From: Trueperaceae bacterium
GTDB lineage: Bacteria > Deinococcota > Deinococci > Deinococcales > Trueperaceae
Reading direction: 5' to 3'
NCBI GenBank assembly: GCA_034521815.1
Contig: JAXHLW010000013.1
Location: 1,696,001 to 1,760,000 of the forward strand
Length of the DNA: 64,000 nt
The notes beneath the pieces were generated by a model. It made no database searches and had not been told where the DNA came from. It saw only the letters and a list, made by a program, of their open reading frames with translations. Shown here one piece after another: positions 1 to 64,000 of this stretch (positions are counted from its first letter, which is position 1; every line of letters begins with the position of its first letter). The position numbers and the translations under genes were made by a program.

Positions 1-744
1 GGCCTGGGCGTCGTGACGTTGCGACTGAAAGGGATCTACTTCGCGATCGCCACGCTGGCGTTCACCGAGGTGCTGCGCGCGGTGGTCCGGCAGCTCCCGA
101 CCTCGTTCGCCGGCGGATCGGCCGGCATCAACGTCGAGCCGCTGTTCCGCCCCGCGTTCGACCCCGAGACGATGGAGCGTTGGGAGATCGCGTTCCAACG
201 CAACGAGGGGTACTTCCTGCTGTACGCCGGCCTGCTGCTGCTCACGATCGGACTGAGCCTGTGGACGCGTCGCTCACGTCTTCAGCACGCCTTCACGGCC
301 ATCCGGACGAACGAGGAGGTCGCCGGCGTGATGGGGGTTCGCCCCGCTCGCATGAAGCTGCTGGCGTTCGCGCTGTCCAGCCTGTCGGTCGGCATGCTGG
401 GCGCGATCCACGCGCACCGCGTCGGGTCGGTCATCCCCGAAGGCGCCTTCTCGGTCGAGACCACCGTGTTCGCGCTGGTGACGCCGATCTTCGGCGGTCT
501 GTACACGACGCTGGGCCCGATCCTGGGTGCAGGCGTGCTGGCCGGCATCGAGGAGACGCTGAAGCGGAACCTGGCCGACGGGTACCTGATCGGCTACGGG
601 CTGGTGCTGGTGCTGTCGATCCTGTTCATGCCGCGCGGCATCGTCGGGATGGTGCGCGGCGTCGCGCGCCGCCGCCGGGCCGCTCGGACCGACACCCCAC
701 CCGACCCGGCGACCGATGGCACGACCGACGGGAGCGAGGCATGA
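1..744 (+). CDS. Branched-chain amino acid ABC transporter permease (LivM-like), 5' truncated by the window edge
   Basis: Motifs LRLKGIYFAIATLAF, AIRTNEEVAGVMGV and IFGGLYTTLGPILGA are typical of BPD_transp_2/LivM. The frame is open from base 1. Confidence 0.9.
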   Translation, partial: GLGVVTLRLKGIYFAIATLAFTEVLRAVVRQLPTSFAGGSAGINVEPLFRPAFDPETMERWEIAFQRNEGYFLLYAGLLLLTIGLSLWTRRSRLQHAFTAIRTNEEVAGVMGVRPARMKLLAFALSSLSVGMLGAIHAHRVGSVIPEGAFSVETTVFALVTPIFGGLYTTLGPILGAGVLAGIEETLKRNLADGYLIGYGLVLVLSILFMPRGIVGMVRGVARRRRAARTDTPPDPATDGTTDGSEA

Positions 745-1523
745 GCGCCGACACGAAGGCCGTGCTGGAGGTCCAGGGTCTCGCCAAGCGGTTCGGCGGA
801 CTGGCCGCCGTCGACGACCTGTCGTTCCACGTCCGAACCGGCGAGATCTTCGCGATCATCGGACCGAACGGCGCCGGCAAGACCACCACGCTGAACCTGC
901 TCTCGGGCCTGCTCGTGCCCACGTCGGGCGCGATCCGCCTGAACGGACGAGAGATCCAGCACCTGCCCAGCTTCGATCGGACCCACCTGGGGCTCGGACG
1001 CGCGTTCCAAGTCGTCCAGCCGTTCCCCGAGATGACGGTGCGCGAGAACGTCCAGGTCGGCGCCCTGTTCGGCACGCCCGGCATCGACCGCGCCGAGGGC
1101 GACCGCCGGACCGACGCCGCGCTGGAGCGGACCGGCCTGACCCGCATCGCGGACCAGTCCGCCGAGGAGCTGACGCTGCTCCAGGAGAAGCGCCTCGAGA
1201 TCGCCCGGGCCCTGGCGACCGAGCCGACGGTGCTGATGCTGGACGAGGTGATGGCGGGCCTGCGCCCCGGCGAGGCCAGGCAGGCGGTCGAGCTGGTCCG
1301 CGACGTGCGCGACTCGGGCGTCACGATCGTGTTCATCGAGCACGTCATGCCGGTCGTTCGCGACCTGGCCGACCGGGTGCTGGTGATGGATCACGGCCGG
1401 TTCCTGGCCCAGGGCAGCTACGCCGAGGTGACGGCCGACGACGCGGTGATCGAGGCGTACCTCGGCCGCGACGACGAGGACGACGACGACCAGCACGACG
1501 ACGATCGGGAGGCCCCGCGATGA
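741..1523 (+). CDS. ABC transporter ATP-binding protein (LivG-like)
   Basis: ATG at 741 overlaps the upstream stop (ATGA). Walker A GPNGAGKTT, Walker B LMLDE, H-loop IEH, C-terminal VIEAYLG followed by an acidic tail. Confidence 0.92.
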   Translation: MSADTKAVLEVQGLAKRFGGLAAVDDLSFHVRTGEIFAIIGPNGAGKTTTLNLLSGLLVPTSGAIRLNGREIQHLPSFDRTHLGLGRAFQVVQPFPEMTVRENVQVGALFGTPGIDRAEGDRRTDAALERTGLTRIADQSAEELTLLQEKRLEIARALATEPTVLMLDEVMAGLRPGEARQAVELVRDVRDSGVTIVFIEHVMPVVRDLADRVLVMDHGRFLAQGSYAEVTADDAVIEAYLGRDDEDDDDQHDDDREAPR

Positions 1524-2236
1524 GCATCGCCCTGCGCGTCGACGCGCTCGAGGCCGGCTACGGCAAGATCCAGGTGCTTTGGAAGGTGGACCTGACGGTC
1601 GAGGAGGGCAGCTTCACGACCGTCATCGGCGCGAACGGCGCCGGCAAGACGACGCTGCTCCGCACCATCTCCGGCCTGATCCCGGTCCGCGGGGGGAGCG
1701 TCGAAGCGCTCGGTCGACCGCTGACCGGCGTCAGCGCGGCCCGCATCGTGCGGCTCGGCGTGGGGCACGTTCCCGAGGGACGCCAGCTGTTTCCGCTGAT
1801 GACGGTGCGGGAGAACCTCGACGCGGGAGCGGATTACCTTCCGGACGCCCGCAGCCACGCGGCCGCGACGCGCCGCTGGGTCTTCGAGCTGTTCCCCCGG
1901 CTCGAGGAGCGGCAACGCCAGCTGGCCGGCACGCTCTCGGGCGGCGAGCGCCAGATGGTGGCCATCGGCCGGGCGTTGATGAGCCGCCCCAAGCTGCTGT
2001 TGGTGGACGAGCCCAGCCTGGGCTTGGCCCCCGCCCTGGTCCGCACGGTGTTCAAGGCGCTGGCGCAGGTTCGCGAGGAGGGCGTGACCGTCGTCATGGT
2101 CGAACAGAACGTCCAGCAGTCGCTGAAGCTGGCCGACCAGGCCGTCGTGCTCGAGAACGGCGAGGTACGGCGGCGCGGCACGGGAGAGGAGCTGTTGCGC
2201 GACCCGGCGGTGCGGGAGGCGTACCTGTCGTTGTGA
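1520..2236 (+). CDS. ABC transporter ATP-binding protein (LivF-like)
   Basis: ATG at 1520 (ATGA overlap). GANGAGKTT, VPEGRQLF, signature LSGGERQM, LLVDEPSLGLAP and VEQN. Confidence 0.93.
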   Translation: MSIALRVDALEAGYGKIQVLWKVDLTVEEGSFTTVIGANGAGKTTLLRTISGLIPVRGGSVEALGRPLTGVSAARIVRLGVGHVPEGRQLFPLMTVRENLDAGADYLPDARSHAAATRRWVFELFPRLEERQRQLAGTLSGGERQMVAIGRALMSRPKLLLVDEPSLGLAPALVRTVFKALAQVREEGVTVVMVEQNVQQSLKLADQAVVLENGEVRRRGTGEELLRDPAVREAYLSL

Positions 2237-2279
2237 GCGCTCGCCCCGGCAGGCGGAACGGAGCGACGCCTGGTCCAGG

Positions 2280-2993
2280 CTACGGCGCGGAAGAAGCGGG
2301 CGACGCGGGCGACGCCAGCCGCTCCGTCAAGGCGGACCCCAGCTCGCCCGGCAGGCGGTGCCCGCTTCCCTCGACGACCGTGAGCTGGGCCGTCACGCCC
2401 GCCGCTCGGAACGCTTCCACGCCCGCCTCGACGTCGGCGCGGTCCGGATCGGCCGCGCCGACGTACACGTAGACCGGCAGATCGCCCAGTCCCGCGAGCG
2501 AGCCGGCGTCGCTCTCCTCCGGCGCGCCGGGAAAGAGCGTCAGGGAGGCGTATCGATCGGGGGCCAGCAGGGCCGCCTTGACGGCCCCTGCCGCGCCGGT
2601 CGAGACGCCGATCAAGTGCACGTCGCCGACCGGGTAGGCCTCGGCCATCGCGTCGACCAACGGGGCGAGGAGGCGCTCCGCGCCGCGATGGAAGTAGGTG
2701 CCGGGGGCGATCGGCGAGGCGACCAGCCAACCGTCGGCGACGGTGTCCCGGAAGTCGCGCAGGACGTCACCGGCGTCGCCATGGTCCTGGAGGCCTGGCG
2801 GAACGATCAGCAACAGGGGGTGCGGACCGTCGCCCTGAGGCGGGTAATGCCTGACCTCGACCTCGGTCCCGTCCGCCTGGAACGGCCGCGTCTGGCTTCG
2901 CTGCGCCAACGCGACGGTCAGCGCCGCGGCGAGGCTCAGCACGATGAGCAAGCGTATGGCCCGGATCGGACTGGACAGGATCGGACTGGACAT
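2280..2993 (-). CDS. Secreted alpha/beta hydrolase (esterase/peptidase-like)
   Basis: ATG at 2993 with GGAG RBS. Signal peptide ending VALAQ, nucleophile GVSTG, Asp in GAAD and His in GSGH. Confidence 0.75.
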   Translation of the reverse strand: MSSPILSSPIRAIRLLIVLSLAAALTVALAQRSQTRPFQADGTEVEVRHYPPQGDGPHPLLLIVPPGLQDHGDAGDVLRDFRDTVADGWLVASPIAPGTYFHRGAERLLAPLVDAMAEAYPVGDVHLIGVSTGAAGAVKAALLAPDRYASLTLFPGAPEESDAGSLAGLGDLPVYVYVGAADPDRADVEAGVEAFRAAGVTAQLTVVEGSGHRLPGELGSALTERLASPASPASSAP

Positions 2994-3060
2994 ACGTGAC
3001 CTCCAACCGCCGAGGCCTGCGCAGATCCGGACAGGACGCCGGGCGCCCCTCGGCCGGTTC

Positions 3061-3092
3061 ACGTTAGTGGATCGGGCGTCATTTTCCCGTTG
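3061..3092 (-). promoter_or_regulatory. SARP-type promoter for the 2993 hydrolase: CAACGGG-N4-TGACGCC-N8-TAACGT
   Basis: Read directly on the minus strand. Same spacing as the sites at 3103-3134 and 6714-6745. Confidence 0.55.
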
Positions 3093-3102
3093 GCTTCAGC
3101 CA

Positions 3103-3134
3103 TAACGCCGGACTAACGATCCGTTCTCTACGAT
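3103..3134 (+). promoter_or_regulatory. SARP-type promoter for the small protein gene: TAACGCC-N4-TAACGAT-N8-TACGAT
   Basis: Direct heptamer repeats with an 11-bp period, ending 8 bp before a TAnnnT box. The stretch 3101-3136 is 27/36 identical to the reverse complement of 6712-6747. Confidence 0.65.
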
Positions 3135-3274
3135 CGCTGCACGAGTCGCCCCCGTCCGGCGTGCGGCCAGGGCGCGCTGCTACCCGCGCTCACGGTCACG
3201 CGTCGGACCGCGGCTCGGTCGATGCCGCTTCGGAGCACCCCGCTCCTAGCGGGCGATCCTCGATGGAGGTCGTC

Positions 3275-3547
3275 ATGACCCGCCCTCGTTCGCCGTTCAC
3301 TCGCTCGCCGGTTTCCCGCTCGCGGTTCCCGCGCACGCTGCTGATCATCGTGGTCGGCACGCTGAGTCTCGTCGGACTCGCCGGGGCGTTGATCGGTGCG
3401 AACGGTCTCGCGGAGACGGCCGATCCTGTGCTGCGACCGTTCGTGCCGGTATTGGACGCGGTCTCCGCCATGCTCACCGGTCACGACTGTCAGGCTGCGC
3501 GCGCGCAGCAGGCGGTCGACACCGTGCTGGCGACCCCTACCTGCTAG
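3275..3547 (+). CDS. Small hypothetical secreted/membrane-anchored protein (90 aa, two Cys)
   Basis: GGAGGT RBS before ATG 3275. Arg-rich N-region, hydrophobic stretch LLIIVVGTLSLVGLAGALIG and a C-terminal C-x17-C. Confidence 0.6.
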   Translation: MTRPRSPFTRSPVSRSRFPRTLLIIVVGTLSLVGLAGALIGANGLAETADPVLRPFVPVLDAVSAMLTGHDCQAARAQQAVDTVLATPTC

Positions 3548-3653
3548 CGTGTCGCATGCTCGATGACGAGCGTTCCGGCCTACCGCACGAGTTCGCGCTG
3601 GAGACGGTCGATCGGACCGTCTCGCTAGGCGCCGATCTCGCTGCGATGCGACC

Positions 3654-5648
3654 TCACCCTTCGCCCAGCAGTCCGTCGAGCTGTTCGAGCCGGTCCTCGG
3701 CCCGTCCACTGCGGACGGACGATGCGTCCAGGTCGCGAACCTTTCCGTACCAGTCCATGGCCTCTCGGAACGCGCCGCGCATCTGCGCCTCCTCGGCGGC
3801 GGCCAGCAGATGGGGCAGAGCGAGGTTCGTCTCGCCGGCCTGCTCGTAGTGGTACGCGATCCGGGCGGGAGCGCCGCCGATCTTCGCGAGCGCGTCGCCC
3901 GCACGGCGATGCAGCATGGCTCGGACCGGCGCGGGGGTGGTCGCACGGATCGCTGCGTAGACCAGGTCGTGCGAGAACGCGAGCCCCTCGATCAGCCGCG
4001 CCTCCTCCAGGGCGGTCCTGAGGGCGGACAGGCTTTCGTCGGCGACACGCAGGACCGTTCGCATCAATGCGGGCGACGCGTCGGTCTGGGCCACCGCCAA
4101 TAGCTGCAGGAAGCGAAGCTGCGCGACGCTGAGCCGGCGGAACCGCACCTCGAGCACCTCGGCCACCCTGGCGGGCAGCAGCTCTCCGAGCTCCGCGAGG
4201 TCGAGGTCGCCCGCCTCGAGCAGCCCTTTGAGCGTCTCGATCACGAAGAGCGGGTTCCCGCCGGTGATGCGGTGCAGCGTCGCCGCGAACGCAGGAGCGC
4301 CGTCCACCGCCGTGGACGCCAGCAGCGCCTCGACCGCCTTCGCCGACAGCGGCGCGAGCTCGACGTGGATCGCGGTTCCGCTTCGGACCAGGTCCGCGAG
4401 GAACGTGCGGAATCGGTCGTCGACCTCGTGGGTACGGAAAGTACATAGAGCGTACTGTCCCTCCCTGCCGGTCGCTTGCGGCGTGATGCGGGCGAACATG
4501 TAGTTCGCCATCTCGAGGCTGGCGGCGTCCACGAACTGCCAGTCGTCCGCGACCCAGACGTCGAGCCACCTGACGCTGAGGATCAGGAACTCGGCCAGCG
4601 TGGCATAGAAGAACTGCTTCTCCTCGAGGCTCGTCATCGGCGGCGGGGGCCTGTCGGTCAGCGTCGGGATGAGGCGGGAGAGCTCCCGTCGCATGATCGG
4701 CGTCAGCTGGATGCCAGGACAACCGTCCAGAACGACGCGAAGCGCGCGGGCTTGGGTGGCGTAGGGGGCGGTCGCGTCGCCAGGCCTTGCCTGGAACGCG
4801 TTCCAGCGGACGCGTGGCACCTTCGACTCGGCGAACTCGTGCATCAGCCGGCTCTTGCCGATGCCGCCAACGCCGGAGATGTACACCACCTGCCCGTTCG
4901 CCCAGGCCCCCTCCATTCTCGTCCAGACGTCCTCCCGTCCGGCCAGCAGCGGGGCCGGGCCACGGTCACCGGAATGCGGATCGCCGGCCGGGGGTGCGCT
5001 GAACGGTCGCCGCCGCGACGTCGCGAGCCAGCGCCGACGTCTCGGGAAGCGGCCGGACGCCGAACTCGGCCTGGAGCATCCGGGCGCAGCGGTGATAGGC
5101 GTCGAGGGCCGCGGCGCGGTCCCCCGCCAGGTACGCCAGCCGGATCACGCGACGGTGCGCGAGCTCGGACAGCCGATCGACCTCCAGGGCCCGCCGTGCC
5201 GCCGCGAGCGCGTCGGCCATTCTCCCCTCCGCCTCGAGCGCGTCCGCCCGCGCGGACCACCGTTCGATCCGCGCGACTCTGCGGCGCTCGACCTGGAACT
5301 CCGTCCACGCATGGAGCTCGGCGCAGTCGCTCAGGTCGTACGCCGACAGGAGGTCGCCCTCGCCCTCGGCGATGCGCACCTCCGGCGACAGCCGCAACGG
5401 ATCGCCGTCCACGATGGGCGCTCGCTGACGGACGGCGTGCACGGCCTGGCGCAGGTTGTTGCGCGGCGAGGCCGCGAGGGGCCAAAGCAGGTCGGACAAC
5501 CGCCCCGGGGCGTGGGTCCCTCGATCACCAGGTAGGCCAGCATGGCCGCGGCCTTGCGGCCTGGAACGAACGTCACGGCGCCGGGGCGTACGACCGTGAC
5601 GTCGTCCGAAACCGTCAGTCGCCAGGCCGGATGGCGCGCATCGACCAT
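3654..5648 (-). CDS. SARP/BTAD transcriptional activator with AAA ATPase and TPR-like C-terminus (two apparent frameshifts near 5510 and 4985)
   Basis: Three ORF pieces join up. wHTH-like RKAAAMLAYLVIEGP..LSDLLWP..RNNLRQAVH, BTAD ALEVDRLSELAHRRVIRLAYLAGDRAAAL..PLPET, Walker A GVGGIGKSRL, Walker B VADDWQFVD and TGGNPLF. Confidence 0.8.
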
Positions 5649-5662
5649 GTCGGCACCTCGCT

Positions 5663-5703
5663 CTCGTCCGCTCGCCCTCGTCCGCTCGCCCTCGTCCGTC
5701 GCC
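5663..5703. repeat. Tandem 14-bp repeat CTCGTCCGCTCGCC, two copies plus one 13-bp copy
   Basis: Seen directly, just upstream of the regulator start codon. Confidence 0.8.
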
Positions 5704-5733
5704 CTCCGCCGAATCGCCCCGGACGGGCGACGG
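5696..5733 (-). terminator. GC-rich hairpin directly after the hydrolase stop (possible attenuator/stabiliser)
   Basis: CCGTCGCCC (5696-5704) pairs with GGGCGACGG (5725-5733), with extra TCCG/CGGA pairing. No U-tract. Confidence 0.4.
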
Positions 5734-6687
5734 CTAGCGGAGCGTCGCCAAGAACGTGTCCACGATCTCGACGTACCGCTCAGGATGCTCCACGAAGCCC
5801 ATATGGCCGGCATCGTGAACCACGACGACGCGAGCATCGGGCAGCGCGTCGACGTTCGCGTCGATCCCCGCGGGCACGACCGTGTCCTGGTCGCCGTGAA
5901 CGATCAACACCGGTGCTTGGACCGTCGATAGCTCGTCCAGCCAGTTCCAGTCGCCCATCGACTCGAAGATCGGGAGGACCGTGAAGAGGACGTTGTCGTC
6001 CCACTCGCTCGGCAGGGCGCACACTTTCCGGTTCAGGTCGGGGATCAGCTGGGCCGAGGCGTCGGACACCTGCGACGCGTTGATGATGTCGTACGCCCCG
6101 AGGCACGCCTCGTAGCCGGGCATGTCGTCGGGCACCGACGCGAGATACGCGTCCAGTGCGTCGAAGTCCGGACCCGGCTTCAGCATCTCCATCTGCGCGT
6201 ACGGATCGGCCGCGGGCTCGATCGGGCCGAACGCGATCACGCCACGCACGCGACCTGGATGACGGGCGGCGTAGAGCTGCGCGAAGCCGCCCCACAGCGA
6301 CCAGCCCAAGATCGTCGCCGGCTCGGCTCCGAAGTGATCGTGCACGGCGGCGATGTCCGCGATCTCGTGCTCCATGCCCAGCAGCTCGGGATCGCGAACC
6401 GGGGTCGAGAGGCCACGTCCGCGCGTGTCGTAGAACACCACCGTCCACTCTTCGGCCAACGCCGAGAGGGGCACGGCCGCGGAGGTCTGGTTCGTCACGA
6501 TCAGATCGGGCGGGCCGTCGCCGTGCTTCTGGTAGTACAGCGCCACGCCGTCGTCGACGGGGACGTACCCCTCCTCGATTCCCTGCGCCGCCGCGCCGCC
6601 CAGCAAGGCCGCGACGAGCACGGCCATCAGCGCCGTGACGGCGCCGCCGGCACGCTTGGCCAGACTCCAGCTGTTCCGTCGTCTCAT
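5734..6687 (-). CDS. Secreted alpha/beta fold hydrolase (Abhydrolase_1, proline iminopeptidase-like)
   Basis: ATG 6687 with AAGGGGAG RBS. Signal peptide ending GAAAQ, YDTRGRGLS, nucleophile GWSLWGG, HGDQD and AGHMG. Confidence 0.85.
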   Translation of the reverse strand: MRRRNSWSLAKRAGGAVTALMAVLVAALLGGAAAQGIEEGYVPVDDGVALYYQKHGDGPPDLIVTNQTSAAVPLSALAEEWTVVFYDTRGRGLSTPVRDPELLGMEHEIADIAAVHDHFGAEPATILGWSLWGGFAQLYAARHPGRVRGVIAFGPIEPAADPYAQMEMLKPGPDFDALDAYLASVPDDMPGYEACLGAYDIINASQVSDASAQLIPDLNRKVCALPSEWDDNVLFTVLPIFESMGDWNWLDELSTVQAPVLIVHGDQDTVVPAGIDANVDALPDARVVVVHDAGHMGFVEHPERYVEIVDTFLATLR

Positions 6688-6713
6688 CGGCACCCTCCCC
6701 TTCGCACGAACCG

Positions 6714-6745
6714 AGCGTAGAGAATCAGGCGGTATTCGGGCGTTA
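6714..6745 (-). promoter_or_regulatory. SARP-type promoter for the hydrolase-regulator unit: TAACGCC-N4-TACCGCC-N8-TACGCT
   Basis: Read directly on the minus strand. Near copy of the 3101-3136 promoter. Confidence 0.65.
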
Positions 6746-6829
6746 TGCCGTCTTCGCCCCCCTACCGTATGGCTGAGCACGCCAGGTCGATACCTTGCGC
6801 GTGCGATATGTCTTCCAAATCGTCTCCCC

Positions 6830-6944
6830 GTTCCCATACGGCAACAGACCCGCCCGCGTACCCTCGTCGGGCTTGGACGCACGTCAGGGACGCTCTTCTG
6901 CCGTGGACGAGGGTACGAACCCCCCTGGTTTTCCATATGGGAAC
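6830..6944. promoter_or_regulatory. Pair of imperfect 16-bp palindromes (consensus GTTCCCATATGGGAAC), putative operators
   Basis: GTTCCCATACGGCAAC at 6830-6845 and TTTTCCATATGGGAAC at 6929-6944. Each is 14/16 to the consensus and both are followed by AG. Confidence 0.45.
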
Positions 6945-7043
6945 AGAAAGGCATTTTTCAAACCTTCTCGCGCTGGATGCACCGCGCGGTTCCCCGTGCA
7001 TCCGCTACGAGTCTCCGTGGAACGCCGCTGCTACGCTTCGCGC

Positions 7044-8031
7044 ATGCCTGCCACTCCGACGTTCGACGCCTCGACGATGCCGGTCGAGGCGATCGCCGAG
7101 CGGCTCCGCCGTCACCTCTCGCAGGAGGGTCGCGTCGACCTGCTGATCCCCGATCCGGACGACGGCGAGGGGCTCTGGCCGGGCGAGCCTCGACCCGACG
7201 GAGCGCCGCGACGCGATTGGCGGGCGTGGCTGGACCTCGCCGACGCGGTCGGTGCGCGCATGCGCACGCCACGCGCGGTCGGCGGCCCGGGGCCCCGCCG
7301 GCTGCGTCTGCCGTACGTGCTGCTGAGCGGCGAGTCCGAGGTCCATGCCGACGGCGGTCGTCCGGATGGTCGGTATGCACCTGGTGGAGCGTTCGCACGC
7401 CTCCGCAAGCACGAGCACCCCGGATTCCTGCTCCCGTTCCTGGACGCCGTCGCGTTCGCCGCGCCGCGGCACTCCCGCCGCGCGCTCGTCGTCGGGTGCC
7501 ATCGCGGCGACGAGATCGAGGCCCTGACGCGGCTGCGACCGCCCGTCCCGCCGAGCCGCGTCACCGGTCTGGACCGCGAGGCCGCGGCCCTGGACGAGGC
7601 CCGACGCCGCTTTCCCGACGCTCGATTCGTCCAGACCGACCTTCGGGACCTCTCCTCTATCCGACCTGGCTCTATCCGACCTGGCTCTATCCGACCTGGC
7701 GTCCGGTCCCGACGGCAGCGACCGGTTCGACCTGATCCTCGCGATCGACGTGCTCCAGAGCCCCGACATCGACGGTCCCGCGGTGCTGCGGACGCTGGTA
7801 CGCGAGCTCGCCGCGCCGTCGGGCGGCCTGGTCATCGGCCTTCCGTGCAGCCGCTTCCGAGGAGGCGAGGTCGTCTGGGGCGCACGCACCCGCAACTTCA
7901 CCGAGGTGGACCTGTCGCTGGTCGTGCGCGACCTGGCCGGCCACCGCCGTTACCTGCACCAGCAAGGCTACCGCTCCCGCATCGGCGGGCGCTACGACCT
8001 GCTGCTGACCGCTCGTCGCGACACCGGGTAG
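7044..8031 (+). CDS. Class I SAM-dependent methyltransferase-like protein (frameshift near 7650)
   Basis: ALVVGCHRGDE, VTGLDREAAALDEARRRFP, then after the frame change FDLILAIDVLQSP and GGLVIGLP. TGC-TACGCT -10 box 6 nt before the ATG. Confidence 0.7.
7655..7699 (+). repeat. Perfect tandem repeat CTCTATCCGACCTGG x3 inside the methyltransferase gene
   Basis: Seen directly. Encodes (LSDLA)n in the downstream frame. Confidence 0.9.
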
Positions 8032-8100
8032 ACGCCCCCGCGCCGCTGCCGTCCCCGGGGAGTGACCACGCGGCTCCAGGAGAAGGGTCATCATGCGGGC

Positions 8101-8766
8101 ATGCATCTGACCCTCGACCACCTACTGTACGCAGGCCCAGAGCTGGACCGCCTGGTCCGCGAGCTCGCCCGCACCACGGGGGCGACGCCCGTCGTCGGCG
8201 GCAAGCACGCCGGCCAAGGCACGCACAACGCGCTGCTGGGCCTCGGCGCGGACACGTACCTGGAGCTGATCGCCCCGGACCCCGACCAGGACGGAGGCGA
8301 CTTCGCCGCATCGATCGACGCCCTCCCCGGCGCGGAGCTGCACGCCTGGTGCGTCCGCACGGACGACGCCGACGAGCTGGTCGCCCGCATCCGCGACGGT
8401 GGCCACGGCGTCGTGCGCCGCTCGATGTCGCGCGTCACGCCCGAGGGCGACGAGCTCCGCTGGGAGCTGATCTTCGCCACCGGTCACGCCTGGGCCGGCG
8501 CCGCGCCGTTCTTCATCGCCTGGGGCGAGACGCCGCACCCGGCCGCTCGCCTCGCTCAGGGCGCGAGCCTGCGCAGCCTCACCGTGCTGCACCCGGAGCC
8601 GGGCCCGCTGCGCACCTGGCTCGCGGGGCTGGGACTCGCGACCGGTGCCCACGAGGCCGTCGCGATCGAGGAGGCACCGGGCCGCGGCCTCCGCGCCGAC
8701 CTGAGCGGACGCCGCGGACCGCTGGCGCTACGTGGCGGCGCCGGCGGCATCCGACTGGCGCAGTAG
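8101..8766 (+). CDS. VOC family / glyoxalase-like (Glyoxalase_3) protein
   Basis: LDHLLY, GGKHAGQGTHNALLGLG..YLELIAPDP, MSR.TPEG..LRW and PFFIAWG..HP are hallmark motifs. Confidence 0.88.
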   Translation: MHLTLDHLLYAGPELDRLVRELARTTGATPVVGGKHAGQGTHNALLGLGADTYLELIAPDPDQDGGDFAASIDALPGAELHAWCVRTDDADELVARIRDGGHGVVRRSMSRVTPEGDELRWELIFATGHAWAGAAPFFIAWGETPHPAARLAQGASLRSLTVLHPEPGPLRTWLAGLGLATGAHEAVAIEEAPGRGLRADLSGRRGPLALRGGAGGIRLAQ

Positions 8767-8805
8767 CACCGCCGGCTCGACGCCGTACGTCACACGCCGA
8801 ACGGC

Positions 8806-11229
8806 TTACACGCCGTACGGCACCCACACGTTCTTCACCCGGTAGCTGCGCCTGAGCCAGGCACCGCCGTAGGCGTCCGCCTGGTCGAACCAGTCGATCC
8901 GCCGGCCCTGGTTCGTCCAGGTGGGCTTGAGGTTCCCGGCCGAGAGCCGCTCGACCTCGGCGCCACCGTCGGCCGAGCCGACGTACCACATCGCCTGCAC
9001 GTCGTCGTGGCCGGCCAGGACGCTAGCCAGCTCGTCGCGAGCGCCGGTGACGAGGTTCAGCGCCCCGCCCGGCAGATCGCTGGTGTCCAGCACCTGGTAC
9101 AGATCGGTCGCGGCCAGCGGCCAGCGCGGCGAGGGGACCGCCACCACCCGGTTGCCCAGCGCCAGCAGCGGCGCCGCCATCGACACCAACGCCAGCAGCG
9201 GCGCTTCGTCCGGGCAGGCCACGCCCACCACGCCCAGCGGCTCCTTCATCGCCAGCGTCACCGCGCGCGCGGGGACCTGATGCACGTCGCCGTCCATCTT
9301 GTCCGCCCAAGCCGCGTAGGCGAACAGGCGCTCGACCGCCAGGCGCACCTCGGCGTGCGCCTTGGCGCCGTTCGTGCCGGTCAGGGCGCGGACGCGGTCC
9401 GCGAACTCGTCCTCGCGAACCGCCAGGTTCTCGGCCAGGTAGTAGAGAACCTGGGCTCGAGCGTGCGCATTCGCACCGCTCCAGGCGGTCGCCTTCCGCG
9501 CCGCCTCGACCGCGTCGCGGACGTCCTTGCGACTCCCCAGGCCGGCCTCGCCGAGGTGCGTCCCGTCCGCGCCGACGACGGCGTAGACGTAGTTCCCGTC
9601 CGGCCGCCGCTGCTTGCCGCCGATGTAGAGCTTGGCGGTGCGATCGATGGTCGGGCCGTCATCGCGGGCGGTCGCCGAGGCACCCGCCGGGTCGGGCGCC
9701 GCGCCGACGCCCGCGGTCGGCGGCGCTGCCAGCTCACCGTCGTCGTAAGCGGGCCGACGCCGCTCCAGCGACGACGTCAGGTACGCCGTCATCCCCTCGC
9801 GCCCGCCCTCGCGGCCGAAGCCCGACTCGCGCACGCCGCCGAAGCCGGCAGCGGCGTCGAACTGGTTCGTGCCGTTGATCCACACCACCCCCACCTCGAG
9901 CTTCGGGGCGACGTGCAGGCACAGGTTCACGTCCTCGCTCCAGACGCTGGCGGCCAGGCCGTAGCGGCTGTCGTTGGCCATCTCGACCGCCTCGGCCGGG
10001 GTGCGGAAGGTGGTGCTCACCAGCACCGGCCCGAAGATCTCGACCTGGGCCAGCGTCGAGGCGGGATCCACGTTCGTGAACAGGGTCGGCGGGAAGAACA
10101 GGCCCTCCTCGGGCACGGCCCACGACGGCTGCCAGCAGACCGAGCCCTCGGCCTCCCCGATGGCGCACAGCTCGCGGATCCGCTCCAGCTGCACCGGCGC
10201 GACGATGGCGCCCATGTCGATCGCCTTGTCCAGCGGGTTCCCGACCCGCAGCGTCTCCATCCGGCGGCGCAGCCGATCCAGGAACTCGTCCGCGATGCCC
10301 TCCTGCAGCAGCAGGCGGCTGCCGGCGCAGCACACCTGGCCCTGGTTGAACCAGATCGCGTCGACGACCCCTTCGATCGCTCCGTCGATGTCGGCGTTCT
10401 CGAACACCACGAACGGCCCCTTGCCGCCCAGCTCCAGGGTCAGGCCCTTGCCGCTCCCGGCGGTCGCCTCGCGGATCCGGCGACCGACCTCGGTCGAGCC
10501 GGTGAACGCGACCTTGTCGACGTCCGGGTGCGCGACCAGCGCGGCGCCGGTGGCGCCGTCGCCCGTCACGACGTTCAGCACGCCGTCCGGAAGGCCCGCC
10601 TCGCGCGCGATCTCGGCGAACAGCAGCGCCGTGAGCGGGGTGTGCTCGGCCGGCTTCAGCACCACCGTGTTCCCCGCCGCCAGCGCCGGCGCGACCTTCC
10701 ACGACAGCATCAGCAGCGGGAAGTTCCAGGGGATCACCTGGCCCGCGACGCCCAGCGGCTCCAGGCCGGGGAAGCTCTCGTCACGCAGCTGCGCCCAGCC
10801 GGCGTGGTGGTAGAAGTGCCGAGCCACCAGCGGAACGTCGATGTCCCGGCTCTCCCGGATCGGCTTGCCGTTGTCCAGCGTCTCGAGCACCGCCAGCAGA
10901 CGGGCGTGCTTCTGGACGTGGCGCGCGACGGCGTACAGGTGACGGGCCCGCTCGTGGGGACGCAGCGCGGCCCAGGCGGGAAAGGCGGCCCGCGCCGCCG
11001 CGACGGCGCGAGCCACGTCGGCCTCGCTGCCCTGCGTCACGGTGGCCAGCGCCTCGCCGGTGGCCGGGTCGCGGGTCTCGAACGTCGCGTCGCCGGGCGC
11101 CTCCGGGCGTCCCGCGACGAAGTGGCCGAACGCGCGGCCCTTGTCGTCCAGCCAGGCGTTCGCGTCGGCGGCGCTCTCGGGGGCAGGGCCGTAGTCCATG
11201 GTGTCGAAGATCTCCCTCACGGTCGGCAT
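8806..11229 (-). CDS. Long (807 aa) aldehyde dehydrogenase, ALDH16-like, with a duplicated C-terminal Rossmann-like domain
   Basis: IPWNFP, FTGSTEVG, LELGGK (catalytic Glu), GQVCCAGS (catalytic Cys) and EIFGPV. A second truncated ALDH-like half follows a low-complexity linker. Confidence 0.92.
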   Translation of the reverse strand: MPTVREIFDTMDYGPAPESAADANAWLDDKGRAFGHFVAGRPEAPGDATFETRDPATGEALATVTQGSEADVARAVAAARAAFPAWAALRPHERARHLYAVARHVQKHARLLAVLETLDNGKPIRESRDIDVPLVARHFYHHAGWAQLRDESFPGLEPLGVAGQVIPWNFPLLMLSWKVAPALAAGNTVVLKPAEHTPLTALLFAEIAREAGLPDGVLNVVTGDGATGAALVAHPDVDKVAFTGSTEVGRRIREATAGSGKGLTLELGGKGPFVVFENADIDGAIEGVVDAIWFNQGQVCCAGSRLLLQEGIADEFLDRLRRRMETLRVGNPLDKAIDMGAIVAPVQLERIRELCAIGEAEGSVCWQPSWAVPEEGLFFPPTLFTNVDPASTLAQVEIFGPVLVSTTFRTPAEAVEMANDSRYGLAASVWSEDVNLCLHVAPKLEVGVVWINGTNQFDAAAGFGGVRESGFGREGGREGMTAYLTSSLERRRPAYDDGELAAPPTAGVGAAPDPAGASATARDDGPTIDRTAKLYIGGKQRRPDGNYVYAVVGADGTHLGEAGLGSRKDVRDAVEAARKATAWSGANAHARAQVLYYLAENLAVREDEFADRVRALTGTNGAKAHAEVRLAVERLFAYAAWADKMDGDVHQVPARAVTLAMKEPLGVVGVACPDEAPLLALVSMAAPLLALGNRVVAVPSPRWPLAATDLYQVLDTSDLPGGALNLVTGARDELASVLAGHDDVQAMWYVGSADGGAEVERLSAGNLKPTWTNQGRRIDWFDQADAYGGAWLRRSYRVKNVWVPYGV

Positions 11230-11265
11230 GTCGGCTCCTAAATCGCTGCGGTCAAGTCGCTTCGG

Positions 11266-11832
11266 TCAAGTCTCTGCGGTGGCGTCGCGGCCGGCGCGCC
11301 ACTCGTCGCGCAGCAGGGCGTAGACGGCGTGGTCGTACCGGTGTCCGCTCCGGAGCCCGACCTGGCGCAACACGCCTTCCTGCCGGAAGCCCAGTCGCTC
11401 GGGGACGGCCCGGCTGCGGTCGTTGGCGGGGTCGGCACGGATCTCGACGCGGTTCAGGTCCATGGTGCCGAACAGGTGGGGCAGCAGGCCGGCCACCGAG
11501 CGCGTCACCAGGCCGCGTCCTTGCGCGTCCTCGTCCAGCCAGTAGCCCATCTCGGTGACGCCTTCGGGACGGGTGACGAAGTGGAGACCCAGCGTCCCGA
11601 CCAGCCGGCCCTTCTCCACGATGCCGCACTCGAACCCGTTCCCCGCGGCGAAGCGGCGCAGCCCGTCCTCGATGAACGCCCGCGTGTCGTCCGGTCCGCG
11701 CGTGCCCTCGGTCCACGGGAACCAGCGTTCCAGGAGATCGCGGTTCGCCTCGACCAGGTCGTACAGCGCCTCGGCGTCGCGCCGCTCGTACAGGCGCAAC
11801 GCCAGGTCGTCGTCGATCGCCACGGCGAACAT
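11266..11832 (-). CDS. GNAT family N-acetyltransferase (RimJ/RimL-like)
   Basis: ATG overlaps the deoC stop (TGATG). EMGYWLDEDAQGRGLVT, N.RSRAVPERLGFRQEGVLRQ. Confidence 0.9.
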   Translation of the reverse strand: MFAVAIDDDLALRLYERRDAEALYDLVEANRDLLERWFPWTEGTRGPDDTRAFIEDGLRRFAAGNGFECGIVEKGRLVGTLGLHFVTRPEGVTEMGYWLDEDAQGRGLVTRSVAGLLPHLFGTMDLNRVEIRADPANDRSRAVPERLGFRQEGVLRQVGLRSGHRYDHAVYALLRDEWRAGRDATAET

Positions 11833-12815
11833 CAGGCGAGGGGCTGCCGATGGCCGGCGGCGTAACGGCCGGTGACGTGGTGCTCCAGCTGACGCTCGAT
11901 GTCGCCCAGCAGGCTCGACGCGCCGAAGCGGAACAGCTCCGGCGTCAGCCAGGCGTCCCCCAGCTCGTCCTTGATCAGCGCCAGCCAGGCCAGCGCCTCC
12001 TTGGCGGCACGGATCCCGCCGGCCGGCTTGAACCCGACCTTCGCGCCGGTGCGGTGATGGTAGTGACGCACCGCGCGAGCCATGGTGAGGCCCACCTCCA
12101 GGGTGGCGTTGACGGGCTCCTTGCCGGTGCTGGTCTTGACGAAGTCGGCGCCCGCCATCATGGCGACCATCGACGCCTTGTGCACCTCCTGCAGCGTGCC
12201 CAGCTCGCCGGTCGCCAGGATCACCTTCAGGTGCGCCTCGCCTACGGCGCCTCGGAAGGTCGCGACCTCGTCGTACAGCGCCTCGTAGCGTCCGGTCAGC
12301 ACGTGCTCGCGCGTGATGACGACGTCGATCTCGGCGGCGCCCTGCTGCACGGCCCAGGCCACCTCGGCGGTGCGCTGCGCCATGGGCATCAGGCCGCTCG
12401 GGAAGCCGGACGCCACCGACGCGACCGGGATCCCCGAGCCGGCCAGCGCGGCGACGGCGTGGGGAACCATGGTCGGGTAGACGCACACGGCGCCGGTCGT
12501 GATGCCGGCGTCCCCCATGCCGAGGGCCTCGAGCAGGTCCTGGCGCACCGGCTGGCGCGCCTTGGCGCACAGGCGCCGCACGCGACCGGCGGTGTCGTCG
12601 CCGGCCAAGGTGGTGAGGTCGATCATCGTCACGGCCTTCAGCAGCCACGCCGCTTGCCACGCCTTCTTGACGCTGCGCCTGGCCGGCAGCGTCGCTGCGC
12701 GGCGCTGGCTGGCCGAGCGGTTGACGCGTGCGTCCTCGAACCAACCGGGGTCGAACGGCACGCCGACGTTGCGCACCTCGGCGCTCTCGGCTTGCCGGGA
12801 TCGTGTCTGGGTCAT
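11832..12815 (-). CDS. deoC: Deoxyribose-phosphate aldolase (long type)
   Basis: IDLTTLAGDDT, AVCVYP, GAAEIDVVI, LKVILATGEL, GADFVKTSTGK, GFKPAGGI and FRFGASSLL. Confidence 0.95.
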   Translation of the reverse strand: MTQTRSRQAESAEVRNVGVPFDPGWFEDARVNRSASQRRAATLPARRSVKKAWQAAWLLKAVTMIDLTTLAGDDTAGRVRRLCAKARQPVRQDLLEALGMGDAGITTGAVCVYPTMVPHAVAALAGSGIPVASVASGFPSGLMPMAQRTAEVAWAVQQGAAEIDVVITREHVLTGRYEALYDEVATFRGAVGEAHLKVILATGELGTLQEVHKASMVAMMAGADFVKTSTGKEPVNATLEVGLTMARAVRHYHHRTGAKVGFKPAGGIRAAKEALAWLALIKDELGDAWLTPELFRFGASSLLGDIERQLEHHVTGRYAAGHRQPLA

Positions 12816-12882
12816 CGGGTACCGCCTCCGAACGGGGAGTTGCCGAGAGCATACCGCCGAGCGAGGCTAGACTGGACGGCGC

Positions 12883-15800
12883 ATGCCGACCCTCGTCCCA
12901 GACGACCTCACAGGCGCCTACCGGCGGGAGGGCCTCGAGCCCACGCTTCGTCACCTGGTGCGCGAGAGTCGCCAGACGTCCGCGCCCCTTTCGCTGGCGA
13001 TGGTCGACGTGGACCACTTCAAGACGCTCAACGACGGGTTCGGGCACAGCGTGGGCGACCGGGTCCTCCGCGACGTGGGCCAGCGACTTCGGTCCGCGCT
13101 TCGCGACGAGGATCTGGTGTTCCGGTACGGGGGCGACGAGTTCGTCGTCCTGCTGCCCGCGACCTCCCTGGAGGACGCGGCGGCGGTGCTGGAGCGGGTG
13201 CGCGGACGGGTCCGCGACCGCGCCATCGACGCCGGACCGGAGGTTCGCGTCCACCTCAGCGTCGGCGTCGCCTGCAGCGACGACGTCGTGAGCGAAGGCG
13301 TGCCGGCCAGCCTGTTCGACCGGGCCGACGCCCGCCTGCTCCGCGCCAAGCGGCGGGGCCGTGACAGGCTCGTCTGCGACGACGGCAACGACGCGCCAGG
13401 CGCGCTCCCGCACGTCCGTCTGCTGGGGCGCGACGCCGTCGTGGCGAGGATCGAGGCGTACCTGGACCGACCCCGCGAGGCCGCCTCCTCGGCCGGCGCG
13501 CTGCGGCTGGTGGGGCCTGCGGGCGTGGGCTTCACGCGCCTTCTGGACGAGGCGGCCACGCGAGCGGAGCTGCGTGGCCGCTCGGTGCGGCGCGTGAACG
13601 GCTCGGCGGCGCGGGAGGGCGTGCACCTCGGCGCGCTCGACGGCTCGCTGGTGCCGGATCGCCTCGCTCCTGATCGTTTCGAGCGGGACGCGACCGAGGA
13701 CCGGGTGCTCGCGGCTCTCCGCGACGAAGCGGAGGGGTCCGGACTGCTGCTGCTGGTCGAGGGAGGCGAGCGGCTCGACGCGGCCAGCAAGGCGGTGCTC
13801 GCCGAGGTCGCCGCTCGACCCGGATCGTGGGCGATCGAGGCGTGCCCGGACGGCGCGCGGGCGGCCTTGCCGGCCGGCGAGCTGGCCGAGGTCGCGCCGC
13901 TGTCGCCCCGGCAGTCGGAGGCGTGGCTGCGGGCGCTGTTGGGCGGCAGCGTCAGCGACCAGGTGCGCGAGGCCGCCGCGCGCGTCGGCGCGGGCTTGCC
14001 CGGACCGACGGCCCGCTGGCTGCGACGCGGCCGCCGCAGCGGTGCGCTGGTCGAGAGCCCCGACGGCTGGTCGTGGGACGAGGATCGAGAGCCGCTGGAT
14101 CCGTCCCCTGACCGTACGGCGTACGAGGTGCGCGTTCCGCGTTGGGAGACGCCGCTGATCGGCCGCACGACCCTGCTGGAGCGACTCCGTGTCGAGCTGG
14201 TCCAGGAGCGCCTCGTCGTGCTGACCGGCCCCGGCGGAATCGGCAAGTCCCGCCTGGCCGCGCAGCTCGCGCACGAGCTGGCGGCCAGCGCGCCGGGCGG
14301 GACCGACTGGGTGGACCTGAGGTCGGTGACGCGCGGCGCCGAGCTGGTGCCCACGATCGCCCGCTCGCTGGGGCTCGCGCCCGTCACGGGGGCGCCGGCC
14401 CTGGGCCGGCGATTGGGCCACGACCGACGGCGCATCGTGCTGGACGACGCCGACCGCATCGCCGGCGAGCCCGGCGCGGTCAGCGAGCTGCTCGCGGCCG
14501 CACCCGGCCTGACGCTGCTGGTCACCTCGCGTCGGCCCCTGCGGCTCGACGCCGAGCACGTCGTCGAGGTGGACGGCCTGACCGACCGCGATCAGGCGGC
14601 CACGCTCCTGCGTCGGCGCATGCATCGCGCCGGGGGCGCGACCGCTCCGCTGGACGACGATACGGAAGCCGCCCTGCTGGACCATCTCGGCGGCAGCCCG
14701 CTGGCGATCGAGCTGGCCGCGGCGTGGACGCGCATCCTCGCTCCCCCGGACCTGGTAGCGGCGCTGCAGCGTAGGCCCGGACTGCTGGGCGAGGCGCCCG
14801 GCCTGCGCTCGCGCGCGGCCCGGACGATCGACCTCACGAGCGAGCTGATGTCCGCGGCCGAGCGCGAGGCGGTCGGCACCCTGGCGCTCCTCGACGACGG
14901 ATTCGAGGCCGAGGAGGCGCGCCGGGCGGTGGACGCGTCCTCGTTCCTGCTGCTGGCGCTCCTCGACCGCGCCCTGCTTCGCCGCGACGGCGCGCGCTAC
15001 CGCATGCACGCCCTGATCGCCGAGCGGTTCGCGGCCGGGCTGTCCGATCCGGCACGCGCCCGTCAGAAGGTGGCCGCGGCGTACGCCGCGCTGGCCGAGC
15101 GCCTGGACGCGCTCGAGGGCGACGAGCGTTCGGGAGCGGGATTCAGGCGCGTGGACGCCGAGCTCCAGAACCTGCGCCTGGCGTGGGCCGCGTCGCTGGA
15201 GCCGCCGCGACCGGAGAGGCTGTGGCCGCTGGCGCGGCTGCTGCGCGGCTACTTCGACGTGCGCGGGCGGGCGCGCGACGGGCTCGAGACGTTCGGCGCC
15301 GCGGACGAGGCGCTCGCATCGAGCGACGACGCCGAGCTGCGCGCCTGGATCCGCGAGTCGGTCGGGTTGTTCGAGCTCCAGCACGGTCGGCTGGCCGAGG
15401 CGCGGCGAGCGGTCGAGGAGGCGCTCGCGCTGCTGGACGGCGGGCCGCCGACGGCGACCGAGGCGATGGCCCGCAACACGCTCGGGATCGTGCTCGCGAC
15501 GGAGGGCGACACGGCAGGGGCGCACGCCGCGCTGGCCGCATCGGCCTCGCTTCGTCACGCGCTCGGGGACGCCGTGGGCGAGGCGCAAGCGCACGGAAAC
15601 ATCGCGATCCTGGCGGAGCACGCCGGCGACGAGGCTCGGGCGCGGGCAGCGCTACGTGAATCGGCCCAGGCGTACCTCGCCGTCGATCACGCCAGTGGAC
15701 GCGCCCTGGCGTTGGCCCGCCTCGCGGGCGTGGAGCGTCGCTACGACGACGGTCGCCCCGCCGCCGTGCGCGCGGCGTCCGCGTTGGCCCTGGCGGACGA

Positions 15801-16344
15801 GGCGTCCGCGGTCGCCGACGCCATCGGCTTCGTGGCGGGAAGCCAAGCGGCCGAGCGCCAGGCCGCTCTCGCCCTGCTGAGCGCCGGTCGCGCCGACGAG
15901 GCCGTTCCCCGGGCCCAGGCTTCGTATCGGGCCGCGCGTCGCCTGCAGAGCGGCGGTCAGGAACGCGCCAGCCTGCTGCTGCGCGCCCGAGCGTTCACAG
16001 CGGCCGGCCAGCTGAACGACGCCCGCAGCGACCTCGAACGTCTCGACGCGGACCCGCGCGAGGACGACCGGGCCGAGCGTCTGTTGGCGCTGGCCGACCT
16101 GGCGCTGGCCGAAGGACGGCTCGCGGCAGCGGGACGCGCGCTGGGCGCCGTCGTCGCGCTCGGACCGTCCGACTCCGACGCCGAGCGCTCGATCTGGCAG
16201 TCGTCCTCGCTGGCCGCGTGGGAGGCGGCGCTCAGCGGACATGCCGACGCGGAGGAGGCCCGGCGATCGTTCGACGCCGGGCGTCTCGACGGGATCGCGC
16301 CCGCCTCGCGTGCACGGTCCGAACGACGCGGCTCGGACCCCTGA
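12883..16344 (+). CDS. Diguanylate cyclase fused to two P-loop NTPase-like modules and TPR repeats (1153 aa)
   Basis: N-terminal GGDEF domain (DVDHFKTLNDGFGH.VGD, RDED I-site, RYGGDEF). Degenerate P-loop GPAGVGFT, intact GPGGIGKS, LLVTSR, GSPLAIELAA and helical TPR-like C-terminus. Confidence 0.88.
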   Translation: MPTLVPDDLTGAYRREGLEPTLRHLVRESRQTSAPLSLAMVDVDHFKTLNDGFGHSVGDRVLRDVGQRLRSALRDEDLVFRYGGDEFVVLLPATSLEDAAAVLERVRGRVRDRAIDAGPEVRVHLSVGVACSDDVVSEGVPASLFDRADARLLRAKRRGRDRLVCDDGNDAPGALPHVRLLGRDAVVARIEAYLDRPREAASSAGALRLVGPAGVGFTRLLDEAATRAELRGRSVRRVNGSAAREGVHLGALDGSLVPDRLAPDRFERDATEDRVLAALRDEAEGSGLLLLVEGGERLDAASKAVLAEVAARPGSWAIEACPDGARAALPAGELAEVAPLSPRQSEAWLRALLGGSVSDQVREAAARVGAGLPGPTARWLRRGRRSGALVESPDGWSWDEDREPLDPSPDRTAYEVRVPRWETPLIGRTTLLERLRVELVQERLVVLTGPGGIGKSRLAAQLAHELAASAPGGTDWVDLRSVTRGAELVPTIARSLGLAPVTGAPALGRRLGHDRRRIVLDDADRIAGEPGAVSELLAAAPGLTLLVTSRRPLRLDAEHVVEVDGLTDRDQAATLLRRRMHRAGGATAPLDDDTEAALLDHLGGSPLAIELAAAWTRILAPPDLVAALQRRPGLLGEAPGLRSRAARTIDLTSELMSAAEREAVGTLALLDDGFEAEEARRAVDASSFLLLALLDRALLRRDGARYRMHALIAERFAAGLSDPARARQKVAAAYAALAERLDALEGDERSGAGFRRVDAELQNLRLAWAASLEPPRPERLWPLARLLRGYFDVRGRARDGLETFGAADEALASSDDAELRAWIRESVGLFELQHGRLAEARRAVEEALALLDGGPPTATEAMARNTLGIVLATEGDTAGAHAALAASASLRHALGDAVGEAQAHGNIAILAEHAGDEARARAALRESAQAYLAVDHASGRALALARLAGVERRYDDGRPAAVRAASALALADEASAVADAIGFVAGSQAAERQAALALLSAGRADEAVPRAQASYRAARRLQSGGQERASLLLRARAFTAAGQLNDARSDLERLDADPREDDRAERLLALADLALAEGRLAAAGRALGAVVALGPSDSDAERSIWQSSSLAAWEAALSGHADAEEARRSFDAGRLDGIAPASRARSERRGSDP

Positions 16345-16368
16345 CCGCACCGTGCTAGCCTCCGCCCC

Positions 16369-17898
16369 ATGAGCGACGTTGGCGACATCCGCGTGCTGGC
16401 CGGCGGGCGTTTGGCGGGGAGGCCTCCCTCGACCGACGCCGTGGTGATCGAGGGTGACCGGATCCACCAGGTCGGGCGCTGGGCCGAGCTGAAGGGCGAC
16501 GTCCCCGCGGGCGCGGAGGTGGTGGACCTGGCCGGCGCGACGATCCTGCCCGGCCTGGGCGACGCTCACGTGCACATGACCGCCACCGGCTTCCTCGAGA
16601 CCGCCTTGGACGGCACCGACGCGACCGAGGTGGGCGAGATCCTGATGGCGGTCCGAGCCGCCACCCGGACCACGCCGCCCGGCGAGATGGTGCTGGGCCT
16701 GCGGATCGAGCCGGACGACCTGCGCGAGGGGCGTCCGCCGAGCCTCGCGGAGCTGGACGCCGTCGCGCCGGATCACCCGGTCTACCTGCGTCACGTCACC
16801 GGCCACGCCTCGTACGCGAACAGCGCGGCGCTGACGTTCCTGGACTTCCATCCGGGGCGCAACGGCGTCGAGCTCGACGAGACGACCGGCGCGCCGACCG
16901 GACGGCTGGTGGGCCCGGCGACGCAGGACGCCACGCACCGCGCCTACGCCGCGTACAGCCGCCAGGTGGGGTACGAGACGGCGTTGCGCGCCGCCGCGGA
17001 CCGGGCTGCGCGCGCGGGCTGCACCGTCCTCCATGCGCTGGACGATCTGGACGCGGTCCGCACGCTGCTGGCGATCGAGGACGACCTGCCGATCCGCACG
17101 GTGGCCTACCCGCAGACGTTCGATCTGGACGCCGTGCGGGCGCTGGGCCTGAAGCGCATCGGCGGCTGTCACGCCTGCGCGCTGGACGGCGACGTGGACA
17201 TGCGGACCGCCGCGCTGCTGGAGCCGTACGAGGGCCATCCGACCGAGTACGGCGAGCTCTACCACAACGACGGGACGCTGAAAGGATTCGTCCTGGCCGC
17301 GCACCACGCCGGCATGCAGCTGGCGTTCCACGCCGTCGGCGACGGTGCGGTCGAGCAGGCGCTGCGCATGTACGAGGCCGCGCAAGCCTCGGAATCGCGG
17401 CCCGACGCCCGCCATCGGATCGAGCACGCCCAGCTGGCCAGCGACGAGCAGCTGCTGCGGGCCCGCGCTGCCGGCGCGGTGCTGTCGCTGCAGCCGGCGT
17501 TCAACATGGTCTGGCCGCACGACACCTACGCGACGTCGTTCGGCCGGGCGCGGGCCGCCCGGGTGGACCCGCTGGCGTCGGCCGCGCGCGCCGGGCTGCC
17601 GCTGGCCGGCGGCAGCGACTCGACGGTGACCCAGCTGCGGCCCCTCGTCGGCGTGCACGCCGCCGTGAACCACAGCCGCTACGAAGAGCGCTTGGACGTG
17701 CCCGAGGCGCTGGCGCTGTTCTCGAGGGGCGTCGCGTACGCAGCGCACCACGACCGTCATCGCGGCCTCGTCGCGCCGGGGTTCGACGCCGACCTGACGA
17801 TCGTGGACCGCGACCCGCTGGAGGTCGCCCCGAGCGAGCTGGCCTCGCTGGTGGTGCGCATGACGGTCGTTCGTGGCCAGACCGTGTTCGAAGGCTGA
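16369..17898 (+). CDS. Metal-dependent amidohydrolase (Amidohydro_3, YtcJ-like)
   Basis: VVDLAGATILPGLGDAHVH, HAVGD, RHRIEHAQ, GGSDS and GFDADLTIVD. Extended -10 TGCTAGCCT 7 nt before the ATG. Confidence 0.9.
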   Translation: MSDVGDIRVLAGGRLAGRPPSTDAVVIEGDRIHQVGRWAELKGDVPAGAEVVDLAGATILPGLGDAHVHMTATGFLETALDGTDATEVGEILMAVRAATRTTPPGEMVLGLRIEPDDLREGRPPSLAELDAVAPDHPVYLRHVTGHASYANSAALTFLDFHPGRNGVELDETTGAPTGRLVGPATQDATHRAYAAYSRQVGYETALRAAADRAARAGCTVLHALDDLDAVRTLLAIEDDLPIRTVAYPQTFDLDAVRALGLKRIGGCHACALDGDVDMRTAALLEPYEGHPTEYGELYHNDGTLKGFVLAAHHAGMQLAFHAVGDGAVEQALRMYEAAQASESRPDARHRIEHAQLASDEQLLRARAAGAVLSLQPAFNMVWPHDTYATSFGRARAARVDPLASAARAGLPLAGGSDSTVTQLRPLVGVHAAVNHSRYEERLDVPEALALFSRGVAYAAHHDRHRGLVAPGFDADLTIVDRDPLEVAPSELASLVVRMTVVRGQTVFEG

Positions 17899-17977
17899 CG
17901 CTCCGCGACGTGAACGGGACCGCGCGCTACAGTGAGGCGCACGCAAGCCGTTCCAGACACGCTCCCAGGAGGCTCTC

Positions 17978-18979
17978 ATGCATCTCGCACGTTTCGCCCG
18001 GCGCCGCTACACGGAGGGACGCACCCCGCTCCAGCCGCTTTCCCGCCTCTCGGCCGCGCTGGGCGGCCCCGAAATCTGGATCAAGCGCGACGACCTGACC
18101 GGCCTGGGCGCCGGCGGCAACAAGACGCGGAAGCTCGAGTTCCTCGTCGCCGACGCGTTGGAGCAAGGCGCGGACATGCTGATCACGACCGGCGCTCCGC
18201 AGTCGAACCACTGTCGCCTGACGTTGGCGGCGGCGGCGAAGGAAGGCCTCCGTTGCCGCCTCCTGATCGAGGAGCGCGTCCCAGGCAGCTACGACGCCCA
18301 CGACGTGGGCAACGCGCTGCTGTTCGAGCTGATGGGGGTGGACCAGATCGAGGTGGTACCGGCCGGGTCCGACCTGATGGCCGGGATGCAGCGCATGGCC
18401 GAGGTGGCCGAAGCGCAGGGCCGCAAGCCGTACCTGATCCCCGGCGGGGGCTCCAATGCGCTGGGCTCGCTGGGGTACGTCGCGTGCGCGGAAGAGACGC
18501 TGCAGCAGGCGTTCGAGGCGGGCGTGGCGTTCGACCACATCGTCTGCGCCAGCGGCTCCGGTGGCACCCACGCCGGCCTGCTGGCCGGGCTGCACGGCAC
18601 GAACGCGAACGTGCCGCTGACCGGCATCAGCGTGCGCGCCGAGCGTGGGCCGCAGGAGGAGAAGATCTGGCGTCTGGCGCAGGCCGCCTGCGACCTCGCC
18701 GGCGTCCGCTCCGACGTTCCCGAGGAGGCGGTCGTCGTTCGGGACGACCAGGTCGGACCCGGCTACAGCCTGCCGACCGAAGCGATGCGCGACGCCGTTC
18801 AGCTGTTCGCGCGGACCGAGGCGATCCTGCTGGACCCGGTCTACACCGGCAAGACGGCGGCCGGCCTGATCGCGATGGTGGTGGACGGCTCGCTGAGCGA
18901 CGATCAACGCGTGCTGTTCGTGCATACCGGCGGAAGCCCGGCGCTGCACGCCTATCCGGAGCAGGTGCGCTCACAGTGA
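17978..18979 (+). CDS. PLP-dependent D-cysteine desulfhydrase / cysteate sulfo-lyase family protein
   Basis: IKRDDL, GGNKTRKLEF, QSNHCR, SGSGGTHAG, LLDPVYTGK and FVHTGG. The YTGK and HTGG variants argue against ACC deaminase (YEGK, HLGG). Confidence 0.9.
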   Translation: MHLARFARRRYTEGRTPLQPLSRLSAALGGPEIWIKRDDLTGLGAGGNKTRKLEFLVADALEQGADMLITTGAPQSNHCRLTLAAAAKEGLRCRLLIEERVPGSYDAHDVGNALLFELMGVDQIEVVPAGSDLMAGMQRMAEVAEAQGRKPYLIPGGGSNALGSLGYVACAEETLQQAFEAGVAFDHIVCASGSGGTHAGLLAGLHGTNANVPLTGISVRAERGPQEEKIWRLAQAACDLAGVRSDVPEEAVVVRDDQVGPGYSLPTEAMRDAVQLFARTEAILLDPVYTGKTAAGLIAMVVDGSLSDDQRVLFVHTGGSPALHAYPEQVRSQ

Positions 18980-19680
18980 CGGGCCGGGTCGTCGGCGTGC
19001 TGGGAGGGATGGGGCCGGCGGCGACCTGGGACTTCTGCAGCAGGCTCACGGCGGCCACCCCCGCCACGAAGGACCAGGATCACCTGCGCGTCCTGGTGGA
19101 CGCCGATCCGTCGGTTCCCGACCGCAACGCCGCGCTCGAGGGGCGCGGTCCGTCGCCCGGGCCGCGCCTCGCCGCGATGGCGCGCGGGCTGGAGCGCGCC
19201 GGCGCGGAGGTCCTGTGCATGCCGTGCAACGCGGCGCACGCCTTCGCGGACGACGTCCGCGACGCGACGGTCGTGCCGTTCGTCGACATGATCGAGGCGA
19301 CCGTCGAGGCGACCATGAAGCGCGTGCCCGACGCGCGCCGCGTGGGCCTGCTGGCGACGACGGCGACCCTGGACGCCGGCCTGTACGAGCGGGTGTTCAG
19401 GGAGCGCGGGGTCGAGGTGGTGATCCCCGCCCCTGCGCAGCGCGACGAGATGATGGCCGCGATCTACGCCGTGAAGACGGGCGAGCTGGGCCCCGCAACG
19501 CGTGCGGCGATGCGGCGGGCGGCCCAGGCCGCGGTCGCCGCGGGGGCCGAAGCTCTGGTCGCGGCGTGCACGGAGGTCCCGCTGGCGCTCACGCAGGAGG
19601 ATCTCGAGGTGCCGCTGGTGGTGTCGAGCGAGGCGCTGGCCGTCGTCGTGGTCCGGATCGCGACGCGCACCGAACCGTAG
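18976..19680 (+). CDS. Aspartate/glutamate racemase family amino acid racemase
   Basis: GTG overlaps the upstream stop. GVLGGMGPAAT, DQDH, and two catalytic Cys in PCNAAH and ACTEVP. Confidence 0.9.
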   Translation: MTGRVVGVLGGMGPAATWDFCSRLTAATPATKDQDHLRVLVDADPSVPDRNAALEGRGPSPGPRLAAMARGLERAGAEVLCMPCNAAHAFADDVRDATVVPFVDMIEATVEATMKRVPDARRVGLLATTATLDAGLYERVFRERGVEVVIPAPAQRDEMMAAIYAVKTGELGPATRAAMRRAAQAAVAAGAEALVAACTEVPLALTQEDLEVPLVVSSEALAVVVVRIATRTEP

Positions 19681-19685
19681 CGCGC

Positions 19686-19738
19686 TGGACGCATTGCGTC
19701 CAAACTCCTTGACGATCGCGACGCGAGACGCTTAAACT
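19686..19738 (+). promoter_or_regulatory. Sigma70-type promoter TTGACG-N18-TAAACT with upstream perfect palindrome TGGACGCA-T-TGCGTCCA
   Basis: -35 at 19709-19714, -10 at 19733-19738, palindrome at 19686-19702. Confidence 0.6.
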
Positions 19739-19751
19739 CGCGGTGGGCCTC

Positions 19752-20291
19752 ATGTTCATGCAGGATCGGAGACCGCCGTTGCCCGCACCCCGATACCTCC
19801 AGCTCGACACCGTCGACCGCCGCATCGTGGACCTGCTCCGCGACGACGGACGAATGGCGTTCCGCGAGATCGCGCGTCGCCTGGACGTATCCGAGTCGAT
19901 GGTCCGCAAGCGGGTCGCCCGCCTGCTGCGGCAGGGCTGGATGAAGATCCAGGCGATCAGCGATCCGCTGCAGCTGGGCGTGCCGATTCTCGCGACCACC
20001 TACGCCCGCGTCCGCCCCGGTCAGGTGGAGGAGATCACCGACCGCATCGCCCGCCATCCGGCGGTCCGCTACGTCGCCCTCGGCGTCGGCAGCCACAACG
20101 TGGTCGTCGAATCCCTCCACGCCGACAACGGGGAGCTCCACGAGTTCCTCCAGGCCGAGCTGGGACGACCGGGGATCGTCACCAGCGAGACCATCCAAGT
20201 CGTGAAGATCAAGAAGAGCGTCTGGGACTGGGCGATCCCCGGTGAGCCCGAACCGGACGACGAGCTCGTTCTCGCAGGGAGGTCCGCATGA
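19752..20291 (+). CDS. Lrp/AsnC family transcriptional regulator
   Basis: LDTVDRRIVDLLRDDGRMAFREIARRLDVSESMVRKRVARL HTH plus a RAM-like C-terminal domain. Exact start uncertain (19743, 19752 or 19758). Confidence 0.9.
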   Translation: MFMQDRRPPLPAPRYLQLDTVDRRIVDLLRDDGRMAFREIARRLDVSESMVRKRVARLLRQGWMKIQAISDPLQLGVPILATTYARVRPGQVEEITDRIARHPAVRYVALGVGSHNVVVESLHADNGELHEFLQAELGRPGIVTSETIQVVKIKKSVWDWAIPGEPEPDDELVLAGRSA

Positions 20292-21806
20292 CCCGATTCC
20301 GTCTCGTTCTCACGACCCTGGCGCTGAGCCTGCTGCTCGGCGCCGGCCTGGCGCAGGAGCGCGGAGGCACGCTCACCGCCGCCTGGGCGCAGAACCCCGT
20401 GGGCCTCGACCCGCACGCCACCAGCGCCTACTCCAGCTACCAGGTTCTCGGAAACGTGCTGGACACCCTCGTCGACTTCGACGACGATCAGAACCTGGTG
20501 CCCGCCCTGGCCGAGTCCTGGTCCGTCGACGACGCCGGCCTGGTCTGGACGTTCGAGCTTCGCGACGACGTGAAGTTCAGCAACGGGCGCGACTTCACCG
20601 CGGCCGACGTGAAGTACACCTACGACCGGATGCTGGATCCCGAGACCGCCAGCGGCAACGCCTGGCGCCTGGGCGCGGTCGAGTCGATCGACGTCGTGGA
20701 CGACCACACCGTCACCATCACGCTGGGCTCGCCGAACACCGGCTTCCTCGGCAAGCTCGCGAGCGGCGCGCCCGTCGGCATCATCGCGCGCGAGTCGGTC
20801 GAGGACGGCAGCATCGACACCGCTCCCATCGGGACCGGCCCGTTCATGATCACCGACTACCAGCCCGGCACCCTGGTGATGCTGGAGCGCAACGATCTCC
20901 ACTGGCGCACCGACGCCGACGGCACGCAGCTCCCCTACCTCGACGCGGTCGAGCTGCGCATCATCAGCGACGACAGCGTCCGCCGCAGCGCGCTGGTGAC
21001 CGGCGACGTCGACTGGACCATCTCCATCCCGCCACAGTCGCTGCCCGAGCTCGAGGAGCGCGACGACGTCATCGTCGACCGCAGCGCCGCGCCGGCGTAC
21101 TGGTACATCGGCGTCAACACCGAGCGCGAGCCGCTGGACGACGTGCGCGTGCGTCAGGCGATCAGCTACGCCCTGAACCGCGGCCAGATCACCGAGGCCG
21201 CCACCTTCGGCACCGGCGTTCCCACCCAGGATCCGATTCCCTCGGTCAGCGCCTGGGCGTTCGACTACGCTCCGTACGGTCAGGACCTCGAGAAGGCGCG
21301 TGCGCTGCTGGCCGAGGCCGGCGTCGAAGACGGCTTCGAGATGACGATCATGCCGACCACCGAGTACGAAGAGTCGATCCGCGCCGCGCAGGTGATTCAG
21401 GCGCAGCTCGCGCCGCTGGGCGATCTCCGTCGAGCTGGACACGCGTGAATGGGCCGACTGGCTGGACACGCAGGGCCAGGGGAACTACGACACGTTCGTG
21501 TGCAGCTGGAACGTCCTGCTCGACCCGGACGACTTCTACTACGCGCAGCACAAGACCGGCGAGGTGTTCAACTTCACCGGCTACAGCAACCCGACCGTCG
21601 ACGAGCTGCTCGAAGAGGGCCGCGTGGTGGACGATTTCGACACCCGCTACGAGATCTACGAGCAGGTGAACCAGGAGATCGTGGACGACGCCCCCTACAT
21701 CTACCTCTACAACCCCGGGAACATCCAGGCGTACCGGACGAACGTCGAGGGCTACACCGCCCGCGGCGACCAGACCATCCGGTTCGTCCGGACCTGGCTG
21801 GACTGA
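20288..21806 (+). CDS. ABC transporter substrate-binding protein, family 5 (DppA-like), frameshift near 21420
   Basis: Signal peptide ending GLAQ. PALAESW, FELRDDVKFSNG, PIGTGPF and DVRVRQAISYALNR. The C-terminus continues in ORF 21498-21806. Confidence 0.9.
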
Positions 21807-21814
21807 CGTCGCTC

Positions 21815-21858
21815 GACCTCTCCCGGACGCGCGCTCCCGTGCGCGTCCGGGAGAGGTC
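21815..21858 (+). terminator. Perfect 18-bp stem-loop between the SBP and permease genes (mRNA stabiliser/partial terminator)
   Basis: GACCTCTCCCGGACGCGC (21815-21832), 8-nt loop, GCGCGTCCGGGAGAGGTC (21841-21858). Confidence 0.65.
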
Positions 21859-21889
21859 CAGCGTCGACCCCACCGATGAATCTTCAGCT

Positions 21890-22841
21890 ATGAGCCTCCG
21901 CTATCTTCTTCAGCGACTCGGGACGCTGGCGCTGGTCCTGTTCGGCGTCTCCGTCATCGCGTTCTCGATCCAGCCGCTCATTCCCGGCAGCCCGGCCCGT
22001 ATCCGCCTGGGCGTCCAGGCCACCGACGAGAACATCGCCACCCTCGAGCGCCAGATGGGGCTCGACAGGCCGCTGGTGGTGCAGTACGTCGACTTGGGTC
22101 GGCGACATCGTCCTGCGCGGCGACTTCGGCGAGAGCCTGATCACGCGAACCTCGATCTCGGACGAGATCGCGCGCCGCCTGCCCGCCACCCTCGCCCTGG
22201 CCGGCCTGGCGCTGGTGATCGGTCTGATGATCGCCCTGCCGCTCGGGATCTTCTCGGCGCTCAGGCCGGGCGGCAAGCGCGACCTGGCGGCGTCGATCGT
22301 CAGCCAGGTCGGTGTCTCCGTGCCCGACTTCTGGATGGGCATCCTGCTGATCCTGCTGTTCGCCGAGACGCTCGGCTGGCTCCCCTCGTCCGGGTACGAG
22401 CCGCTGTCGCAAGGGTTCGTCCCCTGGTTCTCGCACATGATCCTGCCCGCGTTGACGGCCGGGCTGATCAGCGGATCGATCATGACCCGCTTCGTCCGCA
22501 GCGCGCTGCTCGAGGTGCTCGGTCAGGACTACGTCCGAACGGCGCGCGCGAAGGGCGTGGGCCCACGCGTGGTGCTGACGAAGCACGTTCTGCGCAACGC
22601 GGCGATCTCGATCGTGACGATCATCGGCTTGCAGATGGCGACGCTGCTCTCCTCCGTCGTCGTCGTCGAGATCATCTTCGCGTGGCCCGGCCTGGGCTCG
22701 CTGGCGCTCACCTCCACGCTGCAGCGCGACTACCCCGTGCTTCAGGCCGCCGTCCTGATGGCGGCGGTGGCGTTCACGGTGATCAACCTGCTGACCGACC
22801 TCTCCTACGTCCTCCTCGACCCCAGCGTCGAGGTCGCCTAG
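21890..22841 (+). CDS. ABC transporter permease (DppB-like), frameshift near 22090
   Basis: GLDRPLVVQY, SVPDFWMG, DYVRTARAKG, KHVLRNA, VEIIFAWPGLG and RDYPVLQ. Confidence 0.9.
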
Positions 22842-22849
22842 GGAATCCG

Positions 22850-23734
22850 ATGACGACGCGAACCTCGACCGACCGTGGCGACCGGCTGGGCAAGCGCCCC
22901 GTCGTCGACTTCCTCCGTCGCTTCGTACGCCACCGGCTCGCCGTCCTGGGGGCCTTGATCATCGCGACCCTGGTGATCGTGGCGGCGTTCGGCCGCGCGC
23001 TGGCGCCGTACGACCCGTTGGGCATGGACTTCGGCGCGGTGTTCGCCCCTCCCGGTCCGGAGCACCTGTTCGGCACCGACGAGTTCGGGCGCGACATCTT
23101 CTCGCGCATCCTGTACGGGGCGCGCATCTCGCTGCAGGTCGCGTTCATCGCCGTCGGCATCAGCGGAACCCTGGGCGTGGCGCTCGGCCTGCTGGCCGGC
23201 TTCCTGGGAGGCTGGCTGGACGAGCTGGTGATGCGGTTCATGGACGTCCTGTTCGCGTTTCCCGCGGTGCTCCTGGCGATCACGATCATGGCGATCCTGG
23301 GCCGCGGCGTCGGCAACGCGATGATCGCGATCGCGATCGTGTACGTTCCGATCTTCGCGCGGGTGACGCGGGGAGCGGTGATCAGCGTTCGCGGCCGCGA
23401 GTTCGTCATCGCCGCCCGCGCGCTGGGAAAACGACCGTTGGGCGTGATGCTCCGGCACGTGCTGCCCAACGCGCTGGGCCCGATCATCGTGCAGACCTCG
23501 CTGAGCCTGGCGTTCGCGATCCTGGCCGAGGCCGCGCTGTCGTTCTTCGGTCTGGGCACGCAGCCGCCCGATCCCAGCTGGGGCCGCATGCTCTCGGAAG
23601 GCCGCGGCTTCCTCAGGCAGGCTCCCTGGATGGGCATCTTCCCCGGCCTGGCGATCATGGTGTCGGTGATGGGGTTCAACTTCCTGGGCGACGGCCTCCG
23701 CGATCTGCTGGACCCGCGGTCCACGCGTTCCTGA
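22850..23734 (+). CDS. ABC transporter permease (DppC-like)
   Basis: HLFGTDEFGRDIFSRILYGARISL, EFVIAARALG, RHVLPN, EAALSFFGLG, PSWG and NFLGDGLRD. Confidence 0.93.
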   Translation: MTTRTSTDRGDRLGKRPVVDFLRRFVRHRLAVLGALIIATLVIVAAFGRALAPYDPLGMDFGAVFAPPGPEHLFGTDEFGRDIFSRILYGARISLQVAFIAVGISGTLGVALGLLAGFLGGWLDELVMRFMDVLFAFPAVLLAITIMAILGRGVGNAMIAIAIVYVPIFARVTRGAVISVRGREFVIAARALGKRPLGVMLRHVLPNALGPIIVQTSLSLAFAILAEAALSFFGLGTQPPDPSWGRMLSEGRGFLRQAPWMGIFPGLAIMVSVMGFNFLGDGLRDLLDPRSTRS

Positions 23735-23735
23735 G

Positions 23736-26095
23736 GTGCACCGCGTCCAGCGGCCCGCCGCCGCGTTCCTGCTGGCGTTTTCGGGCCTGCTGGCCGAGCT
23801 GGCGTGGACCCGCATCACCGGCCTGCTGTTCTTCGGCGAGTCCGCGTTCCTGGTCGTGTCGTGGGCCGTCGCCGGCCTGTCGCTGGGCGCCGCGCTGGGG
23901 GCCGTCCGCCCCGGGCTCCTGCGCCGCCCGGTCAGCGCCGCCTCCGGCGTCGCCGCGGGCGCGGCGTCCGCGGCCGGCCTGGCGGTGGTGCTGCTCGCCG
24001 CGGGGCGCGGCGGGGTCGGCCTGGCGCTGGCGGCGATCGTCCCCAGCTTCGCCGCGTTCGGCCTGGCGCTGGCCGGCGTGTTCGCCGGCGATCCGCGCCA
24101 CGCCCCGCGCATCTACGCCGCCGACCTGGCCGGCGCCGCCCTGGGCGCGATCGCCTCGCTCCCGGCGCTGAGCCTGCTGGGCGCGCCGGACGCGTTGCTG
24201 CTGGCCGCCGCCGGCGCTGCGGGCGCAGGTGTCGTGCTGGCGGCCGGAGCCGGGCGCGGGGCGCAGCCGGGAACGGTCGTCCGGGGGCAGGTGGCGGCAG
24301 GAACGGTGGCGGCGGGAACGGTCGCGGCGGCGCTGCTTCTCCTGGTCGCCGCGCCCGGTCCCGATGCCGATCCGCACCGCTGGGCGACCCCGAAGAGCAT
24401 CGTGGCCGAGCTCGATCGCGGAGGGGAGCTGCTTCAGTCCCGCTGGGGCTCGGTCGGCCGGAGCGACCTGGTGCGGCGAGCCGACGGCGCCGAGGTGCTC
24501 TACCTGGACGGCGGCGCGGGGTCGCTCGTTCCGACGCCGGGCTCGGCGGAGCTGTGGCGCGGCGACCTCGGCCGGTTCGCGTTCGAGGCGTTGCAGCCGG
24601 AACGCGTCTTCGTCGTCGGCGGTGGCGCGGGGTTGGAGGCGGCGCACGCGCTGGAAACCGGCGCCCTCGAGGTCGTCGTGGCGGAGGTGAACCGGGCGGG
24701 CACCGCCCTGGCGCGCGAGCGACTGGCCGCCCTGCGTTCCGCCCAGGGGTCCGAGGACGGCCCGCCGGCGGACGCCCCGGGGGATCCGTTCAGCGACCCG
24801 CGGGTGCGCTGGGTGGGCGACGAGGCTCGCGCCGTCCTGCGCGCGTCGGGCGGCGGTTACGACCTGATCACGCTGTCGCAGGCGGTGACCCGGACGGCGG
24901 AGGCGCGCGGCCTGGCGTTGACGGAGAACGGGATCTATACCGTCGAGGCGACACGAGGCTGGCTGGCGTCGCTGGCCCCTGGCGGGGCCGTCGCCTACGA
25001 GCTGTACGACGAGCTGACACTGACCCGGGTGCTGACGACCGTCGGCACGGCCCTGGTCGAGATGGGCGCCGCCCGGGACGACGCGGCCGCGCTGGACCGG
25101 ATGGTCCTGCTGCTCGACCCGATCGACCGTCCCGCCGACCCCGCTGTTGCTGGCGTTCCGGGACGCCCCGGACCGCGACGAGGTCGTGGCGATCGCACGC
25201 GCGGCGGAGGCTGGCGGCCTGGCGCTGCTGCACCTGCCCGGACTGCTCGAGAATCCGCCGTTGGACGAGATCGCCAGCGGACGCTCCAGCCTGGCGTCGC
25301 TGGTCGCGGCCAGCTCCGAGGTGGACATCTCCCCCACGCGGGACGACGCGCCGTTCTTCTGGTCGTTCGAGCCGCGGTCTTCCCGTTCGCTGCGACGCGC
25401 CGTGACCGGTCTGGCGGTGCTGACGGTCGTGCTGGCGTCGGCCCTGATCCTCGGCTGGCCGCGTTCCGCCCCTCCGTCCCGTGGAACACGGCCGGGCCTG
25501 GGCGTCGCGGCGCTGCTGGGCGCCAGCTTCCTGGCGCTCGAGATGGCGTTGCTGTCGCGCGCCGGGCTGCTCCTCGGCCATCCCGCGGCAGCGCTGGCGA
25601 CGACGCTGGGAGCGCTCCTGGCGGGCGCGGGTATCGGTGCCGTCGGAAGTCGCCGAAGACCCGACGCGTGGCGCTCGGTGTCCGTCGCGGCCGCCGCGGC
25701 CGCGCTCGCCGCCGTGGCGTGGACGGTGGCCTGGCCCCCGATCGCGGCCGCCGTCGGCGGCGAGAGGGCGATCGTACGAACGTTGGCCGCGATCGCCGTG
25801 CTGACGCCGCTGGGCGTCGCGCTGGGCGCGCCGTTTCCGTTGCTGCTGCGCCGCTTGGGCGCCCTGCCCGCGGCCGACGCGAGCCCAGGCGCGAGCGCCA
25901 GGCACGCGGCCCGACGCGAACCCCGGCACGATCGCGCGGGCGTGGGCGCTGAACGGCGCGGGCTCGCTGCTCGGAGGCGTGGGCGCGATCGCGATCGCGC
26001 ACCTCGCAGGCTTTCGGACCGTGGCACTGATCGCGATCGCAGGCTACGTCGCCGCCGCCGTCCTCGCCTTCACGATGCGCGATCGCGGCGCGTAG
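23736..26095 (+). CDS. Membrane protein with a central spermidine synthase-like SAM-binding domain (frameshifts near 25130 and 25900)
   Basis: N-terminal TM helices with IYAADLAGAALG. Central VVGGGAGLE, VAEVN, GDEAR, YDLITLS, LTENGIYTVEA and PTRDDAPFF. C-terminal TM helices with LGAPFP and AWALNGAGSLLG. Confidence 0.75.
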
Positions 26096-26119
26096 AACGA
26101 CCCGCTCGAACCCGAGCGA

Positions 26120-26151
26120 GCGGCCCCGAACCGTGAAAGGTTCGGGGCCGC
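26120..26151. terminator. Perfect 13-bp stem-loop between convergent genes, likely bidirectional terminator
   Basis: GCGGCCCCGAACC-GTGAAA-GGTTCGGGGCCGC. A smaller hairpin CGCTCG-AACC-CGAGCG lies at 26103-26118. Confidence 0.65.
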
Positions 26152-26182
26152 CGAAGGGCGAACGTCGTAGCGATCAGGGCGG

Positions 26183-29100
26183 CTACCAGCGGAACAGGCC
26201 GTCCCCTTCGATGCCGATCGTGAACCCGGCGTCGTCGTAGGGCGTGAGGAGGGTATCGCCGGTGCTGTAGCCCAGGCTCAGCCACAGCGAGTCGACGACT
26301 TCGATTCGGAACTCGGCGGTGAGCGACGCGTCGAACGCGCTCAGCGCCGGACGGGCGACCGCCTGGCCGTAGAGGACGGCGTCGGCGTCGCGCTCGAACA
26401 GGACGAGGGGCACGACGACCCCAGGCGCGGCTGGACCGCGAACGGCCTCAGGCGATCGCCCAGGCTCGTCTCCATCGGCAGATCGACGGCCGGAGCGCCA
26501 ACGAGCCGACCGTCGCCGGCGACCAGCAGCCCCTCGACGTCCACTTGCACGCCGAAGCCGGCGTTGATGGTGGTGACACCGTCGGCGACGACGCCGTCGA
26601 GGTACCCGATGGCTCCGCTGGGAACGAGACGTCCTGCGTGCCGGCATCGACTCCGACGGTTCATCGCTGGTCGCGTCGCCGCTGGATCCGGACGCGTTCG
26701 CGTCGGGGTCGACCGTGTCCAGGTCGGCCCGGACGGCCGCACCGAAACGGCCCTCGACGGTGGGCGCCAGTCGCAGGTCGAGATCGACGGCGTACGCGAT
26801 CGCTTCGTGCGCGCCGGCGATGGCGGCGAGCAGGTCGACGGTCGTGGCGTCGTCGGCCGGGAGGACGACGTCCAAGCCGATCTGGCCGTCGATTGCCTCG
26901 TCGCGGTAGCGAACCGCGAAGCCGGCTCGCCACTCGGTGCCCCCGTCCGTCAGGACGGCCGCGCCGTAGAGGTCGGCGTCGACCCCGTCGCCGAGCACGA
27001 AGGGAGCGTTCACGCCGAACCGTAGGCGGTTGCTGGACGTCTCGCCAGCGAGTTCGTAGGCGACCTCGAGCTCGACGCCGCCGATGGTGCGCGCGACGCC
27101 GACCTCGCCTTGCAGGTCGCCGCCTTCGAGCCGCGCGGTTCCCACGAGGGCGGCTCCGGCCACGTCGATCGAGGTGGACAGGGTGGTGAGGGGCGCCCCG
27201 CCACCGACGAGCGGTTGGTCGTGGCCGACGTCGATCCGCACCGGACCGATCTCGCCACCGACGCTCAAACCGGCACGCCACGCGGCGTCCCGCCAGTCGT
27301 ACGAGGTGGCGGCTTCGACGTCGAGCGCGCCGGTCCGCCTCGCGACGTCCAACGTGGTGGTCGCGAGATCGGCCGATTGTTCGTGGCCGATCCCGATCGA
27401 CCAGACGTCGGTCAGGCGGACGCCGACGCGAGCGTCGCCGGTCACGCCGTCGGCGGAGCGGTACCCGAGTCCGGTCTCGATCGCGACGGGGTCGAGGTCG
27501 AGCCGGACGCCGAGCGCCGCACGCTCGACGCCGCTGCCGATCATCGAGGCCGACAGGTCGGCGTCGCCGCCGTCCCAGTCGGTCGTGACCTTCAGCGCCG
27601 CCTCGAAGCGGTCGCCGTAGGACGCGCCGACCTCGACACGGGTCGCACCCAGGTCCACGTTCAAGCCGGCACCGGCGACGATGCCGTCGCGCGGGGCGCC
27701 CATGGGGACGTAGGTCACGGCGAGTTCGGGGCGCTCGCCGTCGGGGCCGAGGATGGCGACCGGGCCGATCAGGACGATCTCGGCGCCGTCCAGGACGTAG
27801 TCGACGCCCGGTTCGAGGCGGACGCGCTCGTCACCGCGCACCCGTTCGACGGCGAGACTGCCGCTGGCGGGGACCTCGGCCAACGTCACCCGGCGCAAGC
27901 CGGCGACATCGAAGCTTTCGCGCACGACGTCGCTGCGGACGACGCCGAGGTAGCCGGAGAGCGTCACGGCCTCGTCGGCGTCCACCTCGGCGCGGAACGC
28001 GGTCGCCGCGGGGCGCTCGCCGACGGCGGGCGCGGACAGGGCTCCGTAGCGGTACTCGACGCTCCAGCGGTCGTCGCGCACGATGAAGGCGATGCCGTCC
28101 TCGCTGGCAAGATCCTGCTCGAAACCGTCCTGGGGAACCAGGCGCCACGCTTCGGTCGGAACCTCCGCACGGTCGTACGGCATCAGCAGACTGGCGAAAC
28201 CGGAGTCGGGCCGCCAGGCGACGCCCAACGCGCCTTCGAGGCGAACCCCGTCGAGCCGAGCATCGACGCGGGTGCGGACCTGAGCACCGAAGCTCGCGAA
28301 TCCGGAGAACGGTGCGAGGCGGGCCGAGGCGTCGTACAGCGCGAGGTTGGGCGCACCGACCTCCTCAGCGGGCAGCAGGGCGAAGTCGACGACGTGCGGT
28401 CCGTAGCCGACGATGCGACGCGCGAAGCCGTCGATCGGGGCGAGGTCCGGCACGCTGCCGGGCAGCAGCGCGACGACGCGCACGTCGATGGGAACTTCGG
28501 CGAAGAGGTACCGACCCGCGCCGTCGCTGATCGCCGTCAGGCCGTCGGCGCGCGCGATCCGGGCCCCTTCGACGGGCAGGTCGCCGTCGCCGAAGCGGCC
28601 GTCCTCGTCGAGGTCCAGGAAGACCCGACCGAAGACCGCGCGATCGTCGTCGACGACCGCACGGACGTCCAGGATCACGACGAGGTCGAGCGTCATGGCG
28701 TCGCTGTAGACGACGCCGAACGGATCGACGATCCGCGCCACGACGTCGTAGCTGCCCGTCGCCAGGGCGTGCTCGTCCGGAACGACCAGCGTCCAGCGAC
28801 CCGTCTCGGGATCGTGATCGAGGTGGCCGTCGCCGAGCTCGTAGGCTGACCCCGTCGAGCGTGACGGTGAAGACGTCGCCGGGACGCAGCTCCGCGGTGC
28901 CGGTGACGGTGGGGGTCGCGGTGCCGACCGTCGCCTGATCCACGGTCGGCGGGTTCGGCGCTGCGAGGCGCACGAGCAGTTCGTCCTCGGTCGCGTCCGA
29001 CGTCGCGTTCCCGGCCGCCGTCGTGACGGTCACGACGACGTCGTAGAGGCCCTCCTCGAGGGCATGCTCGGTCGGAACGACGAGGCTCCAGCGACCGCTG

Positions 29101-32100
29101 GCGGCGTCGTAGTCGACCGCGCCCGAGGCGACGTCGTACAGGACGCCGTTCACCACGATCGTGAGCGTATCGCCGGCGAGGACCTCGGCCGTACCGCCGA
29201 GGACCGGCGTCGCGTCGTCGCTGACGAGCGGGTCGACCGTCGGCACGGCGGGCACGCGCGTGTCGACCACGATCTCGCCCGTTCCCTCGGCAGGGCCGGT
29301 GACGCCGTTGCCCGCCAGGTCGTAGGCGATGATCGTCACGTCGTAGGCGCCGCTGGCGAGCGCGTCCTCGGCCGGGATCGCGATCCTCCAGGTCCCGTCC
29401 GGATCGAGCTCCGCAGGATAGGTCGTGCCGGCGACGGTGACCTCGATCCGATCGGTGTCGCCCACGTCGTAGCCACCACCGAGGATCGGTGTCGGATCGG
29501 TCGTGAGGACCGGATCGAGGGTCGGCATCGCGGGGGGCACCGTGTCGACGACGATCGTGCGTTCGGTCGTGTCGCTGGCGTTGCCCGCCGGATCGTAGGT
29601 GGTGGCCTGGAGCACGTAGGTGCCGTCGGGGAGCGAGTCGTCGGCACTGCGGTCGACGCTCCACCCCTCTCCGTCCCGGTCGGCGATGGTGTCGAACACG
29701 ACCTCGCCCGCATCGTCGACGAGGACGATCTGGACGTCCAGTCCGGAGCGGCCCGTGCCCTCGAAGAGGAGGGTCGGATCGTTGCTGACGAAGTCGCCAT
29801 CGATGCCGCTGTCGTCCGAGATCGCGTCGATCGTCGGGGCGGCATCGGTCCCGCCGGTGATGACGATCGTCACGGTGGTCTCGGTCCCATCGGCGGCGAT
29901 CAGCGGGAAGGTGTCGACGAGCTCCTCACCGTCGTCGAGGGCGTCGACGTCCGGGCTCGTCCCATCCAGCCGGTAGCTCCAGACGCCGGACGCGCCGACG
30001 GTGAAGGTGGCGTAGCCAGCGTCGCTGACCGTGGCGGTATCGACGGGCTCGAAGGCGTCGTCCGTTCCATCGACGTCGCTGGTCGCTGCGTCGCCGCCGA
30101 CGACCTGAACGACCGCGTCCTCGTAGACGCTGCCGGACAGGTCGCCGGCGAAGACGGCGGGATCGTTGGCGCCGGTGATGGTGAAGGCGATTCGGGCGGG
30201 CGTGTCCGCTCCCTGCGGATCGCTGACCACCACGTCGAAGGGGACGACGGGGGTGGACCCGGCGGACACGGCGTCGATCGTCGCGGCATCGGGCGTGAAG
30301 GCGAAGTCCCCATCGGCGTTCAGGCTCAACGTGCCGTACGGGCTGGTGCCGTCCTGCCCGGTCGCGAACGACCAGGCCAGGTCGGTGACGAGATCGTCCT
30401 CGTCGACGTCGCTCGCCTCGAGCGTGCCCGTGATCGGGTCGAACGCGTCGGTGGCGGGCGTATCGACGTACCCGAAGTCGTACGTGCCGCTCACGACCGG
30501 GGCGTCGTCGACGCCGGTCACGGTGACGATCACGGTCGCGCTGCGCGCGCCGCTCTCGCCGTCGCTGACGGTGTAGACCATGCGGGTCTCGACGCTGTCA
30601 CCGACGTCCAGCCGTTCGAAGTCGCCGTCGGGATCGAACGTCAGTTCGCCCGTGGACGCGATCAGGAAGGTGCCGCCGTCGCTGCCGGCCGTCGCGACAC
30701 CCACGTTGGCGGCGGCGCCGTCGACGAGTTCGACGAACAGCGCGTCGCTGTCGAGAGCGGCGTCGTTGTCCAGCACGTCGGCTCCCGACAGGGCGGTGTC
30801 CTCGTCGGTCTCGTACAGGTCGTCGGTCGGTTCCGGACCGCGGTTCGAGACGGTCCAGGTGAACGTCTGCGTGGCGACGAGTCCGGACGCGTCGGTGCGC
30901 GTGATGGCGACCTCGTAGACGCCCCGGTCCACGCCGTCGCCGACCTGGCTCGCGGCGGGATCGATGGTGCCGGACACGAGGCCGGTCGTGGGATCGATGG
31001 AGAGCGAGCCGGGCGCTCCCGCCATCGCGTAGGAAACGGTGTCGGGCACGTCCACGTCGGTGAAGAACGTCGAGACGTCGAAGGACACCGGGCTTGCGTC
31101 GAGCCCATCCTGGTCGGGGATGGTCCCGACGGTCACCGGTGCGTCGTTGCTGCCGGTGATGACGATCGTGACCGTCGCCTCGGTACCGTCGGCGGTCCGG
31201 ATCGGGAAGGTGTCGTTCAGGGTGGCGCCGGACGCCAAGGCGTCGACCGTAGGATCGGCGTCGTCCAGCACGTAGCTCCAGTCGCCCTCCGAGCCGACCG
31301 TGTACGTGCCGTAGCCGCCGGTGCTGGAGCTGAGGGTCGCGACGGCCTCGAAGGTCGTCGCGGAATCGACGTCGGACGCGACGGCGGTGCCGGTGGCGGT
31401 AGCCGACCCACGTGGACCGTCGGACTCGACACCGGCTTCGACGACGCCGCCGGTGAGATCGCCGGACACGTCGGCCGGATCGTTCGCGCCGGCGATGGTG
31501 ATCGTCACCGTCTGGACCGCCGAGGCGTCGGACGCGGTGCCGGAGTCGTCGGTCGCGACGACGTCGTAGGCGAGGACGAGGGTGTCGCCCTCGTTCAGGT
31601 AGGTGAAGGTCGCCGCGGCGGGCTCGAACGTCCAGGTGGCCGTGCCCTCGACGCTGCCGGAGAGGACCACGTCGTCCGCGTCCACGACGAGCATCGGGAG
31701 CAGATCGTCCGTCGCGTCCAGCGTGCCGAGCGGGCCGCTGGTCGTGAGACCCGTCACGGCCACGCCGACCGTGTCGCTCAGGTCGACATCGCGGACGGTC
31801 AGGCTGCCGGTCGCGCGGAACGGCGTCGCGTCCTCGGCGAGCGTGGCCACGTCGGAATCGCCGCTCTGGAGGGCGATCTCGGGCGCGTCGTTCACGCCGG
31901 TCACGGTGACGGTCAGGCTGGCCGTGTCGCTGCCGCCCTCGTCGTCCGTGATCGTGTAGCCGACGGCCGTGTCGACCGACTCGCCATCGGCGAGGTACTG
32001 CAGGGCCGAGCCGGGGGCGACGGCGTAGCTACCGTCGGAGGCGAGGACGAACGAGCCGAGCTCCGAGCCGGTCACGGTGCGGCTTCCGCCGTCCGTGATC

Positions 32101-35100
32101 GCCAAGCCGGAGACGGCCGAGACGCGCAGGGCGTCGCCGTCGACGTCGCTGGCATGGGCGGCGGTCAGCAGGCCGCCGGCGGCGTCGACGCTCAGAACCG
32201 TGTCCTCGTCGGTCGTATCGGACACGGGCGTCGCGGTCGGCGCGGGGTTGCGGATCGTCCAAGCGAACGTCTGCGACGTCGACGCGCGCACGTCGTCGAC
32301 GTCCGCGTCGGACGGGTCGCGGTCGTAGGCGGTGATGGTAACGGCGTAGGCACCGTCGCTGTCCGGACCACCTTGGCTGGCGCTGCCGTCCACGGTGCCG
32401 GTGACGACGCCCGTAGCTGGGTCGATGGCCAGGCCCGCCGGCGCGTCGGAGAGGGCGAAGGTCAGCACGTCGCGCGCGTCCGGATCGGCGAAGCCGCCGG
32501 ACGGGTCGACGGACACGACCTCCGCGTCGTCGGACGTGCGCGGGGCGAGGACGGTGCTGGTGGGCGGGCTGTTGGCGCCCGTCAGCGTCAGGGTCACGTC
32601 CACGGTCGCCGTGCCGCTGGCCTCGTCGCTGTGGAGGACGGTGTAGACGACCTCGATCGTCTCGCCCTCGCCCAGCTCGCGCAGGGCGGCGTCGGCGATG
32701 GCGAAGGTCCAGCCGGTCGTGCCGGCGTTGGCGCGGCTGTCGACGCCATCGCCGCTCAACCTGAGCGCGGTATTCAGGACGGCGTCGGTCAGGCCGGTCG
32801 GAACGATCGCGGCGCCTTGCGGCGTCACAGCGCTCACGGCCACGGTTGCCAGCGAGCCGTCGGTCGCGTCGATGTCGCCGAAGATCACGGCGCCGGTGGC
32901 GGTCAGCTCGCCGCCCACGACGTCCACGCCTTCGGTGACCGTGCCGGTCAGGGTCGAACCGAGTCCGTTCACCTCGGGCGCGTCGTTGACGCCGTTCAAA
33001 GTGATCGTGACGGTCTGCGCCGTGGCGCTCGCACCGTCGTCGACCTCGATCTCGTAGGCGACCTCGACGGCATCGCCGGCAGCGAGGAACTGCAGCAGCT
33101 CGTTCGCCAGCGTGAAGGTCCAGTCGATCGTGCCGGCGTTCACGGCATCGGAGTCGGCGCCAGGGCCGGACAGCGTGAGCGGTCCTGCCGCGATCGCCAG
33201 GGCGTCCGCCAGCTCGGTCGGCAGGCTCACGCCGGCGCTCGGGGTGATGGAGAGCAGGTTCGTGACCGACGCGGTCGGCGCGTCGGCCGCATCGGGATCG
33301 GCGAAGGAGAGGTCTCCGGAGGCGGACACGACCGTGGCGTCCGCCGGATCGGTCACGTCCTCCGTGACAGAGCCGGTGACGACGCCCGGCGTGACGATCG
33401 GGGCCACGTTGCCGCCTTGGAGGGTAACCGTGACGGTCTGGTCGGCCGTGGCCGTACCGTCGTCGAGTCGGACGACGTACGTGAGGACGAGGCTCTCGCC
33501 CGCGTCGAGGTACGCGAAGGCGTCGGCGGAGGCCGTGAACGTCCAGGTGACCGTGCCGGTCGTCGCACCGTCGGCCACGCCTCCGGTCGCCACCATGAGG
33601 GCTCGCAGCTCCTCGGTGTCCAAGGTCGAGCCATCGGTCACCGATCCGGCTTCGACCGTGACTGCCGCGATGGACGCGCTCACGACGTCGCTGCGGTCGA
33701 GGTCGGCGGCGGCCAGCGTGCCGGTATCGGACAGGACCTCACCGCTCTCGCTCAACGTCGTCGAGGTGGGCCCCTCGCTCCAGGTCGGCGCGTCGTTCGC
33801 GCCGGTCACGGTGATGGTGACGTCCTGCGTCACGGTCACGCCCTGCGTGTCGCGCGCGCCGAGGCGGTAGAGGAGGTCGATCGCTTCGCCCGACGCCAGG
33901 CGGCGGAAGGTCTCCGCGCCCGGATCGAACGTCCAGGTCGCCGTACCGGTCGTGGCGCCGGCCGTGACGACGGTCGCGTCGGTCGGACCGGAGGCGGTGA
34001 ACATCGACGCCAGGTCGACGTCGCTCCAGCCGACGGATGCGCCGCTGCCGGTCACGCTGACCAGCGTGGCGGTCGCGTCGACCACGACGGTGTCGCCCAG
34101 GTCGACGTCGGTGAGAGTCAGGGTGCCCTGCTGGGTCGCAGGGACCGTTCCCTGCGACAGCGTCGCGGTCGCCGAGTCGGTTCCGACGACGCTGAACGTC
34201 GGGGCGTCGTTGGCGCCGGTGATCGTGACGGTCACGATCTGCGCGGCGCTCGTGGCTCCGTCGCCGATCGTGACGCGGTAGCGCTCGACGATGGTCTGGT
34301 TGGCGGTCAGGTCCTGCACGTCCGCGTTGGCGACGGCGTAGCTCCAGTCGGCTTCGCCGGTGGCACCATCGGCCGCGGCCACGCGCGGCGTGGCGTCGGC
34401 GGCGAACGTTCCAAGCTGGGTTCCGCTAGCCGCCGTGCTGTCGATGAACTCGGTCGCGACGGTATGCGCATCGCTCCCGTCGGCATCGCCGAAGGTCAAC
34501 GTGCCGGCGTCGGTCAGGTCGCCGCTGCCGTCGACGGCGACGTCCTCGGTCAGTGCGGAGGTCACGTCGCCGCCGGTGATGACGGGCGCGACGTTGCTGC
34601 CGGTGATCACGATCGTGACGGGCACCGTGGCCGAGGTCGCCGGGGTCGGCGTCGCGTCGTCGCTCACCAGCACGTCGTAGACCACGGTCAGCGTCTCGCC
34701 TGCAGCGAGGTACCCGAGTTCAGCGGTGCCGGCGCTCCAGGTCCAGGAGACAGTGCCGGTCGTCGCGCCCGCGGGCACGACGGGCTCGAAGGCGACGTCG
34801 AGCATCGCTGCGAGCGCCTCGTCGGACGGCTGCGCGCCCGCGGAGGCCACGTCGCTCGTTCCGTCGTTCTGCACGGCGCTGGCGAGCGTGGCGGACACCG
34901 TGACGACGTCCGCGACGTCGACGTCCGCAGCGCTCAGGCTGCCGCTCGCATCGAGGGCGTCCACGCCCTCCTGCAGGGTCGCGCCGTCGCTGTCCCCGGT
35001 GCCGACGCTCAGCGTCGGGGCGTCGTTGGAGCCCGTCAGCGTGATGGTCACGCGCACGACGGCGCCGCCGCCCTCGCCGTCGTCGACGAGAACGTCGTAG

Positions 35101-38100
35101 CGCTCGACGATCTGCTGACCGCCACGCAGGAACTGGAGGTCAGCGTTCGCCACGTCGTACGTCCAGGTGGCGACGCCAATCGCGCCGCCGGTCGCGGCCG
35201 TCGGTGACGGTCGCGTCCAACGTTCCGAAGGCGGCCCCGCCAGCCGCGCTGGTGTCGACGAAGCTCGCCGCCGCCGTGTGCGCGTCCGTGAGATCCAGGT
35301 CGGTCAGGTCGATCGTGCCGGTCGCGGACAGGCCGCCGTCGATCACTGCGCCGTCCTCGCTGACGGCTCCGGTCGGGTCGGCCGAGGCGGCGTCAGGCGC
35401 GTCGTTGGCGCCGCGCACCACGAAGATCAGCGTCGCCGTCGCGTCGTCGGCACTCGTTCCGTCGCTGACGGCGGCCGGGATGGAGATCGTCAGGGTTTCG
35501 CCGGCGGCCAGGAAGTCGAGATCGACGGCGCTCGGCGCGTAGCTCGCCGCGAAGGCGAAGTCGCCCCCGGTGGTGGTCGCCTCGGTCGGATCGAAGGTGA
35601 CGACGCCGTCCGCCGCGAGCGGCGCGAGGGCCGTCTCGGCGTCCGCGTCCAGGGCGCCACCGGACCAGGTGATCGTGGCGCTGGCGAGATCGACGCTCGG
35701 TGTCGCCGTGTCGCCGACGTCCGCGTCCGTCACGGCGAAGGGAACGGTGTCGGACAGCGCTTGCGCGCTGGCGTCGGCCGCCTCGTCGATGACGGTGGGC
35801 TGGATCGCGAGGGTCGGGGCGTCGTTGGTGCCGGTGACGGTGATCGTCAGCGACGCTGCGTCGGCCCCGCCCTCGTCGTCGGTGAGGGTGAACGGGAGGC
35901 TGGTCGGCGCTTGCTCGTTCGTACGCAGCGCATCGAAGTCCGTACCAGGGTCGAAGGCGTACGTGCCGTCCGACCGCACGGTGAAGGTGCCGCCGTCGCT
36001 GCCGGCGACGATGACGTCGGACCCGTCGGCGATCGTGGCGCCCGCCGCGATCGAAACGCGCAGCGCGTCGCCGTCGGCGTCGGTCGCGCCGCTCAGCAGC
36101 GCTCCGGCAGTCTCCGCCGCCAGGATGGCGGCGTTCTCGGCCGTGGCGCCGGCCACATCGCTCGCGACCGGCACGGTGTTCACGAACACCAGCGTGAAGG
36201 CGTCGCTGACGGCGTCACCATCGGCATCGGTCGCCGTAACGGTCACCGTGAAGACACCGCGGGTCGTGTTCACGCCGTCGATCGTCTGTTGGCTGGCGTC
36301 GGCGGGAACGGTGGCCACGCCGTCGAGCTCGAGCGTGCCGGCCGTCGTCATGGTCAGCCACGCCGGCAGCCCTTCGGCGGTGAAGCTCAAGGCGTCGCCG
36401 TCGGCTGCCGTGAAGCTCCCGCTCACGGCCAGCGAGAAGCCGGCGGTTCCGTCCTCGACCGACCGATCGGCGATCGGCGTGACGACGGTCGGTCCGACGT
36501 TCGTGACGGTCCACTGGAAGCTGGTCGTCACGGTCAGGCCGCCGGCGTCCGTCGCCGTGACGTCGATGCTGTACGGGCTGCCCGCCGACGCGCCGGACGC
36601 GATCGTGCCATCGATCAGGCCGGTGTCGGACAGCGTGAGCCCGTTGGGGAGCGTGCCCGCCGTGACGGCGTAGCTGTGGGTGTCCCCCATGTCGACGTCG
36701 CCGAAGAACGGCGCGACGTCAAGGTTGGCGGCGGCGCCGTCGACGCTCGCCTGGTCGGCGATCGTGCCTGCGGTCGGGGCGTCGTTCGCGCCCGTGATGG
36801 TGACCGCGACGGTCGCCTCGGTGCCGTCCTCGGACCGGACGACGAAACTGTCGGTGAGGGTGTCGCCTGCCGCCAGCGCGTCGACCGTTCGGTTCGCGTC
36901 GTCCAGCGTGTAGGTCCAGGCGCCGGCCGCGTCGACCGTGTAGCCGCCGTAGCCGTTGGCGCTGGCCGCGTCGGTCGTGACGGCCTGGAAGGCGTCGTCC
37001 GTCCCGTCGGCGTCGCTGGACGTGAAGGCGCCGCTGGCCGTCACGTCTCCGGGCGTGCCGTTGGCGGTGCCGCCGGCCTCGGTGACGCTGGTGTCGGGCG
37101 TGCCTTGCGGCGTGATGACCGCCGCGTCGTTCGTACCTGCGATCCAGATCGTGACGGGGAACGACGCGAAGGAGCCCGCCCCGTCCGTCGCGCGCAGGCC
37201 GTAGGTGAGGGAGATCCGCTGGCCCTCGGCGAGGCCGTCGAAGGCTTCGGCTTCGCTGTCGAACGTCCATGTCAGCGTGCCGGTCGTCGTACCCGCACCG
37301 AGGTCGGAGGCGGCGCCCATCATCGCGAGCAGCGCCGTATCGTCCAATGCGCCGGGCAGCGTGCCGGTCGTCGCGACCGACGCGACGCTCGCATCGACCA
37401 CGTCGGCCAGGTCCAGATCGCCGACGGTCAGGCTTCCCGTCGCGGTCAGCTCGGCGTCGGTATCGGTCAGGTCGGCCGTGCTGTCGTCCCCGCTCTCGCG
37501 GGTGAGGGTCGGAGCGTCGTTGCTACCGGCGATCGTGATCGTCGCGGTCGGCGCGTTCGACGCGGCGTTCGCGGCGCCCGAATCGTCGGTCGCGACGAGG
37601 TCGAAGGACAGGGTGATCGACTCGGACGCGGCGAGGAAGTCGAGGTCCTCGGTCGTCTCGAACGTCCAGCCGGCCAGGTCGCCGTCGATCGTCAGATCGG
37701 CCTCCAGGGCCGCCGTCAGCGCGGGCGGGAGCGTTCCGCCGCTCCAGGTCGCGTCGCCGTTGCTGCTCGCGGTGACCGAGGCCACGCCGTCGCCCGCATC
37801 GACGTCCGCGACCGACAACGTGCCGGTCGTGCGCAACGTCGCGCCGGCGTCCGCCTCCGCGATCGTGCCGCTGGCGTCGTCCAGCGTCAGGATCGGCGCG
37901 TCGTTGCTGCCGGTCAGGGTGATCGTGACCGTCTGCGTCGCGATCGGGTCCGCGGTGGCACCGTCGTCGATCGTGACCGTGTAGACCTGCGTGCGGACCT
38001 CGCTCTCCTGGAGCGTGTCCAGATCGGCCGCGTCGACGGTGAAGGTCCAGGCGACCGTGTCGGCGCCTTGCTCGATCGCGTCGAGCGTCAGGGCGCCCAG

Positions 38101-41100
38101 CGGGCTCGCGACCGTGCCACCGGATCCGTTCCCGACGGTCGCCGTGACGGTCGCCACGTGCGTATCGGTCGTGTCGACGTCCGCATAGCCGATCGTGCCG
38201 GCGTCGATCAGGGTGCCGTCGTTCTCGTCCGCCGCGCCGTCGGGCCGCTCCGTGGCGGCGCCAGTGGCGGTCGTGGTGCCGACGTCGATCGTCGGTGCGT
38301 CGTTGCTGCCCGTGATCGTGATCGTGACGGTCTGGTCCACGCTGCCGCTGGATCCGTCGGTGATCGTGACGGTGTAGACCTGCGTGCGGGTCTCGCCCTC
38401 GGCCAGATCGTCGATCGCGCCGTCGGAGACGGCGAAGGTCCAGCCCACGGTGTTGGCGGCCTGATCGACCGCCCCGAGCGTCAGAGCGCCAAAGGGGCTG
38501 GCCACCGTCTCGCCGGCGCCGTCCACGACCGATACGCCGACCTGCGCCGTGTGTGCGCCGTCGTCGTCGATGTCCGCGAAGGTGATCGTCCCGGTCGCGG
38601 CGAGTTCGGCGGTCGACTCGCCGCTGGCGCCGTCGGCCAGTTCGGTGACGCTGCCGGTCGCTTCGGTGGAACCGACGACGATCGTGGGCGGGTCGTTCTG
38701 GGACGTGACGGTGATGCCGACGGTGTCGCTGGAGGTCAGCGAGGTGACGCCGCCCTCCATCGCGCCGGTCGCGCCGCCGTCGTCGATGGTGACGGTGAGG
38801 GTCGTGTCGGTCGGCGTATCGCTGTCCGCCGTGTACGTCAGGGTCGCACCGCCGCTGCCGGCCAGGACCGCGTTCACGGAGCTCAGGGTGCCCTGCAGGG
38901 TCAGCGTGTCGCTGCCCGACCCCGTGATCAGGACGACGGTGCCGCCCGCGCCGGCGCTCAGCGTGCCGGTGTCGGCGCCCGTCGGGACCGAAAGGCTGAC
39001 GGTCAGGTCGGAGGATCCCGCATCCACGTCGCCGACGACGATGGTGCCGGTCAGGTCCAGAGGCGTCTGCTCGCTGGCCTCGTACGCGACGCTCGGGACG
39101 GTGACGGTCGGGGCGTCGTTGACGGCCGTGACCGTCATGAGCACGGTCGCGACGTCCGTCAGGGCGCCTCCGGCGCCGGTGTTACCGAGGTCGTCGGTCG
39201 TGACGGTGAGCGTGAACGTTCCGTTCGCGTCCTGCGCGGGCGTGTAGACGACGGTGCTCAGAGCGGCGTTCACCTCGGCGGCGGTGCCGGTGAGGGTCAC
39301 GCTGCCGGTGCCGTCGTCATCGACGGTGGCGTCGCTGCTGGTGTCGACGCTCAGCGTGCCACCGTCGACGGCGAGGACGACCTGGACCCGGTCGGTCGCA
39401 CCGGGAACGTCGGTGTCGGCGACGTCGCCGACGGTGATGGCCGTACCGTTCGCCGGAGACAGGACGAGGGTCTCGTCCTCGACCAGGCTCTGGCCAGCGG
39501 GAACGCTGGTGGTGGGCTCGTCGTTGACGGCGGCGATCGTGAGCGGGATCTGCTGGGTCGCCACGTTGCCGGCATCGTCGGTGACGGTGACGGTGAAGGC
39601 ATCGACGCCGTTGACGTCGGCGTTCGGCGTGTAGCTCCACACGCCGCTGAGGGTGTTGATCGTGGCGGCTCCGAGCGTCGGCTCGTCGCCTTCCTCGATG
39701 CGGAAGCCGGGCGTCTCGATGCCGTCGCCGGCGTCCGCGACGGTCAGGGTTCCGGTCGCGGTGGCGTCCTCGTTCAGCGTCGCGCTCGTGTCGCCGCCGA
39801 AGACGGTGGGATCGTCGACGGCCGTGATGGTCACGGTCACCGTCGCGGTCTCGGTCACGCTTCCGCTGGTCACGGTGTAGGTGTAGGCGTCGCTTCCGTT
39901 CGCATTCGGGTTCGGCTCGTAGCGGACGGTTCCCGCGCTAGCGTCGACGATCATTGTGGTGCCCAGCGTGCCTTGGGTGACGGACGTTAGCGTCGGGGTG
40001 CCTTCGAAGGTGTCGTTGCTCAGAAGGTTGGTGGTGACGGATCCGTCCTCGTCGACCGTCTGCGCGTCGTCCGCGATGTCGACACCGGGGGTGACGGTCA
40101 CCTGGACGACGTGGGTCTCGCTGGTGCCGTCGCCGTCGGTGACGCTCACCGTGAACGCGTCGGCGCCGTTGAAGTCGGCGTCGGGCTGGTAGCTCCAGGC
40201 GCCGGTCGTCGCGTCGATCGAGGCGCTTCCGTGGATCGCCTGCACGGCGACGGCGAAGTCCAGCGGGTCGGCCAGGCCGTCCGCGTCGTCGGCGACGGTG
40301 AGCGTGCCGGCGACCTCCGTGTCCTCTGCGCCGCTGGCGCTGGTGTCGCCGCCGAACGTGGCGGGGTCGTCCACCGCGGTGATCGTGACGGTGACCGTGG
40401 CGGTCTCGATGACGTCCCCGCTGGTGACGGTGTAGGAGAAGGCGTCGGTGCCGTTGGCGTCGGGATCCGGCGTGTAGCGGATCGTGCCCGCGTCGGCATC
40501 CAGGATCGCGACGGTGCCGCTCGTTCCTTGCGTCACGGTGGTGATCCGCGGCGTCGCGTCGAAGGTATCGGCGGTGGCCCCGTTGGTGCCCGTGAGGAGG
40601 TTCGCGTCGATCGCGACGTCCTCGTCGCTGGTCAGGGCGTCCGCCGTGATGTCGGCGACGGCGGCGACCGTGAGCGTCGCCGCGTCGGTCGCGCTGGAGA
40701 AGGCGCTGGTCCCGCCGCGCACGCTCAGGTCGGCGTAGTCGCCGGCGGTGCCGCTGGTGGCGTCCCAACCGCCGAAGGTCAGCGCGGTCGTTCCGTTCCA
40801 ATCGGCGTCGGGGAGAAAGCGGAGGGCGTCGGCACCGTGGAGCAGCAGGCCGCCGCCGGCGTTCGCGCCGCTGAAGTCGAACGCGGTCCAGGTCGTGCCG
40901 TCGGTCGTGTACTGCCACGTCCCGTGGGCGTCGTCGACGGCCGTGACGTAGATGCCGCCATCGACATCGCCGTCGAAATCGGCATCGAGATCGGTGACGC
41001 TGGTGGCGACCAGGCTCGCGACGGGGGTTCCACCGTTGGCGGCTTCGGCCACGTCCTCTAGGGCGCCGGTCAGCGTCGGTGTCGCGGAGACGTCGAGGGT

Positions 41101-44100
41101 CGGCGCGTCGTTGGTGCCGGTGATGGTGATGGTGACCGGCTGCGGGGTGGCGTCCGTCGCGGTGTAGGTGATCGTGTCCGTGACCACGTCGCCCGCGTCC
41201 AGCGCCTGGACGGCACCCTGATCGAGCGTGTAGGTCCAGGTCCCCGCGGAGAGGACGAACGCGCCGTAGCCGGCGTCGCCCGGCGTGGCGGCGACGTCCT
41301 CGAAGGAGGGAGCGTCATCCTCGTCGACGTCGGCGATGGCGACCGTTCCGGTCGAGGTGACCGGCGCGTCGCCGACGTCGCCTTCGGTCACCGCGCCGGT
41401 GAAGGTGCCGCTCACGAAGGGCACGTCGTCGCTGCCGCTGATGGCGAAGGTCGCCGTCACGGTCGCGGTGGCGCCGAGGTCATCGCGGACGCGCACGGAG
41501 AACGCGTCGTTGACGTCGTCGCCGGCGTCCAGCGCCTGCGTCGCCGCCGCATCGTCGTCCAGCGCGTAGCTCAGTTCACCGGTCGCGACCGTCAGCGTGG
41601 CGCTGCCGTAGTCGGTTCCCTTCCGGAAGGTCGTTCCGGAGTTCTCTGGGGATCCAGTCCTCGCCCACGAGCCAGACCACGTCGTACTGCATGCTGCCGT
41701 CGACGTCGCCTGCGGTCAGTGCGATCGTCGCCGCGTCGGTGCCGGGGTCGCCGTTGGCGACGCCGCCGGCCTCGACCAGGCCGGCGCTCGGCAGGCCGGC
41801 TTCGATCGTCGGCCCGTCGTTCGTGCCCGTGATGGTGATCGTGACCGTCTCGGTCGCCGACGTGGCGGTCCCGTCGTCGGCCGGTGAGGTCGTAGACGAG
41901 GGTGAGGGTCTCGCCGGCGGCGAGCAGGTCGAGGTCCGCGGCGATCTCGTAGGTCCAGGCGCTGGTGGTGGCGGAGAAGCCGGCCTCCAGAGCGGCGTCG
42001 AGGCCCGCGTCCAGCGTGCCGCCGGTGCGGCTCCACACGACGCCGCCGCTCAGGCTCGCGTCGATCGTGAGCGCGGCGTCGTCGACGTCGGCGACGCTCA
42101 ACGTGCCGCTGGTGCTCAGCGTCGCGGTCCCGTCGCCTTCCACGAGCGCGCCGCTCGCATCGACGACGGTCAGGACGGGCGGATCGTTCGACGGTGATCA
42201 CGGTCGCGCCGAGCGTGACCGTGTCGCTCGCGTAGACGGTACGTGCCTCCGTAGCTCGCGACGTTCACGCCTGTGGCGCCGTCGTACACGACGCCGCCGC
42301 TCTCGATCAGGCGAACCGTGAGGTCGGTCGTGGCCCCTTCGTAGTCGGCCGCGGGCAGGAAGCGCAGCTGCGCCGTCGCCGTCAGGGTGAGCGCCGAGGC
42401 GTCGGACAGGCCGGCCGGCACCGAGGTCCAGCTCGCGCCGGCGTCCAGGCTGTGCTGCCAGCGGCCCACGCCCACGTCGACCGGGTTGGCGGTGATCGCC
42501 ACGCCCGCGAGCGTATCGGCGGTGCTGCCGCCCGCGTCGTCCGCGGCGTCGGAGAAGACGCCGGCACCGAACAGGTCGGCGAGCGTCTGGCCCGCCGGGT
42601 CGGCGGCGTCCTCGGTCACGTCGGCGGCGTCCACGCGGGACACCAGCGCGGTGGGCGCATCGTTGACGGACGTGACGTCGAAGGTGAGGGTGGACGGCGC
42701 GGCGTCGATAACCTGACCGCCGCTCGCGGTCGAGCCGTCGTCCTCGACCTGCACGGTGAAACTGGCGTAGCCGTCGCCGTTGGCGTCGGGCACCGGCGTG
42801 AAGACGAGCGTCACGAGGTCGGCGACCGCCACGCGGTCGTTCGCCTGGGCGGCGACGCCGTTCAGCGTCAGGCTTCCCGAGGCGGGCAGGCTGGCGATCG
42901 TCACGAACGCGAAGGCGTCGGCCGGATCGTCGTCGGGATCGGCGAAGCCGAAGTCGCTCGCGACGAACGTGTGGGCCTGATCCTCGAACACGTCGATCGT
43001 GGCGTCGGCGCCGCTCGGCGCGTCGCTGACCTGAGTCACGTCGATCGTCAGGGCGGAGGCCGCCGCGCTCCAATCCGTACCGTCGGACACGCGGAAGGTG
43101 AGCGTGGCGTATTCGGCGCCGTTCTCGTTCGTAGCGGCGGTGAAGCGCAGCCGACCGTTCGCGAGCTCGGTCGCGTCGATCTCTTCGGCCGCGGCGACCG
43201 TGATCCAGGTCGTCCCGTCGTCGCTGCGCTCCAGCGTTCCTGCCGTCGGAAGCGTGACGATGCGGATGGCCGCGAGGGGGCTGCCTTCGACGTCGGCGTA
43301 GCTGCCGAAGTCGTCGCTGGCGAGGGCGGTGGCCGTGTCTTCGAGGACGGTGACGGCGGCGTCGCTGGTCGTGGGCGCATCGTTCACCGGGGTGACGTCG
43401 GCCCCGACCGTGACGGCGTCCAGCGACCAGGCGCCGGTCGCGAGGTCGGCGTCGCCGTTCGCGGCGGCGGTCAGGTCGACCGTGATGGTCGGGTCGGCGG
43501 TCAGGGCCGCGCTGCCGTCGGCCAGGCGGATCGACAGGGCGCCCATCGCGCCGTTGGCGTCGGCGGCCGGCACGAAGCGCAGCTGCGTGGTCGCCGAGAG
43601 GATCAGCGCCGCGCCCTCCCCCAGTCCGGCGGTAGGAACGTCGGTCCAGCTCGCGCCGGCTCCGACCTGCCAGGTGCCTTCTACCGCCGTGGCGGCGTTG
43701 CCGACCAGGGCGACGTAGCTGAAGGGGGTGGCGGTCGAGTCGCCGCCGCTGGCGGTCTGATCGTCGGCGGCGTCGTCGTAGCGAGCACCGAGCAGGTCGA
43801 GGAAGGAGACCGGGCTGGTCGTGACGTCCTCGTCGGTCGTGAGCGTGACGGCGATCGCCGCGTCGACGTTCGGCCGGTCGTTGACCGGCGTGACGGTCAG
43901 GGCGACGTCGAGGGTCGCGACGTTGGCCGTGTCGCCGACGTTGTCGTCGGTGGCGCCGTCCTGGTCGGCGTTCTCGCCGGCGTCACCCAGGTCGGAGACG
44001 CTGAGCGTCAGCGTGTCGTTACCGTGGTAGTCGGCGGTCGGCTGGTAGCGCAGGGTATCGAGCGCGGCGTCGATCGTGGCGCGCGTGCCCGTGACGGTCA

Positions 44101-47100
44101 TGCCGGCGGTCGCCGTTCGCGCCGGCGGCGAAGGTCAGGCCGGTCGCGTCTCCGAAGCTCAGCGTGCCGTGCGATACGCCGCACCGTCGCTTCGAGGTCG
44201 TAACCCACGATGTCGGGGTCGCTGACCGTGAAGGCTCCGACGCACGGTCGCCTGCGGCGTCCTCGGCGAGGGTGGCCGATGCCGGTCCGGTCAGGACCGG
44301 CGGATGGTTGACGCCGTCGACGGAGAAGGTCGCTTGCGCCGCGTCACTCAGGGCGCCGCCTCCGACGTCGCCCCCATCGTCGATGGTCGCCGCGAGGGTC
44401 TCGACACCGGAGAAGTCGACGTCGTTGTCGTAGATGAGGTTGTTCGGTTCGGTCAGAACGGCCTGCAGGTCGGCGACCGTGCCGGTCAGCGTCACGCTGC
44501 CCGTGATGTCTGCCGGCGACGTCGACGCCGGTCGTGTCGAAGAACCGCAGGCGCCCGTGCTGAACCGACAGCGTGAGCGTGGTGGCGCCGGTCTCGGCCG
44601 CCGCCCCGGCGTCGGGGTCGGCGACGAGGATGCCGGCGATGACGTACTCGACGTTCTTCGGTCGCGGGACCCAGCGGATCGGGCAGGGTGACGCTGGGCG
44701 CGTCGTTGACGGGCGTGACGGTGATGTCGACCGACACGGTGTCGGTGAGCGACGTCTCTCCGTCGACGGGCTGGCCGGCCTCGCCGAGGTCGTCGATCGT
44801 GGCCGTCAGCGCGATGGTCGGGTCGGGGCTGATCGCTGTCGGCGGTGTAGCTCAACGTCGCACCGCTCGTTGCCGGCGAGGAGGGCGGAGATCTCGGCGA
44901 TCGTGCCGTCGACCTGGACGCTCTCTCGCTGCCGTCGCACCGTGATCGGTCGCGCCGGTCGTCCCGGCGTCGGCGGCGAGGGTGCCGCTGTGGTCGCCCG
45001 CCGGGATCGTGACGGTGAGGCGCACGTCGGCGCTCTCGGAGTCGGGATCGCCGACCGTGATGCCGGTGCCGTGCAGGTCCGTGGCGATCTGCTCGGTCGC
45101 GGCGTAGCCCGCTTCCGCGATCGTGACGGTGGGCGGGTCGTTGACGGCGGTGACGTTCACGCGTGACGACGTCGTCGCCGGTCAGGCTGCCGCCGCTGCC
45201 CTGCGCCGCGTCCACGTTGTCGTCGTCGAAGCGGTAGCGCAGATCGACCGAGGCGGGCGGCGTGTCGGAGGCGTTGGCGTACGTGACGGCGCTGGCCACC
45301 GCGTTCGCCTGTGCCGGCGTGGTGGTCGCGAGGAAGGTGATCGTGATCTCGCCGCCGTCGAGGACGTACGTGGCGACGTTCGTTGCGCCCACCTGCACGT
45401 CGGCTGCCTGTCCAGCGTGACGCCCGCGCCGAAGCCGAGGACGTCGGCGGCGTTCGCGGCGAAGCCGCTCGCGCCGTCGCTGCGGGCCACCGTGAGGGTG
45501 GCGCCTTCGAAGGTGTCCTCGTCGGTGACGGTGAGCTCGACGTCGTAGAGGGTGACGCTCGGGTCGACCGCCACGGGGGTGCCGAGCACGCCCGGCCGAG
45601 ACCCTCGACGAAGGTGTTCGCCGAGGTGGCGTCGAGGTCGCGGACCTCGGGCCGCGTCGTTGACCGGGTCGACGGTCGTCGCCCAGCGTGACGGGGGTGG
45701 ACCAGGTGCTGGCGTCGCCCAGGGCGAGCGCCGCGGTCAGGTCGCTGGACGCCGCGATGGCCTGCTCGGTGTCGGCCACGCGCACGGTGAGCGCGCCGGC
45801 GGCGCCGCTGGCGTTGGCGACGCTGGGCAGGAAGCGAAGGCTCGCGGTCGTCGGCGAGCACGAGGGCGGTCGCGTCCGCGGGCGCCGGGTCGTTCGCGAT
45901 CGCGACCCAACCGCTGCCGGCGTCGTACTGCCAGATCCCCTTGCGTGTCCGGGTCGGCCGCGTTGCCGACGACCGCGATCCCGCCCAAGGCGGTGGAGGC
46001 GTCGGCGCCGCCGATGATGGCGGTCCGGTGGTCGCGGGCGTCGCCGTAGTCCAAGTACGCGGCCCCGCCCAGGTCGGCGACCGTCGTGCCGGCCGGATCC
46101 GTCTGGTCCTCGTCGATCGAGCGGAGCACGGCGTTCGTCGCCGTCGGACGGTCGTTGACGTTCGTAACCGTCACCGAGAGGGTGCGATCGGTCGCCGTCC
46201 AGGAACCGGTCCGGCAGGTCGGCGTCGCCGTTCTCGTTCAGGTTTTCGAGGTCGGTCGCGTCAGCGCTCGAGGCGAGCACCGCGTTGCCGTCGGCCAGTC
46301 GCACCTGCAGCGTGCCCGGCGTGCCGTGGAAGTCGGCGGCGGGCACGAAGCGCAGCAGCGCGCTCGACGGCACGACCAGCGCGCTCGTGACGGCGAGGCC
46401 GGACGTGGGCACGTCGATCCAGCTGGTGCCGGCGTCGCTGGACAGCAGCCAGGTGCCTTGCGCGGCGGTGTAGTCGGTCGAGCCGACCACCGCGAGGTAC
46501 GATGAAGGCGGTCGACGTGTCGCCGCCGAGCACGGTCGCCGTGGCGTCGTCGGTCGGCGTCGGAGTACCCGACGGCCAGGCCCGAGAGCGCCACGCCGTC
46601 GGGCGTCGTGTCCTCCGTGACGTCCGCGAGGGCGACGTCGTCGCCGGCGGTCGGGCGATCGTTGACGGGCGTGACGTTGACGGCCACGGCGTCGCTGGTC
46701 GGTCGAGAACGGCGTGGTGCCTCCGGTGTCCGCGGCCGTCGCGTCGGCAGTGCCGCCGTTCGGTGCCGGCGCTGGCGTCCCAGGCCCGCAAGGTGAGCCC
46801 CTCGGTGAGGCTGCCGTGCCAGTCGGGATCGGGCTGGAAGAAGAGGCGCGTCGAGGCGTCCTCGAGAGCAGGCGCGCGCCGGTGTCGCTGGCCGTGAACG
46901 ACGTCCAGGTGGCGCCGGCATCGGTGCTGAACCACCAGGTGCCCACGCTCGATTCGGTCGCGATCACGGCGACGCCGGTCGGGTCGGTCGGTGTCGACGT
47001 CGGCGATGCCGCCGGCCAGGGCGGACACGAGGGTGCCGACGTCGCCCGCCGGGGCCGCGTCGTCCTCGGTCTGGGCGAGGGCCAGCGCGGTGTCGCGAGC

Positions 47101-50100
47101 GTCGGCGCGTCGTTGACGCCGGTGATCGTGATCGTCACGTCCTGGGAGACGGCGCTGACCTCGTTGCCGTCGCTGGCCGTGCCGAACCCGGCGTCGTCGG
47201 TGACGGTGATGCGGTAGACGACGGTGACGGTCTCGCCGGCGGTCAGGTACTGAACGAGCGCGTTGTCGAGGGTGAAGTCCCAGGCCACGGTGGCGGCGTT
47301 GGCGGCGGGGGTCGTACCGTCGCCTGGCCCGTTGAGCACGAACGACGTGGCGAGGCTCTGCAACGCCGAGTGGAGATCCGTGGAGACCGATTGCGGCGCC
47401 GTCACCTCGGCCGACGACGAAGGCCGCGCCCGCGGTCGCCGTGTCGCTCTCGTTCGAGGTCGTCGACGTCGATCGAGCCCGCTCGCGGTCAGGTTCCCGC
47501 CCGTGAGCCCGGCGTCCTCGATGAGATCGGCGCTGACGGACGCGTTCGTGAGCTCGGGCGTGTCGTTGCGCCCCTCGATGGTGATCGTCACCACGCGGTC
47601 CGTGCTCACGGAGCCGTGCGCACCGGTGTCGGTCGCGCGCAGGGTGTACTCGAGGATCAGCGACTCGCCGGCGGCGAGGTCGTCGAAGGTCGCCGCGTCG
47701 GAATCGAACGACCAGGTGAAGTCGCCGCTGGCCTGCGCGTCGGCCAGGCGACGTCACGCCCGTGACCGACAGCAGGGCGGTGCGAGCACCGCCGGTGTCG
47801 TTCAGCAGCGCGGCGTCCAGGCCGGCCGTCGTGCTCTCCGCAGCCGATCTCGGAGCTCTGGACCATCCACCACGACGGCGTTGGTGACGTCGACGTCACC
47901 GAGGACCAGGGAGCCGCTGGCCGAGAGGCCCGACGGCGTCGGTCTCGACGATCGTGGCGGCGTCCTCCGTGCCGGTGATGGTGGGCGCGTCGGTTGGTGC
48001 CGTCGGTCGTGACGGTGAGCGTCGTCGTCGCCGTCGCAGGCGCGCCGGAACGACTGTCGGTGACGGTGTAGGTGAACACGTCATCGAGACTCTCGCCGTC
48101 GGCCAAGGCCTGCACGTCGCCATTGGACGCGGTCGACCGTGTAGGCGAAGCCACCGCCGGCAGCGAGCTGCAGGGCGCCGTACGTTCCGGTGACGCTCGT
48201 TGCGACCCCGGTCGTCGAGGGTCCGCTCTGGCTCCCGGCCGCCACGCCCTGCACCGCTCAGGACGTCCGCGAACTCGCCAGTCGCGGCGTCTGGATCCGT
48301 GTCGGCGCCGCTCGCGTCCGGCGAGCCGGCGATCACGTCGCCCGCCACGCTCGTCGCGTCCGTTGGCATGGTCGCGCCGACCGGTTCGTTCACGTTCGCC
48401 GTGTCGGCCTGCACGAGACCGGCAGACGGTTGATGATCACGACGATCGCGTCGGTGACGCTCAGCGCGCCACCGCCGCCTTGGTCCTGGCCGGTGCCGGC
48501 CGTGCCGCCGCCCGTGGCGTCGGAGTTGGCGTCATCGAACGTCACGTCGAGCGTCACGCGGTCGTACGCGAGCGCTCCCGGCGTGCGTCGCCCCGTTGGC
48601 GTACGTGATGGCCCGCAACGTCGCGTCGACGGCCGCCGACGTGGCGCTCCCGTCGAACGTGATCGCGAGCGTGCCGCCGGCGTTCGACACCGTGCCGATG
48701 GTGTCGCCCCGAGCACGACGTTGCCGCCCTCGAACGCCAAGCTGCCGCCGGCGCCGAACAGGTCGTCGCCGCTGGCGATCCCCTGCCGCTGGACCTCGAG
48801 CGTGGCGCCGTTCCAGTTCCCCGCGGGCGTGTCCGTCCCCTCGGGCAGGGCCTCGAGGTCCAGGTCGCCCACGTCGGCGTTCGCGTCGATGACGACGGGC
48901 GTACCGTCCTCGAACGTAGCTGTTCGCAGCGGTTTCGTCGAGGCCCGTGAGCGTCGGAGCGTCGTTGACGCCGACGACCGCGAAGGTCCCGGCGATCGGC
49001 GTCGCGTCGGTCGACGCGCTGCCCGTCCCGGTTCCGGTGTTCCCGCCGTCGTCCAGCGTGACGGTGACGGTGCGATCCGGGTACGCGCCGGCGAAGGTCG
49101 GGTTCTCGCTGGTGCTGGCGTACGTGAGCTGCCCGAGGAGGGCGGCCACGGCGGCTCCGGTCGCGTCGTTCGTGGTGAACGTCATGACGAGGTCCGCCCC
49201 GTCGCCCCCCGTGACCGTGCCGATCACGTCAGGACCGGCACCGTCGTCGTACGAGATGGTCGAGTCCGCGACGGTGATCCCACCCGCACCGCTGGCGACG
49301 CTCAGCACGTCCCCCGTTCGGTACGCGTCCAAGGCCACCGTCAGCGACCCACCGGCGAAGTGATCCGCGTCCAGGTCGGCGACGCTGGTACCGGTCAGGA
49401 ACGTCAGGGGCGCGGCGCCCTCGGTGAAGGTGCCCTCGACCGTGGCCTCCGCATCGACCGGATCGTTGACGGGCACGACGGTGACCGTCGCAGCGATTCC
49501 GATGTCCGAGGTGGTGTCCTGACTGGTGCCGCTGGTCCCGCCGTCGTCCTTCGCCGACGCGATCGTGATCGTTCGGGCGCCGGCCGTCGGGTCGTCCAGC
49601 GTGTTGCGGTACGCGAGCGTGTCGATCAGCGTGCCGGCCGTCGTATCGGCGATCCCCACCGTCGTATAGGTCACGGTCACGGTCGTGGCGGTCCCGGACA
49701 CGGTGATGCTTCCGTCGGTCCCGGTTCCCGTCGCCATCATCGACCAGGTCGACCTCCACCCCGTCGATCGTCGACGTTCTCGGCTGCGCCGTCGGCCAGT
49801 CCGTCGACGGTGAAGGCCAGCGTGAGGATCTGGTCGCCGGTGTCGATGCTGTCCACGTGACGCTATCGAACAGGTCTGCCGCGCTGCGTCGTTCTCGAGG
49901 TAGTCGAGGGTCAGACCCGTGGCGGACACGCTGGGCGGGTTGTTCTGGTCGGTGATCGTGATCGGAGCCCGACAAGCTGGCCGTCGAGGCGTCCGGGCCG
50001 CCGGCATCGTCACCGGCGCCGTCGACGTTGTCGCCGTCGCTCAACGTGACCGTGAACGCGCGCGGGTCCGAGGTCGGGTTGTCGGACCGGTTCTCGAACC

Positions 50101-53100
50101 GCACGGCCTCGAGGACGCTCGCCGCTCGCGTGACGGTGGCGCTCCTGGTGAAGTCGATCCGGAGCGCGGTGGCGACGCCGTTCGAACCGCCGTCGATGTC
50201 GGCGACGACGATCCACGAGGATCCGTCGAAATAGCGCACGGTCGGACCGTCGGCGTAGACGGCACCAGTTTCGATCGTGACCTCGGCCAGCGTGGGCAGG
50301 CCGAAGACGTCACCCGCGTCGTAGGCGGCGGTGGTCCAGCCGACCGTGACCGAGCCCGCGCCGAAGGCGTCGAGATCCGCGGTGGTGGCGACGTCCGGAT
50401 CGTCGATCGTGACGCCGGTCAGGAGCGCTTGCGGTGTCGTGCCATCGCCTTCGGTGGCCGACTCGATCAGGGTGCCGTCGAACGGCGTTCCCGTCAGCAG
50501 CGGCGCGTCGTTCCGCGCCGCCAACGTGACGTCCAGCGTCACGGGGTCGGCCGTGACGCGCGACTCCTCGTCGTCGGCGGTGGTGTCGAAGGCGGCGGGC
50601 GTGGCGAAGGTCGTGGTCGTGATCGGGCCGGCGTCCACGTCCGGGGTGCCGCTGTTGGCGCAGCAGCCGGACGGGGACGGCGTCCTCGACGCCGTGAAGC
50701 GTCAGTCGCGGGCGCGCGCCGACGGCCACGCCGTCGGTGTTCGCGTCGGCGTTCGGCACGAAGCGCACCGCGACGTCCGCGGCGAGCACCAGGGCGCTGC
50801 GTCGGGGTGGTGGTGAAGGCGCTCAGGTCGCGCCAGTCGCCGTCCAGGAACACCTGCCAGGCGCCCAGACCTGCGTCGTCGTGGCCGGCGACGGCCACCG
50901 AGGCGAGCGCGCTGCTCACGCCGTCCGGATCGTCGAGGAAGGCGTCGAGCAGGACACCGAAGGTGGTCCCCTCGTCGGAGGCGACGAAGGCGTCGTCCTC
51001 GACGCCCGCGAGCGTCGCGCCCTGCGTGAGGGTGGGCGCGTCGTTGGTGGGAGTCGAGGCCGATGCGCACGGTGGCGCTGCCGGAGAGCTCGCCGCCCGT
51101 CCCCTGGGCCCCGTCGACGTTGCCGTCGAGGAAGGTCAGGCCGACGTCGATGTTGCCGCTGACCAGCGCCGGGGTCGGTGTTCGAGTAGACCACCGCTCG
51201 CAGCACGGCGTTCGCGGCCGCCGGGGTGGCCTGGGCGTTGAAGGTCACCGTGAAGGTGCCCGTGTTCAGCGAGCTGCTGGTGAGGGTGGCGACGGTGACG
51301 CCGTCCACGCGCACGGCCGAGCCGTCGTCGTAGACGCGCACGTTGTTGCCCAGATCGGTGGAGGCACCGAGGAGCGAGAGGCCGCTCCCGGTCTCCAGCA
51401 CGAACAGGTCGAGAGGGGCGGGGTCGGGGCTGGCGGGCGACGGTCAGCCGAGCACCGGTCGAAGGTCGCCTCGCCACGCTCGGTGAGCTCGACGTCGACG
51501 ACGCTGGCGAGATCGGGGTTGTCGGCCCCGACGGTGTCGAGGCGGATGGGCACACCGGCGACGTTGACCCCGACGGCCTCCACGAAGTCGATGGAGTAGT
51601 CCTCGCTGCCCAGGTCCACGATCGCCGGGGCGTCGTTCACCTGCGCGACGACCGCGCCGACGGTGGTACCGACGCTGCCGACGTCGCTGGTGGCGTCGAC
51701 GGTGGTGGCGTCGACGAGTTCGCGGCTCGCGCCGTCGCGTGAAGGACGCGCGCGCCGCTGTCGTCCACGGGCAGCACGGTGAGTGGGCCCGGCGCGCCGC
51801 CGGGGCCGCCGATGGTGCGGGCCGCGCCGTTGAAGTCGGGGGCGGGGACGAAGCGCAGGCGCGCGTCCGTCGGCGAGCGCGAGGCTCGGCGTCCGGCGCG
51901 CACCGCGCCGACGTCGCGACCAGGTGGCGCCGGCGTCGGTGCTGTACCGCCAGACGCCCTCGGTCGGCGGCGTCGGCCGCATTCGGCGGCCACCACGACG
52001 CCCGCGAACCCGCTCCCGGCGAGAGGGGCGTCGGCGTCGGCGAACACGCTGCCCAGCAGCGTGGCCACGGTGGCGCCGACGTTCGGCCCCGTCGGCGACG
52101 TCCTCGTCCAGGGCGAGCGTCACGGGAGCCGTGAAGCTGGGCGCATCGTTGACGTTCGCGACGCTCACCTCGAAGCCGATGGGGTCGCTCGCGAGCGCGC
52201 CGCCACTGCCCTGCGCGCCGGCGTTGCCGTCGACGAACGTCACCTGCACGTCGATGGGGCTGGTCTGCGCGTCGGCCACGTTCGCGTAGGCGACGCGCCG
52301 CAGCACGTTGCGCACGTCGTCCACGCTGGCGCCGGCGGTGAAGGCGACGACCAGCGTGCCGGTGGCCGATCCGTCGGTCACCTGCGCGACGGTGGTGCCG
52401 TCGCGCTGCAGGTCGCTGCCGCTCGCGTCGAGCGGGTCGAGGCCGGCGATCGCGCCCGTGAGCACCGAGAAGCGGTCGCTGGCGACCGCCCCGCCGACGC
52501 GGCGGGCGACCACGGTGGCTCCTTCGAAGGTGTCGATCCCCTGCACCGTCAGTTCGGCGTCGTCGACGTCGAGATCGTTCGCAGACGTTCAGTCGCGCGG
52601 GGGTACCGAGGGCGCCCGCCGCGTTCCCCTCGGTGTAGGTGACGGCGTCCCCGGTGCCCGAGAGCTCGGGGGCGTCGTTGACCGACCGCACCGTGACGTC
52701 GGCGACGGCGGTCGCGGAACGGCTCGAGTCCTCGAGCGTCGCCGCGAGCAGGTCGATGGCGCGGAACTCGAAGCGCGAACGCCAGTCGTCGCCGTCGAAG
52801 CCCGTCAGCTCGCTGTGGAAGTCGGTGGGCGGCGTGTACGATCATGTCGGTCGCTTGCGCGGCGGTGATCACGTGCGTGCCGTTCGGCAGCGTTCGGAGA
52901 AGCCCGCGGGTCACGACCGACGTGGTCGCATTCAGGAGTTCGCCGTCGCTGGTCGCAGCTCGCCCAGCAGGCCGGTCCGGGTCGCGTCCGTCGCCGGCAC
53001 GTTCACCTGGTAGTGCGTCAGCGACCGCGTCGTCGGTCTTGGCCCCACCGTCCACGTCGCCCGCGGTCAGCGAGAAGGCGAGCGTGCCGGTCCTCGTCCA

Positions 53101-56100
53101 TCGTCCGCTCGAGATCGGTGACGGTGGGGACGTCGTTCACCTCCTCGACGGCCACGTCCACGGATCGGCTCGCCTCGAGGAGCGCACCGAAGGAACCGAC
53201 GTTCCCCTGGTCCTCCAGGCGCGCGTCGAGGCGGGCGGCACCCTGCAGGTCGTTGAAGTCCGGGGCGGGCGTGAAGGTCACGCCCGCCGCCAGTGCGGCT
53301 CCGACGTCGTCGAGCGTGCCGACGAGCACCAGCTCGTCGCTGCCCCTCCGGTCACCGGAGACGGCGCTGCCGTCGAAGAGCGTCAACGTCCCGTGCTGCG
53401 CGGACAGGGTGACGCGGAACGCCACGGCGGGATCGCTGGTCGCGCCGCCGGCGACGTCGAGGTCGGAGATCGCGAAGCCGGTGGTCGTGACCGGCTGGTC
53501 CTCGTCGGTCGTCAGCGACGCCGGGGCGTCGATCGTCGGGCGCGTCGTTCACGGGTCGCACGTTCACGTCGAAGCTCGTGCTGGCGACCTCGTCGTCGGT
53601 CGTGCCCGTGCCGGTCAGCACGAGACCGGCGTCCACGACGGCCGCGTCCTCCGGGTCGAGGCCGTGATAGCCGTCGTCGCTCACCGTGACGGTCACGGTG
53701 TCGATGCCGTTGGCGTTCGGCGCGCCGAGGTAGACGAGCGTCGCCCCGGTCGCGTTGGCGTCGGCGTACGTGCCGGTGATCGTGAGCGCGCCGGTGCCGT
53801 CGCCCGCGAGGGCCGCATCGCCGACGGCGGTCGCCGTAAAGCGTTCCGAGGCCGGCGCTGGTCACCTCGACGACGAACGGTCCGGCATCCGGCAGCAGCG
53901 TGCCGGAGGTGTCGTACGCGTCGGGATCGTCGAAGGCGATCCCGACGAGCGCGAGCTCCACGTCCTCCGCACCGACGCGGTCGCCGGCGGTGGTGAGCGT
54001 GGGCGCGTCGTTGACGGGCGTGATCTGCACGCGGAACCGGATCTGCGGCTCGTCGCCGCCGCCACCGTCCGACAGGCGCAGGGTGGCGGCGTCGCTGGTG
54101 CCCTGGCCACCGTCGTGGCGGTACGCGAGACGACCGTCGATCAGGTCCGCCTGGCTGAACGCGCTGTTCACGCCGAGGGGCGCGCCGTCGAACAGGAACC
54201 GCCCGTGGTCGAAGTCGTCCACGAGGCGGAACTGCACCTGCACAGCGGTGTTGTCGGGGTCGAACGCTCCGAGGTGCTCGGTGGTCGACAGGGTGCGCGT
54301 GGCGCCCTCGAGCACGACGAGCAGCTCGTTGACGATCACGAGCTCACCGTCCTCGCCGAGCTCGAGGTCGGGGTCGACGACCGGGTCGATGTTCTGGGGG
54401 GCGATGTCGATCGTGACCACGGCGCTCGCTCTGGCGTTGACGGCACCGGTGCCGTCGTCGACGACCAACGTGAACGCGTCGGCGTAGTTCACCGACCCGT
54501 CGTGCTGGTACCGGAGCCGGCCCTCGAGCACGTCGGCGGCCGGCACGGAGGAGGTGGCATCCACCACCTCGTAGGTCGCGGGATCGTCGGGGTCGTACGA
54601 GGCGGCCGTCTGCCGGCGCACCTCCCCGTACGACGGGGCGTCGCCCACCGAGAACGCGAGGTCGTTGGGCGTGGCCAACGGCTCGGCCGGCTTGTCCGTG
54701 TCCTCGCCGTCGTCGTCCAAGTAGCGCAGGACGGCGTCGTCGATGGCCACGGATCCGCCCTGCAGCGCGAGCGGAACCTCGTCCCGAACCTCGAGCACGG
54801 GCCGGTCGTTGAGCGGTGTCGCGTCGATGGCGAAGGTCGCCGGCTCGACGATCTCGGAGCCGTCGGTGTAGCTGACGTCGAAGGCGTCGAGGAAGCGCTC
54901 GCCGCCATCGTGGTGGTACGCGAGGCGGCCGGCGTCCACGTCGGCCTGGGTGAAGCGCTCGCCGGCGTGCAGCCGCCGTCCGTCCAGGCGCAGCAGGCCG
55001 TGGACGGGTTCGTCGTCGAGGACGAAGCGCAGCTCGGCCGGCGCCTGGTCGTCGTCGACGACCTGGAGCGACGCGGAGCCGATCGGCGCACTGGCGCCTT
55101 CGTCGAGGACCAGCGTCTCGTTCGTCGCCAACGTCGGTTCGAGGTTGACGAAGAACACGGTGAACGCGGCGGTGGCCGTTGCGGTGTCGCCCTCCCCATC
55201 CTCCAGGGTGTAGCTGAACGAGGCCGTGCCGGCGAAGGTTCGAGTCGGGGTGAAGGTCACGGAGCCGCCGGTTTCGAGCACGACGGTTCCGCCGACGGGC
55301 GACGCGACGCTCTGGATCGCCAGCGGGTCCACGCCCGAATCGTTCCCCAGCAGCGCGCTCGCCGGGATCGCGATGGGCGTTCCGCCGCGCACGGCGTCGG
55401 CGAGCGGATCGTCGCGCGCGACCGCCGCGCCGGTGCCGGGATTCTCGCCACCCCCGGCCACCGGGTCGCCGGTGACCGGGTCGATCGGGTCGAGGACGAT
55501 TCCGCCCGGACCCTCGATGCCCCCGCCGGCGGCGGGGGTGAAGGTGATGTCGATCGGCACCTCGAGGGCCCGCAGCGCCCGCCGTCGTACACGCCGCCGA
55601 TCCGATCGGTGACGACGCCATCGGCGTCGACCGCGTAGGTGCGATCGCCGTCGCGCACGGTGACGACGAACGCGTCGGTCGCGTTCCGCGTCTGAGCGCT
55701 GCGGTACGCGATCCGCTCGGCGTCCACGTCGGCCTGGGTGAAGGTGGCGCCCACGCCCAGCGGGGCGCCGTTCAGGAACAGCATCCCGTGCGCCGGCCGC
55801 TGCTCGAGACGGTAGGTGACGACGTCGGAGTCGACGTCGGCGGCGCACAGCTGGTCGCCCGTGACGTCCGCGGTGCTCGCGACGGACAGGTCGAGGGCCA
55901 GCGGGTCCAACGGGTCGGCGCAGAGCACCGGGTCGTCGTTCACGGGCCGCACGGTCACGTCCACGCTGGCGGGCGTCGAGAGGACGTCGTCCCCGCTGCT
56001 CGGTGCCCGTGTCGGTGACGATCACGTCGAAGGCGACGTCCGCCGGGAGCCGCTGCTCGGGGGCGGTGTGGCGCAGGATCAGGCGGTCTAGGTCCGCGTA

Positions 56101-59100
56101 GCCGAGCACGAAACCGACCGCGACCGGTGCGCCGTCGAACTCGAGCACCGCCTCCGGCAGGCTCTCGCCGAGGGTCGCGGGCAGGCTGTCGATGGAGACG
56201 GTCAGGTCGCCCGCGGCCGTCCGATCGTCGTCGACGGGGAGGGTCAGGCGGGTGGTGCTCCCCTCGAACACGGTGGCACGCGCGCTACCGACGTCCGGCG
56301 CGATGTTGACCTCGGCGATGTCGATGGGGACCGCCACCGGACCGACGGTGCCGCCGGCACCGTCGCGCAGCGTGACGGTGAAAGCGTCGATCAGGTTCGT
56401 CGAGCCGTCGTGGGTGTAGTCCACCGACGCGAGGTCGGCGTAGGCGAAGGTGCGGCCCGCGAGGGCGCGGGTGCCGTTCACGGTCAGGCGCCCGTTCGTG
56501 GGCCCCGCGTCGATACGGAAGATGAGCTGCTCGTCGGCGTTGTCCACGTCGGTCGCGACGAGGACGTCGGTGGAGAAGGCGAGGTCGCCGCCTTGCGGCG
56601 CGACCGCGACGAGCGTCTGGCCGTCGCCGGGACGCGCGTCGCCGGGGACGTACAGCACGGGCGGATCGTTCACCGGCGTGACGTTCACCGGGACCGACAC
56701 GCTTCCGCTGCTGCCGCCGATGCCAGGGATGGCGTCGGTGACGTCGAGGACGATCGTCTGCGCGGCCGCGGGCTCGCGCCCGTCGTGGACGTAGCGCACG
56801 TGGCCGGCGTTCACCTGGGCCTGGGTGAACGTGCCCCCCTCCGCCAACGCGGTCCACGTCCCGTCGCCGGCGACGTCGAGCTGCAGCTGGCCTTCGGCGA
56901 GGTCGGTCCCGGCGGCGACCGTGAACACGATCGAGGCCGGCCCGGCCTCGTCGTCGGTGACCTCGAGCTCGTCGGGCGTCAGCACGCCGGCGCCCCCCTC
57001 GTCCACGCGCAGGGCCCGACCGGGCTCGATCGTGAACGGCGTGTCGGTCGCGGTCACGACGATCGTCGCGGTGCCGCCCGCGCCGTCCAGCCACGCTTCG
57101 TCCGCCAGGGCCGTGACGGCCACCGTCGCGCGCGACGCCGACTGCGTGAAGGCGGTTCCGTCGGGCGTGGTGGCGTCGAGCGCGTGGACGGTCAGGTCGC
57201 CCACCTCGCCGAAATGGCCGGCCGCGGGCACGAAGCGCAGCAGCGCCTCGGCGGGGAGCGCCAGGGCGCTCGAAGGATCGACCGTGCCGACCCCGTGCCA
57301 GCTCACGCCGTTGTTCGTGCTGTAGCTCCAGACCCCTTCGCCGGGGGTGCTGGCGTCGTCCGCGACGGCGAGCGCGAGGAGCGCGTCGCCGTCGACGTCG
57401 CCGTACGTCCCGAGGAACAGGTCGCTCAGGCGTTCGCCCTCGGAATCCAGACTGTTGACGGCGACCGCGTCGAGTTGCGCGTCGCCGGTGGTGGGCGCAT
57501 CGAGGACGTTCGCGACGTCGATCGCGACGGTCGCGGTGTCGTCCTTCGCCTGATCCTGATCCAGCGATCCGCCGAGGTCGTCGACGGTGGCGGTCAGGGT
57601 GACGGTGCCGAAGAAGTCCGGGGCGGGCGCGTAGGCGAGGTCCGCGAGGGCGGTGTTCAGGTCCGCCAGCGTTCCGGTGACGCGAACGCGCGTCCCGCCG
57701 TTGGCGTCCACCTCATCGACCGTCAATCCGGCGATCGTGCCGAACGTCAGGGTGCCGGGGTCGGCGACCGTCGGGCTCCCCTGCGCCGCGACCGCCACCT
57801 CGACGAGCACCGTGAGGTCGGTCGTCCCCGCATCGAGGTCGGTCACCGCGAGCGCCGGTAGCGCCAGCGTCGCATCCTCGTCCATGGCCTGCGGGCCGGG
57901 CACGGTCAGGCTCGGGGGCTCGTTGAACTCGGCCACCTCGAGGGTGACGGTGGCGGGATCCGACTCAACGCCGGCGGCGTCGATCGCTCTGAAGGTGAAC
58001 TCCGTGGAACCGTCGCGGTTCGTCTCGGGGACGAAGCGCAGCGCGGCGGCGCCCTCCGCTTGGGCGCGCGGAAGGGCGGTGCCGACCGTGGCCTCGCCAT
58101 CGCCCACGACCTCGAGGGTGCCCCAGGCGGGCAGCGACTCGATTCGGTAGTCGGTGATGGCCGCGTCGGTGTCCGGGTCGCTGCCGCCGTCCACGTCGCT
58201 GCCCTGGAGACCGAACGTGACCGCGACGTTCTTTTGCGTGCTCACCGTGGCGGAGCTCGCGACCGGCGCGTCGTTGACCGGCGTGACGCTCGTGGCCAGC
58301 GTCGCGCCGAAGGGGTCGAGGCGCTGCTGCGACCCGTCGTCGACGTCCGTGGTTCCGCGCGTCGAGCCACTCGTGAACGTGCCGACGCTCGGCGCGCCGG
58401 CGTTGTCGTCCACCGCGTGGAGCCGCAGCGCCCAGGGGTGCCGAACCGGTCCTCGGCCGGCAGGAAGCGCAACTGCGCGTCGCCAGGCAAGAGCAAGGCG
58501 CTCGCGGGCGAGACGACGCCCACGTCGAACCACGACGCGCCGCCGTCGGTGCTGTACTGCCAGACGCCCTGCTGTGCGGTGGCGGCATCGTCGCTCACCG
58601 CCACGCCGGCGAGGTCGTCGCCGTCGACGTCCGCGAACGCGGTGACGCGCGACGCGACGGGGACGCTGGCCGGGTCCGCCGTGTCCTCGGCCACCGCCGG
58701 CAGCGCGTCGAGGGCGCCGGTGGTCGGACGATCGGGAACCGGGGCGATCGTCAGCTCGAACGACAACGTCGTCGTGTTGCCCGTCGGCGCCGAGAGGTTC
58801 GATTGCACTTCGACGTCGATCGTGAGGTCGCCGAACCAGTCGTCCGCAGGCTCGAAGCTCAGGTCGCTCAGGAACGCGTTGACGGCTTGCCGGTCGCCGT
58901 CGGTGGAGAGCTCGACCGCGCGGACTCCCTCGGACTCGAGCAGGCCGTCGCCCCCGACGGCCCGCACGATCGCACGGTAGGTGCTCGCGTCGGGGCTTTC
59001 GACGCTCAGCTCGATGCCCGCGAAGGAGAACGTCGTGTCCTCGGCCCCCGTCTGGTGCCCGGGATCCGTCACCACCGGCGCGCCCTGCGCCGCGACCGTC

Positions 59101-59183
59101 CCTCCTGGCCAGCCGAAGGACGCGGACAGCAGCACGGCGCATGCGATGACGAAGGAAAAGCGGGTGGCGATGCGCGTGAGCAT
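26183..59183 (-). CDS. Giant repetitive surface adhesin (~11,000 aa) with Sec signal peptide, cadherin-like/CSPG/VCBS/Ig repeats, an SdrD-B-like domain and a C-terminal beta-barrel-like region; split into many ORFs by apparent sequencing frameshifts
   Basis: AGGAG RBS and ATG 59183 (MLTRIATRFSFVIACAVLLSASFGWPGGTVAAQ). Continuous VNDAP/GTNDAP repeat boundaries run across ORFs 58242-59342, 53512-59268, 42170-44101, 35140-41496, 28365-35153 and 26183-28741. At the junctions I checked, frame changes fall inside repeat units with no intergenic gap or new RBS. Ends in GFTIGIEGDGLFRW. Confidence 0.75.
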
Positions 59184-59478
59184 GGTCGTTCTCCTGGCGG
59201 CAGAGGCGCCGCGGGGACCGCCGAGGGGACGGGGGTCGAAGATGAATGAGGGGGACGCGATCGGCCACGACGTCCTGCCCAGGTACGACAACGCGACGAG
59301 GGTCGCACGTCTCGACTCACGGAATCGTGAATAGGTGCGCATGTGCCCGATCAGGGACGAATGTTCCTAGCCGGACTCCCCAGCGTGTGTGAACCAAAGC
59401 GGGACCGGGGCGACGACGTGCTGCAGCGTTCGATGCGCATGGGCGACGAAGCTGGCGTGCTTGGCCCGGCTCGGGTGC

Positions 59479-60546
59479 CTACGTCGTCTGCACGCGCGAC
59501 GATCCCAGCTCGATCTTGGACTCGCCCTCGCGCAGCGAGCGCTCGGCCTCCAGACACAGTCGCACGGCGGCCAGGCCGTCTCGGCCGTCCGCCAGGGGAG
59601 GCGGACCGCCCGCGCAGGCGGCGAGGAACGCCTTCGTCTGCAGCGGCAGATCGTGCGCATGTCCCGTCGCTTCGCGCAGATCGAGGCGCTCGGCAGGCGC
59701 GTCGCGATCGTTGCCGGCGTGCAGCCACGCCTCGACCAGCGGATCGGGATCGGCGTCCATCGAGCCCACCCAGTGCGCCCTGAACGCGCCTTCGTCCCCG
59801 ATGAGCGTGAGCGTGACGCGGTGGCCCCAGGCCGCGACCGAGCGGGTCACGGACGCTTGGCCGTGATCGGTCCACAGCCTCACGTCCAGATTCTCCCAGC
59901 CGTCCTCGTGCCCGGCGCGACTCGTCGCGAACGCCTGCAGAGCGCGAGGCTCGCCCAGGAGCCAGCGGGCCAGGTCCAGGTAGTGGATCGGCTCCTCCAG
60001 GATCGAGCTTCCCAGCTTCGCCGGATCGGCCTTCCAGCCCCCCGAGCCAGCGCGGTACGGCCGTCGCCACAGATCCAGCGCCAGGTGCCGAGGCGTTCCC
60101 AGCACGCCGTCGTCCAGCAGCCGCTTGGCGCGCTGGGCCCAGGCGAACGCCCGCATCTCGTGACCGAGCGCCAATACGCGGCCGGCCTCGTCCGCTTCCC
60201 GAAGCAGCCGCTCCGCACCGACGACGTCCAGCGCCATCGGCTTCTCCAGCAGCACGTGACGTCCGGCGCGCAGCGCGGCCGACGCATGCTCGACGTGCAG
60301 ATGGTTCGGGCTCGCGATGATCACGGCCTCCGGCCCGCCGTCCAAGAAGCGTTCCAGCGAGACGAACGCCGGAACGCCCCAGTCGCCGCGCACCCGCTCG
60401 GCGCTGCTCTCGGTCGCGACGAGGACACGGTCCAGGGGAACGCCGAGCGTCGCCAGCGCATCGCGATGCAGCGTGGCCCACCGACCCGCGCCGATCAGTC
60501 CGACGCGCACGTTCGTCTCGGCCCCGCTCTCGACGCCGCCGCTCAC
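59479..60546 (-). CDS. Gfo/Idh/MocA family oxidoreductase
   Basis: GTG overlaps the upstream stop. VGLIGAGRW, IASPNHLH, HVLLEKPMA and EEPIHYLDL. Confidence 0.9.
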   Translation of the reverse strand: MSGGVESGAETNVRVGLIGAGRWATLHRDALATLGVPLDRVLVATESSAERVRGDWGVPAFVSLERFLDGGPEAVIIASPNHLHVEHASAALRAGRHVLLEKPMALDVVGAERLLREADEAGRVLALGHEMRAFAWAQRAKRLLDDGVLGTPRHLALDLWRRPYRAGSGGWKADPAKLGSSILEEPIHYLDLARWLLGEPRALQAFATSRAGHEDGWENLDVRLWTDHGQASVTRSVAAWGHRVTLTLIGDEGAFRAHWVGSMDADPDPLVEAWLHAGNDRDAPAERLDLREATGHAHDLPLQTKAFLAACAGGPPPLADGRDGLAAVRLCLEAERSLREGESKIELGSSRVQTT

Positions 60547-61565
60547 GTCGGCATCGCCTCGACCGACAGCCGACTCGGATCGACCGGACGCGCATCGCGC
60601 ACCGCGGCCAGCACGGCCAGCGAGGCGCGCAGCGCCCGCGTTCCCGCGTGCACGTCGGCCAGGCCCTGCGGACCGTCGCCGTCCAGCTCCCGCGCGAACG
60701 CGCGGATCTGCTCGGCCCACGGGTCCACACCGTCCCGCTCGTAGACGCGAGGCTCGGCGCCACGCACCAGCTGCACCGTCGTGCCGTCCGTTTCGATCAG
60801 GCCGCCCGGCCCCACGTAGGTGTGGCGCTCCATCGCCGGAATGCCCGACGGCAGGCCCCACGACAGCTGGATCTGGCCCGATCCGGCCTCGCCGTAGTCG
60901 AGCGACACCTGCACCGTGTCCAACGCCACGTGCTCGATTCCAGCCAGCTCGGGCTTGTCCGCCCCGAACGTGTGGCCGTGAGCCGCGACCCTGACCGGCG
61001 GAACGCCGAAGACGCGCTCCCAGCGATCGAACAGGTGGCACGCCATGTCGATCACCGGACCGCCGTTCGCGCGGGCGTCGTGCATCAGCAGCTTGGGACG
61101 GACCCCGGCGGCCAGCGTGGCCTGCGCCATGATCGGCCCGCCCAGCTCGTCGATGTCCGACTCGACGTGCCTCCACACCGGGTCGAACCGCCGCGTGAAG
61201 CCGATCCGAAGCCTGCGCCCCGAGCTCCGCTCCGCCGCCGCCATCGCCTCGGCGTCCGCCAGCGTGAGCGCGACCGGCTTCTCGCACAGCACGTCCCTGC
61301 CCCCCTCCAGCGCCGCGATCGTCACGGGAGGATGGAGGTACGTCGGCGTGCACACCGACACGACGTCCACGCCCGGGAGCGCGACCGCCTCGATCGGATC
61401 GGCCGCCGACACCGCTCCGTGCTCCGCAGCGAGGACGGACGCGCGCGCCGCGTCGGGATCGCACACCACCACGATCCGCGCGCCGGTCGCCGCCCAATGC
61501 CGGGCGTGCCGGGCCCCCATGTCACCCGCGCCGATCACCGCGACGCCCCGGCGGTCGGGACTCAC
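60543..61565 (-). CDS. Gfo/Idh/MocA family oxidoreductase
   Basis: GTG overlaps the aldolase stop. VAVIGAGDMG, VCTPTYLH, VLCEKPVA, GFTRRFDP and GGPVIDMACHLFD. Confidence 0.9.
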   Translation of the reverse strand: MSPDRRGVAVIGAGDMGARHARHWAATGARIVVVCDPDAARASVLAAEHGAVSAADPIEAVALPGVDVVSVCTPTYLHPPVTIAALEGGRDVLCEKPVALTLADAEAMAAAERSSGRRLRIGFTRRFDPVWRHVESDIDELGGPIMAQATLAAGVRPKLLMHDARANGGPVIDMACHLFDRWERVFGVPPVRVAAHGHTFGADKPELAGIEHVALDTVQVSLDYGEAGSGQIQLSWGLPSGIPAMERHTYVGPGGLIETDGTTVQLVRGAEPRVYERDGVDPWAEQIRAFARELDGDGPQGLADVHAGTRALRASLAVLAAVRDARPVDPSRLSVEAMPT

Positions 61566-62677
61566 GAGGCGTCGTCCGCCCCGTCGGCCGCGTCCACCCG
61601 GTCGGGCGACGGGTAGCGGCGCACCCAGTCGGGGCCCGCGCCCTCCAGTCGCGGCCTTCCCCCGAAGCGGCGATGCTCCGTCCACGGACGCGCTTCCTGG
61701 ACGCGTGCGCCCAGCCGGCGCATCAGCGGCACCGACCGGGTGCGGAGCGACGCCGCGACCGCGTCGCGATCGGGCCACGCCTCGAGCGCCGACAGCCACA
61801 ACGCCCGCCCGGCCAGGAATCCGCTGGCGCCAGCGCCGACGCCCAGCTCGACACCGAACTCGAACGCCCGCGGGCCGACCCCGGCCGAGAGCAGCACCCA
61901 CGGCACCGGCGACGCCGAATCCATCTCCGCCAGGAGCGTCCGGGCCTCGCCCAGGTCCAGCACCGGCTCGCGCGACTCGCCGTCCAGCGCGCCGGCAGCG
62001 ACCTCGCGCACCCGGTGCGGGTCGAACGGAAGCTCCAGCTTGAACAGGTCCACGCCGAAGGAGGGATCGGCGAAGTGGCGCAGCGAGCCCAGCACGCGCT
62101 CGGCCTTCGCTCGGATCCAGCTCGGATCGCTCACGTCCTCGCCGGGCAGAGGGTAGTCGAGGAGCTCCAGCACGAACGGAAGATCGTAGCGACGACACGC
62201 CTCCGCCGCCTCGAGAACGAACGTGTCCTGGTGGCGGCGGGTCGCGTCCGACACGTCGGGGCGGTCCCAGGCCAGCACCTTGATCGCGTCCGCGCCGGAG
62301 CGGCGCGCCTTCGCGACCGACCAGCCCTCGATCGCGACCGAACGCCGCTCGCCGTCCACCTCGCGAAACGCGTAGCCCTCCAGCGTCGAGAGCATGGCGA
62401 CGTCGCCGGGCAGATCGAGAAGCGCGTGCGGCTGCGCCCAGACGGGGTCGAGAAGCACCGCGCCGGCGTGCGGCCCGAGCTCCCGGATCAGCAGAGCCTT
62501 CGCGTCCGCCACCTCCTCCCAGGAGAGCTCGTCCTCGGAGACGTTCAACGCGGTGGACAGAGCACGGAACAGCGGCGGCCGCTGGTCGACGGCGACCATC
62601 CGGAAGCGGCCGTCCCGGTCGGCGAGGCGCGCCATGCCACGGAGCTTTCCGGCACTCAACGGTTTCGTTTCGGTCAC
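61562..62677 (-). CDS. Class I aldolase of the tagatose-1,6-bisphosphate (LacD) / sulfofructosephosphate (YihT) family
   Basis: GRFRMVAVDQR, AVLLDP, GADAIKVL, PFVLE, GVDLFKLELP, PWVLLSAGV and GASGFLAGRALW. Confidence 0.88.
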   Translation of the reverse strand: MTETKPLSAGKLRGMARLADRDGRFRMVAVDQRPPLFRALSTALNVSEDELSWEEVADAKALLIRELGPHAGAVLLDPVWAQPHALLDLPGDVAMLSTLEGYAFREVDGERRSVAIEGWSVAKARRSGADAIKVLAWDRPDVSDATRRHQDTFVLEAAEACRRYDLPFVLELLDYPLPGEDVSDPSWIRAKAERVLGSLRHFADPSFGVDLFKLELPFDPHRVREVAAGALDGESREPVLDLGEARTLLAEMDSASPVPWVLLSAGVGPRAFEFGVELGVGAGASGFLAGRALWLSALEAWPDRDAVAASLRTRSVPLMRRLGARVQEARPWTEHRRFGGRPRLEGAGPDWVRRYPSPDRVDAADGADDAS

Positions 62678-62717
62678 GGCTTCGTCCTTTCGTCGGTCCG
62701 GGAGGCTCGTCGCCGCC

Positions 62718-63707
62718 TCAGGACCACCTGAGCTCGTTCATTTCGCGCGCCGTGCGTCGCTCCAGAAGGCGCGCCACCTCGTCGCCGCTCGGAATCGCGC
62801 CGCGGCCCGGCGCGCCGCACGACAGCGCGGCGGCCACCGACGCGTGCCGCGCGCAGGTGTCGGCGTCCGCTCCGGAGGCCAGCGCGGCCGCCCAGACGCC
62901 GTGGAACACGTCGCCGGCACCGGTGGTGTCGCGCACCTCGACCGGCAGCGCCGGCAGGTGACGAAGGCCGTCGCCCGCGTCGTACACCACGCCCTCGTCG
63001 CCCAGCGTGACGGCGACGGTCTGGTCATCGCGCCACCGCAGGGCGGCCAGCGCGGCCTCCGCCATCTCGGACGCGTCCGCGACGTCGCCGCCAGCCGTTC
63101 CGCCAGCGCCGCCGACGGCGGCCCCCGACCGGACCAGCAGCTCCTCCGCCGCCTCGCGGGCGGCGATCACCACGGTCGCGTCCTCGGTGGCGTCCAGGTC
63201 ACGCAGGTTGCCCAGGTCCACGACCGAGGGGACGTTCGCCTCGCGTGCGGCGCGCAGGACCGCGCGCGCCAGCCTGGGATGGCGGAGGTCGGTCAGCACG
63301 GCGTCGACCGAGGCGACCTGCTCGATCGGCCAGGCGTCCGGGTCGTCGTCGAGCCCCTCGCCCCGGTAGGGGAAGATCCAGCGCTCACCGTCGGACCCGA
63401 CCAGCACGGCGCTCACGAAGCTCCGCGAGCCGGCCGGCACGCGCACGCGGCTCACGTCCACGCCTTCGTCCGTCAGCTCCCTCAGCAGCGACCGGCCGGC
63501 ATCGTCGTCGCCGTGGATCGCCCACAGGCGAGCCTCGACCCCGTAGCGAACCGCCGCCACGGCGGCGGTCGCGGCGGGTCCGCCACCGTGCCGGTGATGG
63601 GCGGCGGCGTCGGTGCGCGAGCCCTCGGGCGGGAAGGTCGCGACGTGCCAGACGAGATCGAGGCAGCTGAGCCCGACGGCCAGCAGGACGGGACGCGTTC
63701 GGCTCAC
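62718..63707 (-). CDS. PfkB family sugar kinase, YihV (sulfofructose kinase)-like
   Basis: GGGPAATAAVA, GDDDAG, SAVLVGSDGERWI and DTTGAGDVFHG closely follow the motifs I recall for E. coli YihV. Confidence 0.85.
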   Translation of the reverse strand: MSRTRPVLLAVGLSCLDLVWHVATFPPEGSRTDAAAHHRHGGGPAATAAVAAVRYGVEARLWAIHGDDDAGRSLLRELTDEGVDVSRVRVPAGSRSFVSAVLVGSDGERWIFPYRGEGLDDDPDAWPIEQVASVDAVLTDLRHPRLARAVLRAAREANVPSVVDLGNLRDLDATEDATVVIAAREAAEELLVRSGAAVGGAGGTAGGDVADASEMAEAALAALRWRDDQTVAVTLGDEGVVYDAGDGLRHLPALPVEVRDTTGAGDVFHGVWAAALASGADADTCARHASVAAALSCGAPGRGAIPSGDEVARLLERRTAREMNELRWS

Positions 63708-64000
63708 CGCTTTTCCTCGTCAGGCGGTGGGGCCTGGTCCGGAGCGCGGGACAGGGCGCCGCCCCCGAGCGCGTCAGGGAACGGCCGGTCGCGCATCGCC
63801 CGGACCTCGGTGCCCGCCCAGCCGCACAGCTCGGCCAAGGCGGCACGGTGATCGCCGTGGGCCAGGGCCAGGTGGTGCGGCACGCGCTGCTCGACCAGCT
63901 CGGCCACGAACCGGCGGGCCGGCACCGGCGACGCCGCCCACGCCGGATGCGCCCACCAGCCGCGGACGCCGTCGAACCCTTCTCGGGCGGCGCCGCGGAA
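63704..64000 (-). CDS. C-terminal end of an L-fucose/L-arabinose isomerase-like protein (possible SqvD/SftI-type sulfoquinovose isomerase), truncated by the window edge
   Basis: Frame is open from 64000. GFDGVRGW..RRFVAELVEQRVPHHLALAHGDHRAALAELCGW carries the C-terminal HH..GD motif of this family. Confidence 0.6.
   Translation of the reverse strand, partial: FRGAAREGFDGVRGWWAHPAWAASPVPARRFVAELVEQRVPHHLALAHGDHRAALAELCGWAGTEVRAMRDRPFPDALGGGALSRAPDQAPPPDEEKR

Follow-up and report, generated by a model that had tools for sequence, protein, structure and literature searches.

A giant cadherin-like array and a predicted 38-stranded outer-membrane barrel in one chain in a Trueperaceae genome: probable fused form of a fibre-plus-barrel display system

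Among the closest described systems is the T9SS, whose SprA forms a single-chain 36-stranded barrel with the beta-sandwich C-terminal domain of the substrate bound inside the pore, as set out in the passage of PMC10994853. Three outer-membrane barrels of 38 predicted strands have been reported in Deinococcus radiodurans, and the passage of PMC9388160 that reports them gives no function. A search of the full-text literature, with most subscription papers outside its scope, yielded no account of the operon, of the docking domain or of the giant fusion discussed here, and neither did the passages obtained from PMC10629564, PMC10120038, PMC12153261 and PMC5382914. The print mention found for the barrel family amounts to one sentence, which gives no role.

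The window is a stretch of 64,000 nucleotides (G000:C13:1696001-1760000) from a Trueperaceae genome of 71% G+C that is 83.5% complete. An earlier note, made from the letters of the window, described its reverse-strand region 26183..59183 as a giant self-anchoring or self-translocating adhesin of a type V-like class, with a signal peptide and its own C-terminal barrel. The present analysis supports that proposal with amendments: the barrel is predicted to have 38 strands, it belongs to a family common in the Deinococcota, most of its relatives are two-gene systems and the exposure of the array at the surface is presumed. The single chain of ~11,000 aa is likely to be a surface-display system of fibre and barrel, hitherto undescribed, in its fused form. 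The features of the locus are collected in Table 1.

Table 1. Features of the giant gene and its surroundings, in window coordinates
Feature	Position	Strand	Basis
Whole single-gene insertion	26092..59478		Flanking genes adjacent (empty site) in relatives
G+C hairpin of 13 bp after the stop, without T tail	26120..26151		By eye; conserved in G008
Predicted 38-stranded outer-membrane beta-barrel	26186..28345	-	AF2 model; intact in L002/G008
Small beta domain between strands 7 and 8, predicted outer side	27686..27937	-	AF2 model
SdrD-B/CnaB-like docking domain	28367..28654	-	Homology to domain near C-end of partner fibres
Barrel-proximal Big_13-type Ig repeats, holding the one-base insertion at 28846	28680..29850	-	Pfam
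Passenger of diverged cadherin-like/VCBS/Big_9/He_PIG modules	29850..59087	-	Pfam and sequence reading
Passenger modules without counterpart in the G008 copy (~10.2 kb)	31590..41816	-	Comparison with G008
Indel-dense zone, read as badly polished assembly	44000..54000	-	89 of 109 non-triplet indels in alignment with G008
Signal peptide, Sec/SPI-type, ~32 aa	59088..59183	-	By eye and crude heuristic
Upstream region common to the G008 copy at an unrelated locus	59184..59349	-	Sequence comparison
Shine-Dalgarno AGGAG, 7 nt before the ATG	59191..59195	-	Conserved in G008

ORF reading shows that the window copy is not a single open frame; a codon-model path through it yields 10,989-10,992 aa, with 67-72 one-base shifts and zero internal stops. 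The same gene in a congener (G008) is one open frame of 8,513 codons, giving 8,261 aa from its ATG to the final Trp, and holds the signal peptide, the Ig/cadherin array, the SdrD-like domain and the barrel in that one frame. The fusion of the adhesin array to the barrel in one chain is real, and the true stops that the earlier note had set against its own proposal did not appear in this intact copy. The G008 copy is 86-88% identical in DNA to the window copy over four blocks and also begins with a signal-peptide-like stretch, while its barrel (locus L002, the same contig as G008:C2) is intact and shares 83% identity with the window barrel. The frame junction suspected at 28845 is explained by one extra base at 28846, which G008 and a short contig of run X1 both lack. 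About four further shifts (near 26660; at 26506, 26479 and 26418) fall inside the barrel part of the window copy, so that the listed 852-aa ORF is partly read in the wrong frame.

The two copies differ in length: besides the modules of the window that G008 lacks (Table 1), ~2 kb of the G008 copy has no counterpart in the window. Collapse of the G008 assembly is an unlikely cause of the missing 10 kb because the window repeats are diverged, the listed copies being 60-83% identical to their reference. The same cadherin-SdrD-barrel join occurs at 67% identity in a third lineage (P0002, P0295), where the N-terminus looks truncated. Searches with the barrel region yielded no further giant fusion in 1,481 candidates when run against proteins of 2,291-7,291 aa and none but P0002 against proteins of 1,191-3,400 aa; none was confirmed among the 563 and 598 pattern matches of two metagenome scans, and a plasmid search gave no match.

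The start of the gene stands as the earlier note had read it, with an ATG at 59183 (reverse strand) behind AGGAG at 59195-59191, and the N-terminus is signal-peptide-like, as had been claimed, with two Arg, a hydrophobic core and then VAA/Q (by eye and with a crude heuristic). A Cys at position 15 is absent in G008, which argues against a lipobox. The ~30 kb of unbroken D/T/A/G/V-rich repeats described in the note hold as an array, matched by Cadherin_3/4/5, Big_9, Big_13 and He_PIG in a Pfam scan of the read-through (no match in the last 948 aa), but not as an unbroken frame. The passenger contains 12% Asp and 0.1% Lys and shows at least 54 NDxP-type module ends at a median spacing of 144 aa. 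The stated absence of RTX, LPxTG and SLH elements is borne out: GGxGxDx[LFI] and LPxTG were not found by pattern search in the window read-through, the RTX nonapeptide is absent from the G008 copy, and Pfam gave no match to SLH, RTX, Autotransporter or LysM in the giant.

With L002 residues 600-2300 as the query, 176 giant proteins were found. Among the best 120 of these, the named kin are DUF4347, cadherin, VCBS and tandem-95 proteins, mostly from Proteobacteria, Cyanobacteria and Planctomycetes; PF00353 is present in 15 of the 120 and PF03797 in none, and the 38-stranded barrel was likewise found in 0/120. The passenger stands nearest to DUF4347/cadherin/RTX giants from other phyla, which are extracellular-type adhesins, and T1SS-type adhesins outside the phylum are its probable source. 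The best fold matches of the barrel-proximal repeats are to MpAFP and SiiE repeats (4p99, 2yn3, 5irb) in a low-confidence model; the pre-barrel region, modelled from a single sequence, came out poorly (pLDDT 52), with the docking domain unfolded.

The C-terminal strands, claimed as a barrel ending in Trp, end in FRW-stop at 26183, and AlphaFold2, given the C-terminal 777 aa of L002 and 49 sequences, models a barrel (pLDDT 81, pTM 0.72; residues 1-72 of low confidence). Counted on the DSSP string, 7 strands precede an inserted beta domain and 31 follow it, which makes 38. Links from odd to even strands have a median of 16 residues (SD 1.5) and the other links 13.5 (SD 0.45); as longer and more variable links are those expected of outer loops, both barrel ends are most likely periplasmic in this model, with the insert and the long loop 3-4 facing outward. 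In structure the inserted domain is similar to phage tail attachment domains, with Z 8.4-8.9 and rmsd 1.4-2.7 over 63-70 residues, and in 6 of 46 relatives it gives weak matches to positions 603-688 of the SprA profile (E 0.012-0.26); SprA itself is said to have an insert between strands 7 and 8. For the whole barrel, Foldseek gave TM ~0.2-0.3 with ushers ranking first, structure comparison gave its best value to VDAC (Z 15.1, rmsd 9.4 over 242 residues), and PDB sequence searches gave no match to a solved structure.

By sequence, the barrel falls in a Deinococcota large-barrel family annotated as DUF11, with 24-31% identity over most of its length, E-values to 9e-28 with the giant as the query and a full-length alignment (E 1.9e-133 with profile A3, in which the giant is included). 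The barrel profile found 1,227 representatives at E 0.001 and has matches in 205 of 300 Deinococcota genomes, in 39 of 128 genomes of the window's own family and in 100 of 108 genomes of a family taken to be Deinococcaceae (f2). Its members are ORFs of ~300-2,500 aa among the genome matches listed, where G008 alone has a frame above 2,500 aa, and of up to 2,854 aa in the best 150 representatives. The named relatives are from Deinococcus and Deinobacterium, one relative being automatically named an usher. Look-alikes in the Pseudomonadota and Armatimonadota scored 0.95-0.96 in the Atlas, with recognition below the Atlas threshold. In a quick-method tree the giant's barrel lies on a long branch (1.84) and groups with other fused forms at a support of 84, a grouping that is not claimed here. 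The family is probably that of the D. radiodurans 38-stranded barrels in the passage of PMC9388160, a correspondence drawn apart from accessions. DR_1461 was considered as its D. radiodurans member and rejected, being part of a TamB homologue according to the passage of PMC5382914.

Most members of the family are accompanied by a separate fibre. Neighbourhoods were read at 34 loci (33 distinct), picked from the best matches and the short forms rather than at random, and a separate Ig-array gene lies directly upstream of the barrel gene in 32 of the 33, L037 being the one locus where no upstream partner was found. Thirty of the 32 partner loci built a model of the partner domains, by which the two held out were recovered. 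Outside the window's family, partner fibres mostly measure ~900-1,400 aa. Within it, most loci have fibres of 2,400-4,100 aa, the outliers being 437 and 956 aa. G005, from the window's genus, has a frame of 4,117 codons, and the G017 fibre has 16 Big_9 stretches. The partner fibres end in an SdrD-like domain followed by a last domain with a TDPxxxW-like motif. The giant retains the former and lacks the latter: the SdrD-B-like domain named in the earlier note has no direct match to the Pfam SdrD_B model, but it is homologous (E 8e-16 to 1e-15) to the domain of the partner fibres, which in relatives scores weakly as SdrD_B or CarboxypepD_reg. A docking domain precedes the barrel in the same chain in 15 of 150 family representatives and in 0 of 21 split-type barrel proteins.

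The complex modelled was that of the G005 barrel with the end of its own fibre, from a relative of the giant; such a comparison is easier to pass for the two halves of a split gene. The best of three controls scored 0.00 and the pair itself 0.79, a level that 116 of the 157 solved pairs and 2 of the 215 mismatched ones attain; with self-made alignments this benchmark is a rough guide. The runs agree in at least 82% of contacts, with a partner pLDDT of at least 73 and ~220 confident contacts, which are confined to partner residues 19-120, the part retained in the giant. On the barrel, strands 1-3 and 31-38 take part with alternating residues, most of them polar or glycine, and further contacts fall on periplasmic turns and on the predicted outer loop 3-4. 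The docking domain is read from the model as bound on the inner barrel wall at the seam of these strands, and loop 3-4 may close the pore above it. Among the conserved lumen residues, D63 and R711 are each changed to G in the giant's barrel and R46, R614 and Q632 are kept.

The distribution of the gene points to mobility. The flanking genes are adjacent, leaving an empty site, in G004, G007, G005, G008 and G009 (which also lacks the left neighbour), and the N-terminus of the giant is present in 2 of the 11 genomes of the genus. G008 carries the giant at another site together with the same 166-bp upstream region, a probable promoter travelling with the gene, and the same downstream hairpin; a promoter and terminator scan called neither, the hairpin included. 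The giant's identity to its G008 copy exceeds that of the neighbouring operon in G008 (76-83%), and closer genomes (90-91%, fragmented assemblies) are without it. The empty sites, the patchy presence and the identity above that of the operon together suggest that the whole gene moves horizontally, and no integrase or transposase was found among the Pfam matches of the flanking ORFs scanned.

As regards export, BamA and TamB are present in the window's genome. As to the dedicated secretion system that the earlier note had set as an alternative, the search for a T1SS covered its HlyD-type adaptor (TIGR01843), which did not score over the cut-off in five of five genomes, the window's genome among them at its 83.5% completeness. 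PF03797 is absent from the giant and from the window's genome (control positive in 3 of 14 genomes), and a genome-wide search for ShlB (TpsB) gave no match, its control being silent too.

A route consistent with these data would be as follows. Sec would export the giant and BAM, perhaps with TamB, would insert the barrel. The docking domain would occupy the pore and have its C-end on the periplasmic side, where about ten residues would connect it to strand 1. Beta-sandwiches of this type have their ends at opposite poles, and such poles together with the short periplasmic link would place the N-end of the docking domain outward, so that the array would leave via the pore. The array would thread out C-end first and then fold with Ca2+ outside. 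The filament so formed, of ~70 modules and of the order of 0.3 micrometre, would remain attached to its own barrel and may serve adhesion or aggregation.

The same parts might be arranged the other way round, with the barrel as an outer-membrane anchor or pore, the Ig array as a periplasmic spacer or scaffold like the SlpA stalk, and the docking domain plugging the pore from inside. Both barrel ends are predicted to be periplasmic, the modelled contacts include periplasmic turns and an outer loop able to roof the pore, and the family member P0029 has an N-terminal LysM domain; Deinococcus SlpA, in the passage of PMC9388160, is a periplasmic N-terminal part on a 30-stranded barrel. However, ~10,000 residues of Ig modules would go far beyond a periplasmic spacer, the array length differs by 10 kb between congeners, the modules are akin to extracellular adhesins, the giant itself is without SLH or LysM and its distribution is patchy and mobile, and this arrangement is considered unlikely. 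Very unlikely, too, is a passenger that leaves via the barrel or another route (a T2SS or T4P secretin) and is shed as matrix protein after cleavage, so that the barrel would be no lasting anchor. The split systems do have fibres without a covalent tie to the barrel, and many autotransporter passengers are cleaved, but no protease domain was found among the Pfam matches over the cut-off in the giant, and the ~220 contacts of the modelled docking domain speak for retention.

The least probable reading, also regarded as very unlikely, is that the fusion was functional in the lineage and that the window copy is a pseudogene decaying by frameshifts. Its ~70 shifts, and a density of ~9 per kb in 44-54 kb against ~0.4 per kb in the flanking genes, would fit such decay, but the read-through path is without an internal stop, protein identity to G008 is still 79-82% in 48-54 kb (66% in 45-48 kb), and one-base insertions outnumber one-base deletions against G008 by 73 to 22, some of these being paired alignment gaps. 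Ordinary flanking genes also carry one-base indels (6 in 15.7 kb, seen against both G004 and G007). Contigs of the runs X1 and X2, which are one sample and may be the source sample of the window genome, the matching runs being salt pan metagenomes, are without the window indels at 28846, at 35203 and at five places in 45593-45936, among 12 indels listed. No habitat contig spans the whole window copy, and run X2 has one-base indels at 33006, 35564 and 40087, where the window is in frame, so that these low-depth contigs also err. The ~70 shifts are probably assembly errors.

The tethered fibre exported through its own barrel is preferred. It offers a testable function for a very large barrel family that occurs in some two thirds of the Deinococcota genomes covered, and harmless genera amenable to laboratory work are among those with split operons. 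The minimal unit, namely a signal peptide, any Ig array, a docking domain and a barrel, can be read off the fused giant, which suggests that Sec and one barrel can handle a cargo of 8,000-11,000 residues without a known energy source. A broader proposal, for which the chances are put at somewhat short of even, is that the 38-stranded family forms the translocon of a separate secretion or display system, with no relation to type V barrels and perhaps a remote kinship to SprA but without its motor. Such a translocon would recognise the folded SdrD-like domain in its pore and thread to the surface Ig fibres of 1,000-11,000 residues, whether encoded next door or in the barrel's own chain. The giant would then be the extreme form of this system, a T1SS-type array re-routed through Sec and joined to the docking domain in a mobile, self-sufficient single-gene cassette.

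The giant resembles several known systems. The D. radiodurans 38-stranded barrels share its phylum and strand count, and the passage of PMC9388160 names no partner or operon for them; the family ORFs listed reach 2,854 aa, against 8,261 and ~11,000 aa for the giants. SprA is likewise a very large single-chain barrel with a cargo domain in its pore, as the passage of PMC10994853 describes and as is modelled here, and the two barrels can be superposed loosely (Z 12.0, rmsd 10.0 over 330 residues). However, SprA has ~2,300 aa against ~720 aa and shows no whole-barrel sequence homology, the best score of TIGR04189 (SprA) on the barrel being 12.8 bits against a cut-off of 200 and confined to one domain of 40-90 aa, and the giant's barrel has no known carrier or motor, its cargo being encoded next door or fused. 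The T1SS adhesins SiiE, LapA and MpAFP are built of Asp-rich cadherin/BIg modules as is the giant, but T1SS/RTX adhesins have a C-terminal RTX region and no signal peptide, whereas the giant has a signal peptide, no RTX and its own barrel; a predicted Sec signal is shared by Pseudoalteromonas BapP in the passage of PMC12153261.

Ushers (FimD/PapC) and two-partner secretion resemble the family in combining a wide barrel with an Ig-fold cargo in one operon. Ushers are 24-stranded barrels of PF00577, whereas the giant's barrel has no Usher Pfam match and a Foldseek TM of ~0.2, and no chaperone gene was seen in the loci read; its Atlas usher score of 0.86 is taken as a lead only. TpsB of type Vb is an Omp85 protein with POTRA domains, whereas this barrel of 38 strands has no Omp85, ShlB or POTRA match. 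With the type Va autotransporters the giant shares an N-terminal Sec signal, a passenger and a C-terminal barrel in one chain, with BamA present in the genome. Their barrel, however, is the 12-stranded PF03797 of ~300 aa, as against 38 strands over ~700 aa without PF03797, and the giant differs further in its Ig/cadherin passenger of ~10,000 aa, in the predicted folded docking domain in the pore and in the predominance of split two-gene forms in its barrel family. The giant would work like a type Va autotransporter, but its barrel places it outside that type, and it is read as a variant of type V-like display.

A split arrangement, with fibre and barrel encoded by separate neighbouring genes, is present in the congener G005, where the fibre gene of locus L080 carries DUF11 domains in a frame of 4,117 codons. 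The amidohydrolase/ABC operon that flanks the giant gene in the window also occurs in G005, its other end lying about 3.5 kb from these fibre and barrel genes. Directly upstream of the giant's insertion in the window is a sugar-catabolism cluster.

Features in the window and in related sequence
Feature	Position	Strand	Basis
One-base indels in or adjoining ordinary genes	window 21421, 22089, 25122, 25378, 25386, 11248		comparison with G004 and G007
761-aa double-permease ORF	window 21449-23734
TamB frame	G000:C13:582487-586569
Split fibre and barrel genes (L080)	G005:C6:196934-212826		congener of the window genome
PfkB kinase, DeoC/LacD aldolase and Gfo/Idh/MocA oxidoreductase genes	window 59354-63707	-	Pfam
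1,153-aa protein, N-terminal GGDEF and AAA/STAND-like NTPase matches	window 12883-16344	+	Pfam

None of the tabulated one-base indels is found in G004 or G007, and the genes touched or adjoined encode a peptide-binding protein, ABC permeases and one membrane protein, which lacks a Pfam match and resembles a spermidine-synthase fusion. Because of the nearby indels, the double-permease ORF may be an artefact. The TamB frame of the window genome (G000), 1,360 aa versus 2,941-3,513 aa in three congeners, is probably a further assembly break.

A less likely alternative, that the barrel anchors an Ig array kept in the periplasm, is touched on by the LysM domain at the N-terminus of the barrel-family protein P0029. 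Seven barrel-family matches occur in the single genome G080, including two near-identical barrels (C13, loci L074 and L075). Each of the two is preceded by a fibre that is 3,195 aa or longer, and Calx-beta and beta-helix domains occur in the one such fibre that was scanned. Split operons (loci L066-L079 and L030-L047) usually include additional Ig/DUF11 genes with signal peptides, both upstream and downstream; these lack the docking domain and are possibly minor subunits or tips.

Follow-up and report, generated by a model that had tools for sequence, protein, structure and literature searches.

What role does a beta-barrel of no named family play at the C-terminal end of a giant Ig-repeat protein? 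The window (the whole 64,000-nucleotide stretch of Trueperaceae DNA that was analysed) carries such a barrel on its minus strand. A sequence-only reading had described the stretch from 28,645 to 26,183 as an SdrD-B-like domain followed by a large barrel that does not resemble the classical autotransporter domain. Eleven peptide strings that it quoted, together with the C-terminal GLFRW, were all recovered, 12/12, in a single minus-strand frame that spans 28,636 to the stop codon (26,183). We found that this module is the 3' part of a single minus-strand gene, 59,183-26,183, of ~10,980 codons (~11,000 aa). As judged from a frame path and from collinearity with an orthologue, the gene (26,183..59,183) encodes a signal peptide, an Ig-like repeat passenger, an SdrD-B domain and a predicted 38-strand barrel. 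All features described below lie on the minus strand unless indicated.

G008, a genome from the same genus, contains an unbroken orthologue of 8,261 aa counted from Met. It shares 83% identity with the window protein over the module, and the DNA identity is 86-88%. The two genes are collinear except for ~10.2 kb of additional repeats (31,589..41,817), seen as a gap in the blastn alignment and missing in the orthologue; the passengers of these close orthologues differ in length by 3,400 aa. The window gene is broken in frame. The frame-path computation required 48-55 shifts, depending on the penalty (~50 indels), and encountered no internal stop. Relative to the intact orthologue, the module carries a net +55 nt at ~26,630-26,715 (near 26,637), a +1/+2 pair near 26,507/26,480 and a -1 near 26,422, which bears out the earlier suspicion of additional frameshifts around 26,420-26,640. 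A further +1 near 28,846 lies at the passenger junction, upstream of SdrD-B. The extra bases at 28,846 and 35,203 are absent from contigs of public sequencing runs, which possibly derive from the source sample; no contig among those listed spans the breaks at 26,637 and 26,422. No RNA dataset was listed as containing the sequence. Given that the run contig lacks the 28,846 base, passenger and barrel share one reading frame. The run contigs at 28,846 and 35,203, together with the intact orthologue, suggest that the breaks are most likely long-read consensus errors. Judged by sequence, passenger, SdrD-B and barrel are genuinely fused, and a third fused copy (P0004, 67% identity) backs this.

The protein begins with a putative Sec-type signal peptide of ~32 aa (59,088..59,183), read by eye from the translation, with a basic N-region, a hydrophobic core and an AxA-type end. 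The orthologue shows the same layout. The passenger (28,646..59,087) comprises ~10,000 aa of cadherin-like, Big_9, Big_13, He_PIG, VCBS, tandem-95 and Ca_tandemer repeats, as assigned by Pfam on pieces of the window and by Pfam and NCBIfam on the orthologue. Just past the stop, between convergent genes, lies a 13-bp GC-rich hairpin (26,120..26,151, no strand assigned) seen in the sequence and kept in G008. It is a possible terminator without a U-tract, and the terminator scan made no call there. The G008 copy has gene neighbours unlike those in the window and stands alone, without a partner gene.

The structure predictions were run on the intact G008 orthologue. AF2 modelled the barrel alone with a pLDDT of 88.2 and a pTM of 0.78 (65 sequences), and SdrD-B plus barrel with a pLDDT of 83 and a pTM of 0.73, weaker around strands 29-32. 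The barrel (26,183..28,342), defined by this model, strand analysis and alignments, is predicted to sit in the outer membrane. The secondary structure of the model runs through 7 strands, then the inserted beta-domain of 84 residues, then 31 further strands; this count of 38 merges two short split elements and may be off by one hairpin. Hydrophobicity alternates across the family in 37/38 strands. The window barrel differs from that of G008 by an 18-residue additional loop between strands 30 and 31. The proposal of far more than 12 strands therefore agrees with the model, as does the distinction from the classical autotransporter barrel, for no PF03797 match was found. None of the outcomes that would have overturned the sequence-only reading (a soluble beta-sandwich, a solenoid or a 12-strand PF03797 barrel) appeared, since the AF2 model is a large beta-barrel.

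The turns after even strands have a median of 2 residues and the loops after odd strands a median of 4; every one of the long loops (40, 13, 84 and 12 aa) follows an odd strand. The modelled topology would thus be of the usual outer-membrane kind, with N- and C-termini periplasmic. We infer that the barrel is closed, because closed-porin alignments span model residues 1-700 and because one small domain contacts strands 1-3 and 29-38 together in the complex described below. By geometry, ~38 strands correspond to a C-alpha diameter of 68-74 Å, compared with 64-69 Å for 36 strands and 22-24 Å for 12. On geometry alone, the predicted barrel would be wide enough to pass folded Ig domains, as had been supposed.

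No Pfam or NCBIfam model covers the barrel, and profiles of the barrel, the insert and the whole family found no barrel relative among PDB sequences. A single-sequence protein search at near lengths also gave no match, because the relatives are longer. Foldseek and VIA-align returned generic barrels only (TM-score ≤0.24 by query); SprA was absent among the matches listed, and these were filled by generic barrels. The best ESM Atlas match (0.91), with recognition below the trusted range, is a lead only.

Two elements interrupt the regular strand pattern. The 40-residue loop between strands 3 and 4 (28,094..28,213) has low confidence in the monomer model; in the predicted complex, the corresponding loop of the homologue touches SdrD-B. 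The segment GSLAVERV..ELAVTY, earlier recognised as an insertion, forms in the model a small folded beta-domain of ~84 residues between strands 7 and 8 (27,686..27,937). By topology it would lie on the extracellular side, and it is a candidate partial lid or plug. This domain resembles the tailspike TSP4 (Z 8.9, rmsd 1.4, 63 aligned) and gives weak HMM matches to SprA (best E 0.002) and to a phage tail-tube family, in 5/17 members each. SprA itself reportedly carries an insertion at a comparable place in its strand order. Given that the insert matches SprA and phage tail proteins equally, the similarity is no proof of SprA ancestry, and the domain may be a small mobile module. At the C-terminal end, the tryptophan of the window protein, which had been taken for the BAM beta-signal, is real. 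It is not a conserved signal, however: the last residue is aromatic in 9/140 full-length barrels, which rules out the terminal aromatic residue as a family signal. The conserved part is the beta-signal motif, defined as polar-x-G-x-x-hydrophobic-x-hydrophobic. The last barrel strand contains it in 114/140 proteins, compared with 52/140 control windows, and it is followed by a tail of median 11 residues.

Among 1.84 billion representatives, a 13-sequence profile recovered 1,156 clusters with E≤0.001, of which 132 reached 1e-30; the best 150 of the 1,156 were inspected. The barrel profile matched 39/128 genomes of the same taxonomic family. The giant fusion occurs, among the matches listed, only in the window genome (G000) and in G008. 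Named members include Thermus thermophilus HB8 and HB27 and Deinococcus radiodurans plasmids (33 records in the plasmid search). The window barrel is 26-30% identical to Deinococcota members over the full length including the insert, and a profile-profile comparison with the OmpA-bearing forms gave a probability of 100% and an E of 6e-70 over 859 columns (first row common to both alignments). The suspected kinship with barrels behind DUF11-repeat proteins is therefore one of homology, both to the DUF11-associated barrels of Deinococcota and to DUF11/SdrD-B/OmpA single-chain proteins.

The relatives combine these parts in several ways. In the remoter single-chain forms the order is DUF11 - SdrD-B - Ig - (OmpA) - Ig - barrel. 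Among 140 full-length proteins, an Ig module precedes the barrel in 127, SdrD-B lies farther upstream in the chain in 26, and SdrD-B immediately precedes strand 1 in 4. No such Ig module before the barrel occurs in the window protein or elsewhere in G000. Usually the relatives divide the parts between two genes. A gene ending in SdrD-B and a ~90-aa C-terminal domain (CTD) lies directly upstream of the barrel gene at 17/19 loci, and 2/19 are without it. These loci have a barrel chain without SdrD-B and at least 1 kb upstream (four were left out as truncated or in-chain); they are kin, chosen as best matches. The named strains HB27, HB8 and D. radiodurans R1 all have the SdrD-B+CTD gene upstream of the barrel (3/3); the HB8 pair carries the tags TTH_RS11750 and TTH_RS10920. 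DR_B0037 appears in a supernatant table of PMC5382914; this tag is not tied to the D. radiodurans barrel locus. The passengers before SdrD-B vary among relatives and include DUF11/DUF7507, Calx-beta with beta-helix, Big_9/CshA and cadherin. Canonical loci contain one to three additional DUF11 genes with a signal peptide and without the SdrD-B+CTD end, and the barrel locus of T. thermophilus HB27 has just two genes, the SdrD-B partner and the barrel.

FastTree was run on 108/157 barrels (all SdrD-containing and locus rows, and every second other row). The G008 and P0004 barrels formed a long branch within a clade of Deinococcota loci. Direct adjacency of SdrD-B and barrel was found at three places, at least two of them split by fully supported branches. 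No second barrel, SdrD-B+CTD partner gene or DUF11 gene over the cut-off was found in G000 (83.5% complete) or, as searched, in G008 (96%), and both genomes have a BamA gene. These comparisons suggest a derived state for the window gene, a minimal fusion from which all periplasmic spacer domains have been lost.

The domain that the fusion places against the barrel is the SdrD-B domain (28,373..28,645), followed by a linker of ~10 residues to strand 1 (28,343..28,372; from sequence and model). The AF2 model of the orthologue domain matches S. aureus SdrD B (10ps: Z 11.6, rmsd 2.0, 93 aligned; 4jdz: Z 11.1). It has a CnaB/transthyretin-like fold, and the EF-hand-like DxDxDG loop is visible in the sequence at ~28,580-28,615, so the earlier assignment stands. 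Pfam gave no match for the domain of the window or the orthologue, and the homologous domains of the partner genes scored weakly against PF17210, at 24.8-29.7 bits and below the gathering cut-off of 29.7.

We predicted the complex of a natural two-gene pair (L020), consisting of the barrel and the C-terminal 198 aa of the upstream gene's product. The ipSAE values were 0.78, 0.79 and 0.78, compared with 0.00 for the best of 3 controls. With our own alignments, roughly 116/157 solved complexes and 2/215 mismatched pairs reach the ipSAE mark. The runs agreed in at least 90% of contacts, and the partner pLDDT was 80-81. The interface comprises SdrD-B residues 2-102 plus one residue on the partner side, and strands 1-3, loop 2 and strands 29-38 on the barrel side. 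Along the strands, 24 contact positions alternate; across the family they are polar, with a mean hydropathy of -1.25, whereas 31 neighbouring positions average +1.69. Because they alternate and are polar, these positions face the lumen, and the contacts include conserved lumen residues that had been picked out independently. In the best contact pairs, the last SdrD-B strand runs to the periplasmic ends of strands 31-32. Judging from the 25 listed pairs, the N-terminus of SdrD-B would then point outward. PDB searches found no similar complex, and it is therefore unlikely that the docking score reflects a memorised structure. Going by the model, the barrel seems to have its functional partner in SdrD-B, docked in its lumen, a role that the sequence-only reading had missed.

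The same docking geometry accounts for the fusion, the two-gene and the single-chain architectures. It fits the fusion because a 10-residue linker can reach strand 1, and in the single-chain relatives it puts OmpA, which follows SdrD-B, on the periplasmic side, where it belongs. Other observations are less favourable. The fused barrel retains 9/22 conserved interface residues, vs 59/104 elsewhere (the alignment is uncertain around strands 30-32), and conservation of SdrD-B is not higher at interface positions (0.59) than in the rest of the domain (0.68). Many predicted contacts lie at the periplasmic turns or mouth of the barrel. The pTM of 0.73 for SdrD-B plus barrel, the long branch of the fused barrel and the two loci without the upstream gene also count against the docking model. 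In addition, an SdrD-B of ~25 Å and the 84-aa insert form no obvious seal for a pore of ~60 Å.

We therefore favour, with a probability of roughly 0.6, a model in which SdrD-B would be a pore-docked tether: the part of the chain preceding it would be displayed outside, the part following it would be periplasmic, and the window gene would be a self-contained autotransporter-like fusion. Following the signal peptide, Sec would export the chain to the periplasm. BAM would then insert the predicted C-terminal ~38-strand barrel, as the presence of a BamA gene allows. SdrD-B would bind in the lumen on the seam strands b31-b38 and b1-b3 and on loop 2, as predicted for the two-gene homologue, with its C-terminal strand pointing to the periplasm according to the contact pairs. 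The ~10,000 aa of Ca2+-type Ig repeats N-terminal of SdrD-B would reach the outside either via the unoccupied portion of the pore or, while the barrel is being assembled, via a hybrid barrel with BamA, presumably driven by folding outside the cell. The adhesin would remain tethered via the lumen-docked SdrD-B. In the two-gene relatives, the SdrD-B that ends the separate passenger would act as a docking signal in trans, and the ~90-aa C-terminal domain is a probable periplasmic stopper.

A bolder extension of this model, which we regard as tentative, is that the family is an undescribed secretion system. The ~38-strand barrel would be a dedicated translocon, wide enough for folded Ig domains to pass as a hairpin alongside the docked SdrD-B. 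It would export pre-folded, even isopeptide-locked adhesins without an energy source; SdrD-B would be a portable C-terminal secretion and anchoring signal, and the window gene a one-gene version exporting a ~11,000-residue passenger. The isopeptide-bonded CLIPPER passengers would need a folded crossing, whereas the Ca2+-type repeats of the window gene could cross unfolded. The DUF11/CLIPPER fibrillar adhesins are the usual passengers of the barrel family, although the window passenger is without DUF11. In single-chain relatives the DUF11 domain gives a match to PDB 9IFR (E 9e-12). In the accessible text of Costa et al. (10.1101/2025.04.25.650565), the CLIPPER isopeptide bond is demonstrated for one domain, and the words 'barrel', 'outer membrane' and 'secretion' are not present.

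We compared these features with known systems. Like type Va autotransporters (PF03797; NalP, Hbp, BrkA), the window gene combines a signal peptide, an N-terminal passenger and a C-terminal barrel in one chain, with a proposed linker element in the lumen and a proposed passage of the outer membrane without an energy source. Unlike them, it has ~38 strands rather than 12, no sequence match, and a folded CnaB-type domain as linker instead of an alpha-helix (there is no helix before strand 1). It also has an Ig-repeat passenger, and the same parts occur as a two-gene system as well. Type Va membership is thus rejected on the barrel and the linker, although the one-chain layout is shared. Two-partner secretion (Vb/Vd) is rejected as well: the barrel proteins have no Omp85/POTRA Pfam match, 38 strands instead of 16, and a C-terminal docking domain rather than an N-terminal TPS signal.

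The T9SS translocon SprA/Sov is described, in the accessible parts of PMC7463736 and PMC10994853, as a single-chain barrel of 36 strands, ~7 nm inside. SprA/Sov and the type B CTD-PorP pairs resemble the window system in having a very wide single-chain barrel and cargo recognised via a C-terminal beta-sandwich. In contrast to SprA, the window barrel shows no barrel-wide sequence similarity and no large cap, and its cargo stays docked or fused. TIGR04189 (cut-off 200 bits) gave no match for the module or in G000, and the insert alone matched weakly in 5/17 relatives, so membership is rejected. By analogy, the window gene would function like a type Va autotransporter, and its relatives would recall two-partner secretion or the T9SS type B CTD-PorP pairs, although the defining features of each are absent.

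Giant Ig-repeat adhesins of the T1SS (LapA/BapA/MpIBP type) are tethered in an outer-membrane pore by a periplasmic stopper; they have an N-terminal anchor, no signal peptide, and RTX nonapeptides. The window protein is similar in its repeat types (VCBS, cadherin-like, tandem-95, Ca_tandemer), its size and its proposed pore tethering with a stopper, but it differs in its Sec signal, its own barrel and its C-terminal anchor. A motif count found 0 RTX nonapeptides in the G008 orthologue, and no HlyD reached the cut-off in G000 or G008. With a signal peptide present, membership of this class is rejected.

The usher barrel of chaperone-usher systems has 24 strands. Ushers (FimD, PapC) resemble the present system in that a beta-sandwich is inserted into a large barrel, the cargo has Ig folds and the operon contains Ig-fold genes; the window gene differs in having ~38 strands, no sequence match and no chaperone or subunit genes alongside it. 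With no usher Pfam match, 38 strands and a stand-alone gene, it is rejected as a member. The barrel might nevertheless act in the manner of an usher, as a pore that assembles polymeric DUF11/CLIPPER fibres, with SdrD-B marking the base subunit and the window gene a degenerate offshoot anchoring one long chain. The one to three additional signal-peptide DUF11 genes at canonical loci and the plug-like domain inserted in the barrel would fit this idea. We consider it unlikely, because no DUF11 gene exceeds the cut-off in G000 or G008, the HB27 locus consists of two genes only, no chaperone gene was seen, the fold similarity to ushers is generic (PapC Z 11.9, rmsd 9.2), and the insert is extracellular by topology. 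A fibre platform of this kind and an SdrD-B tether are compatible at multi-gene loci.

VCBS, cadherin and Ca_tandemer repeats are typical of surface adhesins. This bears on a still more doubtful alternative, in which the barrel is an anchor or wide porin and everything N-terminal of it remains periplasmic, with SdrD-B as a plug and the Ig chain as an envelope spacer. Strand 1 begins on the periplasmic side, many predicted contacts are at periplasmic turns, and the Ig modules right before the barrel in 127/140 relatives are necessarily periplasmic or luminal. However, ~100 Ig domains with such repeats are hard to fit in the periplasm, the 3,400-aa difference in passenger length between close orthologues speaks against this reading, and the contact pairs would turn the SdrD-B N-terminus outward. 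Decay of the window copy into a pseudogene, or an assembly artefact as the source of the fusion, is very improbable: the 48-55 shifts and the breaks at 26,637 and 26,422, with no spanning run contig among those listed, point that way, but against it stand a best path free of in-frame stops, the orthologue with its unbroken 8,261 aa, another relative that carries the fusion (67% identity), run contigs without the extra bases at 28,846 and 35,203 (short-contig evidence of consensus error), and adjacent transporter genes that are split as well.

The feature, then, would be a variant of Sec- and barrel-dependent surface display and, tentatively, a new secretion system. In the literature covered, which takes in few subscription journals, we found no description of an SdrD-B/giant-barrel system. 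The sole printed anticipation found is the predicted superfamily of 38- and 40-strand outer-membrane barrels of Solan et al. 2021 (families 003 and 002; PMC8346858). Like the window barrel in its model, with closure inferred, it has a single barrel of 38 predicted strands; no function, domain partners, SdrD-B docking or fused giant passenger is described in the accessible part of that paper. The window barrel may belong to this superfamily, to which it is likened by strand number alone and not by sequence.

The predicted barrel is wider than any solved single-chain barrel that we found reported (SprA, 36 strands). It has a defined docking domain, SdrD-B, and a tractable model locus in T. thermophilus HB27 (TT_RS10775/TT_RS10780). 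The fused gene reveals the minimal unit, SdrD-B plus barrel, which is a possible display platform for large folded proteins. We found no description in the literature of how, in bacteria with two membranes, DUF11/CLIPPER and Ig-repeat adhesins with Sec signals cross the outer membrane, and the giant barrel offers a concrete, testable answer.

The giant gene was compared with its intact 8,261-aa orthologue in a genome of the same genus (G008). At window 31589-41817 the passenger has additional Ig repeats that the orthologue lacks, amounting to approximately 3,400 aa; the stalk varies in length among close relatives. The highest density of frame breaks in the passenger was located at window 44000-53500, a region with few Pfam matches. 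NCBIfam assigned VCBS repeats to this region in the orthologue, and no adhesion head domain was identified there with Pfam or, on the orthologue, with NCBIfam. Genes for a peptide ABC transporter and a membrane protein at window 20288-26136 were also split by frame breaks, which is consistent with assembly indels. Upstream of the giant gene, a sugar catabolism cluster on the minus strand (window 59300-64000) encodes two Gfo/Idh/MocA oxidoreductases, a DeoC/LacD aldolase and a PfkB kinase, but this cluster is absent upstream of the G008 orthologue.

Among the barrel relatives, one genome (G079) contained seven barrel matches. Two of its barrels (L064 and L065) are near-identical, lack part of the pre-barrel Ig module, and lie behind partners of >3,500 aa; one of these partners proved to be a Calx-beta/beta-helix protein. 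At loci L067 and L068, the barrel genes had no upstream gene ending in SdrD-B and the C-terminal domain, and the downstream gene carries SdrD-B-like repeats. In T. thermophilus HB27 and HB8 (L071 and L073), the barrel locus is on pTT27, close to CRISPR cas3 genes.

In the alignment, the loop motif between barrel strands 23 and 24 (window 27070-27030) was among the most conserved in the two-gene relatives and degenerate in the fused protein. Since this motif is outside the SdrD-B interface predicted in the modelled complex, it may serve a partner other than SdrD-B.

On the plus strand at window 12883-17898, 10 kb from the giant gene, a gene encoding a GGDEF-ATPase-TPR fusion precedes an amidohydrolase gene. 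What looks by eye like a comparable gene pair lies immediately downstream of the two-gene barrel locus in another same-genus genome (G005; L025:55-4738). GGDEF genes also adjoin the D. radiodurans barrel locus. It is possible that the giant gene and the two-gene barrel loci have a common neighbourhood with a link to c-di-GMP.
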